IMG/VR virus record: IMGVR_UViG_3300012983_000034
Coordinates: 32,001 to 96,000 of that record
Length of the DNA stretch: 64,000 bases
Strand: one strand, 5' to 3'
From: a virus
Taxonomy: Duplodnaviria > Caudoviricetes
The notes beneath the pieces were generated by a model that was given only the letters and a program-made list of their open reading frames with translations, did not search any database and was not told the DNA's origin. Shown one piece after another: positions 1-64,000 of the stretch. A program made the position numbers and the translations under genes. Each line of letters begins with the position of its first letter. The stretch's first letter is position 1.

Positions 1-1
1 A

Positions 2-367
2 GCTAGTGTAGCTACTTCTGGGTCGTATGATGATTTGATGGACGCTCCAACAAAGCTAAGTGATTTTGAAAACGATGGAGTGTTTATTACTAAAGATGTT
101 AATGATTTGACCAATTATTATAAAAAGACCGAAACTTATAAGAAAACAGAAACTGATGATTTATTAAAATCAAAAGCTGATATAAGTAGTTTGACGAATT
201 ATTATAAGAAAACAGAAATTGATGATTTATTAAAATCAAAAGCTGATACAAGTAGTTTGTCCGCCGTTGCAACATCTGGCTCTTATAATGATTTGGTTGA
301 TATAGACGAATTCAAAAAATGGATTTCGGAACAAATACAGTTGGCAATAAACCAACAAAACAATTAA
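2..367 (+). CDS. 5'-truncated fibre-like protein (C-terminal part)
   Basis: Frame is open from base 2 (ASVATSGSYDDL...); VATSGSYxDL motif occurs twice and YKKTExDDLLKSKAD repeats with a 66-bp period (about 137-259). Confidence 0.6.
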   Translation, partial: ASVATSGSYDDLMDAPTKLSDFENDGVFITKDVNDLTNYYKKTETYKKTETDDLLKSKADISSLTNYYKKTEIDDLLKSKADTSSLSAVATSGSYNDLVDIDEFKKWISEQIQLAINQQNN

Positions 368-417
368 CAATATAAACAATATAGATAAATTAAAGTAAAA
401 TATAGGAGGTAACATCT

Positions 418-2088
418 ATGGCAAACTTTAAATTAGCATTAAGTGCTGGTCACGGCTTAAAAACGGCTGGAAAAAGATGCTTGAAAGCACTTGACCCAAA
501 CGAAACTCGTGAGTGGACTCTTAATAATAGAATTGCCGACAAAATTGAGTCTTTGTTGGCTGCTTATAACGGAATTGATATACTTCGTGTTGATGATACA
601 ACTGGCGCTATTGACGTTGCTTTGGCAACACGAACTGCAAATGCAAATAAATTTGGAGCAGATTTTTATTTGTCTATACATCATAACGCAGGTGCTGGTG
701 GCAGCTCTAGTGGCGGTATTGTAGCATACGTATATACCAAGCCAAGCTCTGCCTCTATAGATTGGCAAAATAAACTATATAATGAATTGATTGCTCAGAC
801 GGCTTTAAGAGGCAATCGTTCAGATGGAACGATGAGTGCGAATTTTCACGAAGTTCGTGAAACTAATATGCCAGCCGTGCTGTTAGAGCTTGGGTTCATG
901 GATTCAAAAGTAGATGTTCCAATTATTCTTTCTAATGATTTTGCAAATAAGTGTGCGCAAGCTTGTGTTAATGTAATTGTTAAAAAGGCTGGTCTTCAAA
1001 AAAAGCAGACAGCACAGAGTACGACTGCGACCACAATTACAAAGGGCAAAGAGTATAAAGTAGTTGGGGTTATAAATAGATACGCTAGTGCATCTGATGC
1101 TAAAGAAAAAATAAATGCTAAGGGTACCTATGAAATAGGTACTTATTATATTTATAACAAATATCCAGATGGATTGAATGGTATGTATAATATTAGCAAA
1201 GATGCTACTGGTGCGTCAGCAGGTTCTTGGATAAATCCAAGTGAAAATGTTGTTGCTCAGACTCAAATTAAAAATAAGGAAGTTTATGATTTAGACTATC
1301 CAATTAAAACAAAAATTATCGACAAGAGCGTATCACGAACCAATTCTGATTGCGTAAAAGCAATTAAATATATACTGGCAAATAATAGTGATTTTGATAT
1401 TTCAATTGCAAAATCGTTTTTTGAACTTTCAAAGAAGTATGGCATTGACCCAGTAATGGCAATATCACAATCTATTTTAGAGACTGGATGGTTTAAGTAT
1501 ATTGGTTCAGCGGTTAAGCCAGAACATCATAATTATTGTGGCTTAGGTGTAACTTCTAACGGTATAACTGGTGGTATTTTTGATTCAATTGAAGACGGTG
1601 TTACCGCACAACTTCAACATTTGTTTGCTTATGGTTGTAAAGACGCACTCCCTTCTGGCGAAAGTTTGTTAGACCCAAGGTTTAAGTATGTTACAAGAGG
1701 AATTGCACCGTATTGGCAGCAGTTAGCAGGTAGATGGGCGGTGCCAGGTTATGATAAAAATACCTATGCGACACCCGAAGAAGCTATGAAGGTTGAAAAT
1801 ACTTATGGTCAAAAGATACTTAATATTGCAAATAAACTTCTTACAACAATGGTAACGAATGCGGATATTGAAAAATATTTTAAGGTTGATGCTGGTAAGT
1901 TGGAACAACCAGAAGATGAACCTGAAGTTCCTGTGTCTCCTACTCAACCAGAAGAAAATAAAAAACCAGAAGATTATGCCGATGATGAAACTAAAAAGAA
2001 TATAAGTTTTGTATTCGATTTCTTGTCAAAACTTATCAAATCTTTGATTTCATTTTTCAAGAATTTTGGAGGCAACAATGATGAATAA
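418..2088 (+). CDS. Endolysin: Amidase_3 N-acetylmuramoyl-L-alanine amidase + GH73 glucosaminidase-like domain
   Basis: SAGHG, E, SIHHNA, VLLELGF amidase motifs; AISQSILETGW, NYCGLG, LAGRWA GH73-like motifs; AGGAGG RBS. Confidence 0.85.
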   Translation: MANFKLALSAGHGLKTAGKRCLKALDPNETREWTLNNRIADKIESLLAAYNGIDILRVDDTTGAIDVALATRTANANKFGADFYLSIHHNAGAGGSSSGGIVAYVYTKPSSASIDWQNKLYNELIAQTALRGNRSDGTMSANFHEVRETNMPAVLLELGFMDSKVDVPIILSNDFANKCAQACVNVIVKKAGLQKKQTAQSTTATTITKGKEYKVVGVINRYASASDAKEKINAKGTYEIGTYYIYNKYPDGLNGMYNISKDATGASAGSWINPSENVVAQTQIKNKEVYDLDYPIKTKIIDKSVSRTNSDCVKAIKYILANNSDFDISIAKSFFELSKKYGIDPVMAISQSILETGWFKYIGSAVKPEHHNYCGLGVTSNGITGGIFDSIEDGVTAQLQHLFAYGCKDALPSGESLLDPRFKYVTRGIAPYWQQLAGRWAVPGYDKNTYATPEEAMKVENTYGQKILNIANKLLTTMVTNADIEKYFKVDAGKLEQPEDEPEVPVSPTQPEENKKPEDYADDETKKNISFVFDFLSKLIKSLISFFKNFGGNNDE

Positions 2089-2359
2089 GAATAATAAGCC
2101 TAAGAAAAAGGTATCAAACATTATGCTTGTACTTATTTGTGCAATGATTATCATTTATACCGCCGCTGATTTTGCTCTTCAATACTTTGCAGGTATTGAA
2201 GTTAGCCCAACGCTTACAACTGCTTGGTTTGCATTTTGGGGAACTGAAATAGTTGCCTTGGCAGCAATTAAAACAACTAAGGTTAAGCATGAATATGATA
2301 CAAAATCAAAATGCGAAGATGCATCTGATTTAAATCAAATGGGAAACGGAGATATCTAA
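2078..2359 (+). CDS. Small two-TM membrane protein, holin-like
   Basis: Two hydrophobic segments; directly after endolysin. Confidence 0.55.
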   Translation: MMNKNNKPKKKVSNIMLVLICAMIIIYTAADFALQYFAGIEVSPTLTTAWFAFWGTEIVALAAIKTTKVKHEYDTKSKCEDASDLNQMGNGDI

Positions 2360-2360
2360 G

Positions 2361-2753
2361 ATGGATTGGGCAATATTTACAGAACAAGTTTTTAAGCTTG
2401 TGTTATTTCCAGTTATATCGGTTTGCGGCATTTATTTAATTTATTTTTTAAATACAAAAATTAACGAACTTAAAAAGAAAACAGATAGTGATTTGGCAGA
2501 TAAATATTTAGATATGTTAAATGATACTATTACGAGTGCGGTTTTGGCAACTACACAAACATATGTAGAGTCATTAAAACAACAAAATAAGTTTGATGCA
2601 GACGCACAAAAAATTGCTTTTCAGCAAACATATGATGCCGTTATGAAGGTGTTGACTGATGAAGCGAAAAAATATATCGTTTCTTCTGTTGGCGATTTAG
2701 AAATATATGTAACTAATAGGATTGAATCTGAAGTTGCATTAAATAAAATATAA
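2361..2753 (+). CDS. Phage holin (LL-H-like)
   Basis: N-terminal TM; AVxxTxQTYV...IESEV pattern; in lysis cluster. Confidence 0.65.
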   Translation: MDWAIFTEQVFKLVLFPVISVCGIYLIYFLNTKINELKKKTDSDLADKYLDMLNDTITSAVLATTQTYVESLKQQNKFDADAQKIAFQQTYDAVMKVLTDEAKKYIVSSVGDLEIYVTNRIESEVALNKI

Positions 2754-2770
2754 TACAATTTATAAATATA

Positions 2771-2801
2771 ACTAGAGGTGGTAAGTAAAACCACCTCTAG
2801 T
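2771..2801 (+). terminator. 12-bp hairpin after lysis genes
   Basis: ACTAGAGGTGGT/ACCACCTCTAGT inverted repeat; weak U-tract. Confidence 0.5.
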
Positions 2802-2872
2802 AATAAGACATCTCTATTCCAAGAGTGTCGTTTTTAAAGAAAATTTTATGAAAGGATGGTCGTGGATGTGAG

Positions 2873-3523
2873 ATGGCAGAGTTAAATCAATTAGGACAAA
2901 TAAATTGGTGGTATGTATTTATTGCTTTAATTCTTGCACTTGTTTGTGTTAAATTTGTTTGGTCTTTAGGAGAATGGTTTGTTAATAAGCTTGGAATCGA
3001 AACCAAAAAGACAAGACAAAGAAGATTAGAGCAAGAAGAATTAAAGGCTACTACCGAATTAGCAAAAACAACTGCTCAAAATTTGGATAGACTTGAAAAA
3101 AGACATACAAAAGACGAACAGGATTTTAGAAATAATTTAAATAATTATATGGAAGAAAGTCGTAGAGACCGTAAGGCTATACACGATGAAATGACAAGAT
3201 ACAGTGATAATAGAGCTAATGACAGAAAGCAAAGTCTTGAAATTCAAAAGGAATTAAAAGAGTCTATTTCTGCTAGAGATGAGCAAGTAGGTTCTTTAAT
3301 CGTTGCTCAAAAAGAAATATTGGCAGAAAAGATTAATGAGAAATATAAGAACTATATTAGTATTGGTGGAATACCAGAAGACGAATATGACGAGTTTGTG
3401 TCATTACACGCAGCATATAATGGTGTTGGTGGAAATCATCACGGAGATGCCAAGTTTCAGTATTGTATAGAACATCTTCCTATAATTCCTGTAAAAACGA
3501 AGTTGGTCTATAAAGATGAATAA
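2873..3523 (+). CDS. Membrane-anchored coiled-coil protein
   Basis: N-terminal TM, long coiled coil, C-terminal Y..GGNHHG motif common in phage lysis-region proteins. Confidence 0.5.
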   Translation: MAELNQLGQINWWYVFIALILALVCVKFVWSLGEWFVNKLGIETKKTRQRRLEQEELKATTELAKTTAQNLDRLEKRHTKDEQDFRNNLNNYMEESRRDRKAIHDEMTRYSDNRANDRKQSLEIQKELKESISARDEQVGSLIVAQKEILAEKINEKYKNYISIGGIPEDEYDEFVSLHAAYNGVGGNHHGDAKFQYCIEHLPIIPVKTKLVYKDE

Positions 3524-3540
3524 TAAAGGTGGTGAAGATT

Positions 3541-4824
3541 ATGTTACAAACCACTACAAATATAAATATTGATTTTTATGATAAAAAATACATATTAATC
3601 AATGCAAAACAATTTGATAAAAAATCAAGATTTTTATCTGTTACTTGTTATAATCACGGAGAACTTTATCCTCTTAATGAAGGCGAACATTCTGCATATA
3701 TAAGATATAGAAAAGCAGATAATAATAGTGTTTTTAATTTTTGTGAAATAGACCGTAAAGGAAAAATTATGGTTGAACTCACAGAACAAATGCTTTCCGC
3801 AGATGGTATTTGTTGTGCAGATTTGGTTATTGTAAATGAGGGCGGTGCCAAAGTAGACACTCAGACTGGTGAGATTATTGGGATAGAAAATGCATCTATT
3901 CTTTCTACTATGCCGCTTCATATAGATGTAACTGGAACCGCCGTTGCGAATTCAGACATTGAATCGTCATATGAATTTGATGGTCTCAACACAGCATTAG
4001 AAAAAGCAGAAGCTGAGTATGAAGAAGTGATGAAAACTTCTAAATCTTGGGCTGTTGGCAATACTGGTATTAGAGAAGGTGAAAACACTGATAATGCCAA
4101 GTATTATTCTAAGCAGTCTTCTAATAGTGCGAGTGCTGCTAATACAAGCGCCTTAAATGCAGCAGAGAGTGAGAGAATTGCTGGTGAACATAAAGACACG
4201 GCTATTGTACATTCTGGTAATGCATATACATATATGACTGATGCAAAAAACTCTATGGATAGTGCGAGTAAAAGTGAAGCAAACGCTGCTAATAGCGCAA
4301 GTGCTGCTGCTACGAGCGAAAGTAATGCTAAGGTTAGCGAAACTAATTCTAAGACTAGTGAGACTAAGGCGGCTACAAGTGAGGCTAACGCCAAGACCAG
4401 TGAGGCAAATGCATCTGCCAGTGAGCAAAATGCTAAAACGAGTGAGAATAATGCGTTAAATAGTGCCAATAAAGCTCAGTCTTATGCTGTTGGCGGCACT
4501 GGTACGAGAGGCAATGAGGATTACGATAATGCTCATTATTATTATGAATTAACAAAAAATATTGTTATTGGATTAGATACTGGTTTTATACCGATGGGTA
4601 CGATTGCATTTTCTGAATTGGCAAGCGTAGAAAAAGCTACTGGATATGTGTATAATATAAGTGACGATTTTGTAACAAATAATTCCTTTGCGGAAGGTGA
4701 AGGTAAGAGTTACACCGCAGGAACCAATGTGTATGTGCGTTCAGATGGTATGTTTGATTGCTTTGGCGGAGCCGCCTCCCCTACTGCTACAGTTGATGAA
4801 GTAAAAGATTATTTAGGTATTTAA
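3541..4824 (+). CDS. BppU-like baseplate/fibre protein with Ala/Ser-rich stalk repeats
   Basis: N-terminal AKQFDKKSRFL...VELTEQML BppU-like region; SExNAKxS repeats; S(W/Y)AVGxTGxR...DNAxYY twice. Confidence 0.6.
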   Translation: MLQTTTNINIDFYDKKYILINAKQFDKKSRFLSVTCYNHGELYPLNEGEHSAYIRYRKADNNSVFNFCEIDRKGKIMVELTEQMLSADGICCADLVIVNEGGAKVDTQTGEIIGIENASILSTMPLHIDVTGTAVANSDIESSYEFDGLNTALEKAEAEYEEVMKTSKSWAVGNTGIREGENTDNAKYYSKQSSNSASAANTSALNAAESERIAGEHKDTAIVHSGNAYTYMTDAKNSMDSASKSEANAANSASAAATSESNAKVSETNSKTSETKAATSEANAKTSEANASASEQNAKTSENNALNSANKAQSYAVGGTGTRGNEDYDNAHYYYELTKNIVIGLDTGFIPMGTIAFSELASVEKATGYVYNISDDFVTNNSFAEGEGKSYTAGTNVYVRSDGMFDCFGGAASPTATVDEVKDYLGI

Positions 4825-4839
4825 AAGGTGGTGATATAA

Positions 4840-5541
4840 ATGGCTTATACAATTTTAGTTTGCGATGACAACAGTCTCTATGGTTCACAAAAAAGCAAAA
4901 TAATGCAAAAAGAGAAATTGGTGAATAAACTGTGTTTTTTGGTTGCACCACATTATAATGGACATGATATGTCGCAATTCACAGTTACTATGAGATATGT
5001 GCTTCCAATTAGCAAAGAATTTATAACAGAAACACTTGTGTTGGCTGATGATAAATATGAAGAATATTTGAAGTATGTGTTACCTGTTGACACCAACCTT
5101 TCGAAAGAATGGGGAGATGTTGAGCTTAATCTTACATTTACTAAGGTTGACACAGATAATGACGGAAACATCATACAGCGTGTAAGAAAGACTGACAATT
5201 ATATTTTGAAAATTACAGAACTTCCAGATTGGGATAAATTCGTCCCAGATTCCGCTTTGTCAGCATTAGACCAGCGCATTTTAAAACAAGACGCTCAGAT
5301 TATGGCGTTGGCTAATTTGGCTGATGCACTTGATGGAAACGTTAATATTGTAGATAATTTGGTGTATGATGATGTCGGCTCAACTCTTCAGCTCTCAGCA
5401 AATGGTGTTGCGGTTGGTGATAAAGTTTCTGTTAAGGATATGTTGGACGATGGAAGCCCAGTGGTAGACCTTAATTCTAAACCCGAAGATAAACCGAACA
5501 CAGACAACGACTCCACTGAAAGCAATGTTGTGGAATTTTAA
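4840..5541 (+). CDS. Virion structural protein (BppU-like adaptor)
   Basis: Context; acidic; ends VVEF like 13452-14408. Confidence 0.45.
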   Translation: MAYTILVCDDNSLYGSQKSKIMQKEKLVNKLCFLVAPHYNGHDMSQFTVTMRYVLPISKEFITETLVLADDKYEEYLKYVLPVDTNLSKEWGDVELNLTFTKVDTDNDGNIIQRVRKTDNYILKITELPDWDKFVPDSALSALDQRILKQDAQIMALANLADALDGNVNIVDNLVYDDVGSTLQLSANGVAVGDKVSVKDMLDDGSPVVDLNSKPEDKPNTDNDSTESNVVEF

Positions 5542-5595
5542 ATAAAAACAATTTAGAGGATGATTAACTTGTCCTCTGGAAAGGAGGAAATAACA

Positions 5596-8500
5596 ATGAG
5601 TTTATCATTTGAAGATTCTCTTAAACAAAATATTAAAAATAATAATGAGAATAATATAGCAATTGATAATATATCTGCCGAAGATGTTAGTGTTGCTATG
5701 CCAGACATTATGACGCTTGATGAAACACATATGGTTGCCGCCTATTCAGGTGACGACGGCAATTGGCAACAACATCCTGATTATGTTCGTTATTCAAGTT
5801 TTTCTGATGATAATATCTCTACTATTAATGATACAAAAGATATTGTTTTAAATAGAAAACAGTTTAATATAACACAAGAAGAAAACTCTCAATATATACC
5901 GTTTGAAATGCCGAGATATTATGATGGTTTTGATTTGGCTAGAACCACTATATCTATCCACTATCAAACAAAAAGCGGCAGACACGGAGCTTCCAAGCCT
6001 GTAAATGTAACTTTTAACGATGAGAAAATCAGATTTGGTTGGCTTGTTGACGCTGGTGCAACTCTTGATGTTGGAATGCTTGAATTTGAAATACACGCCT
6101 ATGGCACTATTGCTGGCACCGATGGCGTTTCTAAGAGTTATACTTGGAAGACAAAGAGAAATAAAGATTTAAATGTTCTTGAATCATTGTGTGATTGTAA
6201 TGATGTTATCAACAACATAGATGACACTTGGATGCAAGAACTTATTACTGATGTGGCTGAAAAGGTAGCAGACGAGATTAAGAATGTTGCAGTTGGCGAA
6301 CAAGTTGAGGCTGCTGAAAACGCTGCTGCCGAAGCAGAAAAGTATGCTAAGGATGCTCAAAGTTCAGCAGAGACAGCGGCTTCTGTTGCAAACACAGCCG
6401 TAACTACTGCGCTTAAAGATTATGCTAAAACTGAATATGTAGATGAGGCTATTGCAAGCGTAGATGTTTCTGAGCAATTAAAGAATTATGTAAAAACATC
6501 TGATTTACAAGAGAATTATTATAATAAAACCGAGACTGAGCAAAGAGTTTCAACTGTTTTAGAAAATTATGCTACAAAAGATGATGTTGCTACCGCAATT
6601 ACTGAGGCTGACATTTCTGAAAAGTTAAATGATTATTACACAAAATCAGAAACTTATAGCAAAACAGAAGTTGATACCGCTCTTGGTAATGTAAAAGTTG
6701 ATTTAACTGGTTATGCTACTGAAACTTATGTTGATAATAAGGTCACTCCTCTCTCTTCTTCTATTGGAACAAATGCAGAAAATATATCTTCTTTAAGCAA
6801 GACTGTTGGCGAATTACAAGGAGAGGTTAACTCCATAGACAAATCACCTCGTCTTACTTACGACGTTGAATATAATGACGCAGAAAATCCTGATGTTGGT
6901 GAGAATGTATTTGTTTTCTATGAAATTGAGAATGAGGGAAAAGAGAATGAAGTAAAGGAAGCCAAAAAGAAGTTTACTATTGTTGGTGGTAGTGGTGGCG
7001 GTGCTACAAGCAGTTCATTAAAGATTGGATATGTAACTACCTCTCCTCTTGTTGTAACCATAAATGATACGGCAATTATTAAATATACATTCTCTGGCAC
7101 TGACTCTTCTGGCGATGCTGTTCCAGAAGGAAATGCGACTTGGAAAATTAACGGAAAAACAATTGCAACTAATATTGCTCTTAATGGCGAGAACTCTTTT
7201 GATGTAACAGAATATCTTTCTGTTGGTACTCAAAAGGTTAATCTTTCAATTGTTGATGAAGCTGGTAGTTTAGTAACAAAAACCTGGACTGTACAAAAAA
7301 TTGATGTAAGGCTTGAATCTACTTTTAATGACAAGCTGACTTATCCTATGGGAACTGTGTCTTTTGACTATACGCCATATGGCGCAGTTTCTAAAGATAT
7401 TCATTTTGTTCTTGATGGTAAGGAAATAGGCAAGATTACCACTGCTTCCTCTGGTATTCCAATGGGTTATGAGATTCCTGCTCAAACACACGGTTCTCAT
7501 TTATTGGAAGTTTATATGGATACAGAAATCAATGGCAATGCTATTGAGTCAAACCATATTGTTAAAGATATACTTTGGTACGACACAACAAGTGCAGTTC
7601 CTGTAATTGGTAGTACTTACCAAAGCTTTACCGCAAGACAATATGATGCTACCAATATTGAATATACAGTATACGACCCAACTACAGAAACGCCCACTGT
7701 TGAAATTGCCGTTGATGGCGTAGTAGTGTCTACTCCTACATTGGATAAGTCTACAAATGTATATTCGTTTAAGACAGATGTTGTTGGCGAACATATTATT
7801 ACAATTACTTGTGGTGAGACTGTTAAAACATTAAAAGCTAATATTACTAAGTTGGATATTGATATAGCTCCTGTTACCGCTGGATTGGCATTCGACTTCA
7901 ATCCCTCTGGAAAGTCGAATAATGATGTTGATAGAGTTTGGACTGATGGCACGGTTTCTATGTCTGTATCTGATAACTTTGACTGGATTAATGGTGGTTA
8001 TCAGTTTGATGAAAATGGCGACCAATATTTCTGTATTAAAGCTGGTACTTCTGCTGAAATTGATTATCAATTATTTGCAGATGACGCTAAGAAAAACGGA
8101 AAAGAAATGAAGTTGGTTTTCAAAACAACCAACGTTTCCAAACCTGATGCTACATTCTTATCTTGTATGGATAATACAACAGATACAGACCATATTGGTA
8201 TTCAAATGGATGTTCACGAAGCATTTATTTATGGTCAGGCTGGCAAATTAGACCTTTCTTATTCTGAAGAAGATATTATTGAGTTTGAGTTTAATATCTC
8301 TAAGAATACAGAGGCAATCCCAATGGTTATGGGATATGAGGACGGTGTATCTACTCGTCCTATGGTTTATGATGATTCACATAACTTCACACAAAATACA
8401 CCTAAAGTTATATCCTTGGGTTCTGAAGATTGTGATTTGCATATATATAGATTTAAAGTTTATAATACATCTCTTACCGATAGAGGTATTTTGAACAACT

Positions 8501-11500
8501 TTATTGCAGATGCTCGTAATGCAGAAGAAATGGTTTCTCGTTATGACCGTAATCAAATTTATGATGAGAACCAAAATCTCGACCCAGATGTTCTTGCAGA
8601 GAAATGTCCTTGGTTGAGAGTATATAAGATTTCTGCGCCTTATTTTACTAATAATAAGAGTGATAAGGTTCCGAACACTACAATTCAACAGATTTATAAG
8701 AATGGCGACCCCGTTTTAGATAACTGGACTTGCTATGATTGTTCTCACTCAGGACAAGGCACAAGTTCAAACAACTATGGAGCCGCTGGCAGAAACCTTG
8801 ACTTTATTATGAACAAGTCGCAAATTGAGGGCGTTAAACCCTACTTTAAGTTGGGTGATGGAACTGTAACAGATAAGATTACACTTACTCGCACCTCTGT
8901 TCCTGTGGCTTATTTAAATGCCAAGGTAAACATTGCATCGTCTAACAATATGACAAATGCAATGTTAGCTAATAGATATAATGAGTTTCAGCCTTATAAC
9001 AGACCCTTTGTTAGAACAGCAAGCTTGTCAGATGTATATTCTGATGAGGAAATTTCTGCAATGACAGAAGAAGAGCAGTCTGCGGCTTTGACGAAGCTTC
9101 AAGAAAAAGTGGATGCTGAAACTTCTTATATTAAGGACACAATGGAATTTCATAACTGCGTAATCTTTATCCAAGAAACAAATGAAGATGCGTCTACTCA
9201 TAGAGAATTTGCAGATAATGACTGGCATTTTTACGCAATCGGCAATATAGGCGACAGTAAAAAGTCCGACAAAACTCGTCTGACGGATATGGATGACAAA
9301 TATGAATGTTGTGTTGAAATTATGGATGTTGAGTTACCCCTTTCCGATTTCCCCGTTGATACAATGTATAATGCAATGGGATATAAAGAAGATGAGACTA
9401 CGCACGAAAAGAAATATATTTGGGCAAAGAATGAAAATCTTGGTATTCTCTATGAAAAGATTAATGGAGAGTATGTTCTTACCGAAGATACTGAAGTTGA
9501 TTTAAATAAGACATATTATGTTGATATTCTTGAACACGATGACTTTAGTGAAGACTTTACTTATGGTTGGCGTTATCTCTACGAAGGTGACGACGATGAA
9601 GAAAATGCTGAGGTATTCGACTATTGCAAACAAAAGTGGATTGAGCTTTATAGATTTATAACTACTTCTACTGATGAAGAGTTTAAAAATAGATTTGATG
9701 AGTATTTTGTAAAGGATACGGCTCTTTACTATTTCTTATTTGCTATGAGATATTGTCTCGTTGATAATCTTGCAAAGAATTCGTTTTGGCATTATAGCAA
9801 AACTGGTGAAATAGACGCACAAGGCAATCCTATTCGTAAATGGTCTCTGGACTGGCTTTACGATGTGGATACTGCCTGTGGTTTAAATAACTATGGCAAA
9901 CAAGTTTATCGTTATGGATTAGAAACAACAGACACCGATGAAAAGGGCGAAGAGATATTTAGAGAGTCTGACAGTACATTCTTCTGTCGTATAAGAGACC
10001 TCTTCCCTGCTGAACTCAAGACAATGTACAATACTCTTGAGTCTAAAAATGCTTGGCACGCAGAAAGTTTTATAAACAAAGCTGACGAATGGCAGAGTCA
10101 ATTCCCCGAAGAATTGTGGCGTGTTGATATTGAGCGTAAGTATATTCGCACCTACAATGGTTCATTTATTAATGGAGAAGGCGATGCTCAATTCCTTACC
10201 AATATGGCAAATGGCAAGATGAAATACCACCGTAGACAATGGGAACGCAGCCAAGAGAAATATATGGCTTCTAAATATCAAAGTTCTGTTGCTTCTGGTG
10301 ATAACTCTGTATTTAGATGTAGTGTGCCAAATGGTGATTTGGTCGTTAAACCTAATTATAGGTTAAAACTTACACCGTATGCGTATATGTACTTGAATGT
10401 TAAATATGGTACACAAAATCCCATTCAGTTAAGAGCGGAACCTAATAAGACATATGAGATACCTTTTGACGGTGATAAGGCTGATATTGTTGATGTATAC
10501 AGTTCTTCTCTTATTCAAGACTTTGGCGACTTATCATCTTGTTATGTAGCAACTGCTGATACAAGCAAAGCGTCTAAGGTTAAGAAATTGATTTTTGGTA
10601 ACGAAACCGAAGGTTATGACAATCCGAACTTTACAACTTTAACTACTGGTGCTAACTATTTGTTGGAAGAGTTAAATATTGAAAATGTTTCTGGATTAAC
10701 ACAGTCTTTGAATTTGACTGCGTTAAATAACTTAAAAGAGTTGTATGCACACGGCTCTAACATTGGCGGTGTTACTTTTGCCGATGGTGGTAAGATTGAA
10801 ATTGCTGAATTACCAGCAATTAACGCACTTACTATGAAGAATCTGATTTATCTCGCAACGCTCGATATTACTAATTTGAGAAAATTGACTACTCTTACGG
10901 TTGAAAATTGTAATACTGTTGATTTGTTGACTATGTTAAATCAGGCGACCAATGTTAATCGTGTGAGAATTATAGGCATTGATTGGAATCTTGCAGACAC
11001 TTCTCTCTTAGAGAGATTGTATGAAATGAAAGGTATTGACAAGAATGGCTATAACGCAGACCAATCTGTTCTGACTGGTACTGTAACCGTTCCTGTAATT
11101 GGACAATATGAATTGTATAAATACCAAGAGGCGTGGTCAGATTTAACTATTATTCCTACTACTGTTATTAAACAGTTTGCAGTTACATTCAAAAATGACG
11201 ACGGAGCTGTGTTAGATATCCAATATGTAGACCAATTTCAAAACGCTGTTGACCCTATTACCAGAGAAGAAAATCCAATTGCTACTCCAACAAAGAAGAG
11301 TACTATTAGTCACGATTATACTTATGCTGGTTGGGATAGTTCTCTTGTTAATATTATTGAAGATAGAACTATTACTGCAACATATACTGAGTCTTTAAGA
11401 AAGTATACTGCTCAGTATGTTTCAAAGGGAGTAATTTTTAAAACTGCTAACGGTTTGTATGGTGATAATATTGTCTGTGATGATATCCCTGTATATACAG

Positions 11501-12891
11501 CAGAAGAACCATATGCTTATTATTTGTTTAACAGATGGGATAAGAGCGGTTTCTTAGATAATGGTTTTGATGAAAACGGAGTTAAAACTATTAACGCTAT
11601 ATTTGATAGATTTGAATACTCATCTACCGCTTTTGACGGAAAAGATTTGGCAGACCTCTCTCCTGTTGAAATTTATGCAATGAATAAGTTAGGCTTAGCA
11701 CGAGATGTTATTTCAGATGGCGACCCATATTCATTCTCATTAGGTTATGATTTTAACTATGACGATATTGAATCTGTTGAAATCATTGGTGAGAATAGTG
11801 AGTTTGGTAACAACTATAGTTCTACGGTTGAGTTTAACGGCAAAAATTATTTTGATACTGGTATTCAACTGTTTGACGAAGATAAAGATTTTATACTTGC
11901 AATGGATTATGAGTATACTGGCACTACTGCTAATGCTGTGCTTGCACAATGTTATCAAGGAAATGGTAGTATTGGATTTAAGTTGCAGTATAATAATGGC
12001 GTTCAGTTGAAGTGGGGTTCAAATACATCTAATGTTGCAAGTGTTAATGAAAGAGAAATGCTTGTTATCAGACATAAGAAAGGTGACACCAACCTAACTA
12101 TTTATAGTTCTAATCTGAACGAAACAGAAGTAGAAATTTCATCTCTTGCAAGTAAAGAGTTTACATCTACAACCACTTTGATGTTCGGTTGTGAAAAACA
12201 GACATCTACAATCTTTGCTAATTATGCTTCTGGCAAAATACATTGGGCGAAGATTTGGTACAAAGATTTGGGCGAAGATGTTTGTAAGAAGCTTGCTTTG
12301 TGGACACACGAAAATATCGGTTTCAATGCTTGCGGATTTAACAGATATTATTTGGTAGACAATCCTGACGGTATGTGTTCATTTAGCTTGGTTGGTTCAC
12401 ATTTATTGGAAAGAACGAGACAGATGAATACTACGGATACTAATGTTGGAGGTTGGGCTAACTCAGAGTTAAACAACTTCTTGAATGGCAGATTGTATAA
12501 CGCCATACCCACACAAATCAGGTCTTTAATCAAGCCCGTAGTTGTTTGGTCGTCTATTGGCGGTGGTTCTACAACGACTCCTTCAACAGAGCTTTCATCT
12601 TCTAGTTGTTATGTTTCAATTCCGTCTGTTAAGGATGTAGACGGAATTAATACAAGTGGCGTGGCAAATAGCGACCCGTATAATAGCGAAAGCTTTACTC
12701 CTGTTTCAATTTTCTCAAGTGTTGACGCAAGAAAACGAGCGTTTGAAAACGGAGATTATAATGACTACTGGTTGCGTTCACCTGCAATTAATTATCCAAG
12801 ATATTTTTGGAGAGTTGAAGCAGATGGTTCTTTATATGCCATTTCGCCTTCAACCGCTAAATATGGTGTGTTAATTGAGATTTCGTTTTAA
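5596..12891 (+). CDS. Giant multidomain virion/adsorption protein (BppU-like N-term, Ig/LamG-like, CotH-like, LRR-like, DUF6273-like C-term)
   Basis: AAGGAGG RBS before ATG 5596; QGTSS, DNLAKN, WLYDVDTACG motifs; LxxLxL repeats; GGWANSELNNFLN...YWLRSP at the C-terminus. Confidence 0.7.
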   Translation: MSLSFEDSLKQNIKNNNENNIAIDNISAEDVSVAMPDIMTLDETHMVAAYSGDDGNWQQHPDYVRYSSFSDDNISTINDTKDIVLNRKQFNITQEENSQYIPFEMPRYYDGFDLARTTISIHYQTKSGRHGASKPVNVTFNDEKIRFGWLVDAGATLDVGMLEFEIHAYGTIAGTDGVSKSYTWKTKRNKDLNVLESLCDCNDVINNIDDTWMQELITDVAEKVADEIKNVAVGEQVEAAENAAAEAEKYAKDAQSSAETAASVANTAVTTALKDYAKTEYVDEAIASVDVSEQLKNYVKTSDLQENYYNKTETEQRVSTVLENYATKDDVATAITEADISEKLNDYYTKSETYSKTEVDTALGNVKVDLTGYATETYVDNKVTPLSSSIGTNAENISSLSKTVGELQGEVNSIDKSPRLTYDVEYNDAENPDVGENVFVFYEIENEGKENEVKEAKKKFTIVGGSGGGATSSSLKIGYVTTSPLVVTINDTAIIKYTFSGTDSSGDAVPEGNATWKINGKTIATNIALNGENSFDVTEYLSVGTQKVNLSIVDEAGSLVTKTWTVQKIDVRLESTFNDKLTYPMGTVSFDYTPYGAVSKDIHFVLDGKEIGKITTASSGIPMGYEIPAQTHGSHLLEVYMDTEINGNAIESNHIVKDILWYDTTSAVPVIGSTYQSFTARQYDATNIEYTVYDPTTETPTVEIAVDGVVVSTPTLDKSTNVYSFKTDVVGEHIITITCGETVKTLKANITKLDIDIAPVTAGLAFDFNPSGKSNNDVDRVWTDGTVSMSVSDNFDWINGGYQFDENGDQYFCIKAGTSAEIDYQLFADDAKKNGKEMKLVFKTTNVSKPDATFLSCMDNTTDTDHIGIQMDVHEAFIYGQAGKLDLSYSEEDIIEFEFNISKNTEAIPMVMGYEDGVSTRPMVYDDSHNFTQNTPKVISLGSEDCDLHIYRFKVYNTSLTDRGILNNFIADARNAEEMVSRYDRNQIYDENQNLDPDVLAEKCPWLRVYKISAPYFTNNKSDKVPNTTIQQIYKNGDPVLDNWTCYDCSHSGQGTSSNNYGAAGRNLDFIMNKSQIEGVKPYFKLGDGTVTDKITLTRTSVPVAYLNAKVNIASSNNMTNAMLANRYNEFQPYNRPFVRTASLSDVYSDEEISAMTEEEQSAALTKLQEKVDAETSYIKDTMEFHNCVIFIQETNEDASTHREFADNDWHFYAIGNIGDSKKSDKTRLTDMDDKYECCVEIMDVELPLSDFPVDTMYNAMGYKEDETTHEKKYIWAKNENLGILYEKINGEYVLTEDTEVDLNKTYYVDILEHDDFSEDFTYGWRYLYEGDDDEENAEVFDYCKQKWIELYRFITTSTDEEFKNRFDEYFVKDTALYYFLFAMRYCLVDNLAKNSFWHYSKTGEIDAQGNPIRKWSLDWLYDVDTACGLNNYGKQVYRYGLETTDTDEKGEEIFRESDSTFFCRIRDLFPAELKTMYNTLESKNAWHAESFINKADEWQSQFPEELWRVDIERKYIRTYNGSFINGEGDAQFLTNMANGKMKYHRRQWERSQEKYMASKYQSSVASGDNSVFRCSVPNGDLVVKPNYRLKLTPYAYMYLNVKYGTQNPIQLRAEPNKTYEIPFDGDKADIVDVYSSSLIQDFGDLSSCYVATADTSKASKVKKLIFGNETEGYDNPNFTTLTTGANYLLEELNIENVSGLTQSLNLTALNNLKELYAHGSNIGGVTFADGGKIEIAELPAINALTMKNLIYLATLDITNLRKLTTLTVENCNTVDLLTMLNQATNVNRVRIIGIDWNLADTSLLERLYEMKGIDKNGYNADQSVLTGTVTVPVIGQYELYKYQEAWSDLTIIPTTVIKQFAVTFKNDDGAVLDIQYVDQFQNAVDPITREENPIATPTKKSTISHDYTYAGWDSSLVNIIEDRTITATYTESLRKYTAQYVSKGVIFKTANGLYGDNIVCDDIPVYTAEEPYAYYLFNRWDKSGFLDNGFDENGVKTINAIFDRFEYSSTAFDGKDLADLSPVEIYAMNKLGLARDVISDGDPYSFSLGYDFNYDDIESVEIIGENSEFGNNYSSTVEFNGKNYFDTGIQLFDEDKDFILAMDYEYTGTTANAVLAQCYQGNGSIGFKLQYNNGVQLKWGSNTSNVASVNEREMLVIRHKKGDTNLTIYSSNLNETEVEISSLASKEFTSTTTLMFGCEKQTSTIFANYASGKIHWAKIWYKDLGEDVCKKLALWTHENIGFNACGFNRYYLVDNPDGMCSFSLVGSHLLERTRQMNTTDTNVGGWANSELNNFLNGRLYNAIPTQIRSLIKPVVVWSSIGGGSTTTPSTELSSSSCYVSIPSVKDVDGINTSGVANSDPYNSESFTPVSIFSSVDARKRAFENGDYNDYWLRSPAINYPRYFWRVEADGSLYAISPSTAKYGVLIEISF

Positions 12892-12899
12892 TTTTTGAT

Positions 12900-12928
12900 G
12901 GAGGTAGGTTGTTCCTACCTCCTCTTTT
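12900..12928 (+). terminator. Intrinsic terminator
   Basis: GGAGGTAGG-ttgtt-CCTACCTCC followed by TCTTTT. Confidence 0.6.
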
Positions 12929-12945
12929 AGTGAGGTAAATGAATT

Positions 12946-13260
12946 ATGTTTTATAAAGTATTAAAAAACAATAAAGTTATAGATGTGCTTCAAGGTCTCA
13001 CTTATTTAAAATATCAGCCAAAGAATAAAATTATGGTTTTAAGTGATATAAACGAGGCACAAGCAATTCTTTCTTCTGACGGAAACACCATATGGCATGA
13101 GGTATCTTTATATGAATTACCTGTAAGTGGATATGATACAGTGGAAGTTGTTGAGATTGACGAGTATGAATATAGACAATTAAAGGTTCTTAATATGAAA
13201 TCACCTGAACAAATAATTGACGAATATAATTTGTTGTTATTGGAAATGGGGGTTATCTAA
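12946..13260 (+). CDS. Small tail-associated protein (XkdW-like position)
   Basis: GAGG RBS; follows large fibre gene and precedes XkdX-like ORF. Confidence 0.5.
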   Translation: MFYKVLKNNKVIDVLQGLTYLKYQPKNKIMVLSDINEAQAILSSDGNTIWHEVSLYELPVSGYDTVEVVEIDEYEYRQLKVLNMKSPEQIIDEYNLLLLEMGVI

Positions 13261-13391
13261 TGAATCAGTTTGTTGAATCTATAAAACGCTTATATCGTAA
13301 TGGTATGGTATCCGAAGAAAAGATAATTGAATTATATAAGAATGGTAAAATAACAGAGAATGAAAAGAGTTATATCTTGGAAGTCAATTGA
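13260..13391 (+). CDS. XkdX-like small protein, 43 aa (not in ORF track)
   Basis: MNQFVESIKRLYRNG...NGKITENEKSYIL; TAATG overlap with upstream stop. Confidence 0.65.
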   Translation: MNQFVESIKRLYRNGMVSEEKIIELYKNGKITENEKSYILEVN

Positions 13392-13451
13392 GTACTCTAA
13401 TACTCTATTAGGGTTTTATATAAATATTATTTTATAAAGGAGGAAACGAAT

Positions 13452-14408
13452 ATGGCTGACAGAGCAAAACACGCATTTGGTATGCTTGAAAACATTGATG
13501 CTGCTCTTTCAAAAGGCACAATTGATGCTTATGACATTTTATTTGTCAAAGATGCAGAAGGCAAACCCTATGTAGGTTGGATTGACAAAGACGGCAATAA
13601 AGTAATTGTTCAAGAAGACGAAAAAATTGTTCGTGTAGCAGAGCTTCCTATTGTTGATGGGAACAGCGATGTAATCTACATTTATAACAATGAAGGTTAT
13701 ATCTGGGATGGTACAAAATGCATCCCCCTTTCCAAATCAACAGACCTCTCTGAGTTAGAGGCAGAAATTGCAACAAAGGCTGATGCTAAAGAAATCAACA
13801 CCAAATTTGGCGAAATTGAAACTGCTTTGGACGATGTGGCAAATGCATCACATACTCACGAAAAGATTAAGTATGAGTTTACAAATGTTCCTGTTGGTAC
13901 TCTCGTAGATTATCGTGAGAACGAAATCAGAGTTATGTGCCCTGCTGATGCAGTATTTACAAAGCAATCTGTTGGTGCTGGTGGCAATCCCAATAATTAT
14001 TATGCGACATTTAAGACATATGCGCCTAATGACGATGTTGTTGGTTACATTGAACATTTGGGAAACCAAGTTGACAGCGAAGTTTTGACTGATTTAAAAA
14101 TAGACGAGTACGGCAGAAAGTATCAACCTACTTGGCTGGGCATTGCATCTTATGATGAGTCAACTGATACTTGGACTTATCTTGGTGAGAATTCATCGAA
14201 GGATAAGTATATTGGTTGGGACTATCAAATCGACTGGTACAATGCTGACGGTGTAATGATTGCATCGGATAGTATAAGAATTAATTTGTCTAACGAAAAT
14301 TGTCATTCATCTATTGAACCTTATTATGTAGGCAAGATGATGAATGAAGTTGATAAGAAAATTGAAACTGCTGTTGCCCAATACACAATTGAAGTCGTTG
14401 AATTTTAA
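13452..14408 (+). CDS. Virion fibre/decoration protein
   Basis: AAGGAGG RBS; acidic; ends IEVVEF. Confidence 0.5.
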   Translation: MADRAKHAFGMLENIDAALSKGTIDAYDILFVKDAEGKPYVGWIDKDGNKVIVQEDEKIVRVAELPIVDGNSDVIYIYNNEGYIWDGTKCIPLSKSTDLSELEAEIATKADAKEINTKFGEIETALDDVANASHTHEKIKYEFTNVPVGTLVDYRENEIRVMCPADAVFTKQSVGAGGNPNNYYATFKTYAPNDDVVGYIEHLGNQVDSEVLTDLKIDEYGRKYQPTWLGIASYDESTDTWTYLGENSSKDKYIGWDYQIDWYNADGVMIASDSIRINLSNENCHSSIEPYYVGKMMNEVDKKIETAVAQYTIEVVEF

Positions 14409-14466
14409 GAAGGTGCAGCAAATATGAAAAACTTAATATTAACAAGTAAGGAGGTGACGATGAAAA

Positions 14467-15693
14467 ATGGCTAATGTAGAAAATGGCGCATTACAATCTG
14501 CAATAAATAATGCCGCTGTTGGTGAGACACTTGTATTAACAAGTGATATGGTGCTGACAGGTCGGGTAACTGTGTCAAATGTGGTGACTATTGACCTTAA
14601 TGGTCACGTTATTACTGGCAACGTTAACGACGGCTATGGAGCGATTTATGTGGGGACAAATGGTGTTTTAACCATTAAAGATAGTAGTTCTGCTAAGACT
14701 GGTGCTATCATTAACACTGTTGGAAATGCCATTGGTAACTTTGGTATTGTCAATATATATGACGGTACATTTACAGGAGATTATGCTTTGTATAATTTCC
14801 ATTACAATGACTCTATTTATGGGACTTCCGTTATATATGGTGGCACATTCAAATCTGCTGTTGACGGTCATCCATCAGTTGCAAACTGCGGTGATTTGAC
14901 GGTTAATGGCGGTACTATTGAACTCCTTGATACAACAAATGTGTTAAATGTTACTGGTGGCGCTATCGAATCTTTGTATGTTGGTATTGCAGATTATAAT
15001 CCCGAAAAACAAAGAACTTCTGTTAGTGGCGGTAATATTGTTAACTTAGATGTTGCAGAGGATAGCGACAATAAAGTTGTTGTCTCTGGTGGAACATTTG
15101 GTTGTGAAATCGATAGTCGGTATTTGGCTGACGGTTTTGAGCTTTCTTATAATGAAAGTACTGGCAGCTATGGTGCCATTGCGGATTCTAGTGTTGCAAG
15201 TAGTGGATTAAAAGTAATAGCCACATCGTCATCTAAAATCAGAGATTTGATTATTCGAGATAATCAGCTAATTTTCATTAGGGACTTAGGCAGAATTGCT
15301 TTTGATTCCAAAGGAAAGCGTGTCTTCTATAATCAGATTGTAGAATTAGAAACTGAAGCCGATAGATTGGCTTTGGTAAATCCTGCTGGTGGCTACTATT
15401 TTGTAATTGGGTCTGCGTGTTTATGGTTCTATAAAAACGGTTGGACTCAGATTACTGAAAGACCTCAAGAAGTTTTGTTTATCGGCGTTGAAATCCCTGA
15501 GCTTGGTCAAGAAGGTAAACTTTATGTCGATACTGATGATAGAGAAATTTCTGTATGGGATGACGAAACAGATAAATATATAAAAGTTTCCAATTTCACA
15601 GAAGAAGCAACAGATGTCGATATTGAGAGTTTATTTGATACAGACTCTGATACCGATGCCGATGTAGAGACTGATACCGAGGTTGAAACTTGA
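14467..15693 (+). CDS. Beta-helix-like adhesin/fibre protein
   Basis: TIDLNGHVI and repeated GGTF/GGTI strands; acidic tail. Confidence 0.5.
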   Translation: MANVENGALQSAINNAAVGETLVLTSDMVLTGRVTVSNVVTIDLNGHVITGNVNDGYGAIYVGTNGVLTIKDSSSAKTGAIINTVGNAIGNFGIVNIYDGTFTGDYALYNFHYNDSIYGTSVIYGGTFKSAVDGHPSVANCGDLTVNGGTIELLDTTNVLNVTGGAIESLYVGIADYNPEKQRTSVSGGNIVNLDVAEDSDNKVVVSGGTFGCEIDSRYLADGFELSYNESTGSYGAIADSSVASSGLKVIATSSSKIRDLIIRDNQLIFIRDLGRIAFDSKGKRVFYNQIVELETEADRLALVNPAGGYYFVIGSACLWFYKNGWTQITERPQEVLFIGVEIPELGQEGKLYVDTDDREISVWDDETDKYIKVSNFTEEATDVDIESLFDTDSDTDADVETDTEVET

Positions 15694-15858
15694 TTTGATT
15701 AAATCATTTAATTACTAATTATTATTATTTTATGGTAATTTAACTCTCACTTAAAATGAGGGTTTTATTTGGTATATTGTTATGTTTAATATTGCGTTTA
15801 TCGCTTGGAAGTAAATTTATATATTATTAATTTTTTATTTAAAAGGAGAAAAATGATT

Positions 15859-17421
15859 ATGGCTACAAAAAAGTATGTATCTTTAGAGAAACTTGGTCTT
15901 TATGATGAGAAAATTAAGGGTGTAATTTCTGCTGGCGACGAAGCTGCTTTAGATGCTGCAAAGGCATATGCTGATGGTCTGGCTGGCAATTATGAAGCTG
16001 CTGGTACTATTGCTACCGCAAAGTCTGAGCTTGAAGGTAAAATTGCCACTGCTCAGGGCGCTGCTGATGGTGCCGCTGAAGCTGCTGCAAAAGCTCAGGG
16101 CGAAGTAGACGCTCTGGAAACTCTGGTTGGTACTCTTCCCGAAGGCTCTACTGTTACAAATGTTGTTGCTTATATCGATAAGAAGACTGAGGGTATTGCG
16201 TCCGAAGGTGCAATGACTGAGCTTTCTGGTCGTGTAAGCACCGTTGAGGGCAAAGTTACTACTATCGAAGGCGACTACCTGACTTCTGCTGACAAGACCG
16301 AGCTGAGCGATGCTATTGGCGCTGAGAAAACTCGTGCTGAGGGTATTGAGGCTGGTCTGCGTACCGATGTTGATGCTATTAAGGCTGACTACCTGAAGGA
16401 AGAGGATAAGACCGCTCTTCAGAATAGCATTGATGGCGTTGCAGAGGATGTTGCTGATATCGTCAAGGACTATCTGACTTCTGCTGATAAGACCGAACTT
16501 CAGGGCAAGATTGACGCTAAGGCTGCTCAGACCGCTCTGGACGCTGAGGTTACTCGTGCTACTGGCGTTGAAGAGGGATTGCAGACTCAGATTAACACAA
16601 TTATGAACAACCCTGATGCTGAGGGTGCTATCAACTCTATTAATGAGTTTACTACTTGGGTTAGTGAGCACGGTACTATTGCTGACGGTATGAGAACCGA
16701 TATCAACAAGAATAAGGATGATATCGCTGCAATGGATACCGCTTACAAGGCTGCTGACACCGCTCTGTCTGGTCGTCTGGACACTCTGGAAGCTATTGAC
16801 CACGAGGCTTATGTCGCTGCTGACACTGCTCTGAAGACTGAGCTTGAGGGCAAGATTAATGCTAAGGCTGATGCTTCTGTCGTATCTTCTCAGGGCGAAG
16901 CTATCGCTGCTCTTCAGGGTGCTGACACCACTCTCTCTGGTCGTATCGACGCTCTGGAGGGTGCCGTTGGCGAGTCTGGTTCTGTAGCAGAGGATATCGC
17001 TGCTGCTAAGCAGGAGGCTATTGATGCTGCTGCTACCGATGCTACTTCCAAGGCAAACGCCGCTGAGTCCGCTGCTAAGGGTCACGCAGATTCTCTGAAT
17101 ACTGCAATGAACACTCGTGTAGAGGCTCTTGAGGCTATTGACCACGACCATGCTAACAAGGCAGAGCTTGACCTGATTGCTACTGGCGATAAGGCTAAGT
17201 GGGATGCCGCTGCTGGCAAGGCTCACGAGCATAGTAATCTGTCTGTTCTTGAAGGTATTACCTCTGCAAAAGTAACCGCTTGGGACGCTGCTGAGGGCAA
17301 TGCTAAGTCTTATGCCGATACAGAGATTGCTAAGGACAGAACTCGTCTCGACGCTGTTGAGGCTGGTCTTGCTTCCTTCGTAGAAGTAAGTGAGCAAGAA
17401 ATTTTGGATTTATTTGCATAA
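15859..17421 (+). CDS. Ala-rich coiled-coil fibre protein
   Basis: Heptad-like repeats, AKxYAD and HxHxNK motifs; strongly biased codons. Confidence 0.6.
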   Translation: MATKKYVSLEKLGLYDEKIKGVISAGDEAALDAAKAYADGLAGNYEAAGTIATAKSELEGKIATAQGAADGAAEAAAKAQGEVDALETLVGTLPEGSTVTNVVAYIDKKTEGIASEGAMTELSGRVSTVEGKVTTIEGDYLTSADKTELSDAIGAEKTRAEGIEAGLRTDVDAIKADYLKEEDKTALQNSIDGVAEDVADIVKDYLTSADKTELQGKIDAKAAQTALDAEVTRATGVEEGLQTQINTIMNNPDAEGAINSINEFTTWVSEHGTIADGMRTDINKNKDDIAAMDTAYKAADTALSGRLDTLEAIDHEAYVAADTALKTELEGKINAKADASVVSSQGEAIAALQGADTTLSGRIDALEGAVGESGSVAEDIAAAKQEAIDAAATDATSKANAAESAAKGHADSLNTAMNTRVEALEAIDHDHANKAELDLIATGDKAKWDAAAGKAHEHSNLSVLEGITSAKVTAWDAAEGNAKSYADTEIAKDRTRLDAVEAGLASFVEVSEQEILDLFA

Positions 17422-17462
17422 ATAGCTTTAATTTAAAGTTGTTTAACTAATAAATATATACA

Positions 17463-17488
17463 AGGAGACCTCTTAATTGAGGTCTCCT
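17463..17488 (+). terminator. Hairpin/terminator
   Basis: AGGAGACCTC-ttaatt-GAGGTCTCCT. Confidence 0.55.
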
Positions 17489-17533
17489 ATCTCTAAACAA
17501 AAATGAATGAAAAAATATTAATTTGAAAGGGGC

Positions 17534-17980
17534 GTGAATATCATGAAGATGTATTATAATAACGTTCCAATAAAATCTTTAAATGTTAAACATTATGAAC
17601 TTGATACCAATTCGGCTACGATGGTTCCTTCTGACCTTCAGACGGGTGTTACAGCATTCGCAAAAGGTAAGAAGGTAGAAGGCACAGGCAAAGCGTTTGA
17701 ATTTGCAATGTATGGAGATTGGAATACAAATACTCCAATTGTTGTTCCCTCAACAATAAATGTTGTTCAAGTTGGAAGTCTTAACTACCCGATAAGAATG
17801 ACTAATTCTGTATACAATATGAATTCTCTTGATTTTACGAAAACACAAAAAATAGCAGAAGTAACTATTGAAGGAACCGTATATTCTATTTCTGCATCTG
17901 TACAAAATGGAATGTTGACTATTTTTTGTGACAATACAATAGAAATACAATTATTTTTTGGAAAGGACAATTATAGGTAA
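17534..17980 (+). CDS. Small fibre-associated protein
   Basis: ATxxPSDLQTGVTAFAKGKKVEGT motif resembles phage tail-fibre repeats. Confidence 0.45.
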   Translation: MNIMKMYYNNVPIKSLNVKHYELDTNSATMVPSDLQTGVTAFAKGKKVEGTGKAFEFAMYGDWNTNTPIVVPSTINVVQVGSLNYPIRMTNSVYNMNSLDFTKTQKIAEVTIEGTVYSISASVQNGMLTIFCDNTIEIQLFFGKDNYR

Positions 17981-17985
17981 ATATT

Positions 17986-18207
17986 ATGGATAAAAAAAAT
18001 GTAAATCTTCAATATCGGTACGCTTACATAAATTTAGAAACTGGCGAATGTCTTGGTTGTGCAACATTTAGTTATGAAATTATTCATGAAGCTTATATTT
18101 CTGTTCCTCACGGAGATAACACTTATGTTGGTCTCTTTTATAATCAACAGGACGGTCTTTGGTATACAGATGGAACTTTCAGCGTATTGGCTGATGGATT
18201 CAACTAA
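17986..18207 (+). CDS. Small hypothetical protein (fibre chaperone-like)
   Basis: ORF and context only. Confidence 0.4.
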   Translation: MDKKNVNLQYRYAYINLETGECLGCATFSYEIIHEAYISVPHGDNTYVGLFYNQQDGLWYTDGTFSVLADGFN

Positions 18208-18253
18208 TTAATAACGCAAACAATAACAATTAAATACAGAAAACAAAAATCTT

Positions 18254-18285
18254 ACGAGGGTAGTCCTCTACCCTCGTTTTATTTT
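18254..18285 (+). terminator. Intrinsic terminator
   Basis: ACGAGGGTAG-tcct-CTACCCTCGT + T-rich tail. Confidence 0.7.
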
Positions 18286-18398
18286 AAATATAATTTTATT
18301 TTGTAATTATGTGTGATAGCTAGACACATAAAAACAAATAAATAAAATTTTTAAAAATTAAATTCTCTATAATCTATATAGAAAGGAGAAAAAATAAA

Positions 18399-21300
18399 AT
18401 GGCAACAAGAAAATATGTGAGTTTGAATAAACTCTCAGTCTTCTTAGACAAGTTAAAAGCCACATTCGCCTCTCTCACACACACTCATTCATATGATGAG
18501 CTGAGAAACAAGCCGTTTTATGAAGGCACAGACTACTCTTCTGTCTTCGCTTCTACGGTAAATTTCTATGAATGGGGCGGCGGAGTTTATGGTGCTGCTG
18601 TTACAGATGCACCGAAAGTGCTTACTCAAAGTATATCTCATAAAGTTATATGGGATGGCGTAGAGTATACTATGACTTCTGCTTTTGCTGGCAACAACGA
18701 TGCTGGTAATCCTATTACATCTATTGGTGCTCCATATGGCGACTATTCAAACTATCCATTTGGTATTGATAGTTATATGACCGCATCTGGCACATATGAG
18801 TTTAGTATTCATACAAATTCAACTACTTCTACTCACACAATTGATATCTTAGAACTTGGTTCTAGTTTTGTGACTCTTGATGATAGATTTATTTCTGATA
18901 ACATTGCTAGAACTCTTGATGTTGATACTGCAATCGAAAACCTCAGAGATAATACTGATAAAGTTGCTAATGCTTTAAAAGGCTATGCAAGTGGGGAATC
19001 AGTGACTCTAACCGATGTTTCTCCATTAGAGCATGAAATTAAAGTAAAAATACAAACAAATGGCGAACAAATTGGAAAAGAACCTGCTCTTATTGGTGAG
19101 GAAAATATGTTGCAGTATGAAGGAGACATTGAATTTGGTAAAAGCTATACAATAGATTCTTATGGCTATAATGATGACGAGGGAACAGACTATATTGGTT
19201 TTTATAATGACTATGAAGAATATTGCCTTCTAATAATTTATTCATATGAACATTCAATTTCTTCTATAGAAGAAATTAGTAATTATAATTTTATACGATT
19301 CGAAATGAAAGATGAAGAAGAAGGTTGGGAAGCTTATCTTGAACCAGATGATTTCTCTTCTGTTAGAGTAACCGTATCTGGTACAGGAGAAAAGTTCGCC
19401 TTGGGGAATTATGAGAATAGCGGTGGCGATTGCTGGGATAACAATGGAACTTTTATTGTAGAATCGGTAGAATCGGCTGATGATTTTGATTACGGAATAA
19501 TCTATTTTACAAATGGCACATATTACGAGGGAACAATAAGGAATGATAATATACAAGCGGGGGATAAAGCAAAAATTGAATACAACTATGACCCTGCTTA
19601 TGAATACAACGTTCCTTGTCTTGTTATTATTAAAGGTGATTATATAGAACCTACAATATACACGCCAAATAAAGAAGGTGTTATTTCTGGTATTATTGGA
19701 GATGGAAAAGTTATAATCATTTCAAATAATAAAGACTATATACTTGAAGTAGAATATAATAGAGACATAAATGGAATAATAAGCGATATTTCCAATGAGG
19801 TTGTCAGCGTACAAAGCAAAGCAGATAGCGCATATAACATTGCAAATAACGCACAGACTACCGCAAATAACGCTCTTGATAAGGCAAATGGTGCACAGAC
19901 TACCGCAAATAACGCTCTTGATAAGGCAAATGGCGCACAAAGCGTAGCAACTAATGCGCAGACTACTGCAAATAATGCTCTTGATAAAATAGAACAAATG
20001 TCTAATCCGAGCGTCATCACTGGTACAGCAAATGGTTCCGCCGTAGCATTGACTGATATTTCGCCTTTGGAACACGAAATCGGTGTGAAATTGGCGAGTG
20101 ACACATTGACCGATTTTTCTTCCGTCACCTTGACCAAGTACGGAAAGAACATTTTTAGCGATAGTATTCAGTTTACGGGCGTGAATTTTGAAGAAAACGG
20201 AGATAAGATTTTTGCTCCTCGTAACTACGATGTAGAGGGAGCAAGAAACGAATATATAGGTTTTACTATAACGGATATATGGCAATTAGCGTATGACAGA
20301 GGATTAAGCCTTACTGTTTCTTTTGATATGAAAGCCGCAAAAGAAGGGCAAATTCTAATTTATACTCTCGGAAAACCCCGTTTGACTCATAACCAATGGC
20401 ACGATGTTACCACCGAATGGCAACATTTTAGTTTCACCGCAACAACTTATATCGAGCCGAATGCCGATGGAAGCGATGATTGCGATTTATCTTTTTATGG
20501 CACTTATGAAAGTGGTGTTACTCCTTTTTTGAAGAATATTCAAATAGAGATAGGCACAATGGAAACGGAATATGAACAATTCCAAAAGCAAACATACACA
20601 CCCAATGCTGACGGAACGGTTGACGGTGTAACAAGCTTTTATCCCACAACTACACTTTTGACCAATGTAGAAGGTATAACCATTACAGCAGAATATATTA
20701 AAAATGTAAATGATGCTCTTAATATCGAACCCTCTAATGAAGCAGATACTTCTCTTGTAGTTGGTGCCAACATTTCTGATGTTCTTCGTTATACCAAACA
20801 AGATTTAACTGATGCTCAAAAAGCTCAAGCAAGGAATAATATTGAAGCGGTGAGTAGAGATGAAGTTGGTATTGTTATAGAAACATCAGTCAATTTATTC
20901 AATAGAAACGATGCAAGAAACAAATACAACACCTTCATTTTGGGCGGCTACAATGCTTTTAATGGCTATATTGTTTCTCACCCCATTTATATGAAAGCAG
21001 GCGTTTCTTATAAATATCGTTTCCACGGCAGTTTAGGAACAAATCAAGTTGTTGCTAGAGTTGAAGCCGATACAAGCGAAATTCTGCAAGAGTACACTTA
21101 CAATGTTGAAAACGTTGAGTATGTTTCTTTCACGCCAACCGAAAGCGGTTATTATGTAGTAAATCTCGGTAATGCTTCGGATGTTTTGGAATATTTTATG
21201 GTATGCCGTGAGAACGAATATCCTAGCAATTTTGTGGAGTTTGGAACAAAAACGACAACAACGACTATGAGAAATCCTCTTTTGGGTAAAAGCATTGCTC

Positions 21301-21920
21301 TTAATGGAGATAGTATTTGTTATGGTGCAGGAGCAACTGGTGGATATGGTAAAATTCTTGCAGAAAACAACCAAATGACCTTGCAAAATGTCGGCGTGAG
21401 TGGAGGTACGATTACAGCAGAAACTTATGTTGATGGAACAATCGCAAGGCATTGGATTTGTCGCACGATTGAGAATATGAACGCCGATGCAGATTATGTT
21501 ATTGTAGAGGGTGGTGTGAATGATTGTTCTTTGAAACCTGCTTTTGGAGCAATCACTAACGGATTTAACGAAGCGCTTGATGATACAACTTTCTGCGGAG
21601 CAATGGAGTCTATATGCAAACAGCTTGTAACACGATTCGCAGGAAAAAAGATAGGCTTTATAATCGTACACAAATGCTATCAAGGATATTCCAGCCAGTT
21701 TAATGGCGAAGAAAATTACTACAAAACCACCAAAGAAATTTGCGAAAAGTGGGGTGTTCCTTATTTGGATTTGAATACTTCTTGTCCTCCTTTTGGGGCT
21801 GGTGGAATTGACGAATTGCGCCTAGCATATACTTATAACGGTGACGGATGGCATCCAAATGAAGCAGGTTATCGAGCCTATTATGTGCCGAAAATTGAGG
21901 CGTGGTTGAAAACGCTATAA
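18399..21920 (+). CDS. Multidomain fibre protein with C-terminal SGNH/GDSL esterase
   Basis: GDSI, GGVND, DGWHPN SGNH blocks; carbohydrate-binding-like middle module; ANNALDK repeats. Confidence 0.75.
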   Translation: MATRKYVSLNKLSVFLDKLKATFASLTHTHSYDELRNKPFYEGTDYSSVFASTVNFYEWGGGVYGAAVTDAPKVLTQSISHKVIWDGVEYTMTSAFAGNNDAGNPITSIGAPYGDYSNYPFGIDSYMTASGTYEFSIHTNSTTSTHTIDILELGSSFVTLDDRFISDNIARTLDVDTAIENLRDNTDKVANALKGYASGESVTLTDVSPLEHEIKVKIQTNGEQIGKEPALIGEENMLQYEGDIEFGKSYTIDSYGYNDDEGTDYIGFYNDYEEYCLLIIYSYEHSISSIEEISNYNFIRFEMKDEEEGWEAYLEPDDFSSVRVTVSGTGEKFALGNYENSGGDCWDNNGTFIVESVESADDFDYGIIYFTNGTYYEGTIRNDNIQAGDKAKIEYNYDPAYEYNVPCLVIIKGDYIEPTIYTPNKEGVISGIIGDGKVIIISNNKDYILEVEYNRDINGIISDISNEVVSVQSKADSAYNIANNAQTTANNALDKANGAQTTANNALDKANGAQSVATNAQTTANNALDKIEQMSNPSVITGTANGSAVALTDISPLEHEIGVKLASDTLTDFSSVTLTKYGKNIFSDSIQFTGVNFEENGDKIFAPRNYDVEGARNEYIGFTITDIWQLAYDRGLSLTVSFDMKAAKEGQILIYTLGKPRLTHNQWHDVTTEWQHFSFTATTYIEPNADGSDDCDLSFYGTYESGVTPFLKNIQIEIGTMETEYEQFQKQTYTPNADGTVDGVTSFYPTTTLLTNVEGITITAEYIKNVNDALNIEPSNEADTSLVVGANISDVLRYTKQDLTDAQKAQARNNIEAVSRDEVGIVIETSVNLFNRNDARNKYNTFILGGYNAFNGYIVSHPIYMKAGVSYKYRFHGSLGTNQVVARVEADTSEILQEYTYNVENVEYVSFTPTESGYYVVNLGNASDVLEYFMVCRENEYPSNFVEFGTKTTTTTMRNPLLGKSIALNGDSICYGAGATGGYGKILAENNQMTLQNVGVSGGTITAETYVDGTIARHWICRTIENMNADADYVIVEGGVNDCSLKPAFGAITNGFNEALDDTTFCGAMESICKQLVTRFAGKKIGFIIVHKCYQGYSSQFNGEENYYKTTKEICEKWGVPYLDLNTSCPPFGAGGIDELRLAYTYNGDGWHPNEAGYRAYYVPKIEAWLKTL
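19841..19988 (+). repeat. Tandem coding repeat (AQTTANNALDK x3)
   Basis: GCACAGACTACCGCAAATAACGCTCTTGATAA near-identical copies. Confidence 0.85.
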
Positions 21921-21940
21921 GCAAAATAAATATGTCAAAC

Positions 21941-21978
21941 AAGAGTGGCAGAATTTTGTCTGCCACTCTTTATTTTTT
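21941..21978 (+). terminator. Intrinsic terminator
   Basis: AAGAGTGGCAGA-attttg-TCTGCCACTCTT + T tract. Confidence 0.75.
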
Positions 21979-22006
21979 ATACAAATAAGATTAGAGGTGG
22001 TAAATA

Positions 22007-23380
22007 ATGGCTTGGAATCCGTTTGGTGTCGCATTTGAACTCTCGGCATCTGGTAGTAATGTAACGAGAATATCTGCCACCCAATTTACTGTAAAAGTTA
22101 GTGCCTCTTGGGAGGTTTATTATTCTGGGAACAAAACAAATTATGGAATGAAAGTCACATCTGGCGGAAAAACCATATACATACCTGAATATGATGGAGA
22201 AAATCACTCCTCTGGTAGCGGCACTCTCACTGGCACATATTCGATTAGCGGAAATGGCTCTCAAACAAAGAGTGTTTCTGTGGTTTTTGAAAACTATAAA
22301 ACAAATCCAGATAGTTCTGCTACTACAACTGTTACTTTTAATGTAACCGTACCAGCTTGGACATCTTACACGGTTTCATATAATGCCAATGGTGGTTCTG
22401 GCGCTCCTTCAAGTCAGACAAAATGGAAAGACCAAACATTAACACTGTCATCTACAAAACCAACTCGAACTGGCTACACATTTAGTAAATGGAATACAAA
22501 AGCTGACGGCAGCGGAACTTCTTATAATTCTGGAGCTGGTTATACTGCTAACTCTGCCGCTACACTATATGCGATATGGACAGAGAATAAATTAACTGTA
22601 AATTATTATAGCAACTATGCTGACTATGGTACTTATAAAGGCGAAGCATTAAGTGTAAGCGCAAGTACCAATGTTAAAGTACATTCTCAAGATTTTTTAT
22701 ATGATAATTCGTATAGCAGCGCATTATCAAATGTTCAAAATGCAAGTTATTTGTATTTGTCACGCACTGGTTATACCCCTACTGGATATTGGGGAACTTC
22801 AACAAGTGGCGGAACGCTTATAGATGAAGATGCCAATTATTCAACTGGTCAAGCTCTTGCACAAGCATTTGGTAAGAGTCTTGCAAGTGGTAATGCATCT
22901 GTGAATGTATATCCGCAATGGAAAATAAACACTTATACAATTGGATACGATGGTAATGGCGGCTCTGGCAGTATGGAAGTTCAATCAGTTAATTGGCAAG
23001 AAACGTTCACTCTTCTTGATAATAAATTTAAACGAGAAGGATATAAATTTATTGGATGGAATGCACAAAGAGAAGTCGATAGAAAATGGTATGTTAATGG
23101 ACAAGGTTGGTTAACAGAAGATGAAATTACTACTAATGGATATGAGAAAAAGTTATATCTTAATCAAGATGAATTAATATTCGATTTGTCTTGGATTAGA
23201 GGAGAAACAGGAGTAATTCATCAATATACGATGTATGCTATATGGGAAATATCTGGTGTTATTTATATAGATAACGGTACAGTATTTGAACCATATCTTG
23301 TATATATAGATAATGGAACAGATTGGGATTTATATATTGCATATGTTGATAATGGCACAGATTGGGATATAATCTCATAG
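22007..23380 (+). CDS. InlB B-repeat (Listeria-Bacteroides repeat) virion protein
   Basis: YTVSYNANGGSG...PTRTGYTFSKWNT...TLYAIW repeats. Confidence 0.75.
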   Translation: MAWNPFGVAFELSASGSNVTRISATQFTVKVSASWEVYYSGNKTNYGMKVTSGGKTIYIPEYDGENHSSGSGTLTGTYSISGNGSQTKSVSVVFENYKTNPDSSATTTVTFNVTVPAWTSYTVSYNANGGSGAPSSQTKWKDQTLTLSSTKPTRTGYTFSKWNTKADGSGTSYNSGAGYTANSAATLYAIWTENKLTVNYYSNYADYGTYKGEALSVSASTNVKVHSQDFLYDNSYSSALSNVQNASYLYLSRTGYTPTGYWGTSTSGGTLIDEDANYSTGQALAQAFGKSLASGNASVNVYPQWKINTYTIGYDGNGGSGSMEVQSVNWQETFTLLDNKFKREGYKFIGWNAQREVDRKWYVNGQGWLTEDEITTNGYEKKLYLNQDELIFDLSWIRGETGVIHQYTMYAIWEISGVIYIDNGTVFEPYLVYIDNGTDWDLYIAYVDNGTDWDIIS

Positions 23381-23395
23381 TAAAGAGGTGATTTA

Positions 23396-24169
23396 ATGGC
23401 AGATATTAAAAATAAAGTTGTTACGGTTGAATCTTTGTCGGCTTTGCACGAACATAATAAAGAAACTTATATGTCAACAACTACCATTACAGTCCCAGCA
23501 GGTCGTATGCGTGGAGATGTTAATGGTGATGGATATGTTGATTTAGCAGATGCTCAACTTGTTAATAATCATATTTCTGGAGATAATATCATTACAGATA
23601 AAATACAATTATTATGTGCTGATACGAATAATGATGGAAACATAGACGAAGAAGATGCGTCAAACATAGCATATATTTATCATTTTGGTTTTGAGGAATA
23701 CTTGGAATTAGCAAATGATGTTTTGGGAAATTGGAAGCGCAATCCAGAATATGATATTGAAGGCAGCGAAACTAAAGATATGATGTTCTATACAGATATT
23801 GTTGTTGGAAATATAGACTACGAATCTCATTCTTTTATAATCACTATTGCAGATAAAAAATATGACAAAGACTTTTTTTGTGCAATATGTGTTAATGAAG
23901 CAATTAGATTATATGCAAAATTTTCCCCAACTTCCGAAGTAAAGGCTATAGTGCAATATTGGAATGGCAATGGAACAAATGTTGTCGTAGTTGATTCATT
24001 AGGTATTTTGTCAATGACTAACGGTGGTACAAACGCTTCAAATGGGGCAGATGGTTTAGCAAATTTATTTGCTGACGGCAAAACAGTTCTTTCGTCTTAT
24101 CAGTATGGCGACACTCTTCCCGAAGCTGGAACTGTTGGCAGAATATTTTTTAAGAAAATAAGCGAATAA
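23396..24169 (+). CDS. Dockerin-domain fibre protein
   Basis: GDVNGDGYVDLADA ... ADTNNDGNIDEEDA paired Ca-binding loops. Confidence 0.7.
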   Translation: MADIKNKVVTVESLSALHEHNKETYMSTTTITVPAGRMRGDVNGDGYVDLADAQLVNNHISGDNIITDKIQLLCADTNNDGNIDEEDASNIAYIYHFGFEEYLELANDVLGNWKRNPEYDIEGSETKDMMFYTDIVVGNIDYESHSFIITIADKKYDKDFFCAICVNEAIRLYAKFSPTSEVKAIVQYWNGNGTNVVVVDSLGILSMTNGGTNASNGADGLANLFADGKTVLSSYQYGDTLPEAGTVGRIFFKKISE

Positions 24170-24175
24170 AAAATT

Positions 24176-24205
24176 AAGGATATCTTTACGGATATCCTTT
24201 TTTTT
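24176..24205. terminator. Probable bidirectional terminator
   Basis: A-tract, AAGGATATC-tttacg-GATATCCTT, T-tract, between convergent genes. Confidence 0.7.
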
Positions 24206-24326
24206 ACATTTTTTGTTTCGTGTTTTTCTCATTATATTTGTCTGCAAAAAACTTTGCTAATCTGCTTGTATTTATCTTTTTACTTTCTATAATTTTAATT
24301 GTTATCTCTCTTTCTTTTCTCGCCAT
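24204..24326 (-). CDS. 40-aa basic protein divergent from the integrase (candidate RDF; not in ORF track)
   Basis: MARKEREITIKIIESKKINTSRLAKFFADKYNEKNTKQKM; AAGGAG RBS; TGGACA-17-TATACT promoter (24424-24396). Confidence 0.55.
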   Translation of the reverse strand: MARKEREITIKIIESKKINTSRLAKFFADKYNEKNTKQKM

Positions 24327-24648
24327 ATTTAACTCCTTATTTTTATAACTTTATTTGTTAAATGGAAATACTTCTTACACTGCCTCTCTTATATTAGTAT
24401 ATTAAAATAATAATTTTATGTCCAATAAATTGGACATTTTTTTAGTCAATAGGTAAATAGAATCATTTTATTTCACTTATTCTGATTATTATGTTAATAT
24501 GAATTTAAGAGGAGGTGGTGTAATCTTATGACAGTAATTAAAAAGGTTATAAGGAAAGAGGTGATGTGTTTCATTGTTTTTGCATTGTTTCATTTGTAAT
24601 GAGACAATGGATGTTTTAATGAAATAATCATCTAAGGAAGTGCATCCA

Positions 24649-26271
24649 ATGGCGAGTATACAAAGAACGATAATAAGAGAAAATCGAAGGAGAGTTGCTG
24701 TTGCTTACGCTCGTTTCTCTTCTAACAATCAGCGTGAAGAAAGTATTGACGCTCAATTAAGGGCTATCCGTGAGTATTGTGAAAGAGAAAATATCGAGTT
24801 AGTAGCAGAGTTTACAGATGAAGCGCAGAGCGGTAAAACAGATGACCGTGAAGATTTTCAGAATATGATTAACAAATTATTGAAAGGTCATATTCAAGCA
24901 GACTATGTTTTAGTTCATAAATTCAACCGTTTTGCGAGGAACAAATTTGATAGTGCTTTATACAAGAAGAAATTAAGAGATATAGATGTTAAAGTTGTTT
25001 CTGTATCTCAGAAGATTGACGATACACCAGAGGGTGAATTGTTAGAAGGTTTTCTTGAAACCATCGACCAATACTACTCTGCTAACCTTGCTGCTGAGGT
25101 AAGGAAAGGTCTTAGAGAAAACGCATTAAAAGGCAAACATGCTGGTGGTCAAGTCTTATTTGGATACTCTCTTGATGAAGATGGATATTATGTACCAAAT
25201 GAGAACGCAAAGATTGTTAAGCGCATCTTTGAAGAGTATGTACAGGGGTATCCTAAAACAGAAATTTGTGAAAGACTTAATAAAGAAGGATATCGCAACC
25301 AGCGTGGAAAGCCATTCAATACTCGTACACTCTATGACCTTTTAAGAAATGAGAAGTATATTGGTAATTATGTCTACACAATAGACAAGAAAGAAACAGT
25401 TCGTCTTGATGGGATTATTAAAGACCATCCGATTGACAAGCAACTTTGGCATCAGGTTCAAGAACTTTGTAAAGACTCAAGCGAAAAGGCACAAGCTAGA
25501 CAACGAACACAAAAACGCTTTTACTATTTAACAGGAAAGGCTTATTGCGAAGAATGTGGTAGCAGAATTTGTGCCAATGGTTCTAAGCGTTCAAATGGCA
25601 AAGGCAAGTTAAATTATTATTATCAGTGTATTGGAAAAGTAAAGCAAAAAAATGGATGCAAAAATCCAGCTCTTAACAAAGATTGGGTTGAGCCAAAGGT
25701 TCTTAAATCAGTAATGAATATTGTTATGGACGATAACCAGCTTGAGCAAATTGCAAAAGTTGCATTTGAAGAGATTATTGCTATGAGAGATACACCAGTT
25801 GTAACCACTGCTCAACTTAAAAAGGAATTAGCACAAATTGATAAAAAGCAAGAAAGATTAAGAGACTTGTATATTGATGGAAATATGAGCAAAGAAATGC
25901 TCGATGAGAAAAATGGAGAGTTAGCAAGACGAAGATATCAAATTGAAGATGAATTAGAAAAAAGAAAAAATATCTTCGACGCAGAAGACATTACGCCAGA
26001 AGATATTAAAGAGTTTATTGTTCAATATGTTGAAGATGTTCAGAATGATTACGACCAGTCAGATGATGAATTCAAAAGAATTATGATTAACACCTTTGTA
26101 GAAAGGGTTGATGTAAGCAAGGAGAAAGTGACCGTTCATATCCATACGCCGTTTAGTCGTATGGATAGAGGTTATAAGGGGAATTTTACTGGGGTGCTAC
26201 ACCGCTTATCAACCGTCAAACTAACACGGTCTTTCCCTCGTAAAAAGAATATTCACGGTAGACTTGATTGA
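24649..26271 (+). CDS. Large serine recombinase (phage integrase)
   Basis: YARFSS catalytic motif, FNRFAR, recombinase domain, CxxCG...YYQC zinc ribbon, coiled coil. Confidence 0.92.
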   Translation: MASIQRTIIRENRRRVAVAYARFSSNNQREESIDAQLRAIREYCERENIELVAEFTDEAQSGKTDDREDFQNMINKLLKGHIQADYVLVHKFNRFARNKFDSALYKKKLRDIDVKVVSVSQKIDDTPEGELLEGFLETIDQYYSANLAAEVRKGLRENALKGKHAGGQVLFGYSLDEDGYYVPNENAKIVKRIFEEYVQGYPKTEICERLNKEGYRNQRGKPFNTRTLYDLLRNEKYIGNYVYTIDKKETVRLDGIIKDHPIDKQLWHQVQELCKDSSEKAQARQRTQKRFYYLTGKAYCEECGSRICANGSKRSNGKGKLNYYYQCIGKVKQKNGCKNPALNKDWVEPKVLKSVMNIVMDDNQLEQIAKVAFEEIIAMRDTPVVTTAQLKKELAQIDKKQERLRDLYIDGNMSKEMLDEKNGELARRRYQIEDELEKRKNIFDAEDITPEDIKEFIVQYVEDVQNDYDQSDDEFKRIMINTFVERVDVSKEKVTVHIHTPFSRMDRGYKGNFTGVLHRLSTVKLTRSFPRKKNIHGRLD

Positions 26272-26401
26272 TTTAGTTTAACAATGATTATAGCACACTA
26301 CAGTATAAAAGGAAGTGAAAATATTTTACGCAAAGTTATCACAGAGTATGATGCTTTGTGGTAACTTTGTATCATATTAAACTTTCAGGTAGGTGAGATT
26401 T

Positions 26402-26635
26402 ATGAATAGCGATAAAGAGTTATTTGACCTTGCTAAAAGATATGCTCATTTAGAAAGTCTGTTTCAAACAGTTGCAACAGAGTTTGAGATTGAAGAAGTT
26501 AAAGAAGCTATGGAAGAAATATTGAACACTCTTTTAGAAAAGAGATATAATGCCGACAAATTCGTTCATTATAAAAAGATGTACAAAGAAATGACTATGG
26601 GAGAATATTTTGAGTTTATCAAAACACTTGAATAG
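26402..26635 (+). CDS. Hypothetical protein
   Basis: ORF with AGGTG RBS. Confidence 0.5.
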   Translation: MNSDKELFDLAKRYAHLESLFQTVATEFEIEEVKEAMEEILNTLLEKRYNADKFVHYKKMYKEMTMGEYFEFIKTLE

Positions 26636-26648
26636 GAGTTGGAACATC

Positions 26649-27044
26649 ATGACGGATAAAATAAATGTTATGCATTATATTAGAAGAGGTAGACCAGAAA
26701 GAGCTGTAATTTATGTTAGAGGTCATGACGAAGAAGTAGAAACAGCACAAGAATTAAAATGTAGAATGTACGCAAAAGACAAAGGATATGAAGTTGCATA
26801 TGTAACAAGTCATATTGAAGATGTAAATTTATGTGATGTTTTGTTGGTTGCAAACTTTTCAAGAATTAGTCGCAAACAAATGGAGTTTGTAAAGATTTAT
26901 AAATTGTTTAAAGCAAGAGGTATTAGAATTGAAAGTGCTACTGGACAACACGATATTAGCAAAGCATTTTCTGCCAAAGATATTTATAAGGCATTAGATT
27001 TATTTTTTAAAAAAGATTTTAATGAACCATTAAAAAAAGATTGA
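26649..27044 (+). CDS. Stand-alone serine-resolvase catalytic-domain homologue, probably inactive
   Basis: AVIYVRG (Ser of YxRVS absent), DVLLVANFSRISR, GIRIES; no DNA-binding domain. Confidence 0.65.
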   Translation: MTDKINVMHYIRRGRPERAVIYVRGHDEEVETAQELKCRMYAKDKGYEVAYVTSHIEDVNLCDVLLVANFSRISRKQMEFVKIYKLFKARGIRIESATGQHDISKAFSAKDIYKALDLFFKKDFNEPLKKD

Positions 27045-27069
27045 CCTTAGATTATTATATTAGTATAAT
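27041..27069 (+). promoter_or_regulatory. SigA-type promoter
   Basis: TTGACC-17bp-TATAAT. Confidence 0.75.
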
Positions 27070-27075
27070 AAAGAT

Positions 27076-27219
27076 ACCCTTTCTAAAGACCAAGAAATTA
27101 CCATTTAGTATGTAGGGTTTGTCATTTCTAAACATATATCATATATGTATCATCTGTTTATTTCCACGTTGAGATGACAAATTAAACCCCGTAGATTAAT
27201 CTCTACGGGGTCTTTTTTT
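27076..27219 (+). ncRNA. Putative structured small RNA (about 145 nt)
   Basis: Own promoter, two stem-loops, terminator, no RBS-led ORF. Confidence 0.55.
27186..27219 (+). terminator. Intrinsic terminator
   Basis: ACCCCGTAGA-ttaatc-TCTACGGGGT + T7. Confidence 0.8.
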
Positions 27220-27280
27220 ACCTTGCTGGATGTACGAGCAGCCATTGATGCTAATTCTAATATTATTTATATCCACTTGT

Positions 27281-27484
27281 TTAAAATTTATGCGTCTTTT
27301 TATTTTTTTTATTTATTATTGACAACATTTTTCTGCCGTCTTTATAACCTTGATTGTATGCATTCTGTAAATTATCTTCTTGTTTATCATTAAACGGCGG
27401 AAAACTAATTGTGCACATTAATATTACAACATTAATTAACACAATTGATGCAATAGCAATAAAGGATAGTATATACTCCATCAT
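27281..27484 (-). CDS. Small membrane protein
   Basis: N-terminal TM, basic tail. Confidence 0.5.
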   Translation of the reverse strand: MMEYILSFIAIASIVLINVVILMCTISFPPFNDKQEDNLQNAYNQGYKDGRKMLSIINKKNKKTHKF

Positions 27485-27487
27485 TTT

Positions 27488-28045
27488 TTAATATTCACTT
27501 CTTAAAGAATTATTCAAGCAATCATTCATAAAACAATTTGCTTTTACTTTTAGGTCTTCCAGTGTGCCGTTATTATTGATTACAATATCGTAATCATAAT
27601 TATATACATTTTCATCTGCCATATTAGAAGTAATGTGTTTTACCGAGTCTCTTTTAACCAAGATTGTCTTTGCGTTATATTCTTTAAATTCATTTAAAGC
27701 TTTCGAAATTTCTTTTGGTTCTCTAATATGTAAAAACAATATTTTTGAAATATCAACGCCATCATTCATAACGCTATTTGCAAATTTCTTCATATCATTT
27801 AAAGGCATATCATTGTATTCTGTGGTCAGTAATTTTAGGTCTGATAAAAACTTTCTATCTTTTTCTGTTTTTGCGCCATTCCAACCAATAATTTTAGCGA
27901 CTTCTTTAACCTTTGAAACAGATGAATAATTATCCACTTTTGTAGAAATATCGGCTTGGTTTCGTACTTCTTCAACAAATGCGTCTTTGCCTACTCCACC
28001 TGAGCCATTAATAATAAAAATTTGTTGTTTCATAATTTTCTCCAT
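27488..28045 (-). CDS. P-loop nucleotide (dNMP) kinase-like protein
   Basis: INGSGGVGKD Walker A; HIREP; YDIVINNNG; next to thyA. Confidence 0.65.
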   Translation of the reverse strand: MEKIMKQQIFIINGSGGVGKDAFVEEVRNQADISTKVDNYSSVSKVKEVAKIIGWNGAKTEKDRKFLSDLKLLTTEYNDMPLNDMKKFANSVMNDGVDISKILFLHIREPKEISKALNEFKEYNAKTILVKRDSVKHITSNMADENVYNYDYDIVINNNGTLEDLKVKANCFMNDCLNNSLRSEY

Positions 28046-28047
28046 AT

Positions 28048-28914
28048 TTAAATGCCTAACTCTAATGTTAACTGAGGCTTAATAGGTTCATAGTTTAACA
28101 TTGTAAAGTCGTCAATTGTCATTTCAAAAAAGTTTGTTACATCTGGATTTAGAATGAGATTTGGATTCGGCTTATACGCCTCATCTCTTTCTAAAAACAT
28201 TTTTCCTTCTAAAAACTCAAATCTGTTTAATAACTCATTTGCTTGCTCGGTATGTCTATCATAAATCTGTTCATTTGCGATAAAATGAGTAAACACACCA
28301 GCCTCATATCCACAATGTCTTGCAATCATCATAAGCAATGCGGCGTATTGAACTTCATTCATACAGCCAGCACCAGAAGCAGTAATCATATCCCCACTTC
28401 TCTGAATTAAGCACATATCAAGATACTTTCCTCTTACATTCCAAATTGTTAGAAACGCACAAGGGGCAAGACCTTTTGTTTCTCTCAAATCAGTTTCTTG
28501 CCAAAGAGACATAACTTTTCTTCTGCCATATGGGTCTTTCTTAATGTCTTCAATAAGATTATTAATTAAATCGTATCTTTTTACTGTAGCGCCATATCTT
28601 TGACCAATCGTGCCATCACCAATATCCCAAGGATTCCACCATTTTACACCCATCTCTTCCATTTCAGAAATTACATTGGTAGGTTTCTGATAAATAGTAA
28701 AAATTTCTTTGATACCAGTTTTCCAAACAATTGGTCTTAGTGTTAAGATGGGAAATTCGCCTTTGGATAAATCATATTTTCTTGTAATATGATTAACAGA
28801 TAGAGTATGTGCTGAACTTCCATCTGCATATTTTGGACGAGGGTTTTCATCCAAATATCCATTTACCAAAATATCTTTAATTGCATCATTCATATAAATA
28901 TCTGCTTTATTCAT
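28048..28914 (-). CDS. thyA: Thymidylate synthase
   Basis: PYGRR, LAPC, QRSGD, QIYDRH motifs. Confidence 0.9.
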   Translation of the reverse strand: MNKADIYMNDAIKDILVNGYLDENPRPKYADGSSAHTLSVNHITRKYDLSKGEFPILTLRPIVWKTGIKEIFTIYQKPTNVISEMEEMGVKWWNPWDIGDGTIGQRYGATVKRYDLINNLIEDIKKDPYGRRKVMSLWQETDLRETKGLAPCAFLTIWNVRGKYLDMCLIQRSGDMITASGAGCMNEVQYAALLMMIARHCGYEAGVFTHFIANEQIYDRHTEQANELLNRFEFLEGKMFLERDEAYKPNPNLILNPDVTNFFEMTIDDFTMLNYEPIKPQLTLELGI

Positions 28915-28943
28915 TATCTTACCTCTTATATATTTATGTCTTA

Positions 28944-29354
28944 TTAGATATAATCCCCATAGGTATGACCACTTAGAACGCCGTTATCCTGAAGAAACGC
29001 CATCCATTTTTCTACCTGTTCTTTAACAATATTTGCACATTCGTTTTGAGGATTTTTTCTTAATAAATGTTGATAATCATAAGGCTGACAAAAATCCAAA
29101 TCTACAATCATAATGTCTATATCTGAGCCATCTTTAGGAATCTTTACCGTAAAATCAATTTCGATATCTTTCCACTTTTTATTATTAGGAAACTGAATCA
29201 TCTTAGAAAACCACCAATAAGGACTTGGCTTTTCGTGGTCTGTTCCTTCATAGTAATTCTTTTTAAAACCAATCTCTTTCATCTTTTCATCTGAAAGAAT
29301 ATTGTACTTAATTAGTTTGTTTACTCCGTTGGAGTTTTTTTCTACATAAGGCAT
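28944..29354 (-). CDS. Hypothetical protein
   Basis: ORF with AAGGAG RBS. Confidence 0.55.
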   Translation of the reverse strand: MPYVEKNSNGVNKLIKYNILSDEKMKEIGFKKNYYEGTDHEKPSPYWWFSKMIQFPNNKKWKDIEIDFTVKIPKDGSDIDIMIVDLDFCQPYDYQHLLRKNPQNECANIVKEQVEKWMAFLQDNGVLSGHTYGDYI

Positions 29355-29369
29355 TTTAAATAATCTCCT

Positions 29370-29567
29370 TTAAATATCGCTATCTTCGATTACATCAAAT
29401 TCTTTAAGAAGACATTCTTCACATATTTCATCGCTTCCATATTTATATAACTTAACATCTTCTTCGCCACAATAATCGCACTTGAAATGTTGAACCTTTT
29501 TATATTTACAGGAGCTACCCAAACACGGTAATCCGCAGCCTACACAATCATTTGAATAATATTTCAT
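29370..29567 (-). CDS. Small Cys-rich (zinc-binding) protein
   Basis: CVGCGLPC, CDYC, CEEC. Confidence 0.55.
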   Translation of the reverse strand: MKYYSNDCVGCGLPCLGSSCKYKKVQHFKCDYCGEEDVKLYKYGSDEICEECLLKEFDVIEDSDI

Positions 29568-29588
29568 TATTATACAACCTTTATAAGT

Positions 29589-30095
29589 TTAATAGTCTTC
29601 TGATTCAAACGGGATTTCTGTAGAATAAAAATCATTGGACACAGTAACCTCATACATTTCATCACCGCTCCATCTGCGCACATTAATATAGAAATTACCA
29701 GTAATATGACCACCATAGGAATACTCTTCTTTGTTCGTTCTAAAATAATCAATTGCTTTTAAAATGTATTCTCTAATCATTTCATTATTGCAACAATCAA
29801 CAGCGCCAGTTTCTGTGGAAAAGCGCCAAAAATGAACTGGAAATTCAACATTGTTTGCCGTTAATGCAATATTGTTTTCATTATCTTCAAGCATATTATC
29901 GTGTTTACACAACGGACAGTCAACAAATACACATCCAAGAACGCCAATTCTTATATCTGATTTTTCATATTCCAATTCAGAACCACATTTTTCGCAAATT
30001 AATTTGCGAGGATACGGTTTTTCTTGCTTAATATCTTCTTCCTTGATATGTTCTTCAATATTTGTTTCTTGATAATTATTTTTTAATACCTTCAT
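29589..30095 (-). CDS. Zinc-ribbon hypothetical protein
   Basis: CEKCGS...CPLC; AAGGAGG RBS. Confidence 0.55.
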   Translation of the reverse strand: MKVLKNNYQETNIEEHIKEEDIKQEKPYPRKLICEKCGSELEYEKSDIRIGVLGCVFVDCPLCKHDNMLEDNENNIALTANNVEFPVHFWRFSTETGAVDCCNNEMIREYILKAIDYFRTNKEEYSYGGHITGNFYINVRRWSGDEMYEVTVSNDFYSTEIPFESEDY

Positions 30096-30106
30096 TTTTA
30101 CCCTCC

Positions 30107-30400
30107 TTATTTATTTTCTTCCCACGAAATCATTACATTATTGCTAAATTCAATTTCGTTATTTAAAACCTTTTCTCTTTGTTCAAAGTTGTCCCAGATA
30201 GTCTCTGGTCGAATCATTTTTATTTTTATAGGTCTTTTATCGTTTTGAATTTGTTGAACGGTTTGAAGAAAGTTGGCAATTAACATTTCTTTTGGTGCTT
30301 GCATTGTTTGTTTATTTGTCAATTTGTCTTCTATATAAACTTCAAATGTAACTTCAAACGGCTCAAATATATCGCCAAAATTTATAAATATATTAATCAC
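30107..30400 (-). CDS. Hypothetical protein
   Basis: ORF downstream of TAAAA-N6-TTTTA site and SD. Confidence 0.5.
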   Translation of the reverse strand: MINIFINFGDIFEPFEVTFEVYIEDKLTNKQTMQAPKEMLIANFLQTVQQIQNDKRPIKIKMIRPETIWDNFEQREKVLNNEIEFSNNVMISWEENK

Positions 30401-30405
30401 CTACT

Positions 30406-30421
30406 TAAAATATGGATTTTA
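30406..30421. repeat. TAAAA-N6-TTTTA junction site
   Basis: taaaa-tatgga-tttta, abutting the tRNA-Gln CCA end. Confidence 0.7.
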
Positions 30422-30497
30422 TGGCTGCCCCTATTGGATTCGAACCAATGATGCAGGAGTCAAAGTCCTGTGCCTTAACCAGCTTGGCGAAGGGGCA
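30422..30497 (-). tRNA. tRNA-Gln(TTG)
   Basis: Cloverleaf; CAGGA-ctTTGac-TCCTG; TTCGAAT loop; CCA. Confidence 0.92.
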
Positions 30498-30502
30498 ATA
30501 TA

Positions 30503-30577
30503 TGGTGACGCATACGAGAATCGAACTCGTGTTACCGCCTTGAAGGGGCGGTGTCTTAACCGCTTGACCAATGCGCC
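30503..30577 (-). tRNA. tRNA-Glu(TTC) with C at position 33
   Basis: CCGCC-ccTTCaa-GGCGG; CCA. Confidence 0.85.
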
Positions 30578-30581
30578 ATAT

Positions 30582-30658
30582 TGGTATGCCTGAGAGGATT
30601 CGAACCTCCGACCCATTGATTAAAAGTCAATTGCTCTGACCAACTGAGCTACAAGCAC
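30582..30658 (-). tRNA. tRNA-Lys(TTT)
   Basis: ATTGA-ctTTTaa-TCAAT; CCA. Confidence 0.92.
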
Positions 30659-30662
30659 ATAT

Positions 30663-30750
30663 TGGTGCAAGGCATTTCCTCCTTGCCAGAGAGCTTTTCA
30701 TCTCTTATATATCCCCAAAAATATATAGCCTTTTGAAACGAGGATGCGCC
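30663..30750 (-). ncRNA. tRNA-sized multi-hairpin element ending in ACCA (non-canonical)
   Basis: Four consecutive hairpins; occupies a slot in the tRNA array; lacks TTC T-loop and GG D-loop. Confidence 0.4.
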
Positions 30751-30759
30751 CAAGTGGGC

Positions 30760-30836
30760 TGGTCTGGACAACAGGATTTGAACCTGCGGCATCTACATCC
30801 CAAATGTAGCGCTCTACCAAACTGAGCTATGTCCAG
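30760..30836 (-). tRNA. tRNA-Pro(TGG)
   Basis: CTACA-ttTGGga-TGTAG; CCA. Confidence 0.92.
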
Positions 30837-30839
30837 ATG

Positions 30840-30915
30840 TGGAGCTAGATAAGGGACTCGAACCCTTAACATCTTGATTACAAATCAAGCCCTCTACCAA
30901 TTGAGATAATCTAGC
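30840..30915 (-). tRNA. tRNA-Thr(TGT)
   Basis: CTTGA-ttTGTaa-TCAAG; CCA. Confidence 0.92.
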
Positions 30916-30919
30916 ATAT

Positions 30920-31013
30920 TGGCGCAGAGGGTGGGATTCGAACCCACGTGCCAGCTCATCACTGACAAACTGTTTTCAAGACAGCCTCGTTATGACCGCT
31001 TCGATACCTCTGC
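30920..31013 (-). tRNA. tRNA-Ser(TGA)
   Basis: CTGT-ctTGAaa-ACAG; long variable arm; G discriminator; CCA. Confidence 0.9.
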
Positions 31014-31051
31014 ATAGTAAGTGAGTATTTGCCCTCACTAACGGCATTTAA

Positions 31052-31177
31052 TTAGCCTTTGAGCTTTCTAATTCTTCGTTCGAGCTTACGAACGATTCTA
31101 CCATTCTCTCTACCTCTCTCCTTGAGAAGAGCAATTCTACACTCACACTTCAAAATTTCAAGTTCAACTGCACTCAT
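31052..31177 (-). CDS. 41-aa basic helical protein inside the tRNA operon (not in ORF track)
   Basis: MSAVELEILKCECRIALLKERGRENGRIVRKLERRIRKLKG; AAGGAG RBS. Confidence 0.6.
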   Translation of the reverse strand: MSAVELEILKCECRIALLKERGRENGRIVRKLERRIRKLKG

Positions 31178-31213
31178 TTGTATTTCTCCTTTGTTTGTTT
31201 TGAATTTATAATA

Positions 31214-31290
31214 TGGTGGGTCTTCAGGGACTTGAACCCTAAACCTGCTGGTTATGAGCCAGATGCTCTGACCAATTGAGCTAAAGACCC
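31214..31290 (-). tRNA. tRNA with CAT anticodon, probably Ile2 (lysidine) rather than Met
   Basis: GGGTCTTTAGCTCA start; CTGG-ctCATaa-CCAG; resembles Bacillota tRNA-Ile2. Confidence 0.8.
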
Positions 31291-31327
31291 ATATTCAATC
31301 CAGCAACTTAATGCTGGATTGTTTTTA

Positions 31328-31346
31328 TATAACCTTATTAGTTATA
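31328..31346. promoter_or_regulatory. TATAAC-N7-GTTATA candidate operator (family B)
   Basis: tataac-cttatta-gttata; related copies start at 24344, 38909, 44441, 56079, 57296, 61010. Confidence 0.6.
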
Positions 31347-31385
31347 CAAAGTTTGTTTTGTCGCTTTCTTCCCTCGACAGTGTGT

Positions 31386-31414
31386 ATTATACCACACTTA
31401 AAAGGTTTTGTCAA
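31386..31414 (-). promoter_or_regulatory. Consensus SigA promoter of tRNA operon
   Basis: TTGACA-17-TATAAT, extended TG, A-rich UP element. Confidence 0.85.
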
Positions 31415-31437
31415 TAGTTTTTTTGAAATTTTTTAAT

Positions 31438-32019
31438 TTATTTTTCATTCATTACAATTATCTCTTTTAGTGTTCTTGGAGTCCAATCTAATATTGCGGC
31501 TCCAACATTGTATGCAACTGCTGTCGGACAATCGGTGTATCCCTTTAATTCTCTGTCTTTAAAAAATTCATTTAAATACTCCAAAGAATGTTTATATACA
31601 TCCCATTCGTTGCTTGCGTGAACGTGACCATACAAATGAATCCATCCTTTATGTTGATTGTTCCACATTAAAATAGGATAGTGACACAAAACAAGGTTAT
31701 GATTAAGACCGTTATAATTGTCTGTAATTTCTTTATAAGGAACAACTTCTACAAACAATTGTCTTAACCTATTATCTTTTAACTTCTCGTGGTTTCCTTG
31801 AATTAAATGTTTATTTCCTTTAAGAGTAGAAATAATTTCGCAAAGATATTCATTATCTTTATTGCTGCCTTCTCTGCCAATATCGCCAAGGATATACACA
31901 TTATCGTTATTATGAATTTTGCTGTTCCAATTTTCTTTTATTATTTTATCGTGTTCTAATGTACGACCTTCATATATGTTTTGACAGCCTAAGTGCATAT
32001 CTGATATAAAATAATTCAT
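31438..32019 (-). CDS. Calcineurin-like metallophosphoesterase
   Basis: SDMH, LGD, GNH, HYP, GHVH motifs. Confidence 0.85.
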   Translation of the reverse strand: MNYFISDMHLGCQNIYEGRTLEHDKIIKENWNSKIHNNDNVYILGDIGREGSNKDNEYLCEIISTLKGNKHLIQGNHEKLKDNRLRQLFVEVVPYKEITDNYNGLNHNLVLCHYPILMWNNQHKGWIHLYGHVHASNEWDVYKHSLEYLNEFFKDRELKGYTDCPTAVAYNVGAAILDWTPRTLKEIIVMNEK

Positions 32020-32046
32020 TATTTACCTTCTTTATTTGCTTTCTAT

Positions 32047-32244
32047 TCATGGTGCAATACCAACATCCCATTCCCAATAATCTTCGCCATCAGGAGTTTC
32101 ATAGGACTTTATCCATTCTTTATACTTTTCTTTGCCAAGCAAAGCACGAACCATTTGGTCAATTACCCACATTTTATGATGATTACCATCAATCTGACCA
32201 CAAGACCAAGCATAACTTAATGCCTTTTTGATTCTCTCTTCCAT
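32047..32244 (-). CDS. Hypothetical phage protein
   Basis: GQIDGxHHKxWVIDQM...WDVGIAP; follows junction site 32259. Confidence 0.6.
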   Translation of the reverse strand: MEERIKKALSYAWSCGQIDGNHHKMWVIDQMVRALLGKEKYKEWIKSYETPDGEDYWEWDVGIAP

Positions 32245-32258
32245 AGTTTATTTCCTTA

Positions 32259-32528
32259 TAAAATTATCTTTTTAAATGCTAAGTGACAATGATTTCTTTT
32301 CGCCACACTTAAAACAAGTATAATAATTAATAACATCGTTCGATGTAACGGTGCTTCCAGTTAGCTCCCATTCGTGTTCGCATTCTTTCTGTTTCTCATT
32401 TTCTTCTTTTTCTTGAATATAAATTTCTAACAAGACTGCTTCACACATCCTATCGTATTTGTCGCACCAATTACACGGCAATCTATACTTACAATCTTTC
32501 ATTCTTACCTCTTAAAATCTCAGTTTTA
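32259..32528. repeat. Two TAAAA-N6-TTTTA sites (32259-32274, 32513-32528) bracketing one gene
   Basis: Spacers ttatct and tctcag; each overlaps the upstream TAA stop. Confidence 0.8.
32272..32502 (-). CDS. Small Cys-rich protein
   Basis: CKYRLPCNWC...CEHEW...CFKCG. Confidence 0.55.
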   Translation of the reverse strand: MKDCKYRLPCNWCDKYDRMCEAVLLEIYIQEKEENEKQKECEHEWELTGSTVTSNDVINYYTCFKCGEKKSLSLSI

Positions 32529-32978
32529 ATTGTTGGTACTACCAAACCCACCAACTCTAACAGCATCAGTGTTGCCATTATCTGCAACTAAGAAATTAAA
32601 GAATGCTCCTTGCGCAATTCTTTCGCCCTTCTTAATGAATTGTACATCGCTACTAATATTCTTTAAGAAAACGCCGATATTTCCATCATTACCCTCGTTA
32701 GAATAGTAATCTGCATCAATCCAGCCAGAAGTATTTGCAAGCATAAACTTACCACCCATAGAGCTGCGAACATTAATAATAAGACATTCATTATCTTGCA
32801 TATATGCTTTTACATCAGTCCATACTTTTGCAATGGAGTTCGGTTCAATTATATAATCATCATTTGCATAGAAATCATATGCCATTGCAGTACTAGAACC
32901 TCTGGTGGGCAATATAACTTCACCTTTGGTTTTTCTCTTATCATCAACTACAACTTCAAACCCTCTAATCTTATTCAT
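32526..32978 (-). CDS. dut: Trimeric dUTPase
   Basis: AYDF, VRSS, GWIDADY, RIAQG, RVGGFGST motifs. Confidence 0.92.
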   Translation of the reverse strand: MNKIRGFEVVVDDKRKTKGEVILPTRGSSTAMAYDFYANDDYIIEPNSIAKVWTDVKAYMQDNECLIINVRSSMGGKFMLANTSGWIDADYYSNEGNDGNIGVFLKNISSDVQFIKKGERIAQGAFFNFLVADNGNTDAVRVGGFGSTNN

Positions 32979-33020
32979 TTAATATCTCTCCCAATATAAT
33001 TTTAATTGTATAAAACTTAA

Positions 33021-33866
33021 TTAAACCTTTTTAATATCAACAACGTATCCTTTATATTTGCTTAACACAGCCATATTGCCCATCTTCCTTGCCGTAGAAT
33101 TTAATTTTGCAATATCAACAATAAACTCACACCGACAACCATTTGCTTTGCCAGTTTTATTTGCCGCATCAGTATGTCTATTAGATTTAATATCGCCAAC
33201 TACAACTTTAAAACTATTTCCGTTTGCACAAGTTACAATAGCAGTCTCTCCAACTGAAATTCCCCATCCAGTTCCAATCGCCACCATTGGGATTCCATTA
33301 ATACATCTAACACCGTCAGAATCGGTTGTGGCTTGTTGTTGCAGCTTCCACTGCTTACTTGATTTACTTGTTATTGCCTTATAAGACATGTAAGTTTTAA
33401 AGTCTCTAGGCGTTGTAGTTGTGGTTGTAGTTGTAGTTGTAGTTGTAGTTGTATTATTAGTATTGTTCGTTGTATTGCTATCGGTCTTATTCGTAGTTGT
33501 GCTATTAGTCTTTTTTGATTTTGTAGTCGTATTCGACTTATTCAATTTAACAATCTTCTCTTCAAGCTCTTTAACCTTTGAAGTCAATTCTTGAACCTGA
33601 ATATTCATAGCGTCATTATCTTGTTGCAATTTTTTACCTGCGTCTTCAAGTTTGACAATATTAGCATTTAAATTTTTATTGTCATTTTTTAATTTTTCAA
33701 TATTATTTTTTTGCGCTGCAATTGTTGCTTCCAATCTATTATTTAATGCATTATATTCTGAGTTTTTATATGCAAGATTTGCAACAACAAAAAGCATAAC
33801 AAATAATAGAATAATAATTACAACATTAATAATCTTTTTAGTACAATAGTTTGTTTTAAAATTCAT
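33021..33866 (-). CDS. Membrane-anchored/secreted coiled-coil protein with Thr linker and 3D/DPBB-like C-terminal domain
   Basis: N-terminal TM, coiled coil, poly-Thr (GTTGTA)n, VAIGT...VVVGD. Confidence 0.5.
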   Translation of the reverse strand: MNFKTNYCTKKIINVVIIILLFVMLFVVANLAYKNSEYNALNNRLEATIAAQKNNIEKLKNDNKNLNANIVKLEDAGKKLQQDNDAMNIQVQELTSKVKELEEKIVKLNKSNTTTKSKKTNSTTTNKTDSNTTNNTNNTTTTTTTTTTTTTTPRDFKTYMSYKAITSKSSKQWKLQQQATTDSDGVRCINGIPMVAIGTGWGISVGETAIVTCANGNSFKVVVGDIKSNRHTDAANKTGKANGCRCEFIVDIAKLNSTARKMGNMAVLSKYKGYVVDIKKV

Positions 33867-33886
33867 ATTTTCACCTCTTATACTTT

Positions 33887-34090
33887 CTATTCAACTATTA
33901 AATTATATAATTCACAATGACACATTCCTGCTCTACCTTCACTAATTTGGTCTCTAAAATCTTTGCACATACACATATTGTCGTCATTAAATGTTATGGC
34001 ACAAGCACAATGTCCATTGTTTTCTTTGATTTTTTCACGAACTTCTTTTGCAAAGTTTTTATCTGGATTTGTTACTATCTTAATCATCAA
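33887..34090 (-). CDS. Ferredoxin:thioredoxin reductase catalytic-subunit-like protein
   Basis: CAC...CMC...CHCELY, matching CPC/CPC/CHC spacing. Confidence 0.65.
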   Translation of the reverse strand: MMIKIVTNPDKNFAKEVREKIKENNGHCACAITFNDDNMCMCKDFRDQISEGRAGMCHCELYNLIVE

Positions 34091-34563
34091 CTAATCCTCT
34101 CTGCGTATTGATTGTCGCTGGCTAAGAATATCCCCAGCGTTTCGTCATAATGAGACTTTTGATTCGGAATAAATCTACCAAACTTAATAATGATATTGTT
34201 ATAATTTTGTCTCAAATATTCTACATTATCGCTTATTTCTGCTTCGTACCATCCAGTATAAATAACAATGTCGTCTTGTGTATGTTGTCTAAAAGTATGT
34301 ATTAGCATACATAAGTCTTCCCATCTATCGAATGGTTCTAAGCCCCCTATGACAACTGCGTTTGTTATATTATTTTTTAGATACCTATTCACAATTGACT
34401 CGTAAGTTATATCAATTGGTTTGGATGTGGCAAGAGGCTTGTTTTGACACATCTTCTTGCCACACTCCATTTCGCATTTCCAAGTGCAAGTTGGAAACCC
34501 TATAAACATTGAAGCTTTTTTATAATTTGTAAAATCTTCATCAATTAATTGTTTTATAATCAT
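34087..34563 (-). CDS. nrdG: Anaerobic RNR activase
   Basis: CTWKC..C, GGLEP, IYTG, SDNQ; next to nrdD. Confidence 0.85.
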   Translation of the reverse strand: MIIKQLIDEDFTNYKKASMFIGFPTCTWKCEMECGKKMCQNKPLATSKPIDITYESIVNRYLKNNITNAVVIGGLEPFDRWEDLCMLIHTFRQHTQDDIVIYTGWYEAEISDNVEYLRQNYNNIIIKFGRFIPNQKSHYDETLGIFLASDNQYAERIS

Positions 34564-36504
34564 TTAATCACTCATCACAGAAGTTTCGCCATACATTACA
34601 CCAGTGTCATACCACTGTCTTGCTGAAAATTCTTTATATCTTTCTTTGCTATAAGACTTAGAAGGTGTTAAAAATCCTACTACTCTCTGATATGTATCAG
34701 ACTTCTCTTCTCCGCATTCTGGGCAAATATCAGTTCCTACAAAACCGTGATGATTTTTGCATACATTAATCTTTGTATTGTAGCAGAAATAAATAACGCC
34801 TTGGCTTGCAATATAATTTAACATCTCCCAAGCCATATCAGTATTGGGGAAATTATTGTCAATATTAATATGAGCAATGGCACCGCCAGAACACTTGTTA
34901 TCAAGAATTGCGCTAGTTCTAATCTTTTCGTTGATTGTACATTTTTCAGTAAGAGGTATCCACTGATTACTATAAATAAAGTCATCGCTCTTGCCGAACA
35001 TTACATTATCTTTCGCACAAAGATTTACCGCTGCTCTTTCAGCAGGTACACTCTCGATGTTAAAAGAGTATTCGTCTGTAAAGTTGTCTTTAATGTCGTT
35101 TAAAACATTAAAAATCTTTTCTGAAAATTCAATAGCCTTATCAGTATAGAACTTATTACCAAATTCGTCAGTTGTAATATATCCAAACTTATCCATTACC
35201 TCGTATAATCCAAGGATTCCAACGGTACAATACTGCTTGTCCATTTCGATTCCGCCATTATCATAGTTAGGCAAAAGACCCTTTTCAATATTTCTCTTAA
35301 TAATATGTCTAACTCTGTCAAGTGTTTTACAGCACAAAGTAGTTCTCTTTTTAAGAATATTAAGATACTTCTTTTCGCTAATCTCTTCTTCAATTTCATA
35401 GAAGATGTGTACAAGATTAATGGTATTTACCTTTACAGAGCCAATACTCAGAGCTGTTCCACCGATACTATTAATAAATCCCTTAAGTTTTGTTGTATCA
35501 GATAAAAGTCTACAACAATTACTCAGAGTTGTTACATCTCCACTTACAAAGAAGTTGCTGTCATTCCACTTGCAGTTATGGTCTGAGCACCATCTTGCAA
35601 AGTCTTCATCAACAAATTTGCCATCTTTATATAACAGACTATAAGTTAATACAGGAAAGGTAAACATGTTCTCTTGTCTGATTTCAGAAACAACTTCCAT
35701 AAATATCTTTTGATGTTCAATAAACTCATCTACATAGTCAATGGCAAATGTACCATCAGGAAATTCAAGACCGCCAAAAAGAGCTTCATAATACTCTCTG
35801 TCAAAGATAGAAACATTTACAAAAGCGCTTTGGTCAATTCTCATAAAAGGCTGATTTAATCTATAAATCAACTTTTGAAAAGACTGTCTAATGTAATAAT
35901 CAGGATTATTAATGATATATCCAGTCTCACAATCTCTCTTCCAGAAATAATATGTCCAAACAAGGATATTGGGAATGCCAACCGCTCCAGAAGACCTGTT
36001 GCTCATAAAACTAATAAACTCAATAACATCGTCTACAAATGTTGTAAGATGTTTAGGAGGCTGAGAATTATAATTCTTCAAAAAGAACAAACCTTCTCTT
36101 GCAAGTCTTCCAAGGTCATATGCATAGCAGTAAGGAACATATGTAGTAGACGGAAAGTCGTGAAGATAAAAGCCACCAGTATATTCTGTTTCAAGCCATT
36201 CTTTTGCCGTCTTTAAACCATATTTCTTTTTAATTTCATAAAAAATCTTATTTGCAGCAATTACCTTATCAATAGACTTACCCTTCTCGCTACGAAAAGA
36301 TGCAATATCCTTATTTGATGCATTTGCATTTGCATCAATTGTTACATCTGCAACGTTCTTATCTACGAAAGCATCTATAAAATCTGAAAAATTCATTTGA
36401 GAATCGTGAATACCATTTAGAATCTCAAAATCTTCACCATATTTTTCTCTTAGCGAATTCAACGCTCTTTCAAAATCTTTATTAAATTTGAGTTCAACAT
36501 TCAT
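34564..36504 (-). CDS. nrdD: Class III anaerobic ribonucleotide reductase
   Basis: YLHD, YCY, SNCCRL, PAE, CxxH/CPECG, RVVGFL glycyl-radical motif. Confidence 0.92.
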   Translation of the reverse strand: MNVELKFNKDFERALNSLREKYGEDFEILNGIHDSQMNFSDFIDAFVDKNVADVTIDANANASNKDIASFRSEKGKSIDKVIAANKIFYEIKKKYGLKTAKEWLETEYTGGFYLHDFPSTTYVPYCYAYDLGRLAREGLFFLKNYNSQPPKHLTTFVDDVIEFISFMSNRSSGAVGIPNILVWTYYFWKRDCETGYIINNPDYYIRQSFQKLIYRLNQPFMRIDQSAFVNVSIFDREYYEALFGGLEFPDGTFAIDYVDEFIEHQKIFMEVVSEIRQENMFTFPVLTYSLLYKDGKFVDEDFARWCSDHNCKWNDSNFFVSGDVTTLSNCCRLLSDTTKLKGFINSIGGTALSIGSVKVNTINLVHIFYEIEEEISEKKYLNILKKRTTLCCKTLDRVRHIIKRNIEKGLLPNYDNGGIEMDKQYCTVGILGLYEVMDKFGYITTDEFGNKFYTDKAIEFSEKIFNVLNDIKDNFTDEYSFNIESVPAERAAVNLCAKDNVMFGKSDDFIYSNQWIPLTEKCTINEKIRTSAILDNKCSGGAIAHINIDNNFPNTDMAWEMLNYIASQGVIYFCYNTKINVCKNHHGFVGTDICPECGEEKSDTYQRVVGFLTPSKSYSKERYKEFSARQWYDTGVMYGETSVMSD

Positions 36505-36507
36505 ATT

Positions 36508-36708
36508 TTACTGCTCCTTAATCCAATTAACTGCGTCCTTAAAATTATAAACAACACCGTCTACTTCAAGTACTGGAGCTGCCTTAAACCCCTTTTGAGT
36601 CATCAATTCTACATCGTTGATTTCTTCAAAACTAATATTCTTTTGATTTAACTTTGTTTTGAGAACCTTACACATCGGACAGTTTGTACTATAAAATACA
36701 ATATTCAT
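36508..36708 (-). CDS. Glutaredoxin/NrdH-like redoxin
   Basis: YSTNCPMC, APVL. Confidence 0.8.
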   Translation of the reverse strand: MNIVFYSTNCPMCKVLKTKLNQKNISFEEINDVELMTQKGFKAAPVLEVDGVVYNFKDAVNWIKEQ

Positions 36709-36733
36709 AATTATATTTCCTCCTATATATTTA

Positions 36734-38707
36734 TTACTTTAACATTTCAATCAAATCTTCTTCAGAAATAATTGGAATGTTTAATTCTCTTGCCTTTTTG
36801 TTCTTACCGCTTGTAGAGTTAATATCATTATTTACCAGATAAGAAGTTTTTGTTGAAACAGAACCGCCCACTTTTCCGCCAGCAGATTCTATCTTCTTTA
36901 CAGCTTCATCTCTATTAGCAAAATGATTAAGAGAACCAGTAATTACAAAGATAAGACCATTCAACTTGTTACTTCCAACAACTTCTTCGTCCTCTTCAAA
37001 CTCTAATTCGTCAGCAATCTTTCTTATTTCATCAATATGGTCTTGAATAAACTCATCAATCTTTGACGCTGTTTGAATACCAATTCCATCAAGCTCTTCC
37101 CAATCAAAGCTTGGCGCTCTTACAATAAAATCTTCATAATTATTAAAGCGTGAAGCAATTGTTTTTGCCGTACTACGACCTACATCTGGAATGCTCAATG
37201 CATAAATAAATTTATCAAGAGTAGTGTTTTTTGATTTTTCAATAGAATCAAGCAGCTTTTTTACTGACTTTTCACCGAAACCATCAAGCACAACCATTTC
37301 TTCTTTATTAACATCTAAATAGAATATATCAATAAAATTAGTCAGCCAGTCAAGTTCGATGAACTTTTCTAGCGTCTGCTCCGAAAGACCATCGATGTTC
37401 ATTGCATTCTTAGAAACAAAGTGAGTTAACTTGCCAAGCAATTTGCCTTTACAGTTGTCATTAGTGCATACAAGAATCTTTGAATCGTTATCTTGTTTAA
37501 TTTCTGTATCGCCACCACAAACAGGACATACAGACGGAATAGAGATGTAATCAGATTCCTTTCCTAATGCCAATCTTTCATCGGCAGAAACATTTCTTTT
37601 TACTTGAGGAATTATCATATTCGATTTTATTACTTCAATAGTATCTCCAATATGTAAATCTAACTTTGTAAGAATGGAAATGTTGTGAACAGACGCTCTT
37701 TCAACAGTCGTACCATCTATCTCAACAGATTCGAAAATTGCTGTTGGAGTAATCTGTCCAGTCTTACCTACTGTCCAATCAATGTCAACCAACTTAGTTC
37801 TATGTACATCATCTTTTCTCTTATAAGCAATGCCGTTTTTAAAATGATGACTTGTTGCACCAAGAGATTTGCCATATTCAATATTATCAAATTTTACTAC
37901 TACGCCATCATTAGGAAAGCCATTTTCTTCTGCATAATCAAATACATAGTCAATATTGCTCTGAAGATTTTTAGGATGCAAAGCATTTGAAGAATTAGGA
38001 TTATACCAAAACGGAACAATGTCAAAACCTAAATCTCTTGCTTCACACAAGTTATCTTTGAGACTATTACATCCGCCCTCTACTATATCCCAAGCAAAAA
38101 ACTTTAATCTTCTCTTTGCCACCAAAGATGTATCTAAAACAGAAAGAGTACCAGCGGCAAGATTACGAGAGTTTTTAAACTCACCATCTTTATTAATTTC
38201 AGAAAAATCTTCATCGGTAATGATTGCCTCCCCATCTATAGTATATGTACCGCTTTTATTAATTTTAAATGGAACATTTTTAAACTGTTTGATATGCTCA
38301 GTGATATCAGAACCAACATATCCATTACCTCTTGTTTCTGCGCTTGCGAGAACGCCATCTTTATATGTAATAGACACCGTAAGACCATCAAGTTTAACAC
38401 TCACAACCGTTTCTTTATTATTAATAAATTTTAGAAGTTCTTCGATTGTATGACATTTCTCTAAGCTTAACATTGGATGAGAATGCTCAACTTCTTTTAA
38501 TTCAGTTAATACTTTGGCACCAACATTAATTGTTGGAGAATTAGAAAGCACAAACCCAGTTTCTTCTTCAAACTGTCTCAAGTCTTCAAGCCTGATATCA
38601 AACTGTTCATCTGTCATAATAGGAGTTCCAGTATTATAATATGCTTCAGATGCCTCGTTTAAGATAGAGACCATACTTTTCATCATATCTAATTCAATTT
38701 TGTTCAT
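36734..38707 (-). CDS. ligA: NAD-dependent DNA ligase
   Basis: HPMLSL, KLDG, TRGNG, DGVVVK, zinc finger, HhH, BRCT. Confidence 0.95.
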   Translation of the reverse strand: MNKIELDMMKSMVSILNEASEAYYNTGTPIMTDEQFDIRLEDLRQFEEETGFVLSNSPTINVGAKVLTELKEVEHSHPMLSLEKCHTIEELLKFINNKETVVSVKLDGLTVSITYKDGVLASAETRGNGYVGSDITEHIKQFKNVPFKINKSGTYTIDGEAIITDEDFSEINKDGEFKNSRNLAAGTLSVLDTSLVAKRRLKFFAWDIVEGGCNSLKDNLCEARDLGFDIVPFWYNPNSSNALHPKNLQSNIDYVFDYAEENGFPNDGVVVKFDNIEYGKSLGATSHHFKNGIAYKRKDDVHRTKLVDIDWTVGKTGQITPTAIFESVEIDGTTVERASVHNISILTKLDLHIGDTIEVIKSNMIIPQVKRNVSADERLALGKESDYISIPSVCPVCGGDTEIKQDNDSKILVCTNDNCKGKLLGKLTHFVSKNAMNIDGLSEQTLEKFIELDWLTNFIDIFYLDVNKEEMVVLDGFGEKSVKKLLDSIEKSKNTTLDKFIYALSIPDVGRSTAKTIASRFNNYEDFIVRAPSFDWEELDGIGIQTASKIDEFIQDHIDEIRKIADELEFEEDEEVVGSNKLNGLIFVITGSLNHFANRDEAVKKIESAGGKVGGSVSTKTSYLVNNDINSTSGKNKKARELNIPIISEEDLIEMLK

Positions 38708-38718
38708 TACCCATCTCC

Positions 38719-38892
38719 TTAAAACATAACAATTCTTTCATCAATCAAGTACGATTCACACTGAGAGAAATCAGTGTTTACCTGCTTACTACAATTTTCA
38801 ATTTCTTTCTCATTGCAGAAATCTTTGTTCTTGTCGTAATAATGACAGGTACGACACTTAAGACTACATTTCTTTGCTTTGCATTCGCTCAT
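38719..38892 (-). CDS. 57-aa Cys-rich protein (not in ORF track)
   Basis: MSECKAKKCSLKCRTCHYY...; AAGGTG RBS; first gene after promoter 38998. Confidence 0.55.
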   Translation of the reverse strand: MSECKAKKCSLKCRTCHYYDKNKDFCNEKEIENCSKQVNTDFSQCESYLIDERIVMF

Positions 38893-38969
38893 TTCTTCAC
38901 CTTCTTTATATAACCTTATTAGTTTAAGAGTTGAAATGTATTTAACAACTCTTAAACTGTTGTGATGAT

Positions 38970-38998
38970 ATTATACATCAAAATTAGTTATTTGTCAA
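38970..38998 (-). promoter_or_regulatory. Consensus SigA promoter (ligA-nrd operon)
   Basis: TTGACA-17-TATAAT; family B site at 38909-38927. Confidence 0.85.
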
Positions 38999-39006
38999 TA
39001 GTTTTT

Positions 39007-41250
39007 TCAATTTTTTAAAAATTTTTGCATAAATGTATGGCGTGTGAGGTTCTCCTTCTTCTTAACCGCCTGATTCACACTTTGCAAACTACCTAAATGA
39101 TACAACTTTTCTTTCATACGGGTTAAACCAACATACAGTAAATTTGAATTTAACATAAAGATATGTGACTGGGGAGAACATAAAATTACCGTTTTAAATC
39201 CGCCGCCCTGTGATTTATGAATGCTTATTGCATATCCAAGCTTTACCATATTCATATCATTTCTATAATACTTAACACGAACACCATTAAAGTTTGCGAT
39301 TATATAAGTATTATATATTTCTTCAATAATCGCAGTTTCGCCGTTAGCCACAAATGCTGTTTGAGGTTCATCATCAAAGCCCCAACCCACATCCTTTTCG
39401 TCTTTTACTAATTCTGCGTTGTAATTATTAACGGTCTGAAGAATCAAGTCGCCTTGATAATAAGTTGTTTCGCCAACCTTCATATTAATTTCACTTCCGT
39501 AGTTTGGATTAGCAACTCTTTGAATCATATTATTTAAAACGACAGAACCACAATCACCAACATTCTTAGCAGTTAATACCTGAATATCTTCAATACTGTT
39601 GCCATTATCCAATAACTTCTTGTACAATGCCACTACATTTTTAGGAATTAATTCAGATGCTAAATCAATGAACATATAATCTTGATTATCACCAAATGTA
39701 GTTGCCTTAGACTTCATATCCTTTGTTAGATATTCTTTGCAACATCTTGTGTCGGTTGCAACACGCATCAAACCGCCACTTGAATATCTAAAAATCTTGT
39801 TCAATGTTACAGTAGGAATTATGTTTGCTTCCATAAAGTCGTGAAGCAAATTGCCACACGATACGGATGGCAACTGTGCATTATCGCCAATCATAAGTAA
39901 TTTAGTGTGCCTAAAATCAATTGCGTCAAGTAACTTCTTAAACAACCAAATATCAACCATTGAAAATTCATCTACAATCACAATGTCACAATTAAGAGGT
40001 TGCTCCTCATTATATGTCCAAGTGTTAGGAGGAATATAACCCAATCCTCTATGTATGGTTGAAGCAGGTTCATTAGTGTTCTCGTGTAATACCTTGGCAG
40101 CTCTACCAGTTGGACTCATTAACCTAAACGACTTATTGTTATCTTTTAACATATTAATGATACCTTGTGTCGAAGCAGTCTTTCCTGCCCCTGCAAATCC
40201 ATTAAGAATAGCAATATTGTTTCTACATACAACATCTAGGATTTGCATTTGTTCATCGGACAATTCAAACTCCCCTACTTTCTTGTACTTATGAGTATCA
40301 AATTCCCATATATTATTTGAGCAATTTAAATTATTGATAATTGTGTCAGCAATATATCTTTCAGTTTCATAAGTTTTACGAAGAGCAACAGTCATATCCT
40401 CTTTATTATAATAAATGTTATCGTCCTTAATAACATTAACAAAATGTTCAATACACGACGGAACAAGCTTTAAACATTGTTGTCTAAGGTCTGCAAGATT
40501 CATATTAGTGTGTCCTTCGTTTTCATTCTCTTCTAAGAGATATAGCATACAAGATAAACATCTATCTGGCGAAGTCTTAACATCATATTCAAAATTAATA
40601 ATGTTTTCTTTCTGCAATTGAAGGATGATAGAATCTGCCGTTTTGAAACCAATTCTACTTATTCTTGTTAATGCCGTATATGGCTGAGACTTTATTTTTT
40701 CTTTAAGTTTGTCAATCGAAGAATATTCATCATAAATCTTTTTGATAATACTCATAGACAAAACATTTTTAAATTCGATTACTAAATCCATAAGTGCAAA
40801 ATTCGTTACTATCTTATCCTTAATAACCGCAAATGTTTTTTCGCCTATTCCTTTTAGCTTAGACAGGTCTATATCGCCCAAATTATTGTCTTTAACTCTT
40901 TGAATAATGTCGGGATAATGTTCTACTAAAACCTTAGCCTGATTATATGTTAAGATTTCAGAAAGAAATAGAAATGTGCCTTCAGTAGTTGTAGGTATGT
41001 CACGCTTAATATTGATTACGTGATAACTTGTGCCATACTTATTCACTTGTTCTTCGGCTGTAATTTCATATTCAACTCCAAGCGTAAGGTCGCTTAATTC
41101 GCCAAGGATGCTTACGTTGCCATATTTATTCTGCTTAATATCAGGATAATCTTTTTTATTTACATCGACAGCGTATATCTTATAATCTGGCGTGTCATAA
41201 GTACACCTAATAATTACCCCTTTAAATTTAAATTGTTTTATTTCACTCAT
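39007..41250 (-). CDS. recD2: RecD2-like SF1B helicase
   Basis: GFAGAGKT, DEFSM, GDNAQL, HKSQG, YVGLTR. Confidence 0.9.
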   Translation of the reverse strand: MSEIKQFKFKGVIIRCTYDTPDYKIYAVDVNKKDYPDIKQNKYGNVSILGELSDLTLGVEYEITAEEQVNKYGTSYHVINIKRDIPTTTEGTFLFLSEILTYNQAKVLVEHYPDIIQRVKDNNLGDIDLSKLKGIGEKTFAVIKDKIVTNFALMDLVIEFKNVLSMSIIKKIYDEYSSIDKLKEKIKSQPYTALTRISRIGFKTADSIILQLQKENIINFEYDVKTSPDRCLSCMLYLLEENENEGHTNMNLADLRQQCLKLVPSCIEHFVNVIKDDNIYYNKEDMTVALRKTYETERYIADTIINNLNCSNNIWEFDTHKYKKVGEFELSDEQMQILDVVCRNNIAILNGFAGAGKTASTQGIINMLKDNNKSFRLMSPTGRAAKVLHENTNEPASTIHRGLGYIPPNTWTYNEEQPLNCDIVIVDEFSMVDIWLFKKLLDAIDFRHTKLLMIGDNAQLPSVSCGNLLHDFMEANIIPTVTLNKIFRYSSGGLMRVATDTRCCKEYLTKDMKSKATTFGDNQDYMFIDLASELIPKNVVALYKKLLDNGNSIEDIQVLTAKNVGDCGSVVLNNMIQRVANPNYGSEINMKVGETTYYQGDLILQTVNNYNAELVKDEKDVGWGFDDEPQTAFVANGETAIIEEIYNTYIIANFNGVRVKYYRNDMNMVKLGYAISIHKSQGGGFKTVILCSPQSHIFMLNSNLLYVGLTRMKEKLYHLGSLQSVNQAVKKKENLTRHTFMQKFLKN

Positions 41251-44200
41251 TTAATTACCTCGTATTCAGCCATAACAATACGGGTTTCCTCACTGTCAAC
41301 CCACTTATCTCCATCTTTTACCTTTTTATACTCATATACAGTTACAGGCATATTAATTACTGAAAACAATCCAAATGGATTAGATTTAAATACATTAGAC
41401 CTATTAACTCTTGTGTCGATTTTTTCACCATCACATATTCTATAAAGAGTACAATATGGACGAGTAGCGCTTTTACTATCGTCAAAATTTGTAACAATAT
41501 AATAATGTTCTGATATATCTTTATTAGTATAGTTAGCATATCCAAGGAACTCAACCTCAGAAGAAATCTGTTCTACAATGCCAAGAGACTCATCACTTAT
41601 TTGTTTGCACATCTCTTTTATCAAACCGTCATTATCAATATCACGATACTGACTTTGGGTTTCTTTTCCAGAATATTTTGTCATAATATACTCTGTAACA
41701 CCAAGCTCTTCCATCTTCTTTTTGGCAATAATTTTTGCATTAGCAAACTTATCGTAAATTTCGTTCATACCTAACAGATACTTATTATTACCAAAATCAG
41801 AAAAGAAGTTGAGTCGAATAAGAATGTCGAGTTGTCTTGAATTTAAAGTTGTTTTTTCTTTTATATCTCTTAATAAGTCTATAAAAGAACTATACTTGTT
41901 TTTAGATAATTCTAACAGCTCATTCGCCATTTGAGCATTGCAATATTTAATACTGCTAATACCTTTATAAATTGCATTATTTTCTTTATCTATGGTATAG
42001 AAGCTACCAGATTTGCCAAAGCGAATAGGTTTCAATTCAATATTATGTTTTCTTGCATACTGTAATATTTCAAGGCATTTATCTGAATCGCCCTCATATA
42101 TATTCAGAGCGGTTGTTACTGTTTCCAGTTTGTAATAACATCTTAGCCAACCAACGACATACCCAAGAAAACTATAAGGTGTTGCGTGATTCAAAGAAAA
42201 GAGATACGAACTTGCATCAATAATGACTTGAATAAAGTTTTCAATGAGTCGATTCGACTCCTCTTCGTCAACACCGTATTTCTCTTTCATAGTTTTATTA
42301 AAACCTTCTTTAATCTTTGGTATAAATTTGTCGGTGCCAGTTTTCTTTGCAAAGCCTCTTCGTACAATGTCGGCTTCACCCATTGTATAACCACAAAAAC
42401 TATGTAAGAATTCAATAATCTGTTCTTGATATACCAAGTATCCAAGTGTTGGAGCAAGAAATTTATTTAATGCCTCGTGTCCATTATCACGGTATTCACC
42501 TCTTGATAGTTCATCACGATAACTCGCACCAGCAGGTCTAATAGCGCCATTTGCCATTGACATCAAATCTATATAGGAGAAGTTTTCGTTCTTTTCTTTG
42601 ATTCTTGCAATTGTTTCATCGCTAAGCAGTTGCTTGATATAATCACCTGCATATGATGATTCAAACTGGAATATCATTGTACAATCATCTCTGATTTCAT
42701 CCCAAACCTTTTTATCGTCAAATGAAATATTGTCTGGTGTGATTCTTGGAATGCCAGCCAAATCACAAGTTTCATTAATTAATCCTACGCAGTCAAGACC
42801 AAGGACATCTAGCTTAACGAACTGAAGACCATCTAACTCTTTCATATTAATTTGAGAAATCATATTTTCGTTTGTCTTTGTGCTACACAGACCAAACCAT
42901 TCATCAATTGGAAACGGAGATACGACAAGTCCTGCTGGATGATTTCCAATAGAAACAATCGTACCTTTTACGATATCTACATACTTAAACAGTTCAGGAT
43001 ATTTCTTAATATAGAAATCATCAATGCAGTCTTGTTTGTTTTCGTCTTGATATACTGCATCGCTGATTGTTTGCGTTTCATCTACACTTAATCCCAACGC
43101 TCTACCAACATCTTTAATAGCGCCTTTTAATGCAATGGTGTTGAATGTAATAATATCACAACAATACAAACCATCTTTATTAAATAAGTATTCTCTTACT
43201 TTGTATCTGTCTTTCTTGCTCCAGTCTGTATCAACATCAGCAAGAGAAACACGTTCTTTGTTCATGAATCGTTCAAAGTTAAGACCGTATCTAATAGAGT
43301 CTACCTCTGTAATTCCAAGCAAATATGCAATTATGCTTCCACTAACTGAACCTCTGGAATATCCATAGCTTACACCTTGTCTTTTTAGTTCTGACTTATA
43401 GTCTTCTTCAAGAAGCAAAAAGTCAATTGCGCCGTTATACTTGTAAGTTTCCAACTCATATTGAATCTTCTTTTTATATTCATTAAAGTTGTCATACTTA
43501 TCAACACCTCTGTTTTTAATACCCTGTACAATCTTTTCTTTTAAAGCCTTTTCAGAATCGTTGTATAACTTTGGATACTTTTTTGAATAATCTAATTCAA
43601 ATTTATCAATGGAGTTTGCCATTATATTAGTATTTTCAATGGCTTGTAAATAAACTTCTTCTGATAAAGCGTTCTGCTTTTTATATGCTTCAACCAATTC
43701 ATCATATGTTTTAAATGTTAAGTCCCAAGACTCTTCATCGGAAAAGAATACATTCTTTGCCTTTTGCAGAATGCTTCTGCCCTCAATATGCGTATCATTT
43801 AAACAATGAGTATCAGTTCCTGCGATAAGCGGTATACCAGTCTTTTGGTGAATCGCATAAAGAACCTTATTATACACAGCTTGGTCTGCACAGTTATGAT
43901 GCTGTATTTCAAGATAACATCTATGTTTATTTTTAATTAAGAACTTTAAGAACTCTGTTTTTAAAGTGTTTTCAGCCTTGTTTAAAACTCCTCCTAAACA
44001 AGCTGTAGTAATAATAATGTTATCTGATGTAGCATATAGTTCATCGAAGGTGATACGAGGCGCATAGTAATAATGGTAATCACTTCTATTAAAAGAGGCA
44101 GAAATTAATCTGTTTAATTCTTTAACGCCATCATAATTTTTGGCAATTAAAACACAGTGATAATTATCTCTGTGTTTATCATCGATATCTTTGTCTGTCG

Positions 44201-44423
44201 TTAGATAAACTTCAGCAGCGTGTATGTATTTCATACCAGCAGCTTCAATCGTCTCTTTCTTATGAACCCACTCAAAAATATTACCGTGTTCCGCAAAAGC
44301 CAATGCAGTCATACCTAAAGATTTTGCATATTCCACATACTCTTTATACTTGGTAACACTATCAATATTTGTAACTCCATTAGATAGGTCACTATGTAAA
44401 TGATATACAGTATAATTACTCAT
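41247..44423 (-). CDS. dnaE: DNA polymerase III alpha subunit
   Basis: PHP HLHSDLS, RGSVSGS, DVDTD, HPAG, KLDVLGL, YQEQ. Confidence 0.95.
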   Translation of the reverse strand: MSNYTVYHLHSDLSNGVTNIDSVTKYKEYVEYAKSLGMTALAFAEHGNIFEWVHKKETIEAAGMKYIHAAEVYLTTDKDIDDKHRDNYHCVLIAKNYDGVKELNRLISASFNRSDYHYYYAPRITFDELYATSDNIIITTACLGGVLNKAENTLKTEFLKFLIKNKHRCYLEIQHHNCADQAVYNKVLYAIHQKTGIPLIAGTDTHCLNDTHIEGRSILQKAKNVFFSDEESWDLTFKTYDELVEAYKKQNALSEEVYLQAIENTNIMANSIDKFELDYSKKYPKLYNDSEKALKEKIVQGIKNRGVDKYDNFNEYKKKIQYELETYKYNGAIDFLLLEEDYKSELKRQGVSYGYSRGSVSGSIIAYLLGITEVDSIRYGLNFERFMNKERVSLADVDTDWSKKDRYKVREYLFNKDGLYCCDIITFNTIALKGAIKDVGRALGLSVDETQTISDAVYQDENKQDCIDDFYIKKYPELFKYVDIVKGTIVSIGNHPAGLVVSPFPIDEWFGLCSTKTNENMISQINMKELDGLQFVKLDVLGLDCVGLINETCDLAGIPRITPDNISFDDKKVWDEIRDDCTMIFQFESSYAGDYIKQLLSDETIARIKEKNENFSYIDLMSMANGAIRPAGASYRDELSRGEYRDNGHEALNKFLAPTLGYLVYQEQIIEFLHSFCGYTMGEADIVRRGFAKKTGTDKFIPKIKEGFNKTMKEKYGVDEEESNRLIENFIQVIIDASSYLFSLNHATPYSFLGYVVGWLRCYYKLETVTTALNIYEGDSDKCLEILQYARKHNIELKPIRFGKSGSFYTIDKENNAIYKGISSIKYCNAQMANELLELSKNKYSSFIDLLRDIKEKTTLNSRQLDILIRLNFFSDFGNNKYLLGMNEIYDKFANAKIIAKKKMEELGVTEYIMTKYSGKETQSQYRDIDNDGLIKEMCKQISDESLGIVEQISSEVEFLGYANYTNKDISEHYYIVTNFDDSKSATRPYCTLYRICDGEKIDTRVNRSNVFKSNPFGLFSVINMPVTVYEYKKVKDGDKWVDSEETRIVMAEYEVIK

Positions 44424-44488
44424 TAATCCACACCTTCTTATATAACCTTATTACTTATAATTTAAAGACACAAATTTATTACGATGAC

Positions 44489-44517
44489 ATTATATCACAA
44501 TAATAAACTTGTGTCAA
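44489..44517 (-). promoter_or_regulatory. Consensus SigA promoter (dnaE)
   Basis: TTGACA-17-TATAAT; family B site at 44441-44459. Confidence 0.85.
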
Positions 44518-44541
44518 GTACTTTTTGAATTTTTTTAAAAT

Positions 44542-44826
44542 TTATTCTAAAGGAATCCTATACATAACTATCGGCGCTCTATCGCCAAGATATGGAAGAG
44601 CACGAATTGTATTATAATCAATGAATTCAATGGCTTCCATATCAGTCAAGCCATCTTTATCCATAAGATGTTCAACCATTTTGTCATAATCGTAAATAGC
44701 TCTGTCATCTTCTGAAATACCAATAAAAGCACTTGCATAGTTTGGGTTGCTAAAAATAACCACATCTTCATAGTCGTAATCTTCAATCAGCTTTCTAACA
44801 TCTTCTTCTGTGTTTAACATTTTCAT
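44542..44826 (-). CDS. Conserved phage hypothetical protein
   Basis: AFIG...AIYDYDKM...EAIEFIDYN pattern. Confidence 0.6.
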   Translation of the reverse strand: MKMLNTEEDVRKLIEDYDYEDVVIFSNPNYASAFIGISEDDRAIYDYDKMVEHLMDKDGLTDMEAIEFIDYNTIRALPYLGDRAPIVMYRIPLE

Positions 44827-44857
44827 TTTTACCTCTTAAAACCTTTATTTTATTTGC

Positions 44858-45358
44858 TTAATTTAATCTCATTGTTCTATTATAAATAGGAACAATATCT
44901 ATGTTTTTTATTTCGTCAATTCGTTTGCACAAAGAATCATAGATTGCAATCCCAAATCCATTCATTTCTATAAAAACCTGTCTTGCACCATACATTCTGC
45001 AAATTGCTGGTATATGTGCTGATGTTTCATCTAATGATTTAAAATGTGCCACATAACCACACTCTTCGTCTGGTATCATAACTGTTACATTAGATTTGTC
45101 TCTTTCAGTTTCAACATATACAATCGCTTCTTTGTTTGTGTTTAATCTTCTTCTCTTTTCAATTCTTTCAAATTTATCTTTTTCTTTTTGGTCTACAGCC
45201 ATTTCTTTGTATTGGCAAGCCTTATGTATACAATCTCCATTACACCCGCAGCAAGGATTTTTACCATCTTTTATCAAAAGATAAACAAGCATACCATCCA
45301 TTATACAATCTGCTGGCACATATCCTTGGTTGACACATAATTTCAACATTTCATCCAT
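44858..45358 (-). CDS. Hypothetical protein
   Basis: Start moved to ATG after site 45372 + GAGGT. Confidence 0.55.
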   Translation of the reverse strand: MDEMLKLCVNQGYVPADCIMDGMLVYLLIKDGKNPCCGCNGDCIHKACQYKEMAVDQKEKDKFERIEKRRRLNTNKEAIVYVETERDKSNVTVMIPDEECGYVAHFKSLDETSAHIPAICRMYGARQVFIEMNGFGIAIYDSLCKRIDEIKNIDIVPIYNRTMRLN

Positions 45359-45384
45359 ATCTTCTACCTCATAAAATCTTTGTT

Positions 45385-45798
45385 TTAATTGTTTCCTTCT
45401 TGTTCTAATAACCAATCTAAACATTGACTATCCGAAAAAACGCCTACAATTCTAATTCTGTCTGGCAAGAACGGTTCACACTGCCAATTAACAATATTGT
45501 AATGTACTCCATTTCTCACCATACTCTTCTCATATTCATAGCCGTCTTCCCAATAATCTTTATAATATATCTCTTCTACATATTCTGTAAGATAATTTTC
45601 ATTATATTTGAATGGATATTTAGTTAATACACATGGAGATTCAAACCAAACATCTTCAAATGGTGTGAAATAAATCGGCTCTATATGACTGTCGCATTCT
45701 ACAAGAAAATATACACTTGATAACTTTGTATCTCTAACAGAGTCAAAGTCAAAATTATTTAGATAATCATATAACTCTTGCTTTGTATTAAACTCCAT
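45385..45798 (-). CDS. Hypothetical protein
   Basis: Bounded by sites 45814 and 45372. Confidence 0.6.
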   Translation of the reverse strand: MEFNTKQELYDYLNNFDFDSVRDTKLSSVYFLVECDSHIEPIYFTPFEDVWFESPCVLTKYPFKYNENYLTEYVEEIYYKDYWEDGYEYEKSMVRNGVHYNIVNWQCEPFLPDRIRIVGVFSDSQCLDWLLEQEGNN

Positions 45799-45812
45799 AT
45801 CTTTACCTCATA

Positions 45813-46172
45813 TTAAAATCCCTGTTTTAAGCTCTCTTGCCTAAACTTATCTTCATATTCTCTGTAAGATTTTTCGAACGCCTTTGTCAAAGCGTCTAAT
45901 ATTTCGCCAGTATTTATAGCTTTCTCTCCGCAAGTAGTTATAGTTGTTGCCAAACTATTAACACACTCATAATCTGTGTTGCCGTGCAATGTTAGGTCGT
46001 CATGATTAAACGAATTACCACCAAAAGGAACTCTTATAACTTGTTCTGGTTCGCCAGTCCAGCTCCAACCACAATTAAAGCATTCCTTTTTGGGAATAGG
46101 AGGAAAAGACGCAAGAATTACATCGTGCAAATCGTGTCCACACTTAGGACAAGTTTCAATAATAATAGCCAT
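45813..46172 (-). CDS. Zinc-ribbon protein
   Basis: CPKCG...CFNCG; GAGGT RBS. Confidence 0.55.
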   Translation of the reverse strand: MAIIIETCPKCGHDLHDVILASFPPIPKKECFNCGWSWTGEPEQVIRVPFGGNSFNHDDLTLHGNTDYECVNSLATTITTCGEKAINTGEILDALTKAFEKSYREYEDKFRQESLKQGF

Positions 46173-46176
46173 ATAT

Positions 46177-46428
46177 TTACCTCTTGCCATACCGCTCTGT
46201 CAATTCTTCACGGATGCGTTCCTGTTCGTCATCGCCATAACTGATTTGCCAATACTCTTCCAAACCAATTAAATGCTTAATCTGCTTCTTGCTAAACAGA
46301 TACAAATGACCAAAAACTACTTCCTTTCGCTTTGACCTATCTGGATGGCAGCTACCACCAAATAAACATTGGCAATAATTTAGTTCATAATCACAGATAG
46401 GACATCTTTCTTTTCTAAACAGTTTCAT
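46177..46428 (-). CDS. Small Cys-rich protein
   Basis: CPICDY...CQC. Confidence 0.55.
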   Translation of the reverse strand: MKLFRKERCPICDYELNYCQCLFGGSCHPDRSKRKEVVFGHLYLFSKKQIKHLIGLEEYWQISYGDDEQERIREELTERYGKR

Positions 46429-46460
46429 ATATCTTTACCTCTTAAAATGTTAGTTTTAAA

Positions 46461-46709
46461 TTATTGCACCCAACTAATAGTATAGAATGAATCAATCGAA
46501 TAACAAGAATTATTGGTTTCAACCATATATCCTATTCTTTCTAAATATCTTTTCACATACGGATGCAACACACCAGCCACATGTACTGAAAATTCACCAT
46601 TAAATGCGGTCTCACTTATATACTTTTCAACTTCTTCAAACTGTTTAGATATCTTTTTATCTTCATCCAACGATATCTTTCTTGCTTCATCTGCTGTCAG
46701 CATCTTCAT
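46461..46709 (-). CDS. Hypothetical protein
   Basis: MKMLTADEARK..., start after site 46719 + GAGG. Confidence 0.6.
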   Translation of the reverse strand: MKMLTADEARKISLDEDKKISKQFEEVEKYISETAFNGEFSVHVAGVLHPYVKRYLERIGYMVETNNSCYSIDSFYTISWVQ

Positions 46710-46731
46710 CCACCCTCTTAAAAACGATATT

Positions 46732-46965
46732 TTATATGTTAATTTGTTTGTCTGGATGCCTTGAATTAAATATCTGATATGCTCTTTTAAGGTTATCATC
46801 ATCCAATTCATCATGAAATATTTCAGTTTTGCAAACATCACAAGTACAAACATTTGCTTTAATTGTAATCTTGTCTATGCCAAGAACATTATAAGTTTCC
46901 TCTTTTTCAACAATAGATATCGGTTGAATCTCCAAACATTCTGGACAAAAATACTTTTCTTTCAT
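46732..46965 (-). CDS. Stand-alone YgiT/MqsA-type zinc finger protein
   Basis: CPEC...ETYNV.G..ITI....CDVC.TEIF...DDNL..AY; no HTH. Confidence 0.65.
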   Translation of the reverse strand: MKEKYFCPECLEIQPISIVEKEETYNVLGIDKITIKANVCTCDVCKTEIFHDELDDDNLKRAYQIFNSRHPDKQINI

Positions 46966-46992
46966 TAATAATAACCTCTTAAAATGAATCTT

Positions 46993-47286
46993 TTAATTGA
47001 TGTAAGGAATCTTCTCAAGCAATCTGTCAAGAACAGTTGGAAAAATTCTGCCATTAGAAATCAATAGTTCTCTTTCGTCAATTTCAAAATTCTTATATTC
47101 ATTCAAAAACTCTTTGTCTTCTTCAGTTGGATTATTCATCATGCGACTCAGTGCTTGCTCTGCTTCTTCGTGTGTTGTATCAATAGGAGTAAAACACATA
47201 TCGCATTTACCAGTACCAACAATTCCATATAAAATATGTTTCTCTTTATTATCGACATTGTTAATATAATAATCTTTTAATGTCAT
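46993..47286 (-). CDS. Hypothetical protein
   Basis: Bounded by sites 47298 and 46980. Confidence 0.55.
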   Translation of the reverse strand: MTLKDYYINNVDNKEKHILYGIVGTGKCDMCFTPIDTTHEEAEQALSRMMNNPTEEDKEFLNEYKNFEIDERELLISNGRIFPTVLDRLLEKIPYIN

Positions 47287-47302
47287 AACTTACCCCTTAA
47301 AA

Positions 47303-47473
47303 TTAAACTTTTAAATGTTCATCTTTTAACCAGCCTTTAAATGCATCCTGACAACTATTGTATTTATGGCAAACGCTTCTAGCTGGGCAACTACAGTCGT
47401 CAAAATTTATATACATAAGGAAGTTGATAAGCGTATCTTCATCCATTGTTTTTATATATTCAAAATTTGTCAT
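47303..47473 (-). CDS. 56-aa Cys-containing protein (not in ORF track)
   Basis: MTNFEYIKTMDED...CSCP...WLK; GAGGT RBS. Confidence 0.6.
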   Translation of the reverse strand: MTNFEYIKTMDEDTLINFLMYINFDDCSCPARSVCHKYNSCQDAFKGWLKDEHLKV

Positions 47474-47494
47474 AATTACCTCATAAAATTCAGT

Positions 47495-47773
47495 TTAACT
47501 ACATTCTTTCATTTTAATGCCACAATTAGGGCAATGATTAAGTTTGCCACTATTATTTTTTATAGCTGTTCGCTCAATAATTACGCCGCACTCAGGACAG
47601 ACATTGCAAAACCCCACAATATTTTCATCCCATTGAGAACATTTAACCTCTACAACATCTGCCGTAGGTATATCGGCAAGGTGTTCAAATGGAAGCAAAA
47701 CAAGCTTTTGACCACCTTCAATTGTCACTTCAAAATTTGGCAATTCAGATATTTCTATATATCTCTTTTGCAT
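47495..47773 (-). CDS. Zinc-ribbon protein
   Basis: PTADVVEV...CPECG...CPNCG. Confidence 0.6.
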   Translation of the reverse strand: MQKRYIEISELPNFEVTIEGGQKLVLLPFEHLADIPTADVVEVKCSQWDENIVGFCNVCPECGVIIERTAIKNNSGKLNHCPNCGIKMKECS

Positions 47774-47799
47774 TTTTCTTACCTCTTAAAATTCAGATT

Positions 47800-48141
47800 T
47801 TATTTCCTTGTGCAGTTATCAACATCGCACCAAGTCTTACGCCAATCTTTTACAGCGTCATCAAAACACTGCAACACCATATCCATATCCATTTCGCACC
47901 ATACAGGATAAGTTCTGCCGTATTTCTTTTTGGGAAGACCATAAATATCGCAATTCCTATTCCAAGCATCGACATCTTCTTTACTTTCATAATGAAATAT
48001 TGCTTGATTAAAGTCTTTTCGTCTACGGTCATTGTGGTCGCTATCAACCGTCATTCTTTTGATAAACAGTTCTCTTAATTCTGCAAAGTTCTTTTTACCT
48101 TCTGCAATTTCTTGCTGATTATGTTTACAATTACATCCCAT
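47800..48141 (-). CDS. Hypothetical protein
   Basis: ORF with GAGGT RBS. Confidence 0.55.
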   Translation of the reverse strand: MGCNCKHNQQEIAEGKKNFAELRELFIKRMTVDSDHNDRRRKDFNQAIFHYESKEDVDAWNRNCDIYGLPKKKYGRTYPVWCEMDMDMVLQCFDDAVKDWRKTWCDVDNCTRK

Positions 48142-48150
48142 ATTTTTACC

Positions 48151-49341
48151 TCAAATATTATCAAGCCAGCTCAAATCAGGTTCGGAACTACCATTTTTTA
48201 TAACATTACTACTTGAAGAAACAGTATCACTTCCAAGAAGTCCGCCAAACATATCCTCTCCCTTTTGAGCAGCTTCAAACTTCTCAAGATAAGCTTTATA
48301 AGGAAGATGCTTCGTAGCGCTATAACCACACAAATTAGCAAAGTAATAACTCTGTGCCCTTACACTTTCTTCATCATCCCAGAAGCATTCAAGAGACTTA
48401 GTTTCTTCATAGTCCTTTTCTCTAAGCTCAATATCCTTGATGGTTGTCGTAATAAGCTCAGTCCACTTCTCTACTATCTTATCATTCAATTCAACATCAA
48501 CGTGACAGTCTCTAATTCTGTATTTTCCTTTAACTTCGTCGGGCAAACAATCAATCCCATTAGTATCAAGCATCTTTTTAAGATACTCATCTGGTTCATA
48601 ACCATATGTTTTCAACCAAGTTTTCGCATTGCTTTGAAGACTCTCGCCAATCTTACATCTTTCAACATTTCTATATTTAACCGCTCCATTCTTCTGCTCG
48701 TACTCAATGGTGCAATATTTTAAGAAATTGAAGCGAGGTCTAATTTTATCTAAAGGAATGCCCATCTGATTCAATCCGATAGCATAACCAATTAACTGTC
48801 CTGAATTTTCTTCAAGCGTCTTACCAGTATAGATACTGCTTGATTTAAAGTCCAAAGGATAAACATACCCATCCTCATCTTTATATAAAGCGTCAATATA
48901 TCCTACGAACACATTACCGCCAACAACAAACACAATAGGCTTTTCAATTAACAGCTTGTGTCTATATACTGTATGGTTCTCAAAGAAGTGAATAAGATTA
49001 TTATTATACTTTTCACCAATGCTCTTATTCTTCTCTTCATCAGAGCGATTAAATTTAAGGTCTGCGATTGTAATTGCAGTAGTAAAACCATCATTATAAT
49101 CGTCAATCATATCCTCGTATTTAATCTTGCCCTCATAGAATTTATCTAATGTGTCATGGCAGATGGTACCTAAGGTAACATATGAGCTATCACATCTATC
49201 TTCTTTCGACTTTAAAATATACTTAAGAAGATACTCGAATTTAGATGTTAAATAAGTATTCATTCTCGACCAACTCCAGAGCCTATCAACATTATATTTT
49301 TGTTTTATTTTTTCTAGTTCTTCGTGCGTTAATCTTGCCAT
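48151..49341 (-). CDS. PD-(D/E)xK exonuclease (AddB/RecB-like)
   Basis: WSWSR, GTICH, E, GYID, DFKS, QL..Y motifs. Confidence 0.8.
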   Translation of the reverse strand: MARLTHEELEKIKQKYNVDRLWSWSRMNTYLTSKFEYLLKYILKSKEDRCDSSYVTLGTICHDTLDKFYEGKIKYEDMIDDYNDGFTTAITIADLKFNRSDEEKNKSIGEKYNNNLIHFFENHTVYRHKLLIEKPIVFVVGGNVFVGYIDALYKDEDGYVYPLDFKSSSIYTGKTLEENSGQLIGYAIGLNQMGIPLDKIRPRFNFLKYCTIEYEQKNGAVKYRNVERCKIGESLQSNAKTWLKTYGYEPDEYLKKMLDTNGIDCLPDEVKGKYRIRDCHVDVELNDKIVEKWTELITTTIKDIELREKDYEETKSLECFWDDEESVRAQSYYFANLCGYSATKHLPYKAYLEKFEAAQKGEDMFGGLLGSDTVSSSSNVIKNGSSEPDLSWLDNI

Positions 49342-49342
49342 A

Positions 49343-50071
49343 TTATACCTCAATTCTCATACTATTATCATAACTGTATTCACCAAAGTATTTTTCTTCT
49401 GCTTGTTTTCTTGCTTTTTCGGCATCTTCAAATTTATCATACTCACCAAGAAAAATAAGTTGGTCATTTAATTTTATTTGAGACTTCCATTTGTTTCTAT
49501 TTTTTACCCATACAACACCAGATATTCCAGATGTATTATTAGAACTTTTAATACGGTTCATTGCGTTTTGACTCGCTGTAACAACTCTTAAATTTGATTT
49601 TCTGTTATCGAATGTGTTGTGATTTATATGGTCTATATTCATACCTTCTGGAAATCCCATTATTAATCTATGAATATGAAACCTATCTTCTTTCTTTTTT
49701 CCTGAAGACCTAATATATCCATTGCTTTCTTCATACCAATGATATTTTTTAACCTTTTCATAATCATCTATGTCAAATATAAATTGCTTATGTGTGTTAT
49801 TTGTATATCCAACAACATACTGATTATCGACAAATTCATAATCATTTTGCGTTATTCCACTAACTTTATCTCTTTGCAAACATCCGCAAGATAAGGTTGG
49901 TCTTTTCTTTCTTGTTAAAGCACTTCCAAAAACAACAACATCATTTCCACAATCGCAACTACAAAGCCATTGAGCAAATCTATTTCCTTTTTCTGTGATT
50001 GCGTCTTCGGCTCTTTTAATGACTGTCAATCTGCCGAATTTTTGACCAGTCAAGTCATTAAATTTACCCAT
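49343..50071 (-). CDS. HNH homing endonuclease with AP2 domain
   Basis: DLTGQKFGRL, CxCDCG, SCGC, HR...DHINHN..DNRKSNLR, NTSG..GV. Confidence 0.85.
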   Translation of the reverse strand: MGKFNDLTGQKFGRLTVIKRAEDAITEKGNRFAQWLCSCDCGNDVVVFGSALTRKKRPTLSCGCLQRDKVSGITQNDYEFVDNQYVVGYTNNTHKQFIFDIDDYEKVKKYHWYEESNGYIRSSGKKKEDRFHIHRLIMGFPEGMNIDHINHNTFDNRKSNLRVVTASQNAMNRIKSSNNTSGISGVVWVKNRNKWKSQIKLNDQLIFLGEYDKFEDAEKARKQAEEKYFGEYSYDNSMRIEV

Positions 50072-50082
50072 TTGTTTACCTC

Positions 50083-50373
50083 TCACTCAATCTCAATATC
50101 TAACGGAATTCCTCTGCGACTACTTAATTTAATCGTGCCATCTTGCAATTCTTTTAATCTATCTTTACAATCTTCATCGGTTTCATAGCCAAAACAGAAA
50201 ATCATATTATCTGGTGCTCTCCACTTGTCTACTAAATCAATTATGAAATATAAAACAGTATGTTGTGGATTAAACGGCTTTGTGCAAATGATATATCGTT
50301 CATCTCTTGCTCTTACTCTGTACGGCTTCTTTTCATTTGGTACATAAACTCTATCCCCTACTTCTGCTCTCAT
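50083..50373 (-). CDS. Hypothetical phage protein
   Basis: Follows site 50385 + SD. Confidence 0.6.
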   Translation of the reverse strand: MRAEVGDRVYVPNEKKPYRVRARDERYIICTKPFNPQHTVLYFIIDLVDKWRAPDNMIFCFGYETDEDCKDRLKELQDGTIKLSSRRGIPLDIEIE

Positions 50374-50400
50374 TTCCCACCTCTTAAAACCTCAATTTTA

Positions 50401-50730
50401 TTAGTCTTCAAATGTGCAAAAATATGTTATCTGACCCCAGCCGCCATTTGCCCAACACTTAATTATATTCTTGTTGGCAATTTCGTCAAACCAATTTTCA
50501 GGTTTTCGCTCAGTCCAATACCAATTGCCATCATCTTTTTTTACTTCAAGTCTATTGCCAATCCAACCACCATAACATTTATTAGTTGCAACAAACTCGA
50601 CCCTAAACGAATCTTCGTTTTTTAGCACCCACTTAAAGAAGTCAATAAACTTTACTGGAAATTCACCAACAAGGTCATAGTTCGATGTTGCATCGCCATT
50701 TTCTTGTGTTTTATTATATTTATAATCCAT
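50401..50730 (-). CDS. Hypothetical protein
   Basis: Bounded by sites 50745 and 50385. Confidence 0.6.
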   Translation of the reverse strand: MDYKYNKTQENGDATSNYDLVGEFPVKFIDFFKWVLKNEDSFRVEFVATNKCYGGWIGNRLEVKKDDGNWYWTERKPENWFDEIANKNIIKCWANGGWGQITYFCTFED

Positions 50731-50771
50731 ATATTTTTACCTCTTAAAACTGCAATTTTAAGTGCTAATTT

Positions 50772-50820
50772 GCACTATATATTGTGTTTGTTTTTTTGTT
50801 TGAAACACTATATGTTGTAG
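50772..50820. promoter_or_regulatory. Tandem NrdR-box-like pair
   Basis: GCACTATATATTGTGT (15/16 to acaCwAtATaTwGtgt) and ACACTATATGTTGTAG (13/16), 33 bp apart. Confidence 0.65.
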
Positions 50821-50822
50821 TG

Positions 50823-50993
50823 TTATCCTCTTTCTTTCCCAAGTAAAATATAGAATGTTAAAAACATAATGTAAATTGGTCTAGTTTCTGCAAATCTATA
50901 CTTCATAGGATTATATGTTATCGTTGGCAATAAAAACCATTGGTCGTTGCAAATACCAAATTCTAAATATTTACCTTCATAAAAAGCCCTCAT
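50823..50993 (-). CDS. 56-aa hydrophobic protein
   Basis: MRAFYEGK..., start after site 51006 + GAGGT. Confidence 0.55.
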   Translation of the reverse strand: MRAFYEGKYLEFGICNDQWFLLPTITYNPMKYRFAETRPIYIMFLTFYILLGKERG

Positions 50994-51018
50994 TATTTCT
51001 ACCTCTAAAATCGTAATT

Positions 51019-51519
51019 TTATCTTGGAATTGATTCACATACAATGGGTTCACATACCATCGCACACAATTCACACGCAGCTTTTACTGCTTCTTTTGGC
51101 GTTGCTCCCATATACAATGCGCCGCTTGCATAATCTTGACCTGCACCAATTGCATAGTAGTCATCAATAGGAAATACCAGCATCCCCTCAATTGCAAATG
51201 CCTTGCCCTTATATGCAATTATGTACGGATTAACAAAACTATTATCGCCAGTTAAATCATTCTTCCATCTTCTAAATTCAATGGCAAAATCTAATACGCT
51301 CTTCTCATCCATACTTTCAATAGTGTGCGTCTTCATATAATGAAAGAACAAACTCGTTTCATCTGCATTGCCACAAGCACCAATAATCATATCGTTGTAT
51401 TTCATCATCTTTACAACTTTATTTTGTGCATTGTTGAGTTTCGTCCAACCCTGAACAACAATAGAATCAGAAGCCATTTCAATCTTGTCTTTGCTCACCT
51501 TACATACTACTACACTCAT
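51019..51519 (-). CDS. Ntn-hydrolase (HslV/proteasome beta-like) peptidase
   Basis: (M)SVVV...MASDS, K, AIGAG..YA.GA, AV..A pattern. Confidence 0.65.
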   Translation of the reverse strand: MSVVVCKVSKDKIEMASDSIVVQGWTKLNNAQNKVVKMMKYNDMIIGACGNADETSLFFHYMKTHTIESMDEKSVLDFAIEFRRWKNDLTGDNSFVNPYIIAYKGKAFAIEGMLVFPIDDYYAIGAGQDYASGALYMGATPKEAVKAACELCAMVCEPIVCESIPR

Positions 51520-51543
51520 TTTTTACCTCTTAAAATCACCATT

Positions 51544-51753
51544 TTAAATTCTATCATCAAGTATAAAAAACTCTGTATGAGACCCAACATCATACCATTT
51601 GAGACCATCTGTGTCTCTCCATTCTCTTACATATTGAATTGCAAAACATCTATCGTGACAGAACTTATGAATCTCTTTCCACGCTTCATCTTCTGTTTCT
51701 GGTTCCGCTATAATTCTTCTGTCGCCATAAGAATTTTCAAAATATAACTTCAT
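51544..51753 (-). CDS. Hypothetical phage protein
   Basis: Y.R.W...DVGSHTEFF motif. Confidence 0.6.
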   Translation of the reverse strand: MKLYFENSYGDRRIIAEPETEDEAWKEIHKFCHDRCFAIQYVREWRDTDGLKWYDVGSHTEFFILDDRI

Positions 51754-51754
51754 A

Positions 51755-52825
51755 TTACTTATCCTTCAAACTTTCTTGATACTTTTTTTGTTCGTTTTTA
51801 TCGTAAACAATTCTGTTGTCAAACAAGAATTGATAATTTTTATTAGAAGCATCCATAGGTGCATCCTTATCGCCCAAGATTCCCATAAAGTCTTTTATGT
51901 AAGACACCTTTCTAATGTTCTTAAACTTCTCACACAAAAACCTTGTTTCATTTACATCCACATCGTTATCTAATGCAATAACAATTTCTACATTTAATCC
52001 AATAAGCACTCTCGCTTGCTCATCCGATATGCTTTTACCAGACAAAGCAACCACCGTACTATCGCCAAGGGAATCTCTTTTTAAAACCGACTTTTCGCTT
52101 TCTGCAACCACAACATAACCAGCCTTTTGAATGGCATCATAGTTTTCATACAAACCATACAAGTTTAAACACTTTGGATATGTGGGAGTTATAAAATACT
52201 TACGAATTCCAAACTCTTTATAATTTTCAACAGTTGTTCTTTGATTAAATCCAAGCAGCTCTCCTGTAAGCCAGAATCTAAGAGGCACTACAATTCGCTT
52301 GTGTTTGTAACTGTAAGCAATACCAAACTTTTTTCTTGTTCTCTCTGTAATACCCTCTTTTACCCAACTAATATGCAGCATAGGAACATAGTCTTCAACC
52401 AACTTATCTTCTAAAATATGTATGTCATCTACATTTACTATTCTTTGTCTATTCGCCACTTTTTTAAATATAGCCAGTGGGTCATACTTCTTTTCTGTTA
52501 CCTTTACCTTCTTAAACTCAAAAGGTAAATCCAGTATTTTGTGTATATATTTAATTGCTTCAACAAAAGACATTTTTTTGTTATATTGAACCAATGTTAT
52601 AATATCTGAATTGTCATCAAACTCTTTTGTTCTAGTCCAGTTTGTGACGCTTAAATACTCATTATTTTTTACATTAACTGCATTAGGGTTATCCCCATTG
52701 AAGTTTGAACAACTATAATAATCTTTATTGGGATGATATTGAATATGTTTGCAGCCTATCTGTTCTAATATATATTCAATTTTGCTATTCTCAAAAATGT
52801 AATTTTTAAGGCTGATTGTATCCAT
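51755..52825 (-). CDS. DNA primase (TOPRIM)
   Basis: LYGL, VVAESEKSV, IALDND; next to helicase. Confidence 0.8.
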   Translation of the reverse strand: MDTISLKNYIFENSKIEYILEQIGCKHIQYHPNKDYYSCSNFNGDNPNAVNVKNNEYLSVTNWTRTKEFDDNSDIITLVQYNKKMSFVEAIKYIHKILDLPFEFKKVKVTEKKYDPLAIFKKVANRQRIVNVDDIHILEDKLVEDYVPMLHISWVKEGITERTRKKFGIAYSYKHKRIVVPLRFWLTGELLGFNQRTTVENYKEFGIRKYFITPTYPKCLNLYGLYENYDAIQKAGYVVVAESEKSVLKRDSLGDSTVVALSGKSISDEQARVLIGLNVEIVIALDNDVDVNETRFLCEKFKNIRKVSYIKDFMGILGDKDAPMDASNKNYQFLFDNRIVYDKNEQKKYQESLKDK

Positions 52826-52843
52826 ATTTATCTCCTCATTATA

Positions 52844-54337
52844 TTAAAACGAATCTGGGCTAATATTTGTTATGCCAATTTCTTTAATGATGTTTCTACT
52901 CTTGTCATGTTCACAAACAATCTGGTAGCCATTCGCCTGTCCCTCTTGGTTCTTAACAATAAAGAACACCTGATACTTCTTATCTTTGGTTAAGTTCTGA
53001 ACTATTTTGCTATTCTTGCCTTCTGGTCTATATACATATAATGCATTCTTACCGCCCTCATACTCATCTTCAAAAATATCTCGTATCATAATACAAGTCG
53101 AAGCTACATCGACTATGTTCTTAGCCATACCAATATTGTTTTGAGTATAATATCTCATTACGGAACTACCTTTTTCTAACTGAAAAGTAATTAAAATATG
53201 TACATTAAGCGATTCGGCTTTAACAGTATCTTTAATAGCAACCATTGCCTGTTGCATTTCCATCCAAGCACTTGCTGACACCTTACCAGCATCCATCTTA
53301 AAAGTATCAAGTATAAAATACGTAACACCCAAAGCTGCATATTTTTTAATTTCCTTTATCGCTTTTGATGTTTGATACTGAAGAAAAGGAATGATAGTAA
53401 TCATATGGTTCTTCGTCTTCTCTTCTAACCAACTAGCAGCCTTATGTAATGTTTCTTTTACTTCTGGAGAATACTTACCATCTCTAATAACGTGTTTTTG
53501 AATATCGTATTTAAATACGTTATTACAAATCCAAACAAGCATTTCTCTCTGCCATTTAGCAATAGAGTCTTCGTTTACCATAATTACAACTCTTTCGTTC
53601 TTTTCAATGATACTAGGAATAGTCGTAGAACGAGCTACGGTTGATTTGCCAGCATTACTAATACCACCCAACAAAGTAATAGAACCAGAATATTGACCAC
53701 CAGTTTCCTTTGTAAGCATTGGCATATTATAATAGGGCAATCCAATTGCAGAACCAGCATCCAACTTTTCAATCAAGTCGTGGATTTTATAACAAATATC
53801 ATAACTCTTAACATCGGAATCAACATTAACAAACACATCATTAAGATATGCAGAATGTTCATTATAGATATCTTCTGCCGTCATATCTGCATAATCAGAT
53901 AGTCTTTGCTTAACTGGAAAACCTCTTTTACAAAGCTGTATTACAGCTCTCCACTTCCTTAATTCAGAAACATAACCATCAAAATTTTCAACCTTGATAT
54001 ATGTCATAGCATTTTGAATTGTGTTATATCCACCATATTCTTCATACTTTGCTCTTAATTTGTGATGCTTTTCAAGATACAGACCAATTGTAATATCGTC
54101 AAGAGTATTTTTCTTTTCTACCAAAATAATATCGTGAGCAATCTGAAAAAACACCTTCCAAGTATTCTCTGAAAAATCATCTAAAGTAAGATTGGTATCA
54201 AATAATTTGTCTGGCGCTTTATATAAAATGGAAACCACATTAGCTTCGGCTGCAATCTTGAACTCCAAAACCTTCTTTGCAGTGCCTATCATTTCTTTTT
54301 CAAATTCTGTCATTTTGTTTTGATTTTTCTCTGCCAT
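52844..54337 (-). CDS. dnaB: Replicative DnaB-like helicase
   Basis: GGISNAGKS Walker A, ILD, FQL, KNQEG. Confidence 0.8.
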   Translation of the reverse strand: MAEKNQNKMTEFEKEMIGTAKKVLEFKIAAEANVVSILYKAPDKLFDTNLTLDDFSENTWKVFFQIAHDIILVEKKNTLDDITIGLYLEKHHKLRAKYEEYGGYNTIQNAMTYIKVENFDGYVSELRKWRAVIQLCKRGFPVKQRLSDYADMTAEDIYNEHSAYLNDVFVNVDSDVKSYDICYKIHDLIEKLDAGSAIGLPYYNMPMLTKETGGQYSGSITLLGGISNAGKSTVARSTTIPSIIEKNERVVIMVNEDSIAKWQREMLVWICNNVFKYDIQKHVIRDGKYSPEVKETLHKAASWLEEKTKNHMITIIPFLQYQTSKAIKEIKKYAALGVTYFILDTFKMDAGKVSASAWMEMQQAMVAIKDTVKAESLNVHILITFQLEKGSSVMRYYTQNNIGMAKNIVDVASTCIMIRDIFEDEYEGGKNALYVYRPEGKNSKIVQNLTKDKKYQVFFIVKNQEGQANGYQIVCEHDKSRNIIKEIGITNISPDSF

Positions 54338-54362
54338 ATACTACACCTTCAACTAATTTTGT

Positions 54363-54821
54363 TTACCATAAATCATTTAATAATTTGCTATTTACCTCTT
54401 TTGTTTTTCTTTGATACTCTGCTCCCGTATGATTTGCAGTGTCTATCGTTGTATTCTCTGCTTCCTCTTTTGTCTTTTTAACCGACTTCATTCGCATATA
54501 CACTGTATTAATATTTTTTTCTACAATCTTCAATATATAATTAAAACGATGCGATTCATCTTTGAAGTTGTTGGTTCTCAAAGCCTTTTGAATATCAGGC
54601 GAACAGAATTTAAAGGTATTTAATATCGTTTCATAAGAATAATTGGCTGTTGAAGCAATGTTATTATTTTCCATGAACTTATTGGTCAACAAACCTTTTA
54701 GTCTAAGAACCATTGTGCTTGACAGCGCTTGGTTTTCGTCGTATCCCAACAGACTTTTCACATAGAAATATAGATTCTCCCAGTCTTGTTTTTCTTGTTC
54801 GCTCATCTTCTTCTTTGCCAT
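54363..54821 (-). CDS. Replication-module hypothetical protein
   Basis: Between helicase and AAA ATPase. Confidence 0.5.
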   Translation of the reverse strand: MAKKKMSEQEKQDWENLYFYVKSLLGYDENQALSSTMVLRLKGLLTNKFMENNNIASTANYSYETILNTFKFCSPDIQKALRTNNFKDESHRFNYILKIVEKNINTVYMRMKSVKKTKEEAENTTIDTANHTGAEYQRKTKEVNSKLLNDLW

Positions 54822-54854
54822 ATTCTCACTCCATTCACATTATAATTTACCCAA

Positions 54855-54886
54855 TTACCCCTATAATAGAATTATCATAGGGGTAA
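54855..54886 (-). terminator. Hairpin after AAA ATPase gene
   Basis: TTACCCCTAT ... ATAGGGGTAA. Confidence 0.5.
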
Positions 54887-54907
54887 ATTAGAGTATAACT
54901 TTAATAA

Positions 54908-56023
54908 TTACTTACAAGCTTTAAGAATTTTCTTTGCTACTTCAACATTGTCAATTTCAGTAGGATTGCTAAAACCATTTTCTCTGCAAAGCTCAAGCAC
55001 AGGCTTAATTATATCAATTTCGGTTTTATTTGCACTAAAGAATTCAACGATTTTTTCTTTAATCTCATCAAGTTCTTTCTGTTTACGAGCAGCCTCTTCA
55101 GCCTCTGCAATTCTCTTTAAATTTTCAGCATCTTCTTTATCATTTTCTTTCTTGCGGTCTTCTACAGACACACCGTTCTTATTAATCTCAGCCTTAATTG
55201 CATCGGTAATAGCGGTAATAAATTCATCGGGGTCAAGATTAATTTCTGAAACAATGTTAGAAAATCTCGAACCAGAGTCAACAACAAAAGAATCATCACG
55301 GAACTTAATCTTTCTCGTTTCATCCTTGATTACGGTCTTAATCTCTTCCTTCTTGGTAACGATATTTTTCTTACCAGTCTTTTCTTTCTGCAATTCTCTG
55401 TCGAAATAAGCGAGGCAAAGGAAGTGAAGATTCTTTTTAAGAGCGTTAAAATAGTTCTGCTGCTGGTCAGAAGTAAGAATCTGATAAGTTTCATCATTAT
55501 AAATATTCTTAACTTCCTTGGTCTTTACGTGACCAATCCACCAAACCTTAACGCCAACACTTTCAAGTCTGTCTACCTGCTCGAAGATTAATTCAAGAGC
55601 CTTCTTATCTCCACCACCAAAACCATTCCAGCTTCCATTAATACTATCAGCTCTCTTATCGGGATTCTTTCGATTCCACAAAGCCAAAGCTTCCTGTTGA
55701 GCCATAAGAATCATTTGGTCATAAGTATCTCCAAAAACAACTCTGAGGTCTGCATAATCCGTAGTCTTGTTTTCTACGATATCATCAACGAATTCTACCC
55801 AATCATCCCAAGTTGGAATATTTTCAGCAACAATTCCTTCAATTGCATCAGCACCTCTTTCTCTGAAAAGTTCGGCAAAAATATACCCGTCTTCACCAAC
55901 AAGCTTTTCAGCCACCTGATACAACAAAGATGTTTTACCAATCTTAGGTTCGCCCAACATCATAAGCGAATAATTAAAAGGGTCTACCTTTACTTGATTC
56001 TTCTTACCAAATTTTCTTGCCAT
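54908..56023 (-). CDS. AAA_24 / Sak4-like ATPase
   Basis: GEPKIGKT, DTYD, GFGGG, IGH. Confidence 0.75.
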   Translation of the reverse strand: MARKFGKKNQVKVDPFNYSLMMLGEPKIGKTSLLYQVAEKLVGEDGYIFAELFRERGADAIEGIVAENIPTWDDWVEFVDDIVENKTTDYADLRVVFGDTYDQMILMAQQEALALWNRKNPDKRADSINGSWNGFGGGDKKALELIFEQVDRLESVGVKVWWIGHVKTKEVKNIYNDETYQILTSDQQQNYFNALKKNLHFLCLAYFDRELQKEKTGKKNIVTKKEEIKTVIKDETRKIKFRDDSFVVDSGSRFSNIVSEINLDPDEFITAITDAIKAEINKNGVSVEDRKKENDKEDAENLKRIAEAEEAARKQKELDEIKEKIVEFFSANKTEIDIIKPVLELCRENGFSNPTEIDNVEVAKKILKACK

Positions 56024-56095
56024 TCTATATACTCCTTTTCATTCACTTTGGAGAGGGATGGTTAAATCCCTCTCACTTTATAACCTTATGTATTA

Positions 56096-57274
56096 TTATT
56101 TAATGTTATTCAGCCAAGCCATTGAATCATCAGAATCAGATTCATCTACATCGAAAGGAGGCTTGTCAGAATCGTCTACAGGATGTTCAGATGCAGCACT
56201 GTTATAAAGATAATCCAAATACAAATCGTCCTCAGTAAATCTCTCTTCAAACTTCTGCACTACGGGAGTCTTTTCATCTCCAACAAGCTTAATCATAGGC
56301 TTCTTAAGCACCATTCTGCGTTCACGACTTCCATTTGCAGTACACTTAGCACAAGCTTCTTCTTCAGTGTATACGCCCATATCAACCAAATCTCTAATGT
56401 CTTGAGGAAGGTCATCGAGAGTTGCAGTCACCACTGCTCCACCTTCAATGAACTCTCCTTCAAAAGTAATCTGAGTAATATCCTTCTTAACTTTAAACAA
56501 CTTTTCATAAATGGTCTTACACTGCTTTTCGTTTTCAAGATTAAGTTCAAACTCAAACTGCTTCTTATAAGGGAACTGTCCTTTAACTTCAATACCGTTG
56601 TATTCCTTCAGATAATCAAGAACTCTTGCATCAACATACATTACGCTCTTATCCTTGTCGATGCTCTTAAGACTTGCAGAATCCTTATCAACAAGAACAG
56701 TCTGAGTGAAACGAGCAGAATACTTGGAAGAATCATCAACCTTAGACAGTACAATGCTCGTAATGTTCTTGCGAACCTGAGTATTTTCGTTGTAAGTAGA
56801 ATACTTAAGATTTCCCTTAACATTTACAACCATATCTTCGGAAAGATGTTCTTTTGCATATGCAATAGCATCATATGCAGAAAGGAATTTCTTATAAAAA
56901 GTCTTACCTTCGCTAGTTTTTTCAAGACCAACAGTAATAAATGAAAGTTCTCCAACCTCTTCAAGAACTTCGTCATCGAATCTGTCATCCCAATCTACAA
57001 CAATCTGTTTTTCAAAGTCGTCTGAACCATCGTCCTTCTTGCCGTGTGCAAAGATTTTGTTTTCATTTTCTTCGCTGTATCCACCCATAAGTTCAGCGTA
57101 GACTGTACCGTGCTTTTCTCCGCAGTCAACTCCAATATTCATGCTGTTATAAATCCAGCTACTCTTTTCTGACTTCTCATCAATCTTAAAAGTATAATCT
57201 CCAATGACGGGTTTGCCGACCAATGTGAAATTAGACAACCAGTCGGACTTTTTAATTACTTTCTTTTCGCTCAT
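56096..57274 (-). CDS. Probable phage ssDNA-binding protein
   Basis: OB-like VNVKGNLKY strand, acidic tail, biased codons, next to Sak4-like ATPase. Confidence 0.5.
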   Translation of the reverse strand: MSEKKVIKKSDWLSNFTLVGKPVIGDYTFKIDEKSEKSSWIYNSMNIGVDCGEKHGTVYAELMGGYSEENENKIFAHGKKDDGSDDFEKQIVVDWDDRFDDEVLEEVGELSFITVGLEKTSEGKTFYKKFLSAYDAIAYAKEHLSEDMVVNVKGNLKYSTYNENTQVRKNITSIVLSKVDDSSKYSARFTQTVLVDKDSASLKSIDKDKSVMYVDARVLDYLKEYNGIEVKGQFPYKKQFEFELNLENEKQCKTIYEKLFKVKKDITQITFEGEFIEGGAVVTATLDDLPQDIRDLVDMGVYTEEEACAKCTANGSRERRMVLKKPMIKLVGDEKTPVVQKFEERFTEDDLYLDYLYNSAASEHPVDDSDKPPFDVDESDSDDSMAWLNNIK

Positions 57275-57348
57275 AATTTTCTCCTTTTTATTCATTATAA
57301 CTTTATTTATTAAAATATTTTTTTTGCAACACAGATTGTTACGATGAT

Positions 57349-57377
57349 ATTATACCACAATAATATATAATTGTCAA
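57349..57377 (-). promoter_or_regulatory. Consensus SigA promoter (replication operon)
   Basis: TTGACA-17-TATAAT; family B site at 57296-57314. Confidence 0.85.
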
Positions 57378-57401
57378 TAGTATTTTTAAAATTTATAAAA
57401 T

Positions 57402-57830
57402 TTAATTAAGAAAAAATTCTACGGTGTAGTCAACTGCTTCTCTAATGCTTTCGCACATTCTGGTTGTAAATTCAATAAGCCACGGATGTAATTTCTTGTT
57501 GTCTTTGTTAATTCCAATAATAGGAATGTTCAACTCCTTTGCTATTGCAAGCTCTGCACAAGTGCCAATGCTCTTTGGGTCATTAAAATTTACAATAACT
57601 AAATCAGAGTTCCTAAGAGCATTCAGGTCGAACTCCATCACTTCACGCTCAGAGCGATGTCGCTCTTCTTCAAAATTATAGTAATCTACTGGATTAAAAA
57701 AGACTGGTTTCTTTTCTAAGTCTTTGTCTCCATACTTAATGGCATTGATGACTTGAGAACGCCACTTGCTTTGTTCTTCAAAACTAACGCCAGACATCGA
57801 GCCGCTAAGATATATTTTTACTGTTTCCAT
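57402..57830 (-). CDS. Nucleoside 2-deoxyribosyltransferase family protein
   Basis: IYLSG, FNP, DL..L..SD, S.GT.AE. Confidence 0.8.
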   Translation of the reverse strand: METVKIYLSGSMSGVSFEEQSKWRSQVINAIKYGDKDLEKKPVFFNPVDYYNFEEERHRSEREVMEFDLNALRNSDLVIVNFNDPKSIGTCAELAIAKELNIPIIGINKDNKKLHPWLIEFTTRMCESIREAVDYTVEFFLN

Positions 57831-57831
57831 A

Positions 57832-58578
57832 TTACATCACTTCTTTCATACTATTATTATAACTATATTCACCAAAATATTTTTCTTCCCATTCTTTTCT
57901 TTGTTTTACAGCGTCTTCAAAATTAATGAATCTCTTTTTATACTTTTCATTGTTTATGCCAATATGAGCAATCCATCTGTTTTCTGTTCTACTATAGCTA
58001 ACACCAGTGATACCAGATGTATTATTTGACAACAAACTTTTATTCATGCCATTTTGACTTGATGTAACAGGTCTTAATTCGGACTTTCTATTGTCGTGAT
58101 TTATATGTTTTATATGGTCTACCTTTTCTGAATCTGGAAACAATATTCTATGCATTTTAATTCCTTTTCGATGACTTCTTGTTCCAGAACAATGAGAGAC
58201 AACATATCCTTCTTTATCATAATACCAACAATAGTCTTTGATTTTATCATAATCTTCTAAATCAAAATAAAATTCTTCGCCTTTAGATGTGTATCCAATC
58301 CCATACTCTCCTGTTAAATCATATGTATTGTACCTTTTGCAAATATCCATATTTCTTTTTGCTATAGTTTCTGAGCTTAAACACCCACAAGATTTTGTGT
58401 TGTCTGATTTTAAACTGTTTCCTTTGACAATAACATTATTTCCGCAATCACATTTGCAGAGCCATCGTATATGTCGCTGACCACTTGGAGATACATACTC
58501 ATCGGCTCTTTCAACTACTGTTAATTTCCCAAATTTTTTACCAGTTAAGTCTACAAATTTTCCCACATTTCTTACCAT
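57832..58578 (-). CDS. HNH homing endonuclease with AP2 domain (paralogue of 49343-50071)
   Basis: DLTGKKFGKL, CKCDCG, SCGC, HR...DH...DNRKSELR, NTSG. Confidence 0.85.
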   Translation of the reverse strand: MVRNVGKFVDLTGKKFGKLTVVERADEYVSPSGQRHIRWLCKCDCGNNVIVKGNSLKSDNTKSCGCLSSETIAKRNMDICKRYNTYDLTGEYGIGYTSKGEEFYFDLEDYDKIKDYCWYYDKEGYVVSHCSGTRSHRKGIKMHRILFPDSEKVDHIKHINHDNRKSELRPVTSSQNGMNKSLLSNNTSGITGVSYSRTENRWIAHIGINNEKYKKRFINFEDAVKQRKEWEEKYFGEYSYNNSMKEVM

Positions 58579-58586
58579 TCACCCTT

Positions 58587-58602
58587 TAAAATTTCTATTT
58601 TA
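58587..58602. repeat. TAAAA-N6-TTTTA junction site
   Basis: taaaa-tttcta-tttta, overlapping stop of 58600-58920, before SD of the HNH gene. Confidence 0.75.
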
Positions 58603-58920
58603 TATTTCGTTATAACCTAAAATTTGATGTTGTCTTGCCAACTCTAAAATCTTTTTATATTCTTTGGGAGGCTCCCTGCCAGTATATTGATAATACCGTT
58701 TTATTTGTTGCGGACGAGCAATGAGTTTGGACACAAGCTTTTTGCTATCTGCGTTATACACAACTATAATTCCGTTATCCGTTATCTCGTGTATCTCATT
58801 ACCATTGATATGCCCTTTGTTGACAACAAAACTATCAACCACTCGACCATCGCCACCAAGACACTCCTCAATGAACTTTTCTCGCTCATATCTTTCACTC
58901 TCGTAATGATTGCTCGTCAC
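58600..58920 (-). CDS. Hypothetical phage protein
   Basis: ORF. Confidence 0.55.
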   Translation of the reverse strand: MTSNHYESERYEREKFIEECLGGDGRVVDSFVVNKGHINGNEIHEITDNGIIVVYNADSKKLVSKLIARPQQIKRYYQYTGREPPKEYKKILELARQHQILGYNEI

Positions 58921-59305
58921 TTTCTTTTACCTCTTCATAACCGTCAAACACATTGCCAATAATCTGAATTTCAGTAGATACATCGGAACCAAGAGTATAG
59001 AAAGTGTCACTATTTACACACAAAATCACATAAGCAGAAAGTTCGTGAGCGTAACAAACTAATCCTACCTCTTCTTTGTTCTCTTCTACACGAGCTTGAA
59101 TATAATCCCCCTCAAAGATTTCTTCGCCGTTCTTGTCTTGGAGATTTATATCTTTATGAAAGATATATCTTTCTGAATCTAATGCTAAAGGAATTTTAAT
59201 CATTCCAAATAATGATTGCTTGATTTTAAACAATTCATCATTAGGACTAAGATAAATATTATCTTTAATCCAACATTTTTCTACATTATCATATACACGA
59301 AACAA
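58895..59305 (-). CDS. YopX family protein
   Basis: FRVYD...L.DKNG.EIFEGD...IIGNVFD. Confidence 0.8.
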   Translation of the reverse strand: MFRVYDNVEKCWIKDNIYLSPNDELFKIKQSLFGMIKIPLALDSERYIFHKDINLQDKNGEEIFEGDYIQARVEENKEEVGLVCYAHELSAYVILCVNSDTFYTLGSDVSTEIQIIGNVFDGYEEVKESDEQSLRE

Positions 59306-59318
59306 TTAACACACCTCC

Positions 59319-60467
59319 CTACACTTCTATAATCTTTATAGCCTTATCAATTTCCTCAACCACGTAATCAATATCTTCATATGTAATATCGCTTGGCATA
59401 GTCAACCTAATTGTTCTCATTGCCTCTTCATTTGATAAACCAATCTCTTTGAGTACATGACTTGGCACAATAGATTGCGAATTACAAGCTGAAGCTGTTG
59501 ATATTTTTATATCGCTCATATCAAGAGTGTACAACAAAGACTCGCCCGTTATATTCTGTGGAAATGTTACATTTATGTTGTTTGGCAATCTATAATAACT
59601 GTCTCCATTTAATTCACAGTCAAAATTTCGCTCAAGAAGTTCAATAAAATAATTTCGTTTTTCACATAATTCCTGTATTTTTTTGTGACCAATATCACAT
59701 AACTTCAAAGCTTCGTTCAATCCAATAATGCCAAATGTATTTTCTGTACCTCCACGCAAACCGTTCTCTTGATTACCATAAATAAGAGGTTGAATATCTA
59801 TTCCATTTCTTTTATATAAAAAGCCGACCCCTTTTAACACTGGAGAAATTTTATGACCGCTTACACTCATCATATCAATTCCCAATTCATCAACATCAAT
59901 AGGAATGCGTCCAAACGTCTGAGTTGCATCAATATGTAAGACACCACCATATCTATGAACCAACTCAGAAATCTGTTTAATTGGTTGAATCGTACCAATC
60001 TCGTTGTTAGCCATATGAATACCAACCAAGACAGGCTTTCCCTTTCGCATTATTAACATCTGCTCCAAAGACACACAATCAACAAATCCGTATTCGTCTA
60101 CATTACAGTAGCCAACAACAGCGTCTAAATCACTATTTTCAAGCAATTCTATAATGGATTTATGTTCTGCTCTAGTAGTAATAACATATGGTGTTTTATA
60201 CTTGTTTATCCAGATTTCATCGACCCAGCCTCTAATAGACATATTGTTGCTTTCGGAAGCACCACTTGTAAAAATAATCTCATTAGCTTCTGCACCTATA
60301 AATTTAGCGATATTGGTTCTACACTTATTTATCTCTTCTTTTACATCACTCGCATAGAGACTTGAAGGATTTTGCCAATATTTTTTCATTGCATTTGCTA
60401 TCGTATCAACAATAATATCATCGTCACATTTATATTCAGCGGTAGCAGCAGCGTCCAAATAAATCAA
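59319..60467 (-). CDS. iscS: Cysteine desulfurase (IscS/NifS family)
   Basis: YLDAAAT, FTSGASESNN, NNEIGTIQP, DATQ, SGHK (PLP Lys), STASAC (catalytic Cys). Confidence 0.9.
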   Translation of the reverse strand: MIYLDAAATAEYKCDDDIIVDTIANAMKKYWQNPSSLYASDVKEEINKCRTNIAKFIGAEANEIIFTSGASESNNMSIRGWVDEIWINKYKTPYVITTRAEHKSIIELLENSDLDAVVGYCNVDEYGFVDCVSLEQMLIMRKGKPVLVGIHMANNEIGTIQPIKQISELVHRYGGVLHIDATQTFGRIPIDVDELGIDMMSVSGHKISPVLKGVGFLYKRNGIDIQPLIYGNQENGLRGGTENTFGIIGLNEALKLCDIGHKKIQELCEKRNYFIELLERNFDCELNGDSYYRLPNNINVTFPQNITGESLLYTLDMSDIKISTASACNSQSIVPSHVLKEIGLSNEEAMRTIRLTMPSDITYEDIDYVVEEIDKAIKIIEV

Positions 60468-60481
60468 TCAAATCACCTCGT

Positions 60482-60982
60482 TTAAGACTCCAAAGAGTTT
60501 ACCATCTTTTTCATAATGTTATTATTATTAAACATCTCAACATTAATCATCTTTAACTCTTCCTCGTGCATAGTTGCTCTTTTAATTAGCGCCTTGTTAA
60601 GACATCTCAAATAAGCCAGTTGAATTCCGAAGGAAAGATTGAACTCATCTCCCTTATAGCAACAAGCCTCACTTCTAACCTTATCAGTTAAAAATTTTAC
60701 TTGAACTTTACGCTTGTTCGTTCTGTAAAACACATCATTGTGTCCATCAAATCCGACCATCGGAATCCAATTAGTCCATCCCTTAAAGTTTTCTTCGTGT
60801 ACAAAGTGTTTTTCAAAATCTTCAAAGCTTACAACACCAATTGCAGTTCTTGTCTTGGAATCTCTTAAAAGAAAAGAGTTGTCAAATACATTTGCAATCT
60901 CAAATACATCGCCAACTTTCTTAATCTTATCGTTCAACTCTTTAACCAAAACAACACGGTCATATTTTAATACAGTTTCCAT
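60482..60982 (-). CDS. Hypothetical protein
   Basis: First gene after promoter 61062. Confidence 0.55.
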   Translation of the reverse strand: METVLKYDRVVLVKELNDKIKKVGDVFEIANVFDNSFLLRDSKTRTAIGVVSFEDFEKHFVHEENFKGWTNWIPMVGFDGHNDVFYRTNKRKVQVKFLTDKVRSEACCYKGDEFNLSFGIQLAYLRCLNKALIKRATMHEEELKMINVEMFNNNNIMKKMVNSLES

Positions 60983-61033
60983 TTTTTAAATACCTTTCTT
61001 AATTTATTATATAACATTATTTGTTACGAATGC

Positions 61034-61062
61034 ATTATAACATATTATATATCGATTGTCAA
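61034..61062 (-). promoter_or_regulatory. Consensus SigA promoter
   Basis: TTGACA-17-TATAAT; family B site at 61010-61028 covers the start region. Confidence 0.85.
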
Positions 61063-61206
61063 TACTTTTTTGAAAATTTAATTTTAGTTTTTCAAAACTG
61101 ATAGGCTGAATAGCCTTATCAGTATCTACCTCCTTATCGGTCTCTGTTTCTATTGTCGTTGTTTTTTATTTCTTTTATAGTTTTCGTTTCCACTTATATA
61201 ATTTTC

Positions 61207-61572
61207 TTAGTTTAAAATAGTTATTTTATAATATATATTCTGAACATTTAGGATAAATTCATAACAACCGTCAGATATTCTTGAAAAACACTCTGTTATT
61301 TTTGATGCTAACACATTCACAAAATGTGTTTCATATGCGTCATTTTTTTTAAAAATAATTCTATCGCCTTCTACAGAAATTGTTGCGTTTCTTTCAGAAG
61401 CTCTCAATATAAGCGAAAAACACTCTGGAGAATTAAGTGGATTTTCTGGATATACATCTATGTTTACTTCTTTTATTTTAATATTATTTTTTAATGATGA
61501 CATTTTGTTTAAGTATAAATCGATTTCATCTTTGATAAATCCAAATTTCGTTAAAGTTTTTTCAGTAACCAT
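61207..61572 (-). CDS. Hypothetical protein downstream of SOS-box-like site
   Basis: GGAGAGGT RBS before MVTEKT. Confidence 0.5.
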   Translation of the reverse strand: MVTEKTLTKFGFIKDEIDLYLNKMSSLKNNIKIKEVNIDVYPENPLNSPECFSLILRASERNATISVEGDRIIFKKNDAYETHFVNVLASKITECFSRISDGCYEFILNVQNIYYKITILN

Positions 61573-61691
61573 GTAACATACCTCTCCAACTATGTATAGT
61601 AGCATTACACCACGAGGCACTTATTCGTACCTCGTGGCTTCATTCTCTGAAATTATATTACTATAATTATTTGAAAATTGCAATACTAAAT

Positions 61692-61705
61692 CGAACATTT
61701 GTTTG
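61692..61705. promoter_or_regulatory. LexA (Cheo) box-like site
   Basis: CGAAC-attt-GTTTG versus Bacillota GAAC-N4-GTTY. Confidence 0.55.
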
Positions 61706-61739
61706 ACAATTTACAATTTATTAATAACTACTTCATAGT

Positions 61740-62690
61740 TTATTCAAAAGAGTCTAGGTGTCCCTTGACTAATTCACGAAAATTACCAACCTCAATACTG
61801 CTATTACATCTCATTAACTCTTTGGATATTATCAAATGCGCCATTCTGTTACGACTATTATCAGCAAATGCTTCATTTAACGATATATTATTTTTATCTA
61901 ATTCAAGTTTGATTCGATGCATAATGCCGCTCGTATATAATTGTAAAGGCAATAAAGAATATTCTAAATACTCTTTGGCTATCTTTCTTAACTTTGCGTA
62001 GTATGTGAATTTATAACTATCATTTGATGCAGTTGACCTGTTTTCAATTTTAAACACGCTGTCTGAATAAACACCACGCATATCAACTTTGCATATACCG
62101 AATCTATTTCTTCGCTCCCAAATATTAATATCTGCAAGATTTTTTAAATCAGACGCAAACTTTTCTGGCACTTTTATTTTGTAGGTATGCCCATTATCTT
62201 CTTGTAAGGTTATTATACCATCATCGTTTATATCGGACTTTCTTAAATTCTTTAAAACGCTCAAATCATCATTATACACACCCAAATAAATACAACTAAA
62301 AAGCAATTCATAATATAATGCATTGTATTCTTCATATGTTGCAATATCTTTAATTACTCTTTGATATTCTTCATTGTTTATAAATTTCTTTTTTGCGTTT
62401 GGCTTTGCTTTCTTCCAAAGAAGTTTTTTATCCAAAGAATTAACCATTTGATATAAATTATCATTATCAACTATATTTTGTTCTTGCAACCACTTAGCAT
62501 ACATTCCTAATACATAACAAGTTGTTATAATTTCCTTTTGACTACTTGGTTTTCTGTCGAGTATAAACTGTTCAAGCTCCATTAAACTATAATTTTCGAT
62601 ATTGGTTTCAGCATTTTTAAGTACGAATTTAACCACCTTGGCTGTGTTCGGCACTTGAACTGACTCCATAAATCGCTCTACATTATTCAC
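61740..62690 (-). CDS. MrpR(YopR)-like degenerate tyrosine-recombinase-fold repressor
   Basis: Y..W SAM-like N-domain, KKFI..EE, IYLGV....S.L.NL..SDI, L.P..L.TSG; catalytic R and HxxR absent. Confidence 0.65.
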   Translation of the reverse strand: MNNVERFMESVQVPNTAKVVKFVLKNAETNIENYSLMELEQFILDRKPSSQKEIITTCYVLGMYAKWLQEQNIVDNDNLYQMVNSLDKKLLWKKAKPNAKKKFINNEEYQRVIKDIATYEEYNALYYELLFSCIYLGVYNDDLSVLKNLRKSDINDDGIITLQEDNGHTYKIKVPEKFASDLKNLADINIWERRNRFGICKVDMRGVYSDSVFKIENRSTASNDSYKFTYYAKLRKIAKEYLEYSLLPLQLYTSGIMHRIKLELDKNNISLNEAFADNSRNRMAHLIISKELMRCNSSIEVGNFRELVKGHLDSFE

Positions 62691-62815
62691 AGTTTATCCT
62701 CCTTTCACTATTATATTGTTTTCTATATAATAACACTTATCGATAAACCAATCAACAATATAGACTTATTGCATTTTTTACTGTATATATTTAGGAATTA
62801 TGAATAAATATAATT

Positions 62816-63166
62816 TCAACAAGATTTGTTCTCATTATCAATACGTTCGATATCTACATTCTCATCATCGTCTACATATCCATCGTCTTCTATATATTCT
62901 TCATATACGATTTTGATAACATCGTAAGACAACCAATCAATAAAAAGTAATACTGGAACAAAATACCAAATTAAAAATCCAGCAAACCCATTACCCATAA
63001 ACACTAAAATAAACGGATAAAAGAACAATGCAATAGTGGCAAGACCATAGATAATCAAGTTTGCCGTGCAAAAGCACATTATAGCTCGTACAAAAAGCCA
63101 CATCCAATTACTATATTTTTTATTAAATGATTCCAACATATTTTTAATTAGCTTCATATTTTTCAC
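62816..63166 (-). CDS. Membrane protein
   Basis: Two long hydrophobic segments, acidic tail. Confidence 0.55.
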   Translation of the reverse strand: MKNMKLIKNMLESFNKKYSNWMWLFVRAIMCFCTANLIIYGLATIALFFYPFILVFMGNGFAGFLIWYFVPVLLFIDWLSYDVIKIVYEEYIEDDGYVDDDENVDIERIDNENKSC

Positions 63167-63199
63167 TCCTATTATTTATTTAATTTATTTTGTCGTGCA

Positions 63200-63215
63200 T
63201 AAAACTATGTTTTTA
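63200..63215. repeat. TAAAA-N6-TTTTA junction site
   Basis: taaaa-ctatgt-tttta, 10 nt after stop of 63226-63654. Confidence 0.6.
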
Positions 63216-63225
63216 AGTGGTAGAT

Positions 63226-63654
63226 TTACACCTCGTCATAGAACGAATCGTGTTCATCATCATAATAATAATCAGGTGCTTCGCAGCAATTATACCAACA
63301 GAACTCTACAAGACGAACAAAGTCCATATTAATGTCTGGGTCAATCTGCTGAAAGATTTTAGTGTATTTCTTCTTTTCGCTATCATACAAGGCTCTCGTC
63401 TTGCCATATCCACCATCTGCGTCCCACTCATAATCAAGAACATAGTCAATATAATTCTCTTCAGTTGGGGCAATTTGAAACTTCCCAATAGTTCCGTAAC
63501 TAAAAATATCAGGAAATGCCGATTCTAAATACCAAGAAAAATCATCTTCATGATTTTCGTTTGGATACTTCTGTACAATAATATCCTTAACATAATCCAT
63601 GTTGATGCGTTCCATAGGAACACGCAATACCTTTTCTCTTACATATGTGCTCAT
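63226..63654 (-). CDS. Hypothetical protein
   Basis: ORF with GGAG RBS. Confidence 0.55.
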   Translation of the reverse strand: MSTYVREKVLRVPMERINMDYVKDIIVQKYPNENHEDDFSWYLESAFPDIFSYGTIGKFQIAPTEENYIDYVLDYEWDADGGYGKTRALYDSEKKKYTKIFQQIDPDINMDFVRLVEFCWYNCCEAPDYYYDDEHDSFYDEV

Positions 63655-63908
63655 ATTTTATTCTCCTGTTTTTGTTTTCTATATTCGTGAAAAGCCGATT
63701 GGAAGAAGTTACACCTTTCCCACGAATTACGATTGTTGAAATAGCAATCTACACATCCACCATCCATACCATCACTATTTCCAAAGCCTTGGCAACCAGT
63801 TAAAAGAAACAACTTATCTCTAAGGCGTTGTATTTCATAATCTTGGTTTTTAAGAAAAATAATAAGTTGTTCTTTACTTTGTTGTTTGTAAAATTCGTCT
63901 TTTGTCAT
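63651..63908 (-). CDS. Hypothetical protein
   Basis: ORF with GAGG RBS; ATGA-type overlap region. Confidence 0.5.
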   Translation of the reverse strand: MTKDEFYKQQSKEQLIIFLKNQDYEIQRLRDKLFLLTGCQGFGNSDGMDGGCVDCYFNNRNSWERCNFFQSAFHEYRKQKQENKI

Positions 63909-64000
63909 TTTCAGTCCTCAACTTGACACCAATAACTACAGTTGCCATTAGACACCTCTACATACTCTCTTGGAAATCTACCCTTGCCGTATTTATAAAG

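Follow-up and report, generated by a model that had tools for sequence, protein, structure and literature searches.

The promoter-early stem-loops (PeSLs) of T4-type phages are elements of about 100 bp, each made up of a sigma-70 promoter and a GC-rich terminator hairpin; they are found at the boundaries of insertions, deletions and replacements in ORFan-rich hyperplastic regions, and a role as linkers in homologous recombination has been proposed for them (Arbiol et al. 2010, PMC2839356; Comeau et al. 2014, PMC4122927). In Cluster K mycobacteriophages the SAS/ESAS elements, whose function is unknown, occur in one orientation and only in the non-structural half of the genome, the ESAS having 17 bp arms and spacers of 4-13 bp and travelling with gene families (Pope et al. 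2011, PMC3203893). SPbeta has its own repeated element, SPBRE, the operator of MrpR (YopR), which is bound by this protein of tyrosine-recombinase fold (Kohm et al. 2023, PMC10516654).

Here we describe a strict palindrome of 16 bases, TAAAA-N6-TTTTA (the dyad), which lies between the small early genes of an SPbeta-like gut phage and for which no published description was found in the literature. The window referred to throughout is the whole stretch of 64,000 nucleotides that was analysed, part of the genome G000 (109,934 bp). Phages were taken as SPbeta-like on a YonO RNA polymerase, a YomM-like recombinase before the tape-measure gene, a large serine integrase and a replication module of the Sak4/helicase/DnaE type. 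The phage of the window is SPbeta-like, with YomM-like, SprA-like and YorL-like proteins in an SPbeta-like module order, its contig being 78% complete and without the YonO region; homologues of YonO are found in G001, G002, G004 and G005.

The dyad and its place at gene junctions

Exact dyads occur 22 times in the window, which is far above chance as shuffled sequence gives 1.1 +/- 1.1 per window (maximum 4), in agreement with an earlier estimate of about one per 64 kb. That estimate came from a sequence-only reading that had listed 17 dyads, all of which (17/17) are exact matches; it had overlooked five further exact copies (at 13026, 15752, 24403, 39181 and 61213). The enrichment of the N6 spacing it had expected is also found: for the window a scan from N0 to N14 gives 22 copies at N6 and 0-3 at each remaining spacing; the whole genome holds 44 against 0-5 and all related loci pooled hold 385 against 7-25. 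With only 14 one-mismatch variants in the window the arms are tight, whilst the six-base spacers, said to be all different, remain so across the genome, where no two are alike. The sites in the window, with the six central bases given as a label, are as follows.

13026..13041, plus strand: dyad past the stop of a plus-strand structural-region ORF
15752..15767, unstranded: dyad without adjoining Shine-Dalgarno (SD) sequence, in a plus-strand region
24403..24418, unstranded: dyad about 230 nt upstream of a large serine recombinase gene
30406..30421, minus strand: dyad, label TCCATA (coding strand), directly 3' of tRNA-Gln and ahead of a 97-aa ORF
32259..32274, minus strand: dyad, label AGATAA, at the junction ahead of a 65-aa ORF
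32513..32528, minus strand: dyad, label CTGAGA, fused to an SD, separating dut (150 aa) from a 76-aa ORF
39181..39196, unstranded: dyad, label CGGTAA, not a junction, within the recD2 coding sequence; also in L001 and G001
44837..44852, minus strand: dyad, label TAAAGG, the final site ahead of dnaE; at least 10 relatives have this label here
45372..45387, minus strand: dyad, label CAAAGA, bounding the slot CAAAGA>TAAAGG
45814..45829, minus strand: dyad, label CAGGGA
46443..46458, minus strand: dyad, label CTAACA
46719..46734, minus strand: dyad, label TATCGT
46980..46995, minus strand: dyad, label GATTCA
47298..47313, minus strand: dyad, label GTTTAA
47484..47499, minus strand: degenerate dyad with mutated left arm, right arm and SD intact, ahead of a 56-aa ORF
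47787..47802, minus strand: dyad, label TCTGAA (GCTGAA in relatives)
50385..50400, minus strand: dyad, label TTGAGG
50745..50760, minus strand: dyad, label TTGCAG
51006..51021, minus strand: dyad, label TTACGA
51531..51546, minus strand: dyad, label TGGTGA, the first site past the primase/F4 core genes
58587..58602, minus strand: dyad, label TAGAAA, ahead of a 106-aa ORF
61213..61228, unstranded: dyad without adjoining SD, at the 3' end of a 137-aa ORF
63200..63215, minus strand: dyad between 142-aa and 113-aa ORFs, SD 42 nt downstream and not fused

The typical order, seen in about 90% of copies, is stop codon, dyad, AGAGGT Shine-Dalgarno and ATG, with the consensus W-TAAAA-N6-TTTTA-AGAGGT-R-A. 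As first noted, the SD follows directly 3' of the dyad (about 90% of unique sites) and the TAA of the left arm can be the stop codon of the upstream ORF, which is the case in 22 of the 38 oriented sites; the start codon is mostly 10-14 nt past the dyad and the gap at dyad-bearing junctions is 23-37 nt. Nearly all G000 dyads with an adjoining SD (35/37) point toward minus-strand early genes, and the core-gene junctions nrdD/nrdG, dnaE/recD2 and helicase/primase were checked and are indeed without a dyad. The conserved island is 24 bp long (W, the 16-mer and the SD), information content having reached background by -2 upstream and the downstream conservation being that of the SD with no symmetric arm. 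No conserved -35/-10 was found upstream of the dyads (information content below 0.3), a promoter scan gave hits no more numerous than in shuffles, and there are no minus-strand terminators within the array. It is confirmed that the dyads are a real, oriented and non-random junction element of accessory-gene arrays, and the observation is stronger than first noted.

Position-specific labels and turnover of the genes between them

The six-base centres are position-specific labels and not free spacers. Only 110 labels are in use in 251 site contexts and their order is kept across many contigs, even in phages whose DnaE is 28-29% identical. G000 and L244 have 10 of 12 labels in common with all 60 label bases identical (60/60), compared with 54% identity at the four-fold sites of DnaE (P about 6e-17). 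Identical labels reach 12 times the expected frequency, one-mismatch variants are not in excess, and near-identical labels are rarer than expected within a genome (1 vs 9.0 in G000, P = 0.002; 5 vs 12.9 in G001). Same-label pairs share identity between positions -1 and +22 only. The SD variants found 1-7 nt past the right arm show partial linkage to the label, which puts some crossovers outside the centre.

The ORFs that occupy one labelled slot in different phages are unrelated, with seven unrelated ORFs in seven contigs in the slot CAAAGA>TAAAGG. Among pairs of same-label sites the ORFs downstream are homologous in 14 of 396 and those upstream in 7 of 344, and homologous ORFs stand behind different labels in 24 pairs against 14 behind the same label; for example the ORF downstream of the TCTGAA dyad (47787) is 86% identical to an L054 ORF behind the label GATTAG. 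Neither sites nor labels depend on which ORF families flank them, and the 3' breakpoints of homologous ORFs often fall within ORFs. ORF families change slots without taking the label, which rules out an integron or pdif system, and the integron analogy first drawn fails, the centre being tied to neither flanking ORF and marking a position in a fixed order. The sequence-only reading had named an unchanged order with unchanged spacers in diverged phages as evidence against gene capture; this is what is found for the sites, but the genes between them are swapped. Neighbouring small ORFs in the arrays show no linkage, whether an exact dyad stands between them (0/53) or not (0/54), and hence ORF turnover needs no dyad.

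Homology between relatives very often starts or ends at dyads and does so above random expectation. In IMG/VR contigs 16-18% of homology ends are at dyads compared to 4.7%, and the ends are also enriched there in assembled contigs from three gut DNA runs. Between SPbeta and phi3Ts 8 of 54 homology ends are at dyads, where 0.9 would be expected at random and a gene-end proxy gives 2.5, the remaining 46 of 54 lying away from dyads. SPbeta, Goe13 and Goe14 share a yoqD segment of 100% identity that is flanked on both sides by unrelated DNA; one end lies 1-2 nt from the dyad GATGCA and the other 6 nt from GTAAAA, and in Goe11 and SPbetaL3 the GATGCA-GTAAAA slot holds a different 2.1-kb gene. The laboratory hybrid Hyb1 changed parents within 19 kb of 99.9% identical sequence, by ordinary recombination. 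Dyads are missing from the close relative L248 (DnaE 77%) and G005 has just one and is taken as motif-less, so the dyads are dispensable.

Possible roles of the dyads

On balance, and with some hesitation, we favour the explanation that the dyads are address-coded junction linkers guiding in-register gene exchange in SPbeta-like phages. They would form a dispersed family typical of these phages, with the six central bases serving as a position-specific label and the arms (W-TAAAA ... TTTTA-W, exactly 6 bp apart) most likely docking a dimeric protein on double-stranded DNA. A double-stranded element is favoured by the 34 dyads of Bacillus phage SPbeta, some of which stand where genes converge or diverge or close to a terminator; their SD is 10-20 nt off and their distance to genes varies. 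In the gut-phage clade the dyad is fused to the SD as a standard stop/dyad/SD/start junction, which would end any ORF reading into it and restart translation for the next.

Label and arms (with the SD) are the only sequence common to otherwise unrelated accessory genes, and so same-label sites on co-infecting or resident phages would supply 16-24 bp of perfect identity, allowing exchange in register, slot by slot; unlike labels within one genome would limit ectopic deletion. Homologous recombination usually needs at least this much identity, or more, to be efficient. The chemistry is more plausibly short-homology annealing or recombination by a phage Sak4-type or host system than the work of a dedicated site-specific recombinase, and the uniformity of labels in the phage community may reflect continual exchange or selection for exchange competence, a population-level argument. 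Sak4-like proteins are found in SPbeta (as annotated), G000, G001, G002 and G004, and none was found in the motif-less G005. Recombination genes of G000 are listed below.

24649-26271, inside the window: large serine recombinase, 540 aa
48151..49341, minus strand: PD-(D/E)XK nuclease inside the array, a candidate recombination exonuclease
54908..56023, minus strand: AAA_24 (Sak4-like) protein, a candidate short-homology recombinase
Genome 14105-15139, outside the window: apparently intact YomM-like tyrosine recombinase

Against the linker explanation it must be set that turnover is equal without dyads, that most SPbeta/phi3Ts ends are elsewhere and that dyads are dispensable. The capture or shuffling of accessory genes first suggested is only partly supported, and the alternatives offered with it, a dimeric regulator site or an RNA signal, may account for the arms but not for the conserved centres.

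In heterospecific lox and FRT variants the arms are constant, the centres vary and only identical centres recombine, a property used in engineered cassette exchange. We think it unlikely that the dyads are a natural version of this, in which a putative arm-reading recombinase would exchange only sites with identical six-base centres. The invariant inverted arms and strict 6 bp spacing would suit such an enzyme, as would centres that are conserved and mutually distinct within each genome, since matching overlaps would require this; breakpoints in isolates are within a few bases of the site edges, where only 16-18 bp are common, and at least one tyrosine recombinase (YomM-like or Xer-like) is encoded in every genome examined. 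The only gene of this fold in the window had been thought inactive, but the genome encodes, outside the window, the YomM-like enzyme, which appears intact. The sole PF00589 match in G000 belongs to the structural module, and some 47 kb separate it from the closest oriented dyad at a junction. No recombinase lineage or other phage protein among the genomes compared matches the presence or absence of dyads, as the YomM-like enzyme is present in motif-less G005 and absent from G002-G004, with a different enzyme in G002 and G004. The conserved arms are just 5-6 bp where known recombinase half-sites are far longer, the label-linked SD variants place some crossovers outside the centre, and ORFs pass between different labels. 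If this explanation were true, dozens of incompatible addresses per genome would permit slot-wise swaps of accessory genes, probably anti-defence genes, without deletion or scrambling of the genome, a biological counterpart of the engineered exchange.

Equally doubtful is a regulatory or architectural docking site, at which a dimeric phage or host protein would serve to repress the early operons, insulate them or organise them; mosaic boundaries would then fall there simply because no other intergenic islands are conserved. A helix-turn-helix dimer classically has half-sites of 5 bp spaced by one helical turn. In the gut clade the dyads are regularly spaced between genes and follow the direction of transcription, and in SPbeta their intergenic contexts vary; the independence of ORF turnover from dyads also fits. 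A protein that accepts over 100 centres, however, gives no cause for their base-for-base conservation or for the avoidance of near-identical centres within a genome, the dyads are dispensable in close relatives with no co-varying phage protein found, and they differ from the known MrpR operator. The latter identity was ruled out, as a motif of about ACAAAWAATATGTATA, distinct from TAAAA-N6-TTTTA, is found upstream of 9 of 10 MrpR ChAP-seq peak genes.

An intercistronic hairpin or operator controlling translation or endonucleolytic processing of early mRNA is very improbable. Its position directly upstream of the SD and overlapping the upstream stop in the gut clade would be apt, and labels are purine-rich on the coding strand, but the hairpin is weak (MFE about 0 kcal/mol, arm pairing probability 0.33-0.41), the SD distances and varied positions of SPbeta dyads do not fit and the conserved centres are left without explanation. 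A promoter for a YonO-type phage RNA polymerase, with transcription starting at AGAGG, has next to no likelihood and was ruled out on phyletic grounds, for although the motif is compact (about 21 bp), oriented and upstream of many genes, G005 encodes a YonO homologue yet has one dyad, dyads mark early accessory arrays whereas YonO is reported to transcribe late genes, and the dyad-to-gene distance varies in SPbeta.

Comparison with known systems

SPBRE is likewise a repeated intergenic element of SPbeta-like phages, but is a 15-bp motif at about ten promoters, and the SPbeta dyads are mostly off those promoters. The sequence pattern agrees with that of lox/FRT-like sites, whose 6-8 bp centres must match between partners, in its invariant arms and conserved centres that are distinct within a genome; Cre and FLP have 13-bp arms and are used in engineered systems, whereas the dyad arms are 5-6 bp and a cognate enzyme was not found. 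The inverted arms, 6-bp centre and exchangeable flanking modules recall chromosomal dif and the XerC/XerD pdif sites of Acinetobacter plasmids, a geometry that had been invoked for the dyads, but a Xer site is 28 bp with distinct 11-bp XerC and XerD arms, the dyad conserves 5-6 bp symmetrically, and the modules between dyads carry no site of their own.

With SAS/ESAS the dyad shares an inverted repeat leading through an SD block to a start codon, and a restriction to one orientation and to non-structural genes; it differs in its 5 bp arms, its spacing of exactly 6 bp in place of a variable one and its independence of the flanking genes. As with PeSLs, it lies among ORFans, ends in an SD and marks the boundaries of indels and replacements between relatives, but it is a 16-bp AT element without a sigma-70 promoter or stable GC-rich terminator stem-loop, and its centre is an ordered, position-specific label, which PeSLs are not reported to have.

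Finally, integrons also consist of arrays of short, mostly promoterless ORFs between repeated sites, with an IntI-type tyrosine recombinase, attI and Pc next to the array and with cassettes free to stand in any order. There is no IntI beside the dyad arrays, and attC is 57-141 bp, folded as a single strand and owned by its cassette, whereas the dyad is 16 bp, positional and unlinked to the neighbouring ORFs; an attC identity is ruled out by the 24-bp island, which holds no GTTRRRY core, and by the lack of joint movement of ORF and site. As the labels keep their order while the genes are replaced, the dyads resemble built-in gene-swap joints rather than integron sites.

The phage genome and its dyads

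The phage genome (G000) is a single IMG/VR contig of 109,934 bp (34% GC, 78% complete by CheckV) that shares its architecture with Bacillus phage SPbeta, namely a YomM-like recombinase before the tape-measure gene, an SprA-like integrase and the order Sak4, helicase, DnaE-type polymerase, and it is therefore regarded as SPbeta-like. Pfam annotation adds RecD2, NAD-ligase, Toprim primase, AAA_24 (Sak4-like), a PD-(D/E)XK nuclease, thymidylate synthase and two HNH-AP2 endonucleases, among others, and a large serine recombinase and a mini-resolvase are also encoded. Relatives come from animal gut and rumen-type samples, and the complete ones (G001, G002, G004 and G005) have YonO RNA polymerase homologues; a PF00940 (single-subunit RNA polymerase) profile search gave no match, with its controls likewise unmatched, and Sigma70_r2 had no match in G000.

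Features of the phage genome
Window 30422-31290, minus strand: seven tRNA genes (Gln, Glu, Lys, Pro, Thr, Ser, Met), a dyad directly after tRNA-Gln
Window 34564-36504: nrdD, anaerobic ribonucleotide reductase
Window 49343-50071: HNH-AP2 homing-endonuclease gene
Window 57402-57830: nucleoside 2-deoxyribosyltransferase-like gene, early region
Window 57832-58578: HNH-AP2 homing-endonuclease gene
Window 59319-60467: class-V aminotransferase (cysteine desulfurase-like), early region
Genome 14105-15139 (L009), outside the window: YomM-like tyrosine recombinase, 344 aa, just upstream of the tape-measure gene as yomM is in SPbeta
Genome 104528-104911 (L008:8528-8911): cREC_REC domain protein (cyclic-phosphate processing receiver), 127 aa

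As judged from its sequence, the YomM-like recombinase appears to have intact catalytic residues. The NrdD protein is 91% identical to that of G004, other core proteins being only 24-45% identical, and this suggests that nrdD has recently passed horizontally between SPbeta-like phages that are very distant. An HNH-AP2 copy (46-50% identical) lies between dnaE and recD2 in the related contig L001 (6040-6777), so these genes are mobile within the replication module. The aminotransferase and the deoxyribosyltransferase-like gene may act in nucleotide or DNA modification, and the cREC_REC protein, with a homologue in G004 (59% identical), is a candidate for a counter-defence function.

The window, bases 32001-96000 of this contig, holds 22 copies of the dyad TAAAA-N6-TTTTA, against 1.1 +/- 1.1 in dinucleotide-preserving shuffles. 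All 17 positions listed by the sequence-only reading are exact matches, and five further copies had escaped it (13026, 15752, 24403, 39181 and 61213). The six-base spacing on which that reading relied is borne out, as other spacings from N0 to N14 occur 0-3 times in the window, and the arms in reversed or direct arrangement are no commoner than background. The whole genome has 44 N6 copies (other spacings 0-5) and the related loci compared have 385 in all (other spacings 7-25). One-mismatch variants of the arms number just 14 in the window, which implies that the arms are tightly constrained. The bulk of the dyads sit in the minus-strand early and replication block, and adjacent labels, the label being the six central bases, share their first base or bases, giving runs of G.., AT.., TT.. 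and C..; new dyads may begin as local duplicates whose centres then diverge.

On the coding strand the layout is an upstream stop, the dyad, AGAGGT and an ATG 10-14 nt past the site, with the TAA of the left arm serving as the stop codon of the upstream ORF in 22 of 38 oriented sites. Where a dyad is present the junction gap is 23-37 nt; junctions lacking one are either overlapping or coupled (gap <=14 nt) or long. The consensus from 256 unique oriented sites on many contigs is W-TAAAA-N6-TTTTA-A-G-A-G-G-T-R-A, with no conservation upstream of -1, which leaves neither room nor signal for a sigma-70 promoter; a scan of the densest array for sigma-70 promoters and terminators gave 79 matches versus 71 in shuffles. 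The 16-mer has no stable fold (MFE about 0 kcal/mol, arm pairing probability 0.33-0.41), and an extended hairpin is rejected as the ends of the centre are not complementary. At genome position 15167 a terminator hairpin 3' of the YomM-like recombinase gene carries a dyad as its loop.

Ordered centres and the genes between them

The motif with its Shine-Dalgarno sequence was found in 77 IMG/VR stretches, and only 110 centres occur among 251 unique site contexts. In a scan of genome contigs most matches were single chance ones, and contigs with several matches were phage-sized and binned into gut MAGs. The order of centres is conserved across contigs, as in the runs GACAGA>GTAAAG>GCAGAG>GAAGAT>...>GAAAGG>GAAGGA>TCGAGA>AGAATA and AGCGTA>TACGAA>ATAAAA>ATAGAG>ATGAAG>ATATAC, and in one that ends at the polymerase gene, GTTTAA>GATTCA>TATCGT>CTAACA>CAGGGA>CAAAGA>TAAAGG>dnaE. 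Between ordered centres the ORFs show no relation to each other: seven contigs each have a different protein (58-201 aa) in the slot CAAAGA>TAAAGG, and a further four slots are likewise filled by unrelated ORFs.

Core proteins of G002 and G004 are only 24-45% identical to those of G000 (DnaE 28-29%), and despite this divergence both keep the mini-array AGCGTA>TACGAA>ATAAAA>ATAGAG>ATGAAG in order. A second, GGATAA>TGACGA>GAGTGA, is common to G001, G002 and G004, and no homologous ORFs were found inside or beside the mini-arrays of these genomes. Sites that share a label were compared in 536 pairs whose far flanks are unrelated. Identity exceeds background only from -1 to +22, and is back at that level at -2 and +23, which defines a heritable island of about 24 bp. 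In G004 the labels ATAAAA and ATAGAG occur twice (89341-90780 and 136545-136815), in opposite orientation and at a distance of some 47 kb; if labels direct recombination, the outcome here would be inversion of the intervening segment.

The centres themselves are under constraint. The DnaE of G000 and that of the related contig L244 are 86% identical as protein, 80% as DNA and 54% at four-fold sites. Of the 12 labels upstream of dnaE, 10 nevertheless keep their order, and none of their 60 bases differs (P about 6e-17 if the four-fold rate is applied and 1e-6 with the overall DNA rate); the same comparison with contig L002 gives P about 3e-10 from five labels. Identical labels are in 12-fold excess (570 observed, 48 expected). 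One-mismatch pairs among 119 distinct labels are at the random level (72 versus 77), so no gradation of decaying variants is seen. Near-identical labels are rarer than expected within one genome, with 1 against 9.0 +/- 3.3 in G000 (P = 0.002) and 5 against 12.9 in G001 (P = 0.02).

The sequence-only reading had likened the arrays to integron cassettes, and this part of it does not hold, as the labels are not part of the cassettes: of 396 pairs of same-label sites 14 are followed by homologous ORFs, and of 344 such pairs 7 are preceded by them. A further 24 homologous-ORF pairs lie behind different labels, and for ORF families F6, F10, F16, F17 and F19 the slot, or the side of the same label, differs between phages while the label scaffold stays (DnaE series of 94-77% identity). 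An integron or pdif system is therefore rejected. In the two best aligned ORF examples the right arm or the SD/start codon marks the onset of homology, which breaks off within the ORF or close to its end.

When two arrays share a homologous small ORF, the next ORF downstream is never homologous as well, be it with an exact dyad in between (0/53) or without (0/54), and dyads are therefore not required for ORF turnover; in an unrestricted test the apparent difference (24% versus 0-6%) is core-gene synteny. What is special about the dyads is their persistence. Nor are they essential, since the metagenome contig L248 (ULJR01004974.1; DnaE 77% identical, zero dyads, ORFan array junctions of 1-23 nt) and G005 have no dyad array and pack their ORFan arrays by tight junctions; L248 offers a natural comparator without the motif.

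Homology boundaries in metagenomic and cultured phages

The sequence-only reading had also looked to breakpoints in relatives, and homology ends are indeed enriched near the sites: BLAST homology ends lie within 60 nt of them in 16-18% of cases, such positions making up 4.7% of the sequence, and cluster from -10 to +40. Contigs of three animal gut/feces DNA runs match the window piecewise, with joints and ends on the dyads at 44837, 45372, 45814, 46443, 47298, 47787, 50745 and 51531. Near-identical contig pairs differing by one slot were absent among the metagenomic loci and found only in cultured SPbeta relatives.

SPbeta itself (NC_001884) has 34 N6 dyads (other spacings 0-3), nearly all intergenic and including convergent, divergent and terminator-proximal positions, with the SD 10-20 nt 3' of the dyad and not fused to it. 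No label sharing was found between SPbeta and the gut phages. The order GATGCA>GTAAAA>(TTGAAG)>AGACTG>GATAGT>TATTTA is kept in SPbeta, phi3T, Goe11, Goe13, Goe14 and SPbetaL3. In Goe13 and Goe14 the yoqD segment of SPbeta (86073-86907) recurs at 100% identity between flanks of unrelated DNA. It stops 1-2 nt short of the GATGCA dyad and 6 nt beyond the GTAAAA dyad; Goe11 and SPbetaL3 have a different 2.1-kb gene in this slot instead. Genome-wide, SPbeta and phi3Ts have 21 labels in common, all in order, and 8 of 54 homology-block ends fall <=25 nt from a dyad, compared with 0.9 at random (maximum 5 in 2000 trials) and 2.5 in a gene-end proxy control. Most homology boundaries between the two lie away from dyads. 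In the laboratory hybrid Hyb1 (phi3Ts x SPbeta) the switch between parents lies within at least 19 kb of sequence that is 99.9% identical; this switch cannot relate to dyads and is uninformative. Assembly chimeras are ruled out as a source of the pattern, because it recurs in cultured isolates and the same sites occur in L002-L005, contigs from four different samples.

That the dyad is the MrpR operator is rejected: SPBRE, which lies at ten promoters, has another sequence, about 15 bp long (PMC10516654). The two are distinct motifs that are sometimes adjacent.

SPbeta dyads in promoter regions that bear SPBRE (L258, L259)
76171: aimR
99498: yorE
129297: yosX

A YonO promoter is judged unlikely, as G005 encodes YonO yet has only one dyad.

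Proposed address-coded linkers and known systems

The invariant arms one helical turn apart, the lack of a stable fold and the varied DNA contexts in SPbeta suggest that the arms would be read as double-stranded DNA by a dimer. Protein affinity is hard to reconcile with base-for-base conservation of more than 100 centres that are mutually distinct per genome; conserved, distinct centres fit a mechanism in which the centre is read through its pairing with the bases of partner DNA, and for this reason we favour the dyads as address-coded recombination linkers. Two sites with one label would match perfectly over 16-24 bp in accessory regions that are otherwise unrelated and so guide in-register exchange, and different labels within a genome would protect from ectopic deletion. 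In this clade the SD and stop codon fused to the dyad would make each a standard stop/restart junction, the conserved stretch being 24 bp rather than 16 bp.

As to chemistry, we favour short-homology annealing over a dedicated spacer-matching recombinase, since Sak4-type proteins occur in all five motif-bearing genomes compared (SPbeta, G000, G001, G002 and G004), part of the exchange falls outside the centre and no enzyme co-varies with the motif. No motif-tracking recombinase was found among YomM-like, Xer-like, mini-tyrosine or serine recombinases, and a proteome-wide screen for proteins present in SPbeta, G001, G002 and G004 and absent from G005 returned none. That the dyads form a site-specific system that is both addressable and truly new seems unlikely.

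Phages replace their accessory genes, many with counter-defence roles, at a very high rate. How unrelated genes come to fit into working operons is an old open question, addressed by the linker hypothesis of modular evolution. Here a 16-bp dyad outlives all the genes around it, more than 100 distinct addresses stay in fixed order where polymerases are only 28% identical, and swapped genes in cultured isolates are bounded by dyads to within a few bases, which points to ordered, in-register gene exchange in SPbeta-like phages. As the group includes the genetically tractable SPbeta of Bacillus subtilis, the mechanism is directly testable. An enzyme that reads the addresses, should there be one, would add a new tool for recombination; if short homology alone accounts for the exchange, as little as 16 bp of conserved sequence would be enough to structure a shared accessory gene pool across phage genera.

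No description of the dyad, for SPbeta or otherwise, came up in a literature search, and we class it with linker-mediated modular shuffling. The nearest described kind are the PeSLs of T4-type phages (PMC2839356, PMC4122927), and the layout is shared with SAS/ESAS (PMC3203893); unlike the dyads, neither has position-specific conserved centres.
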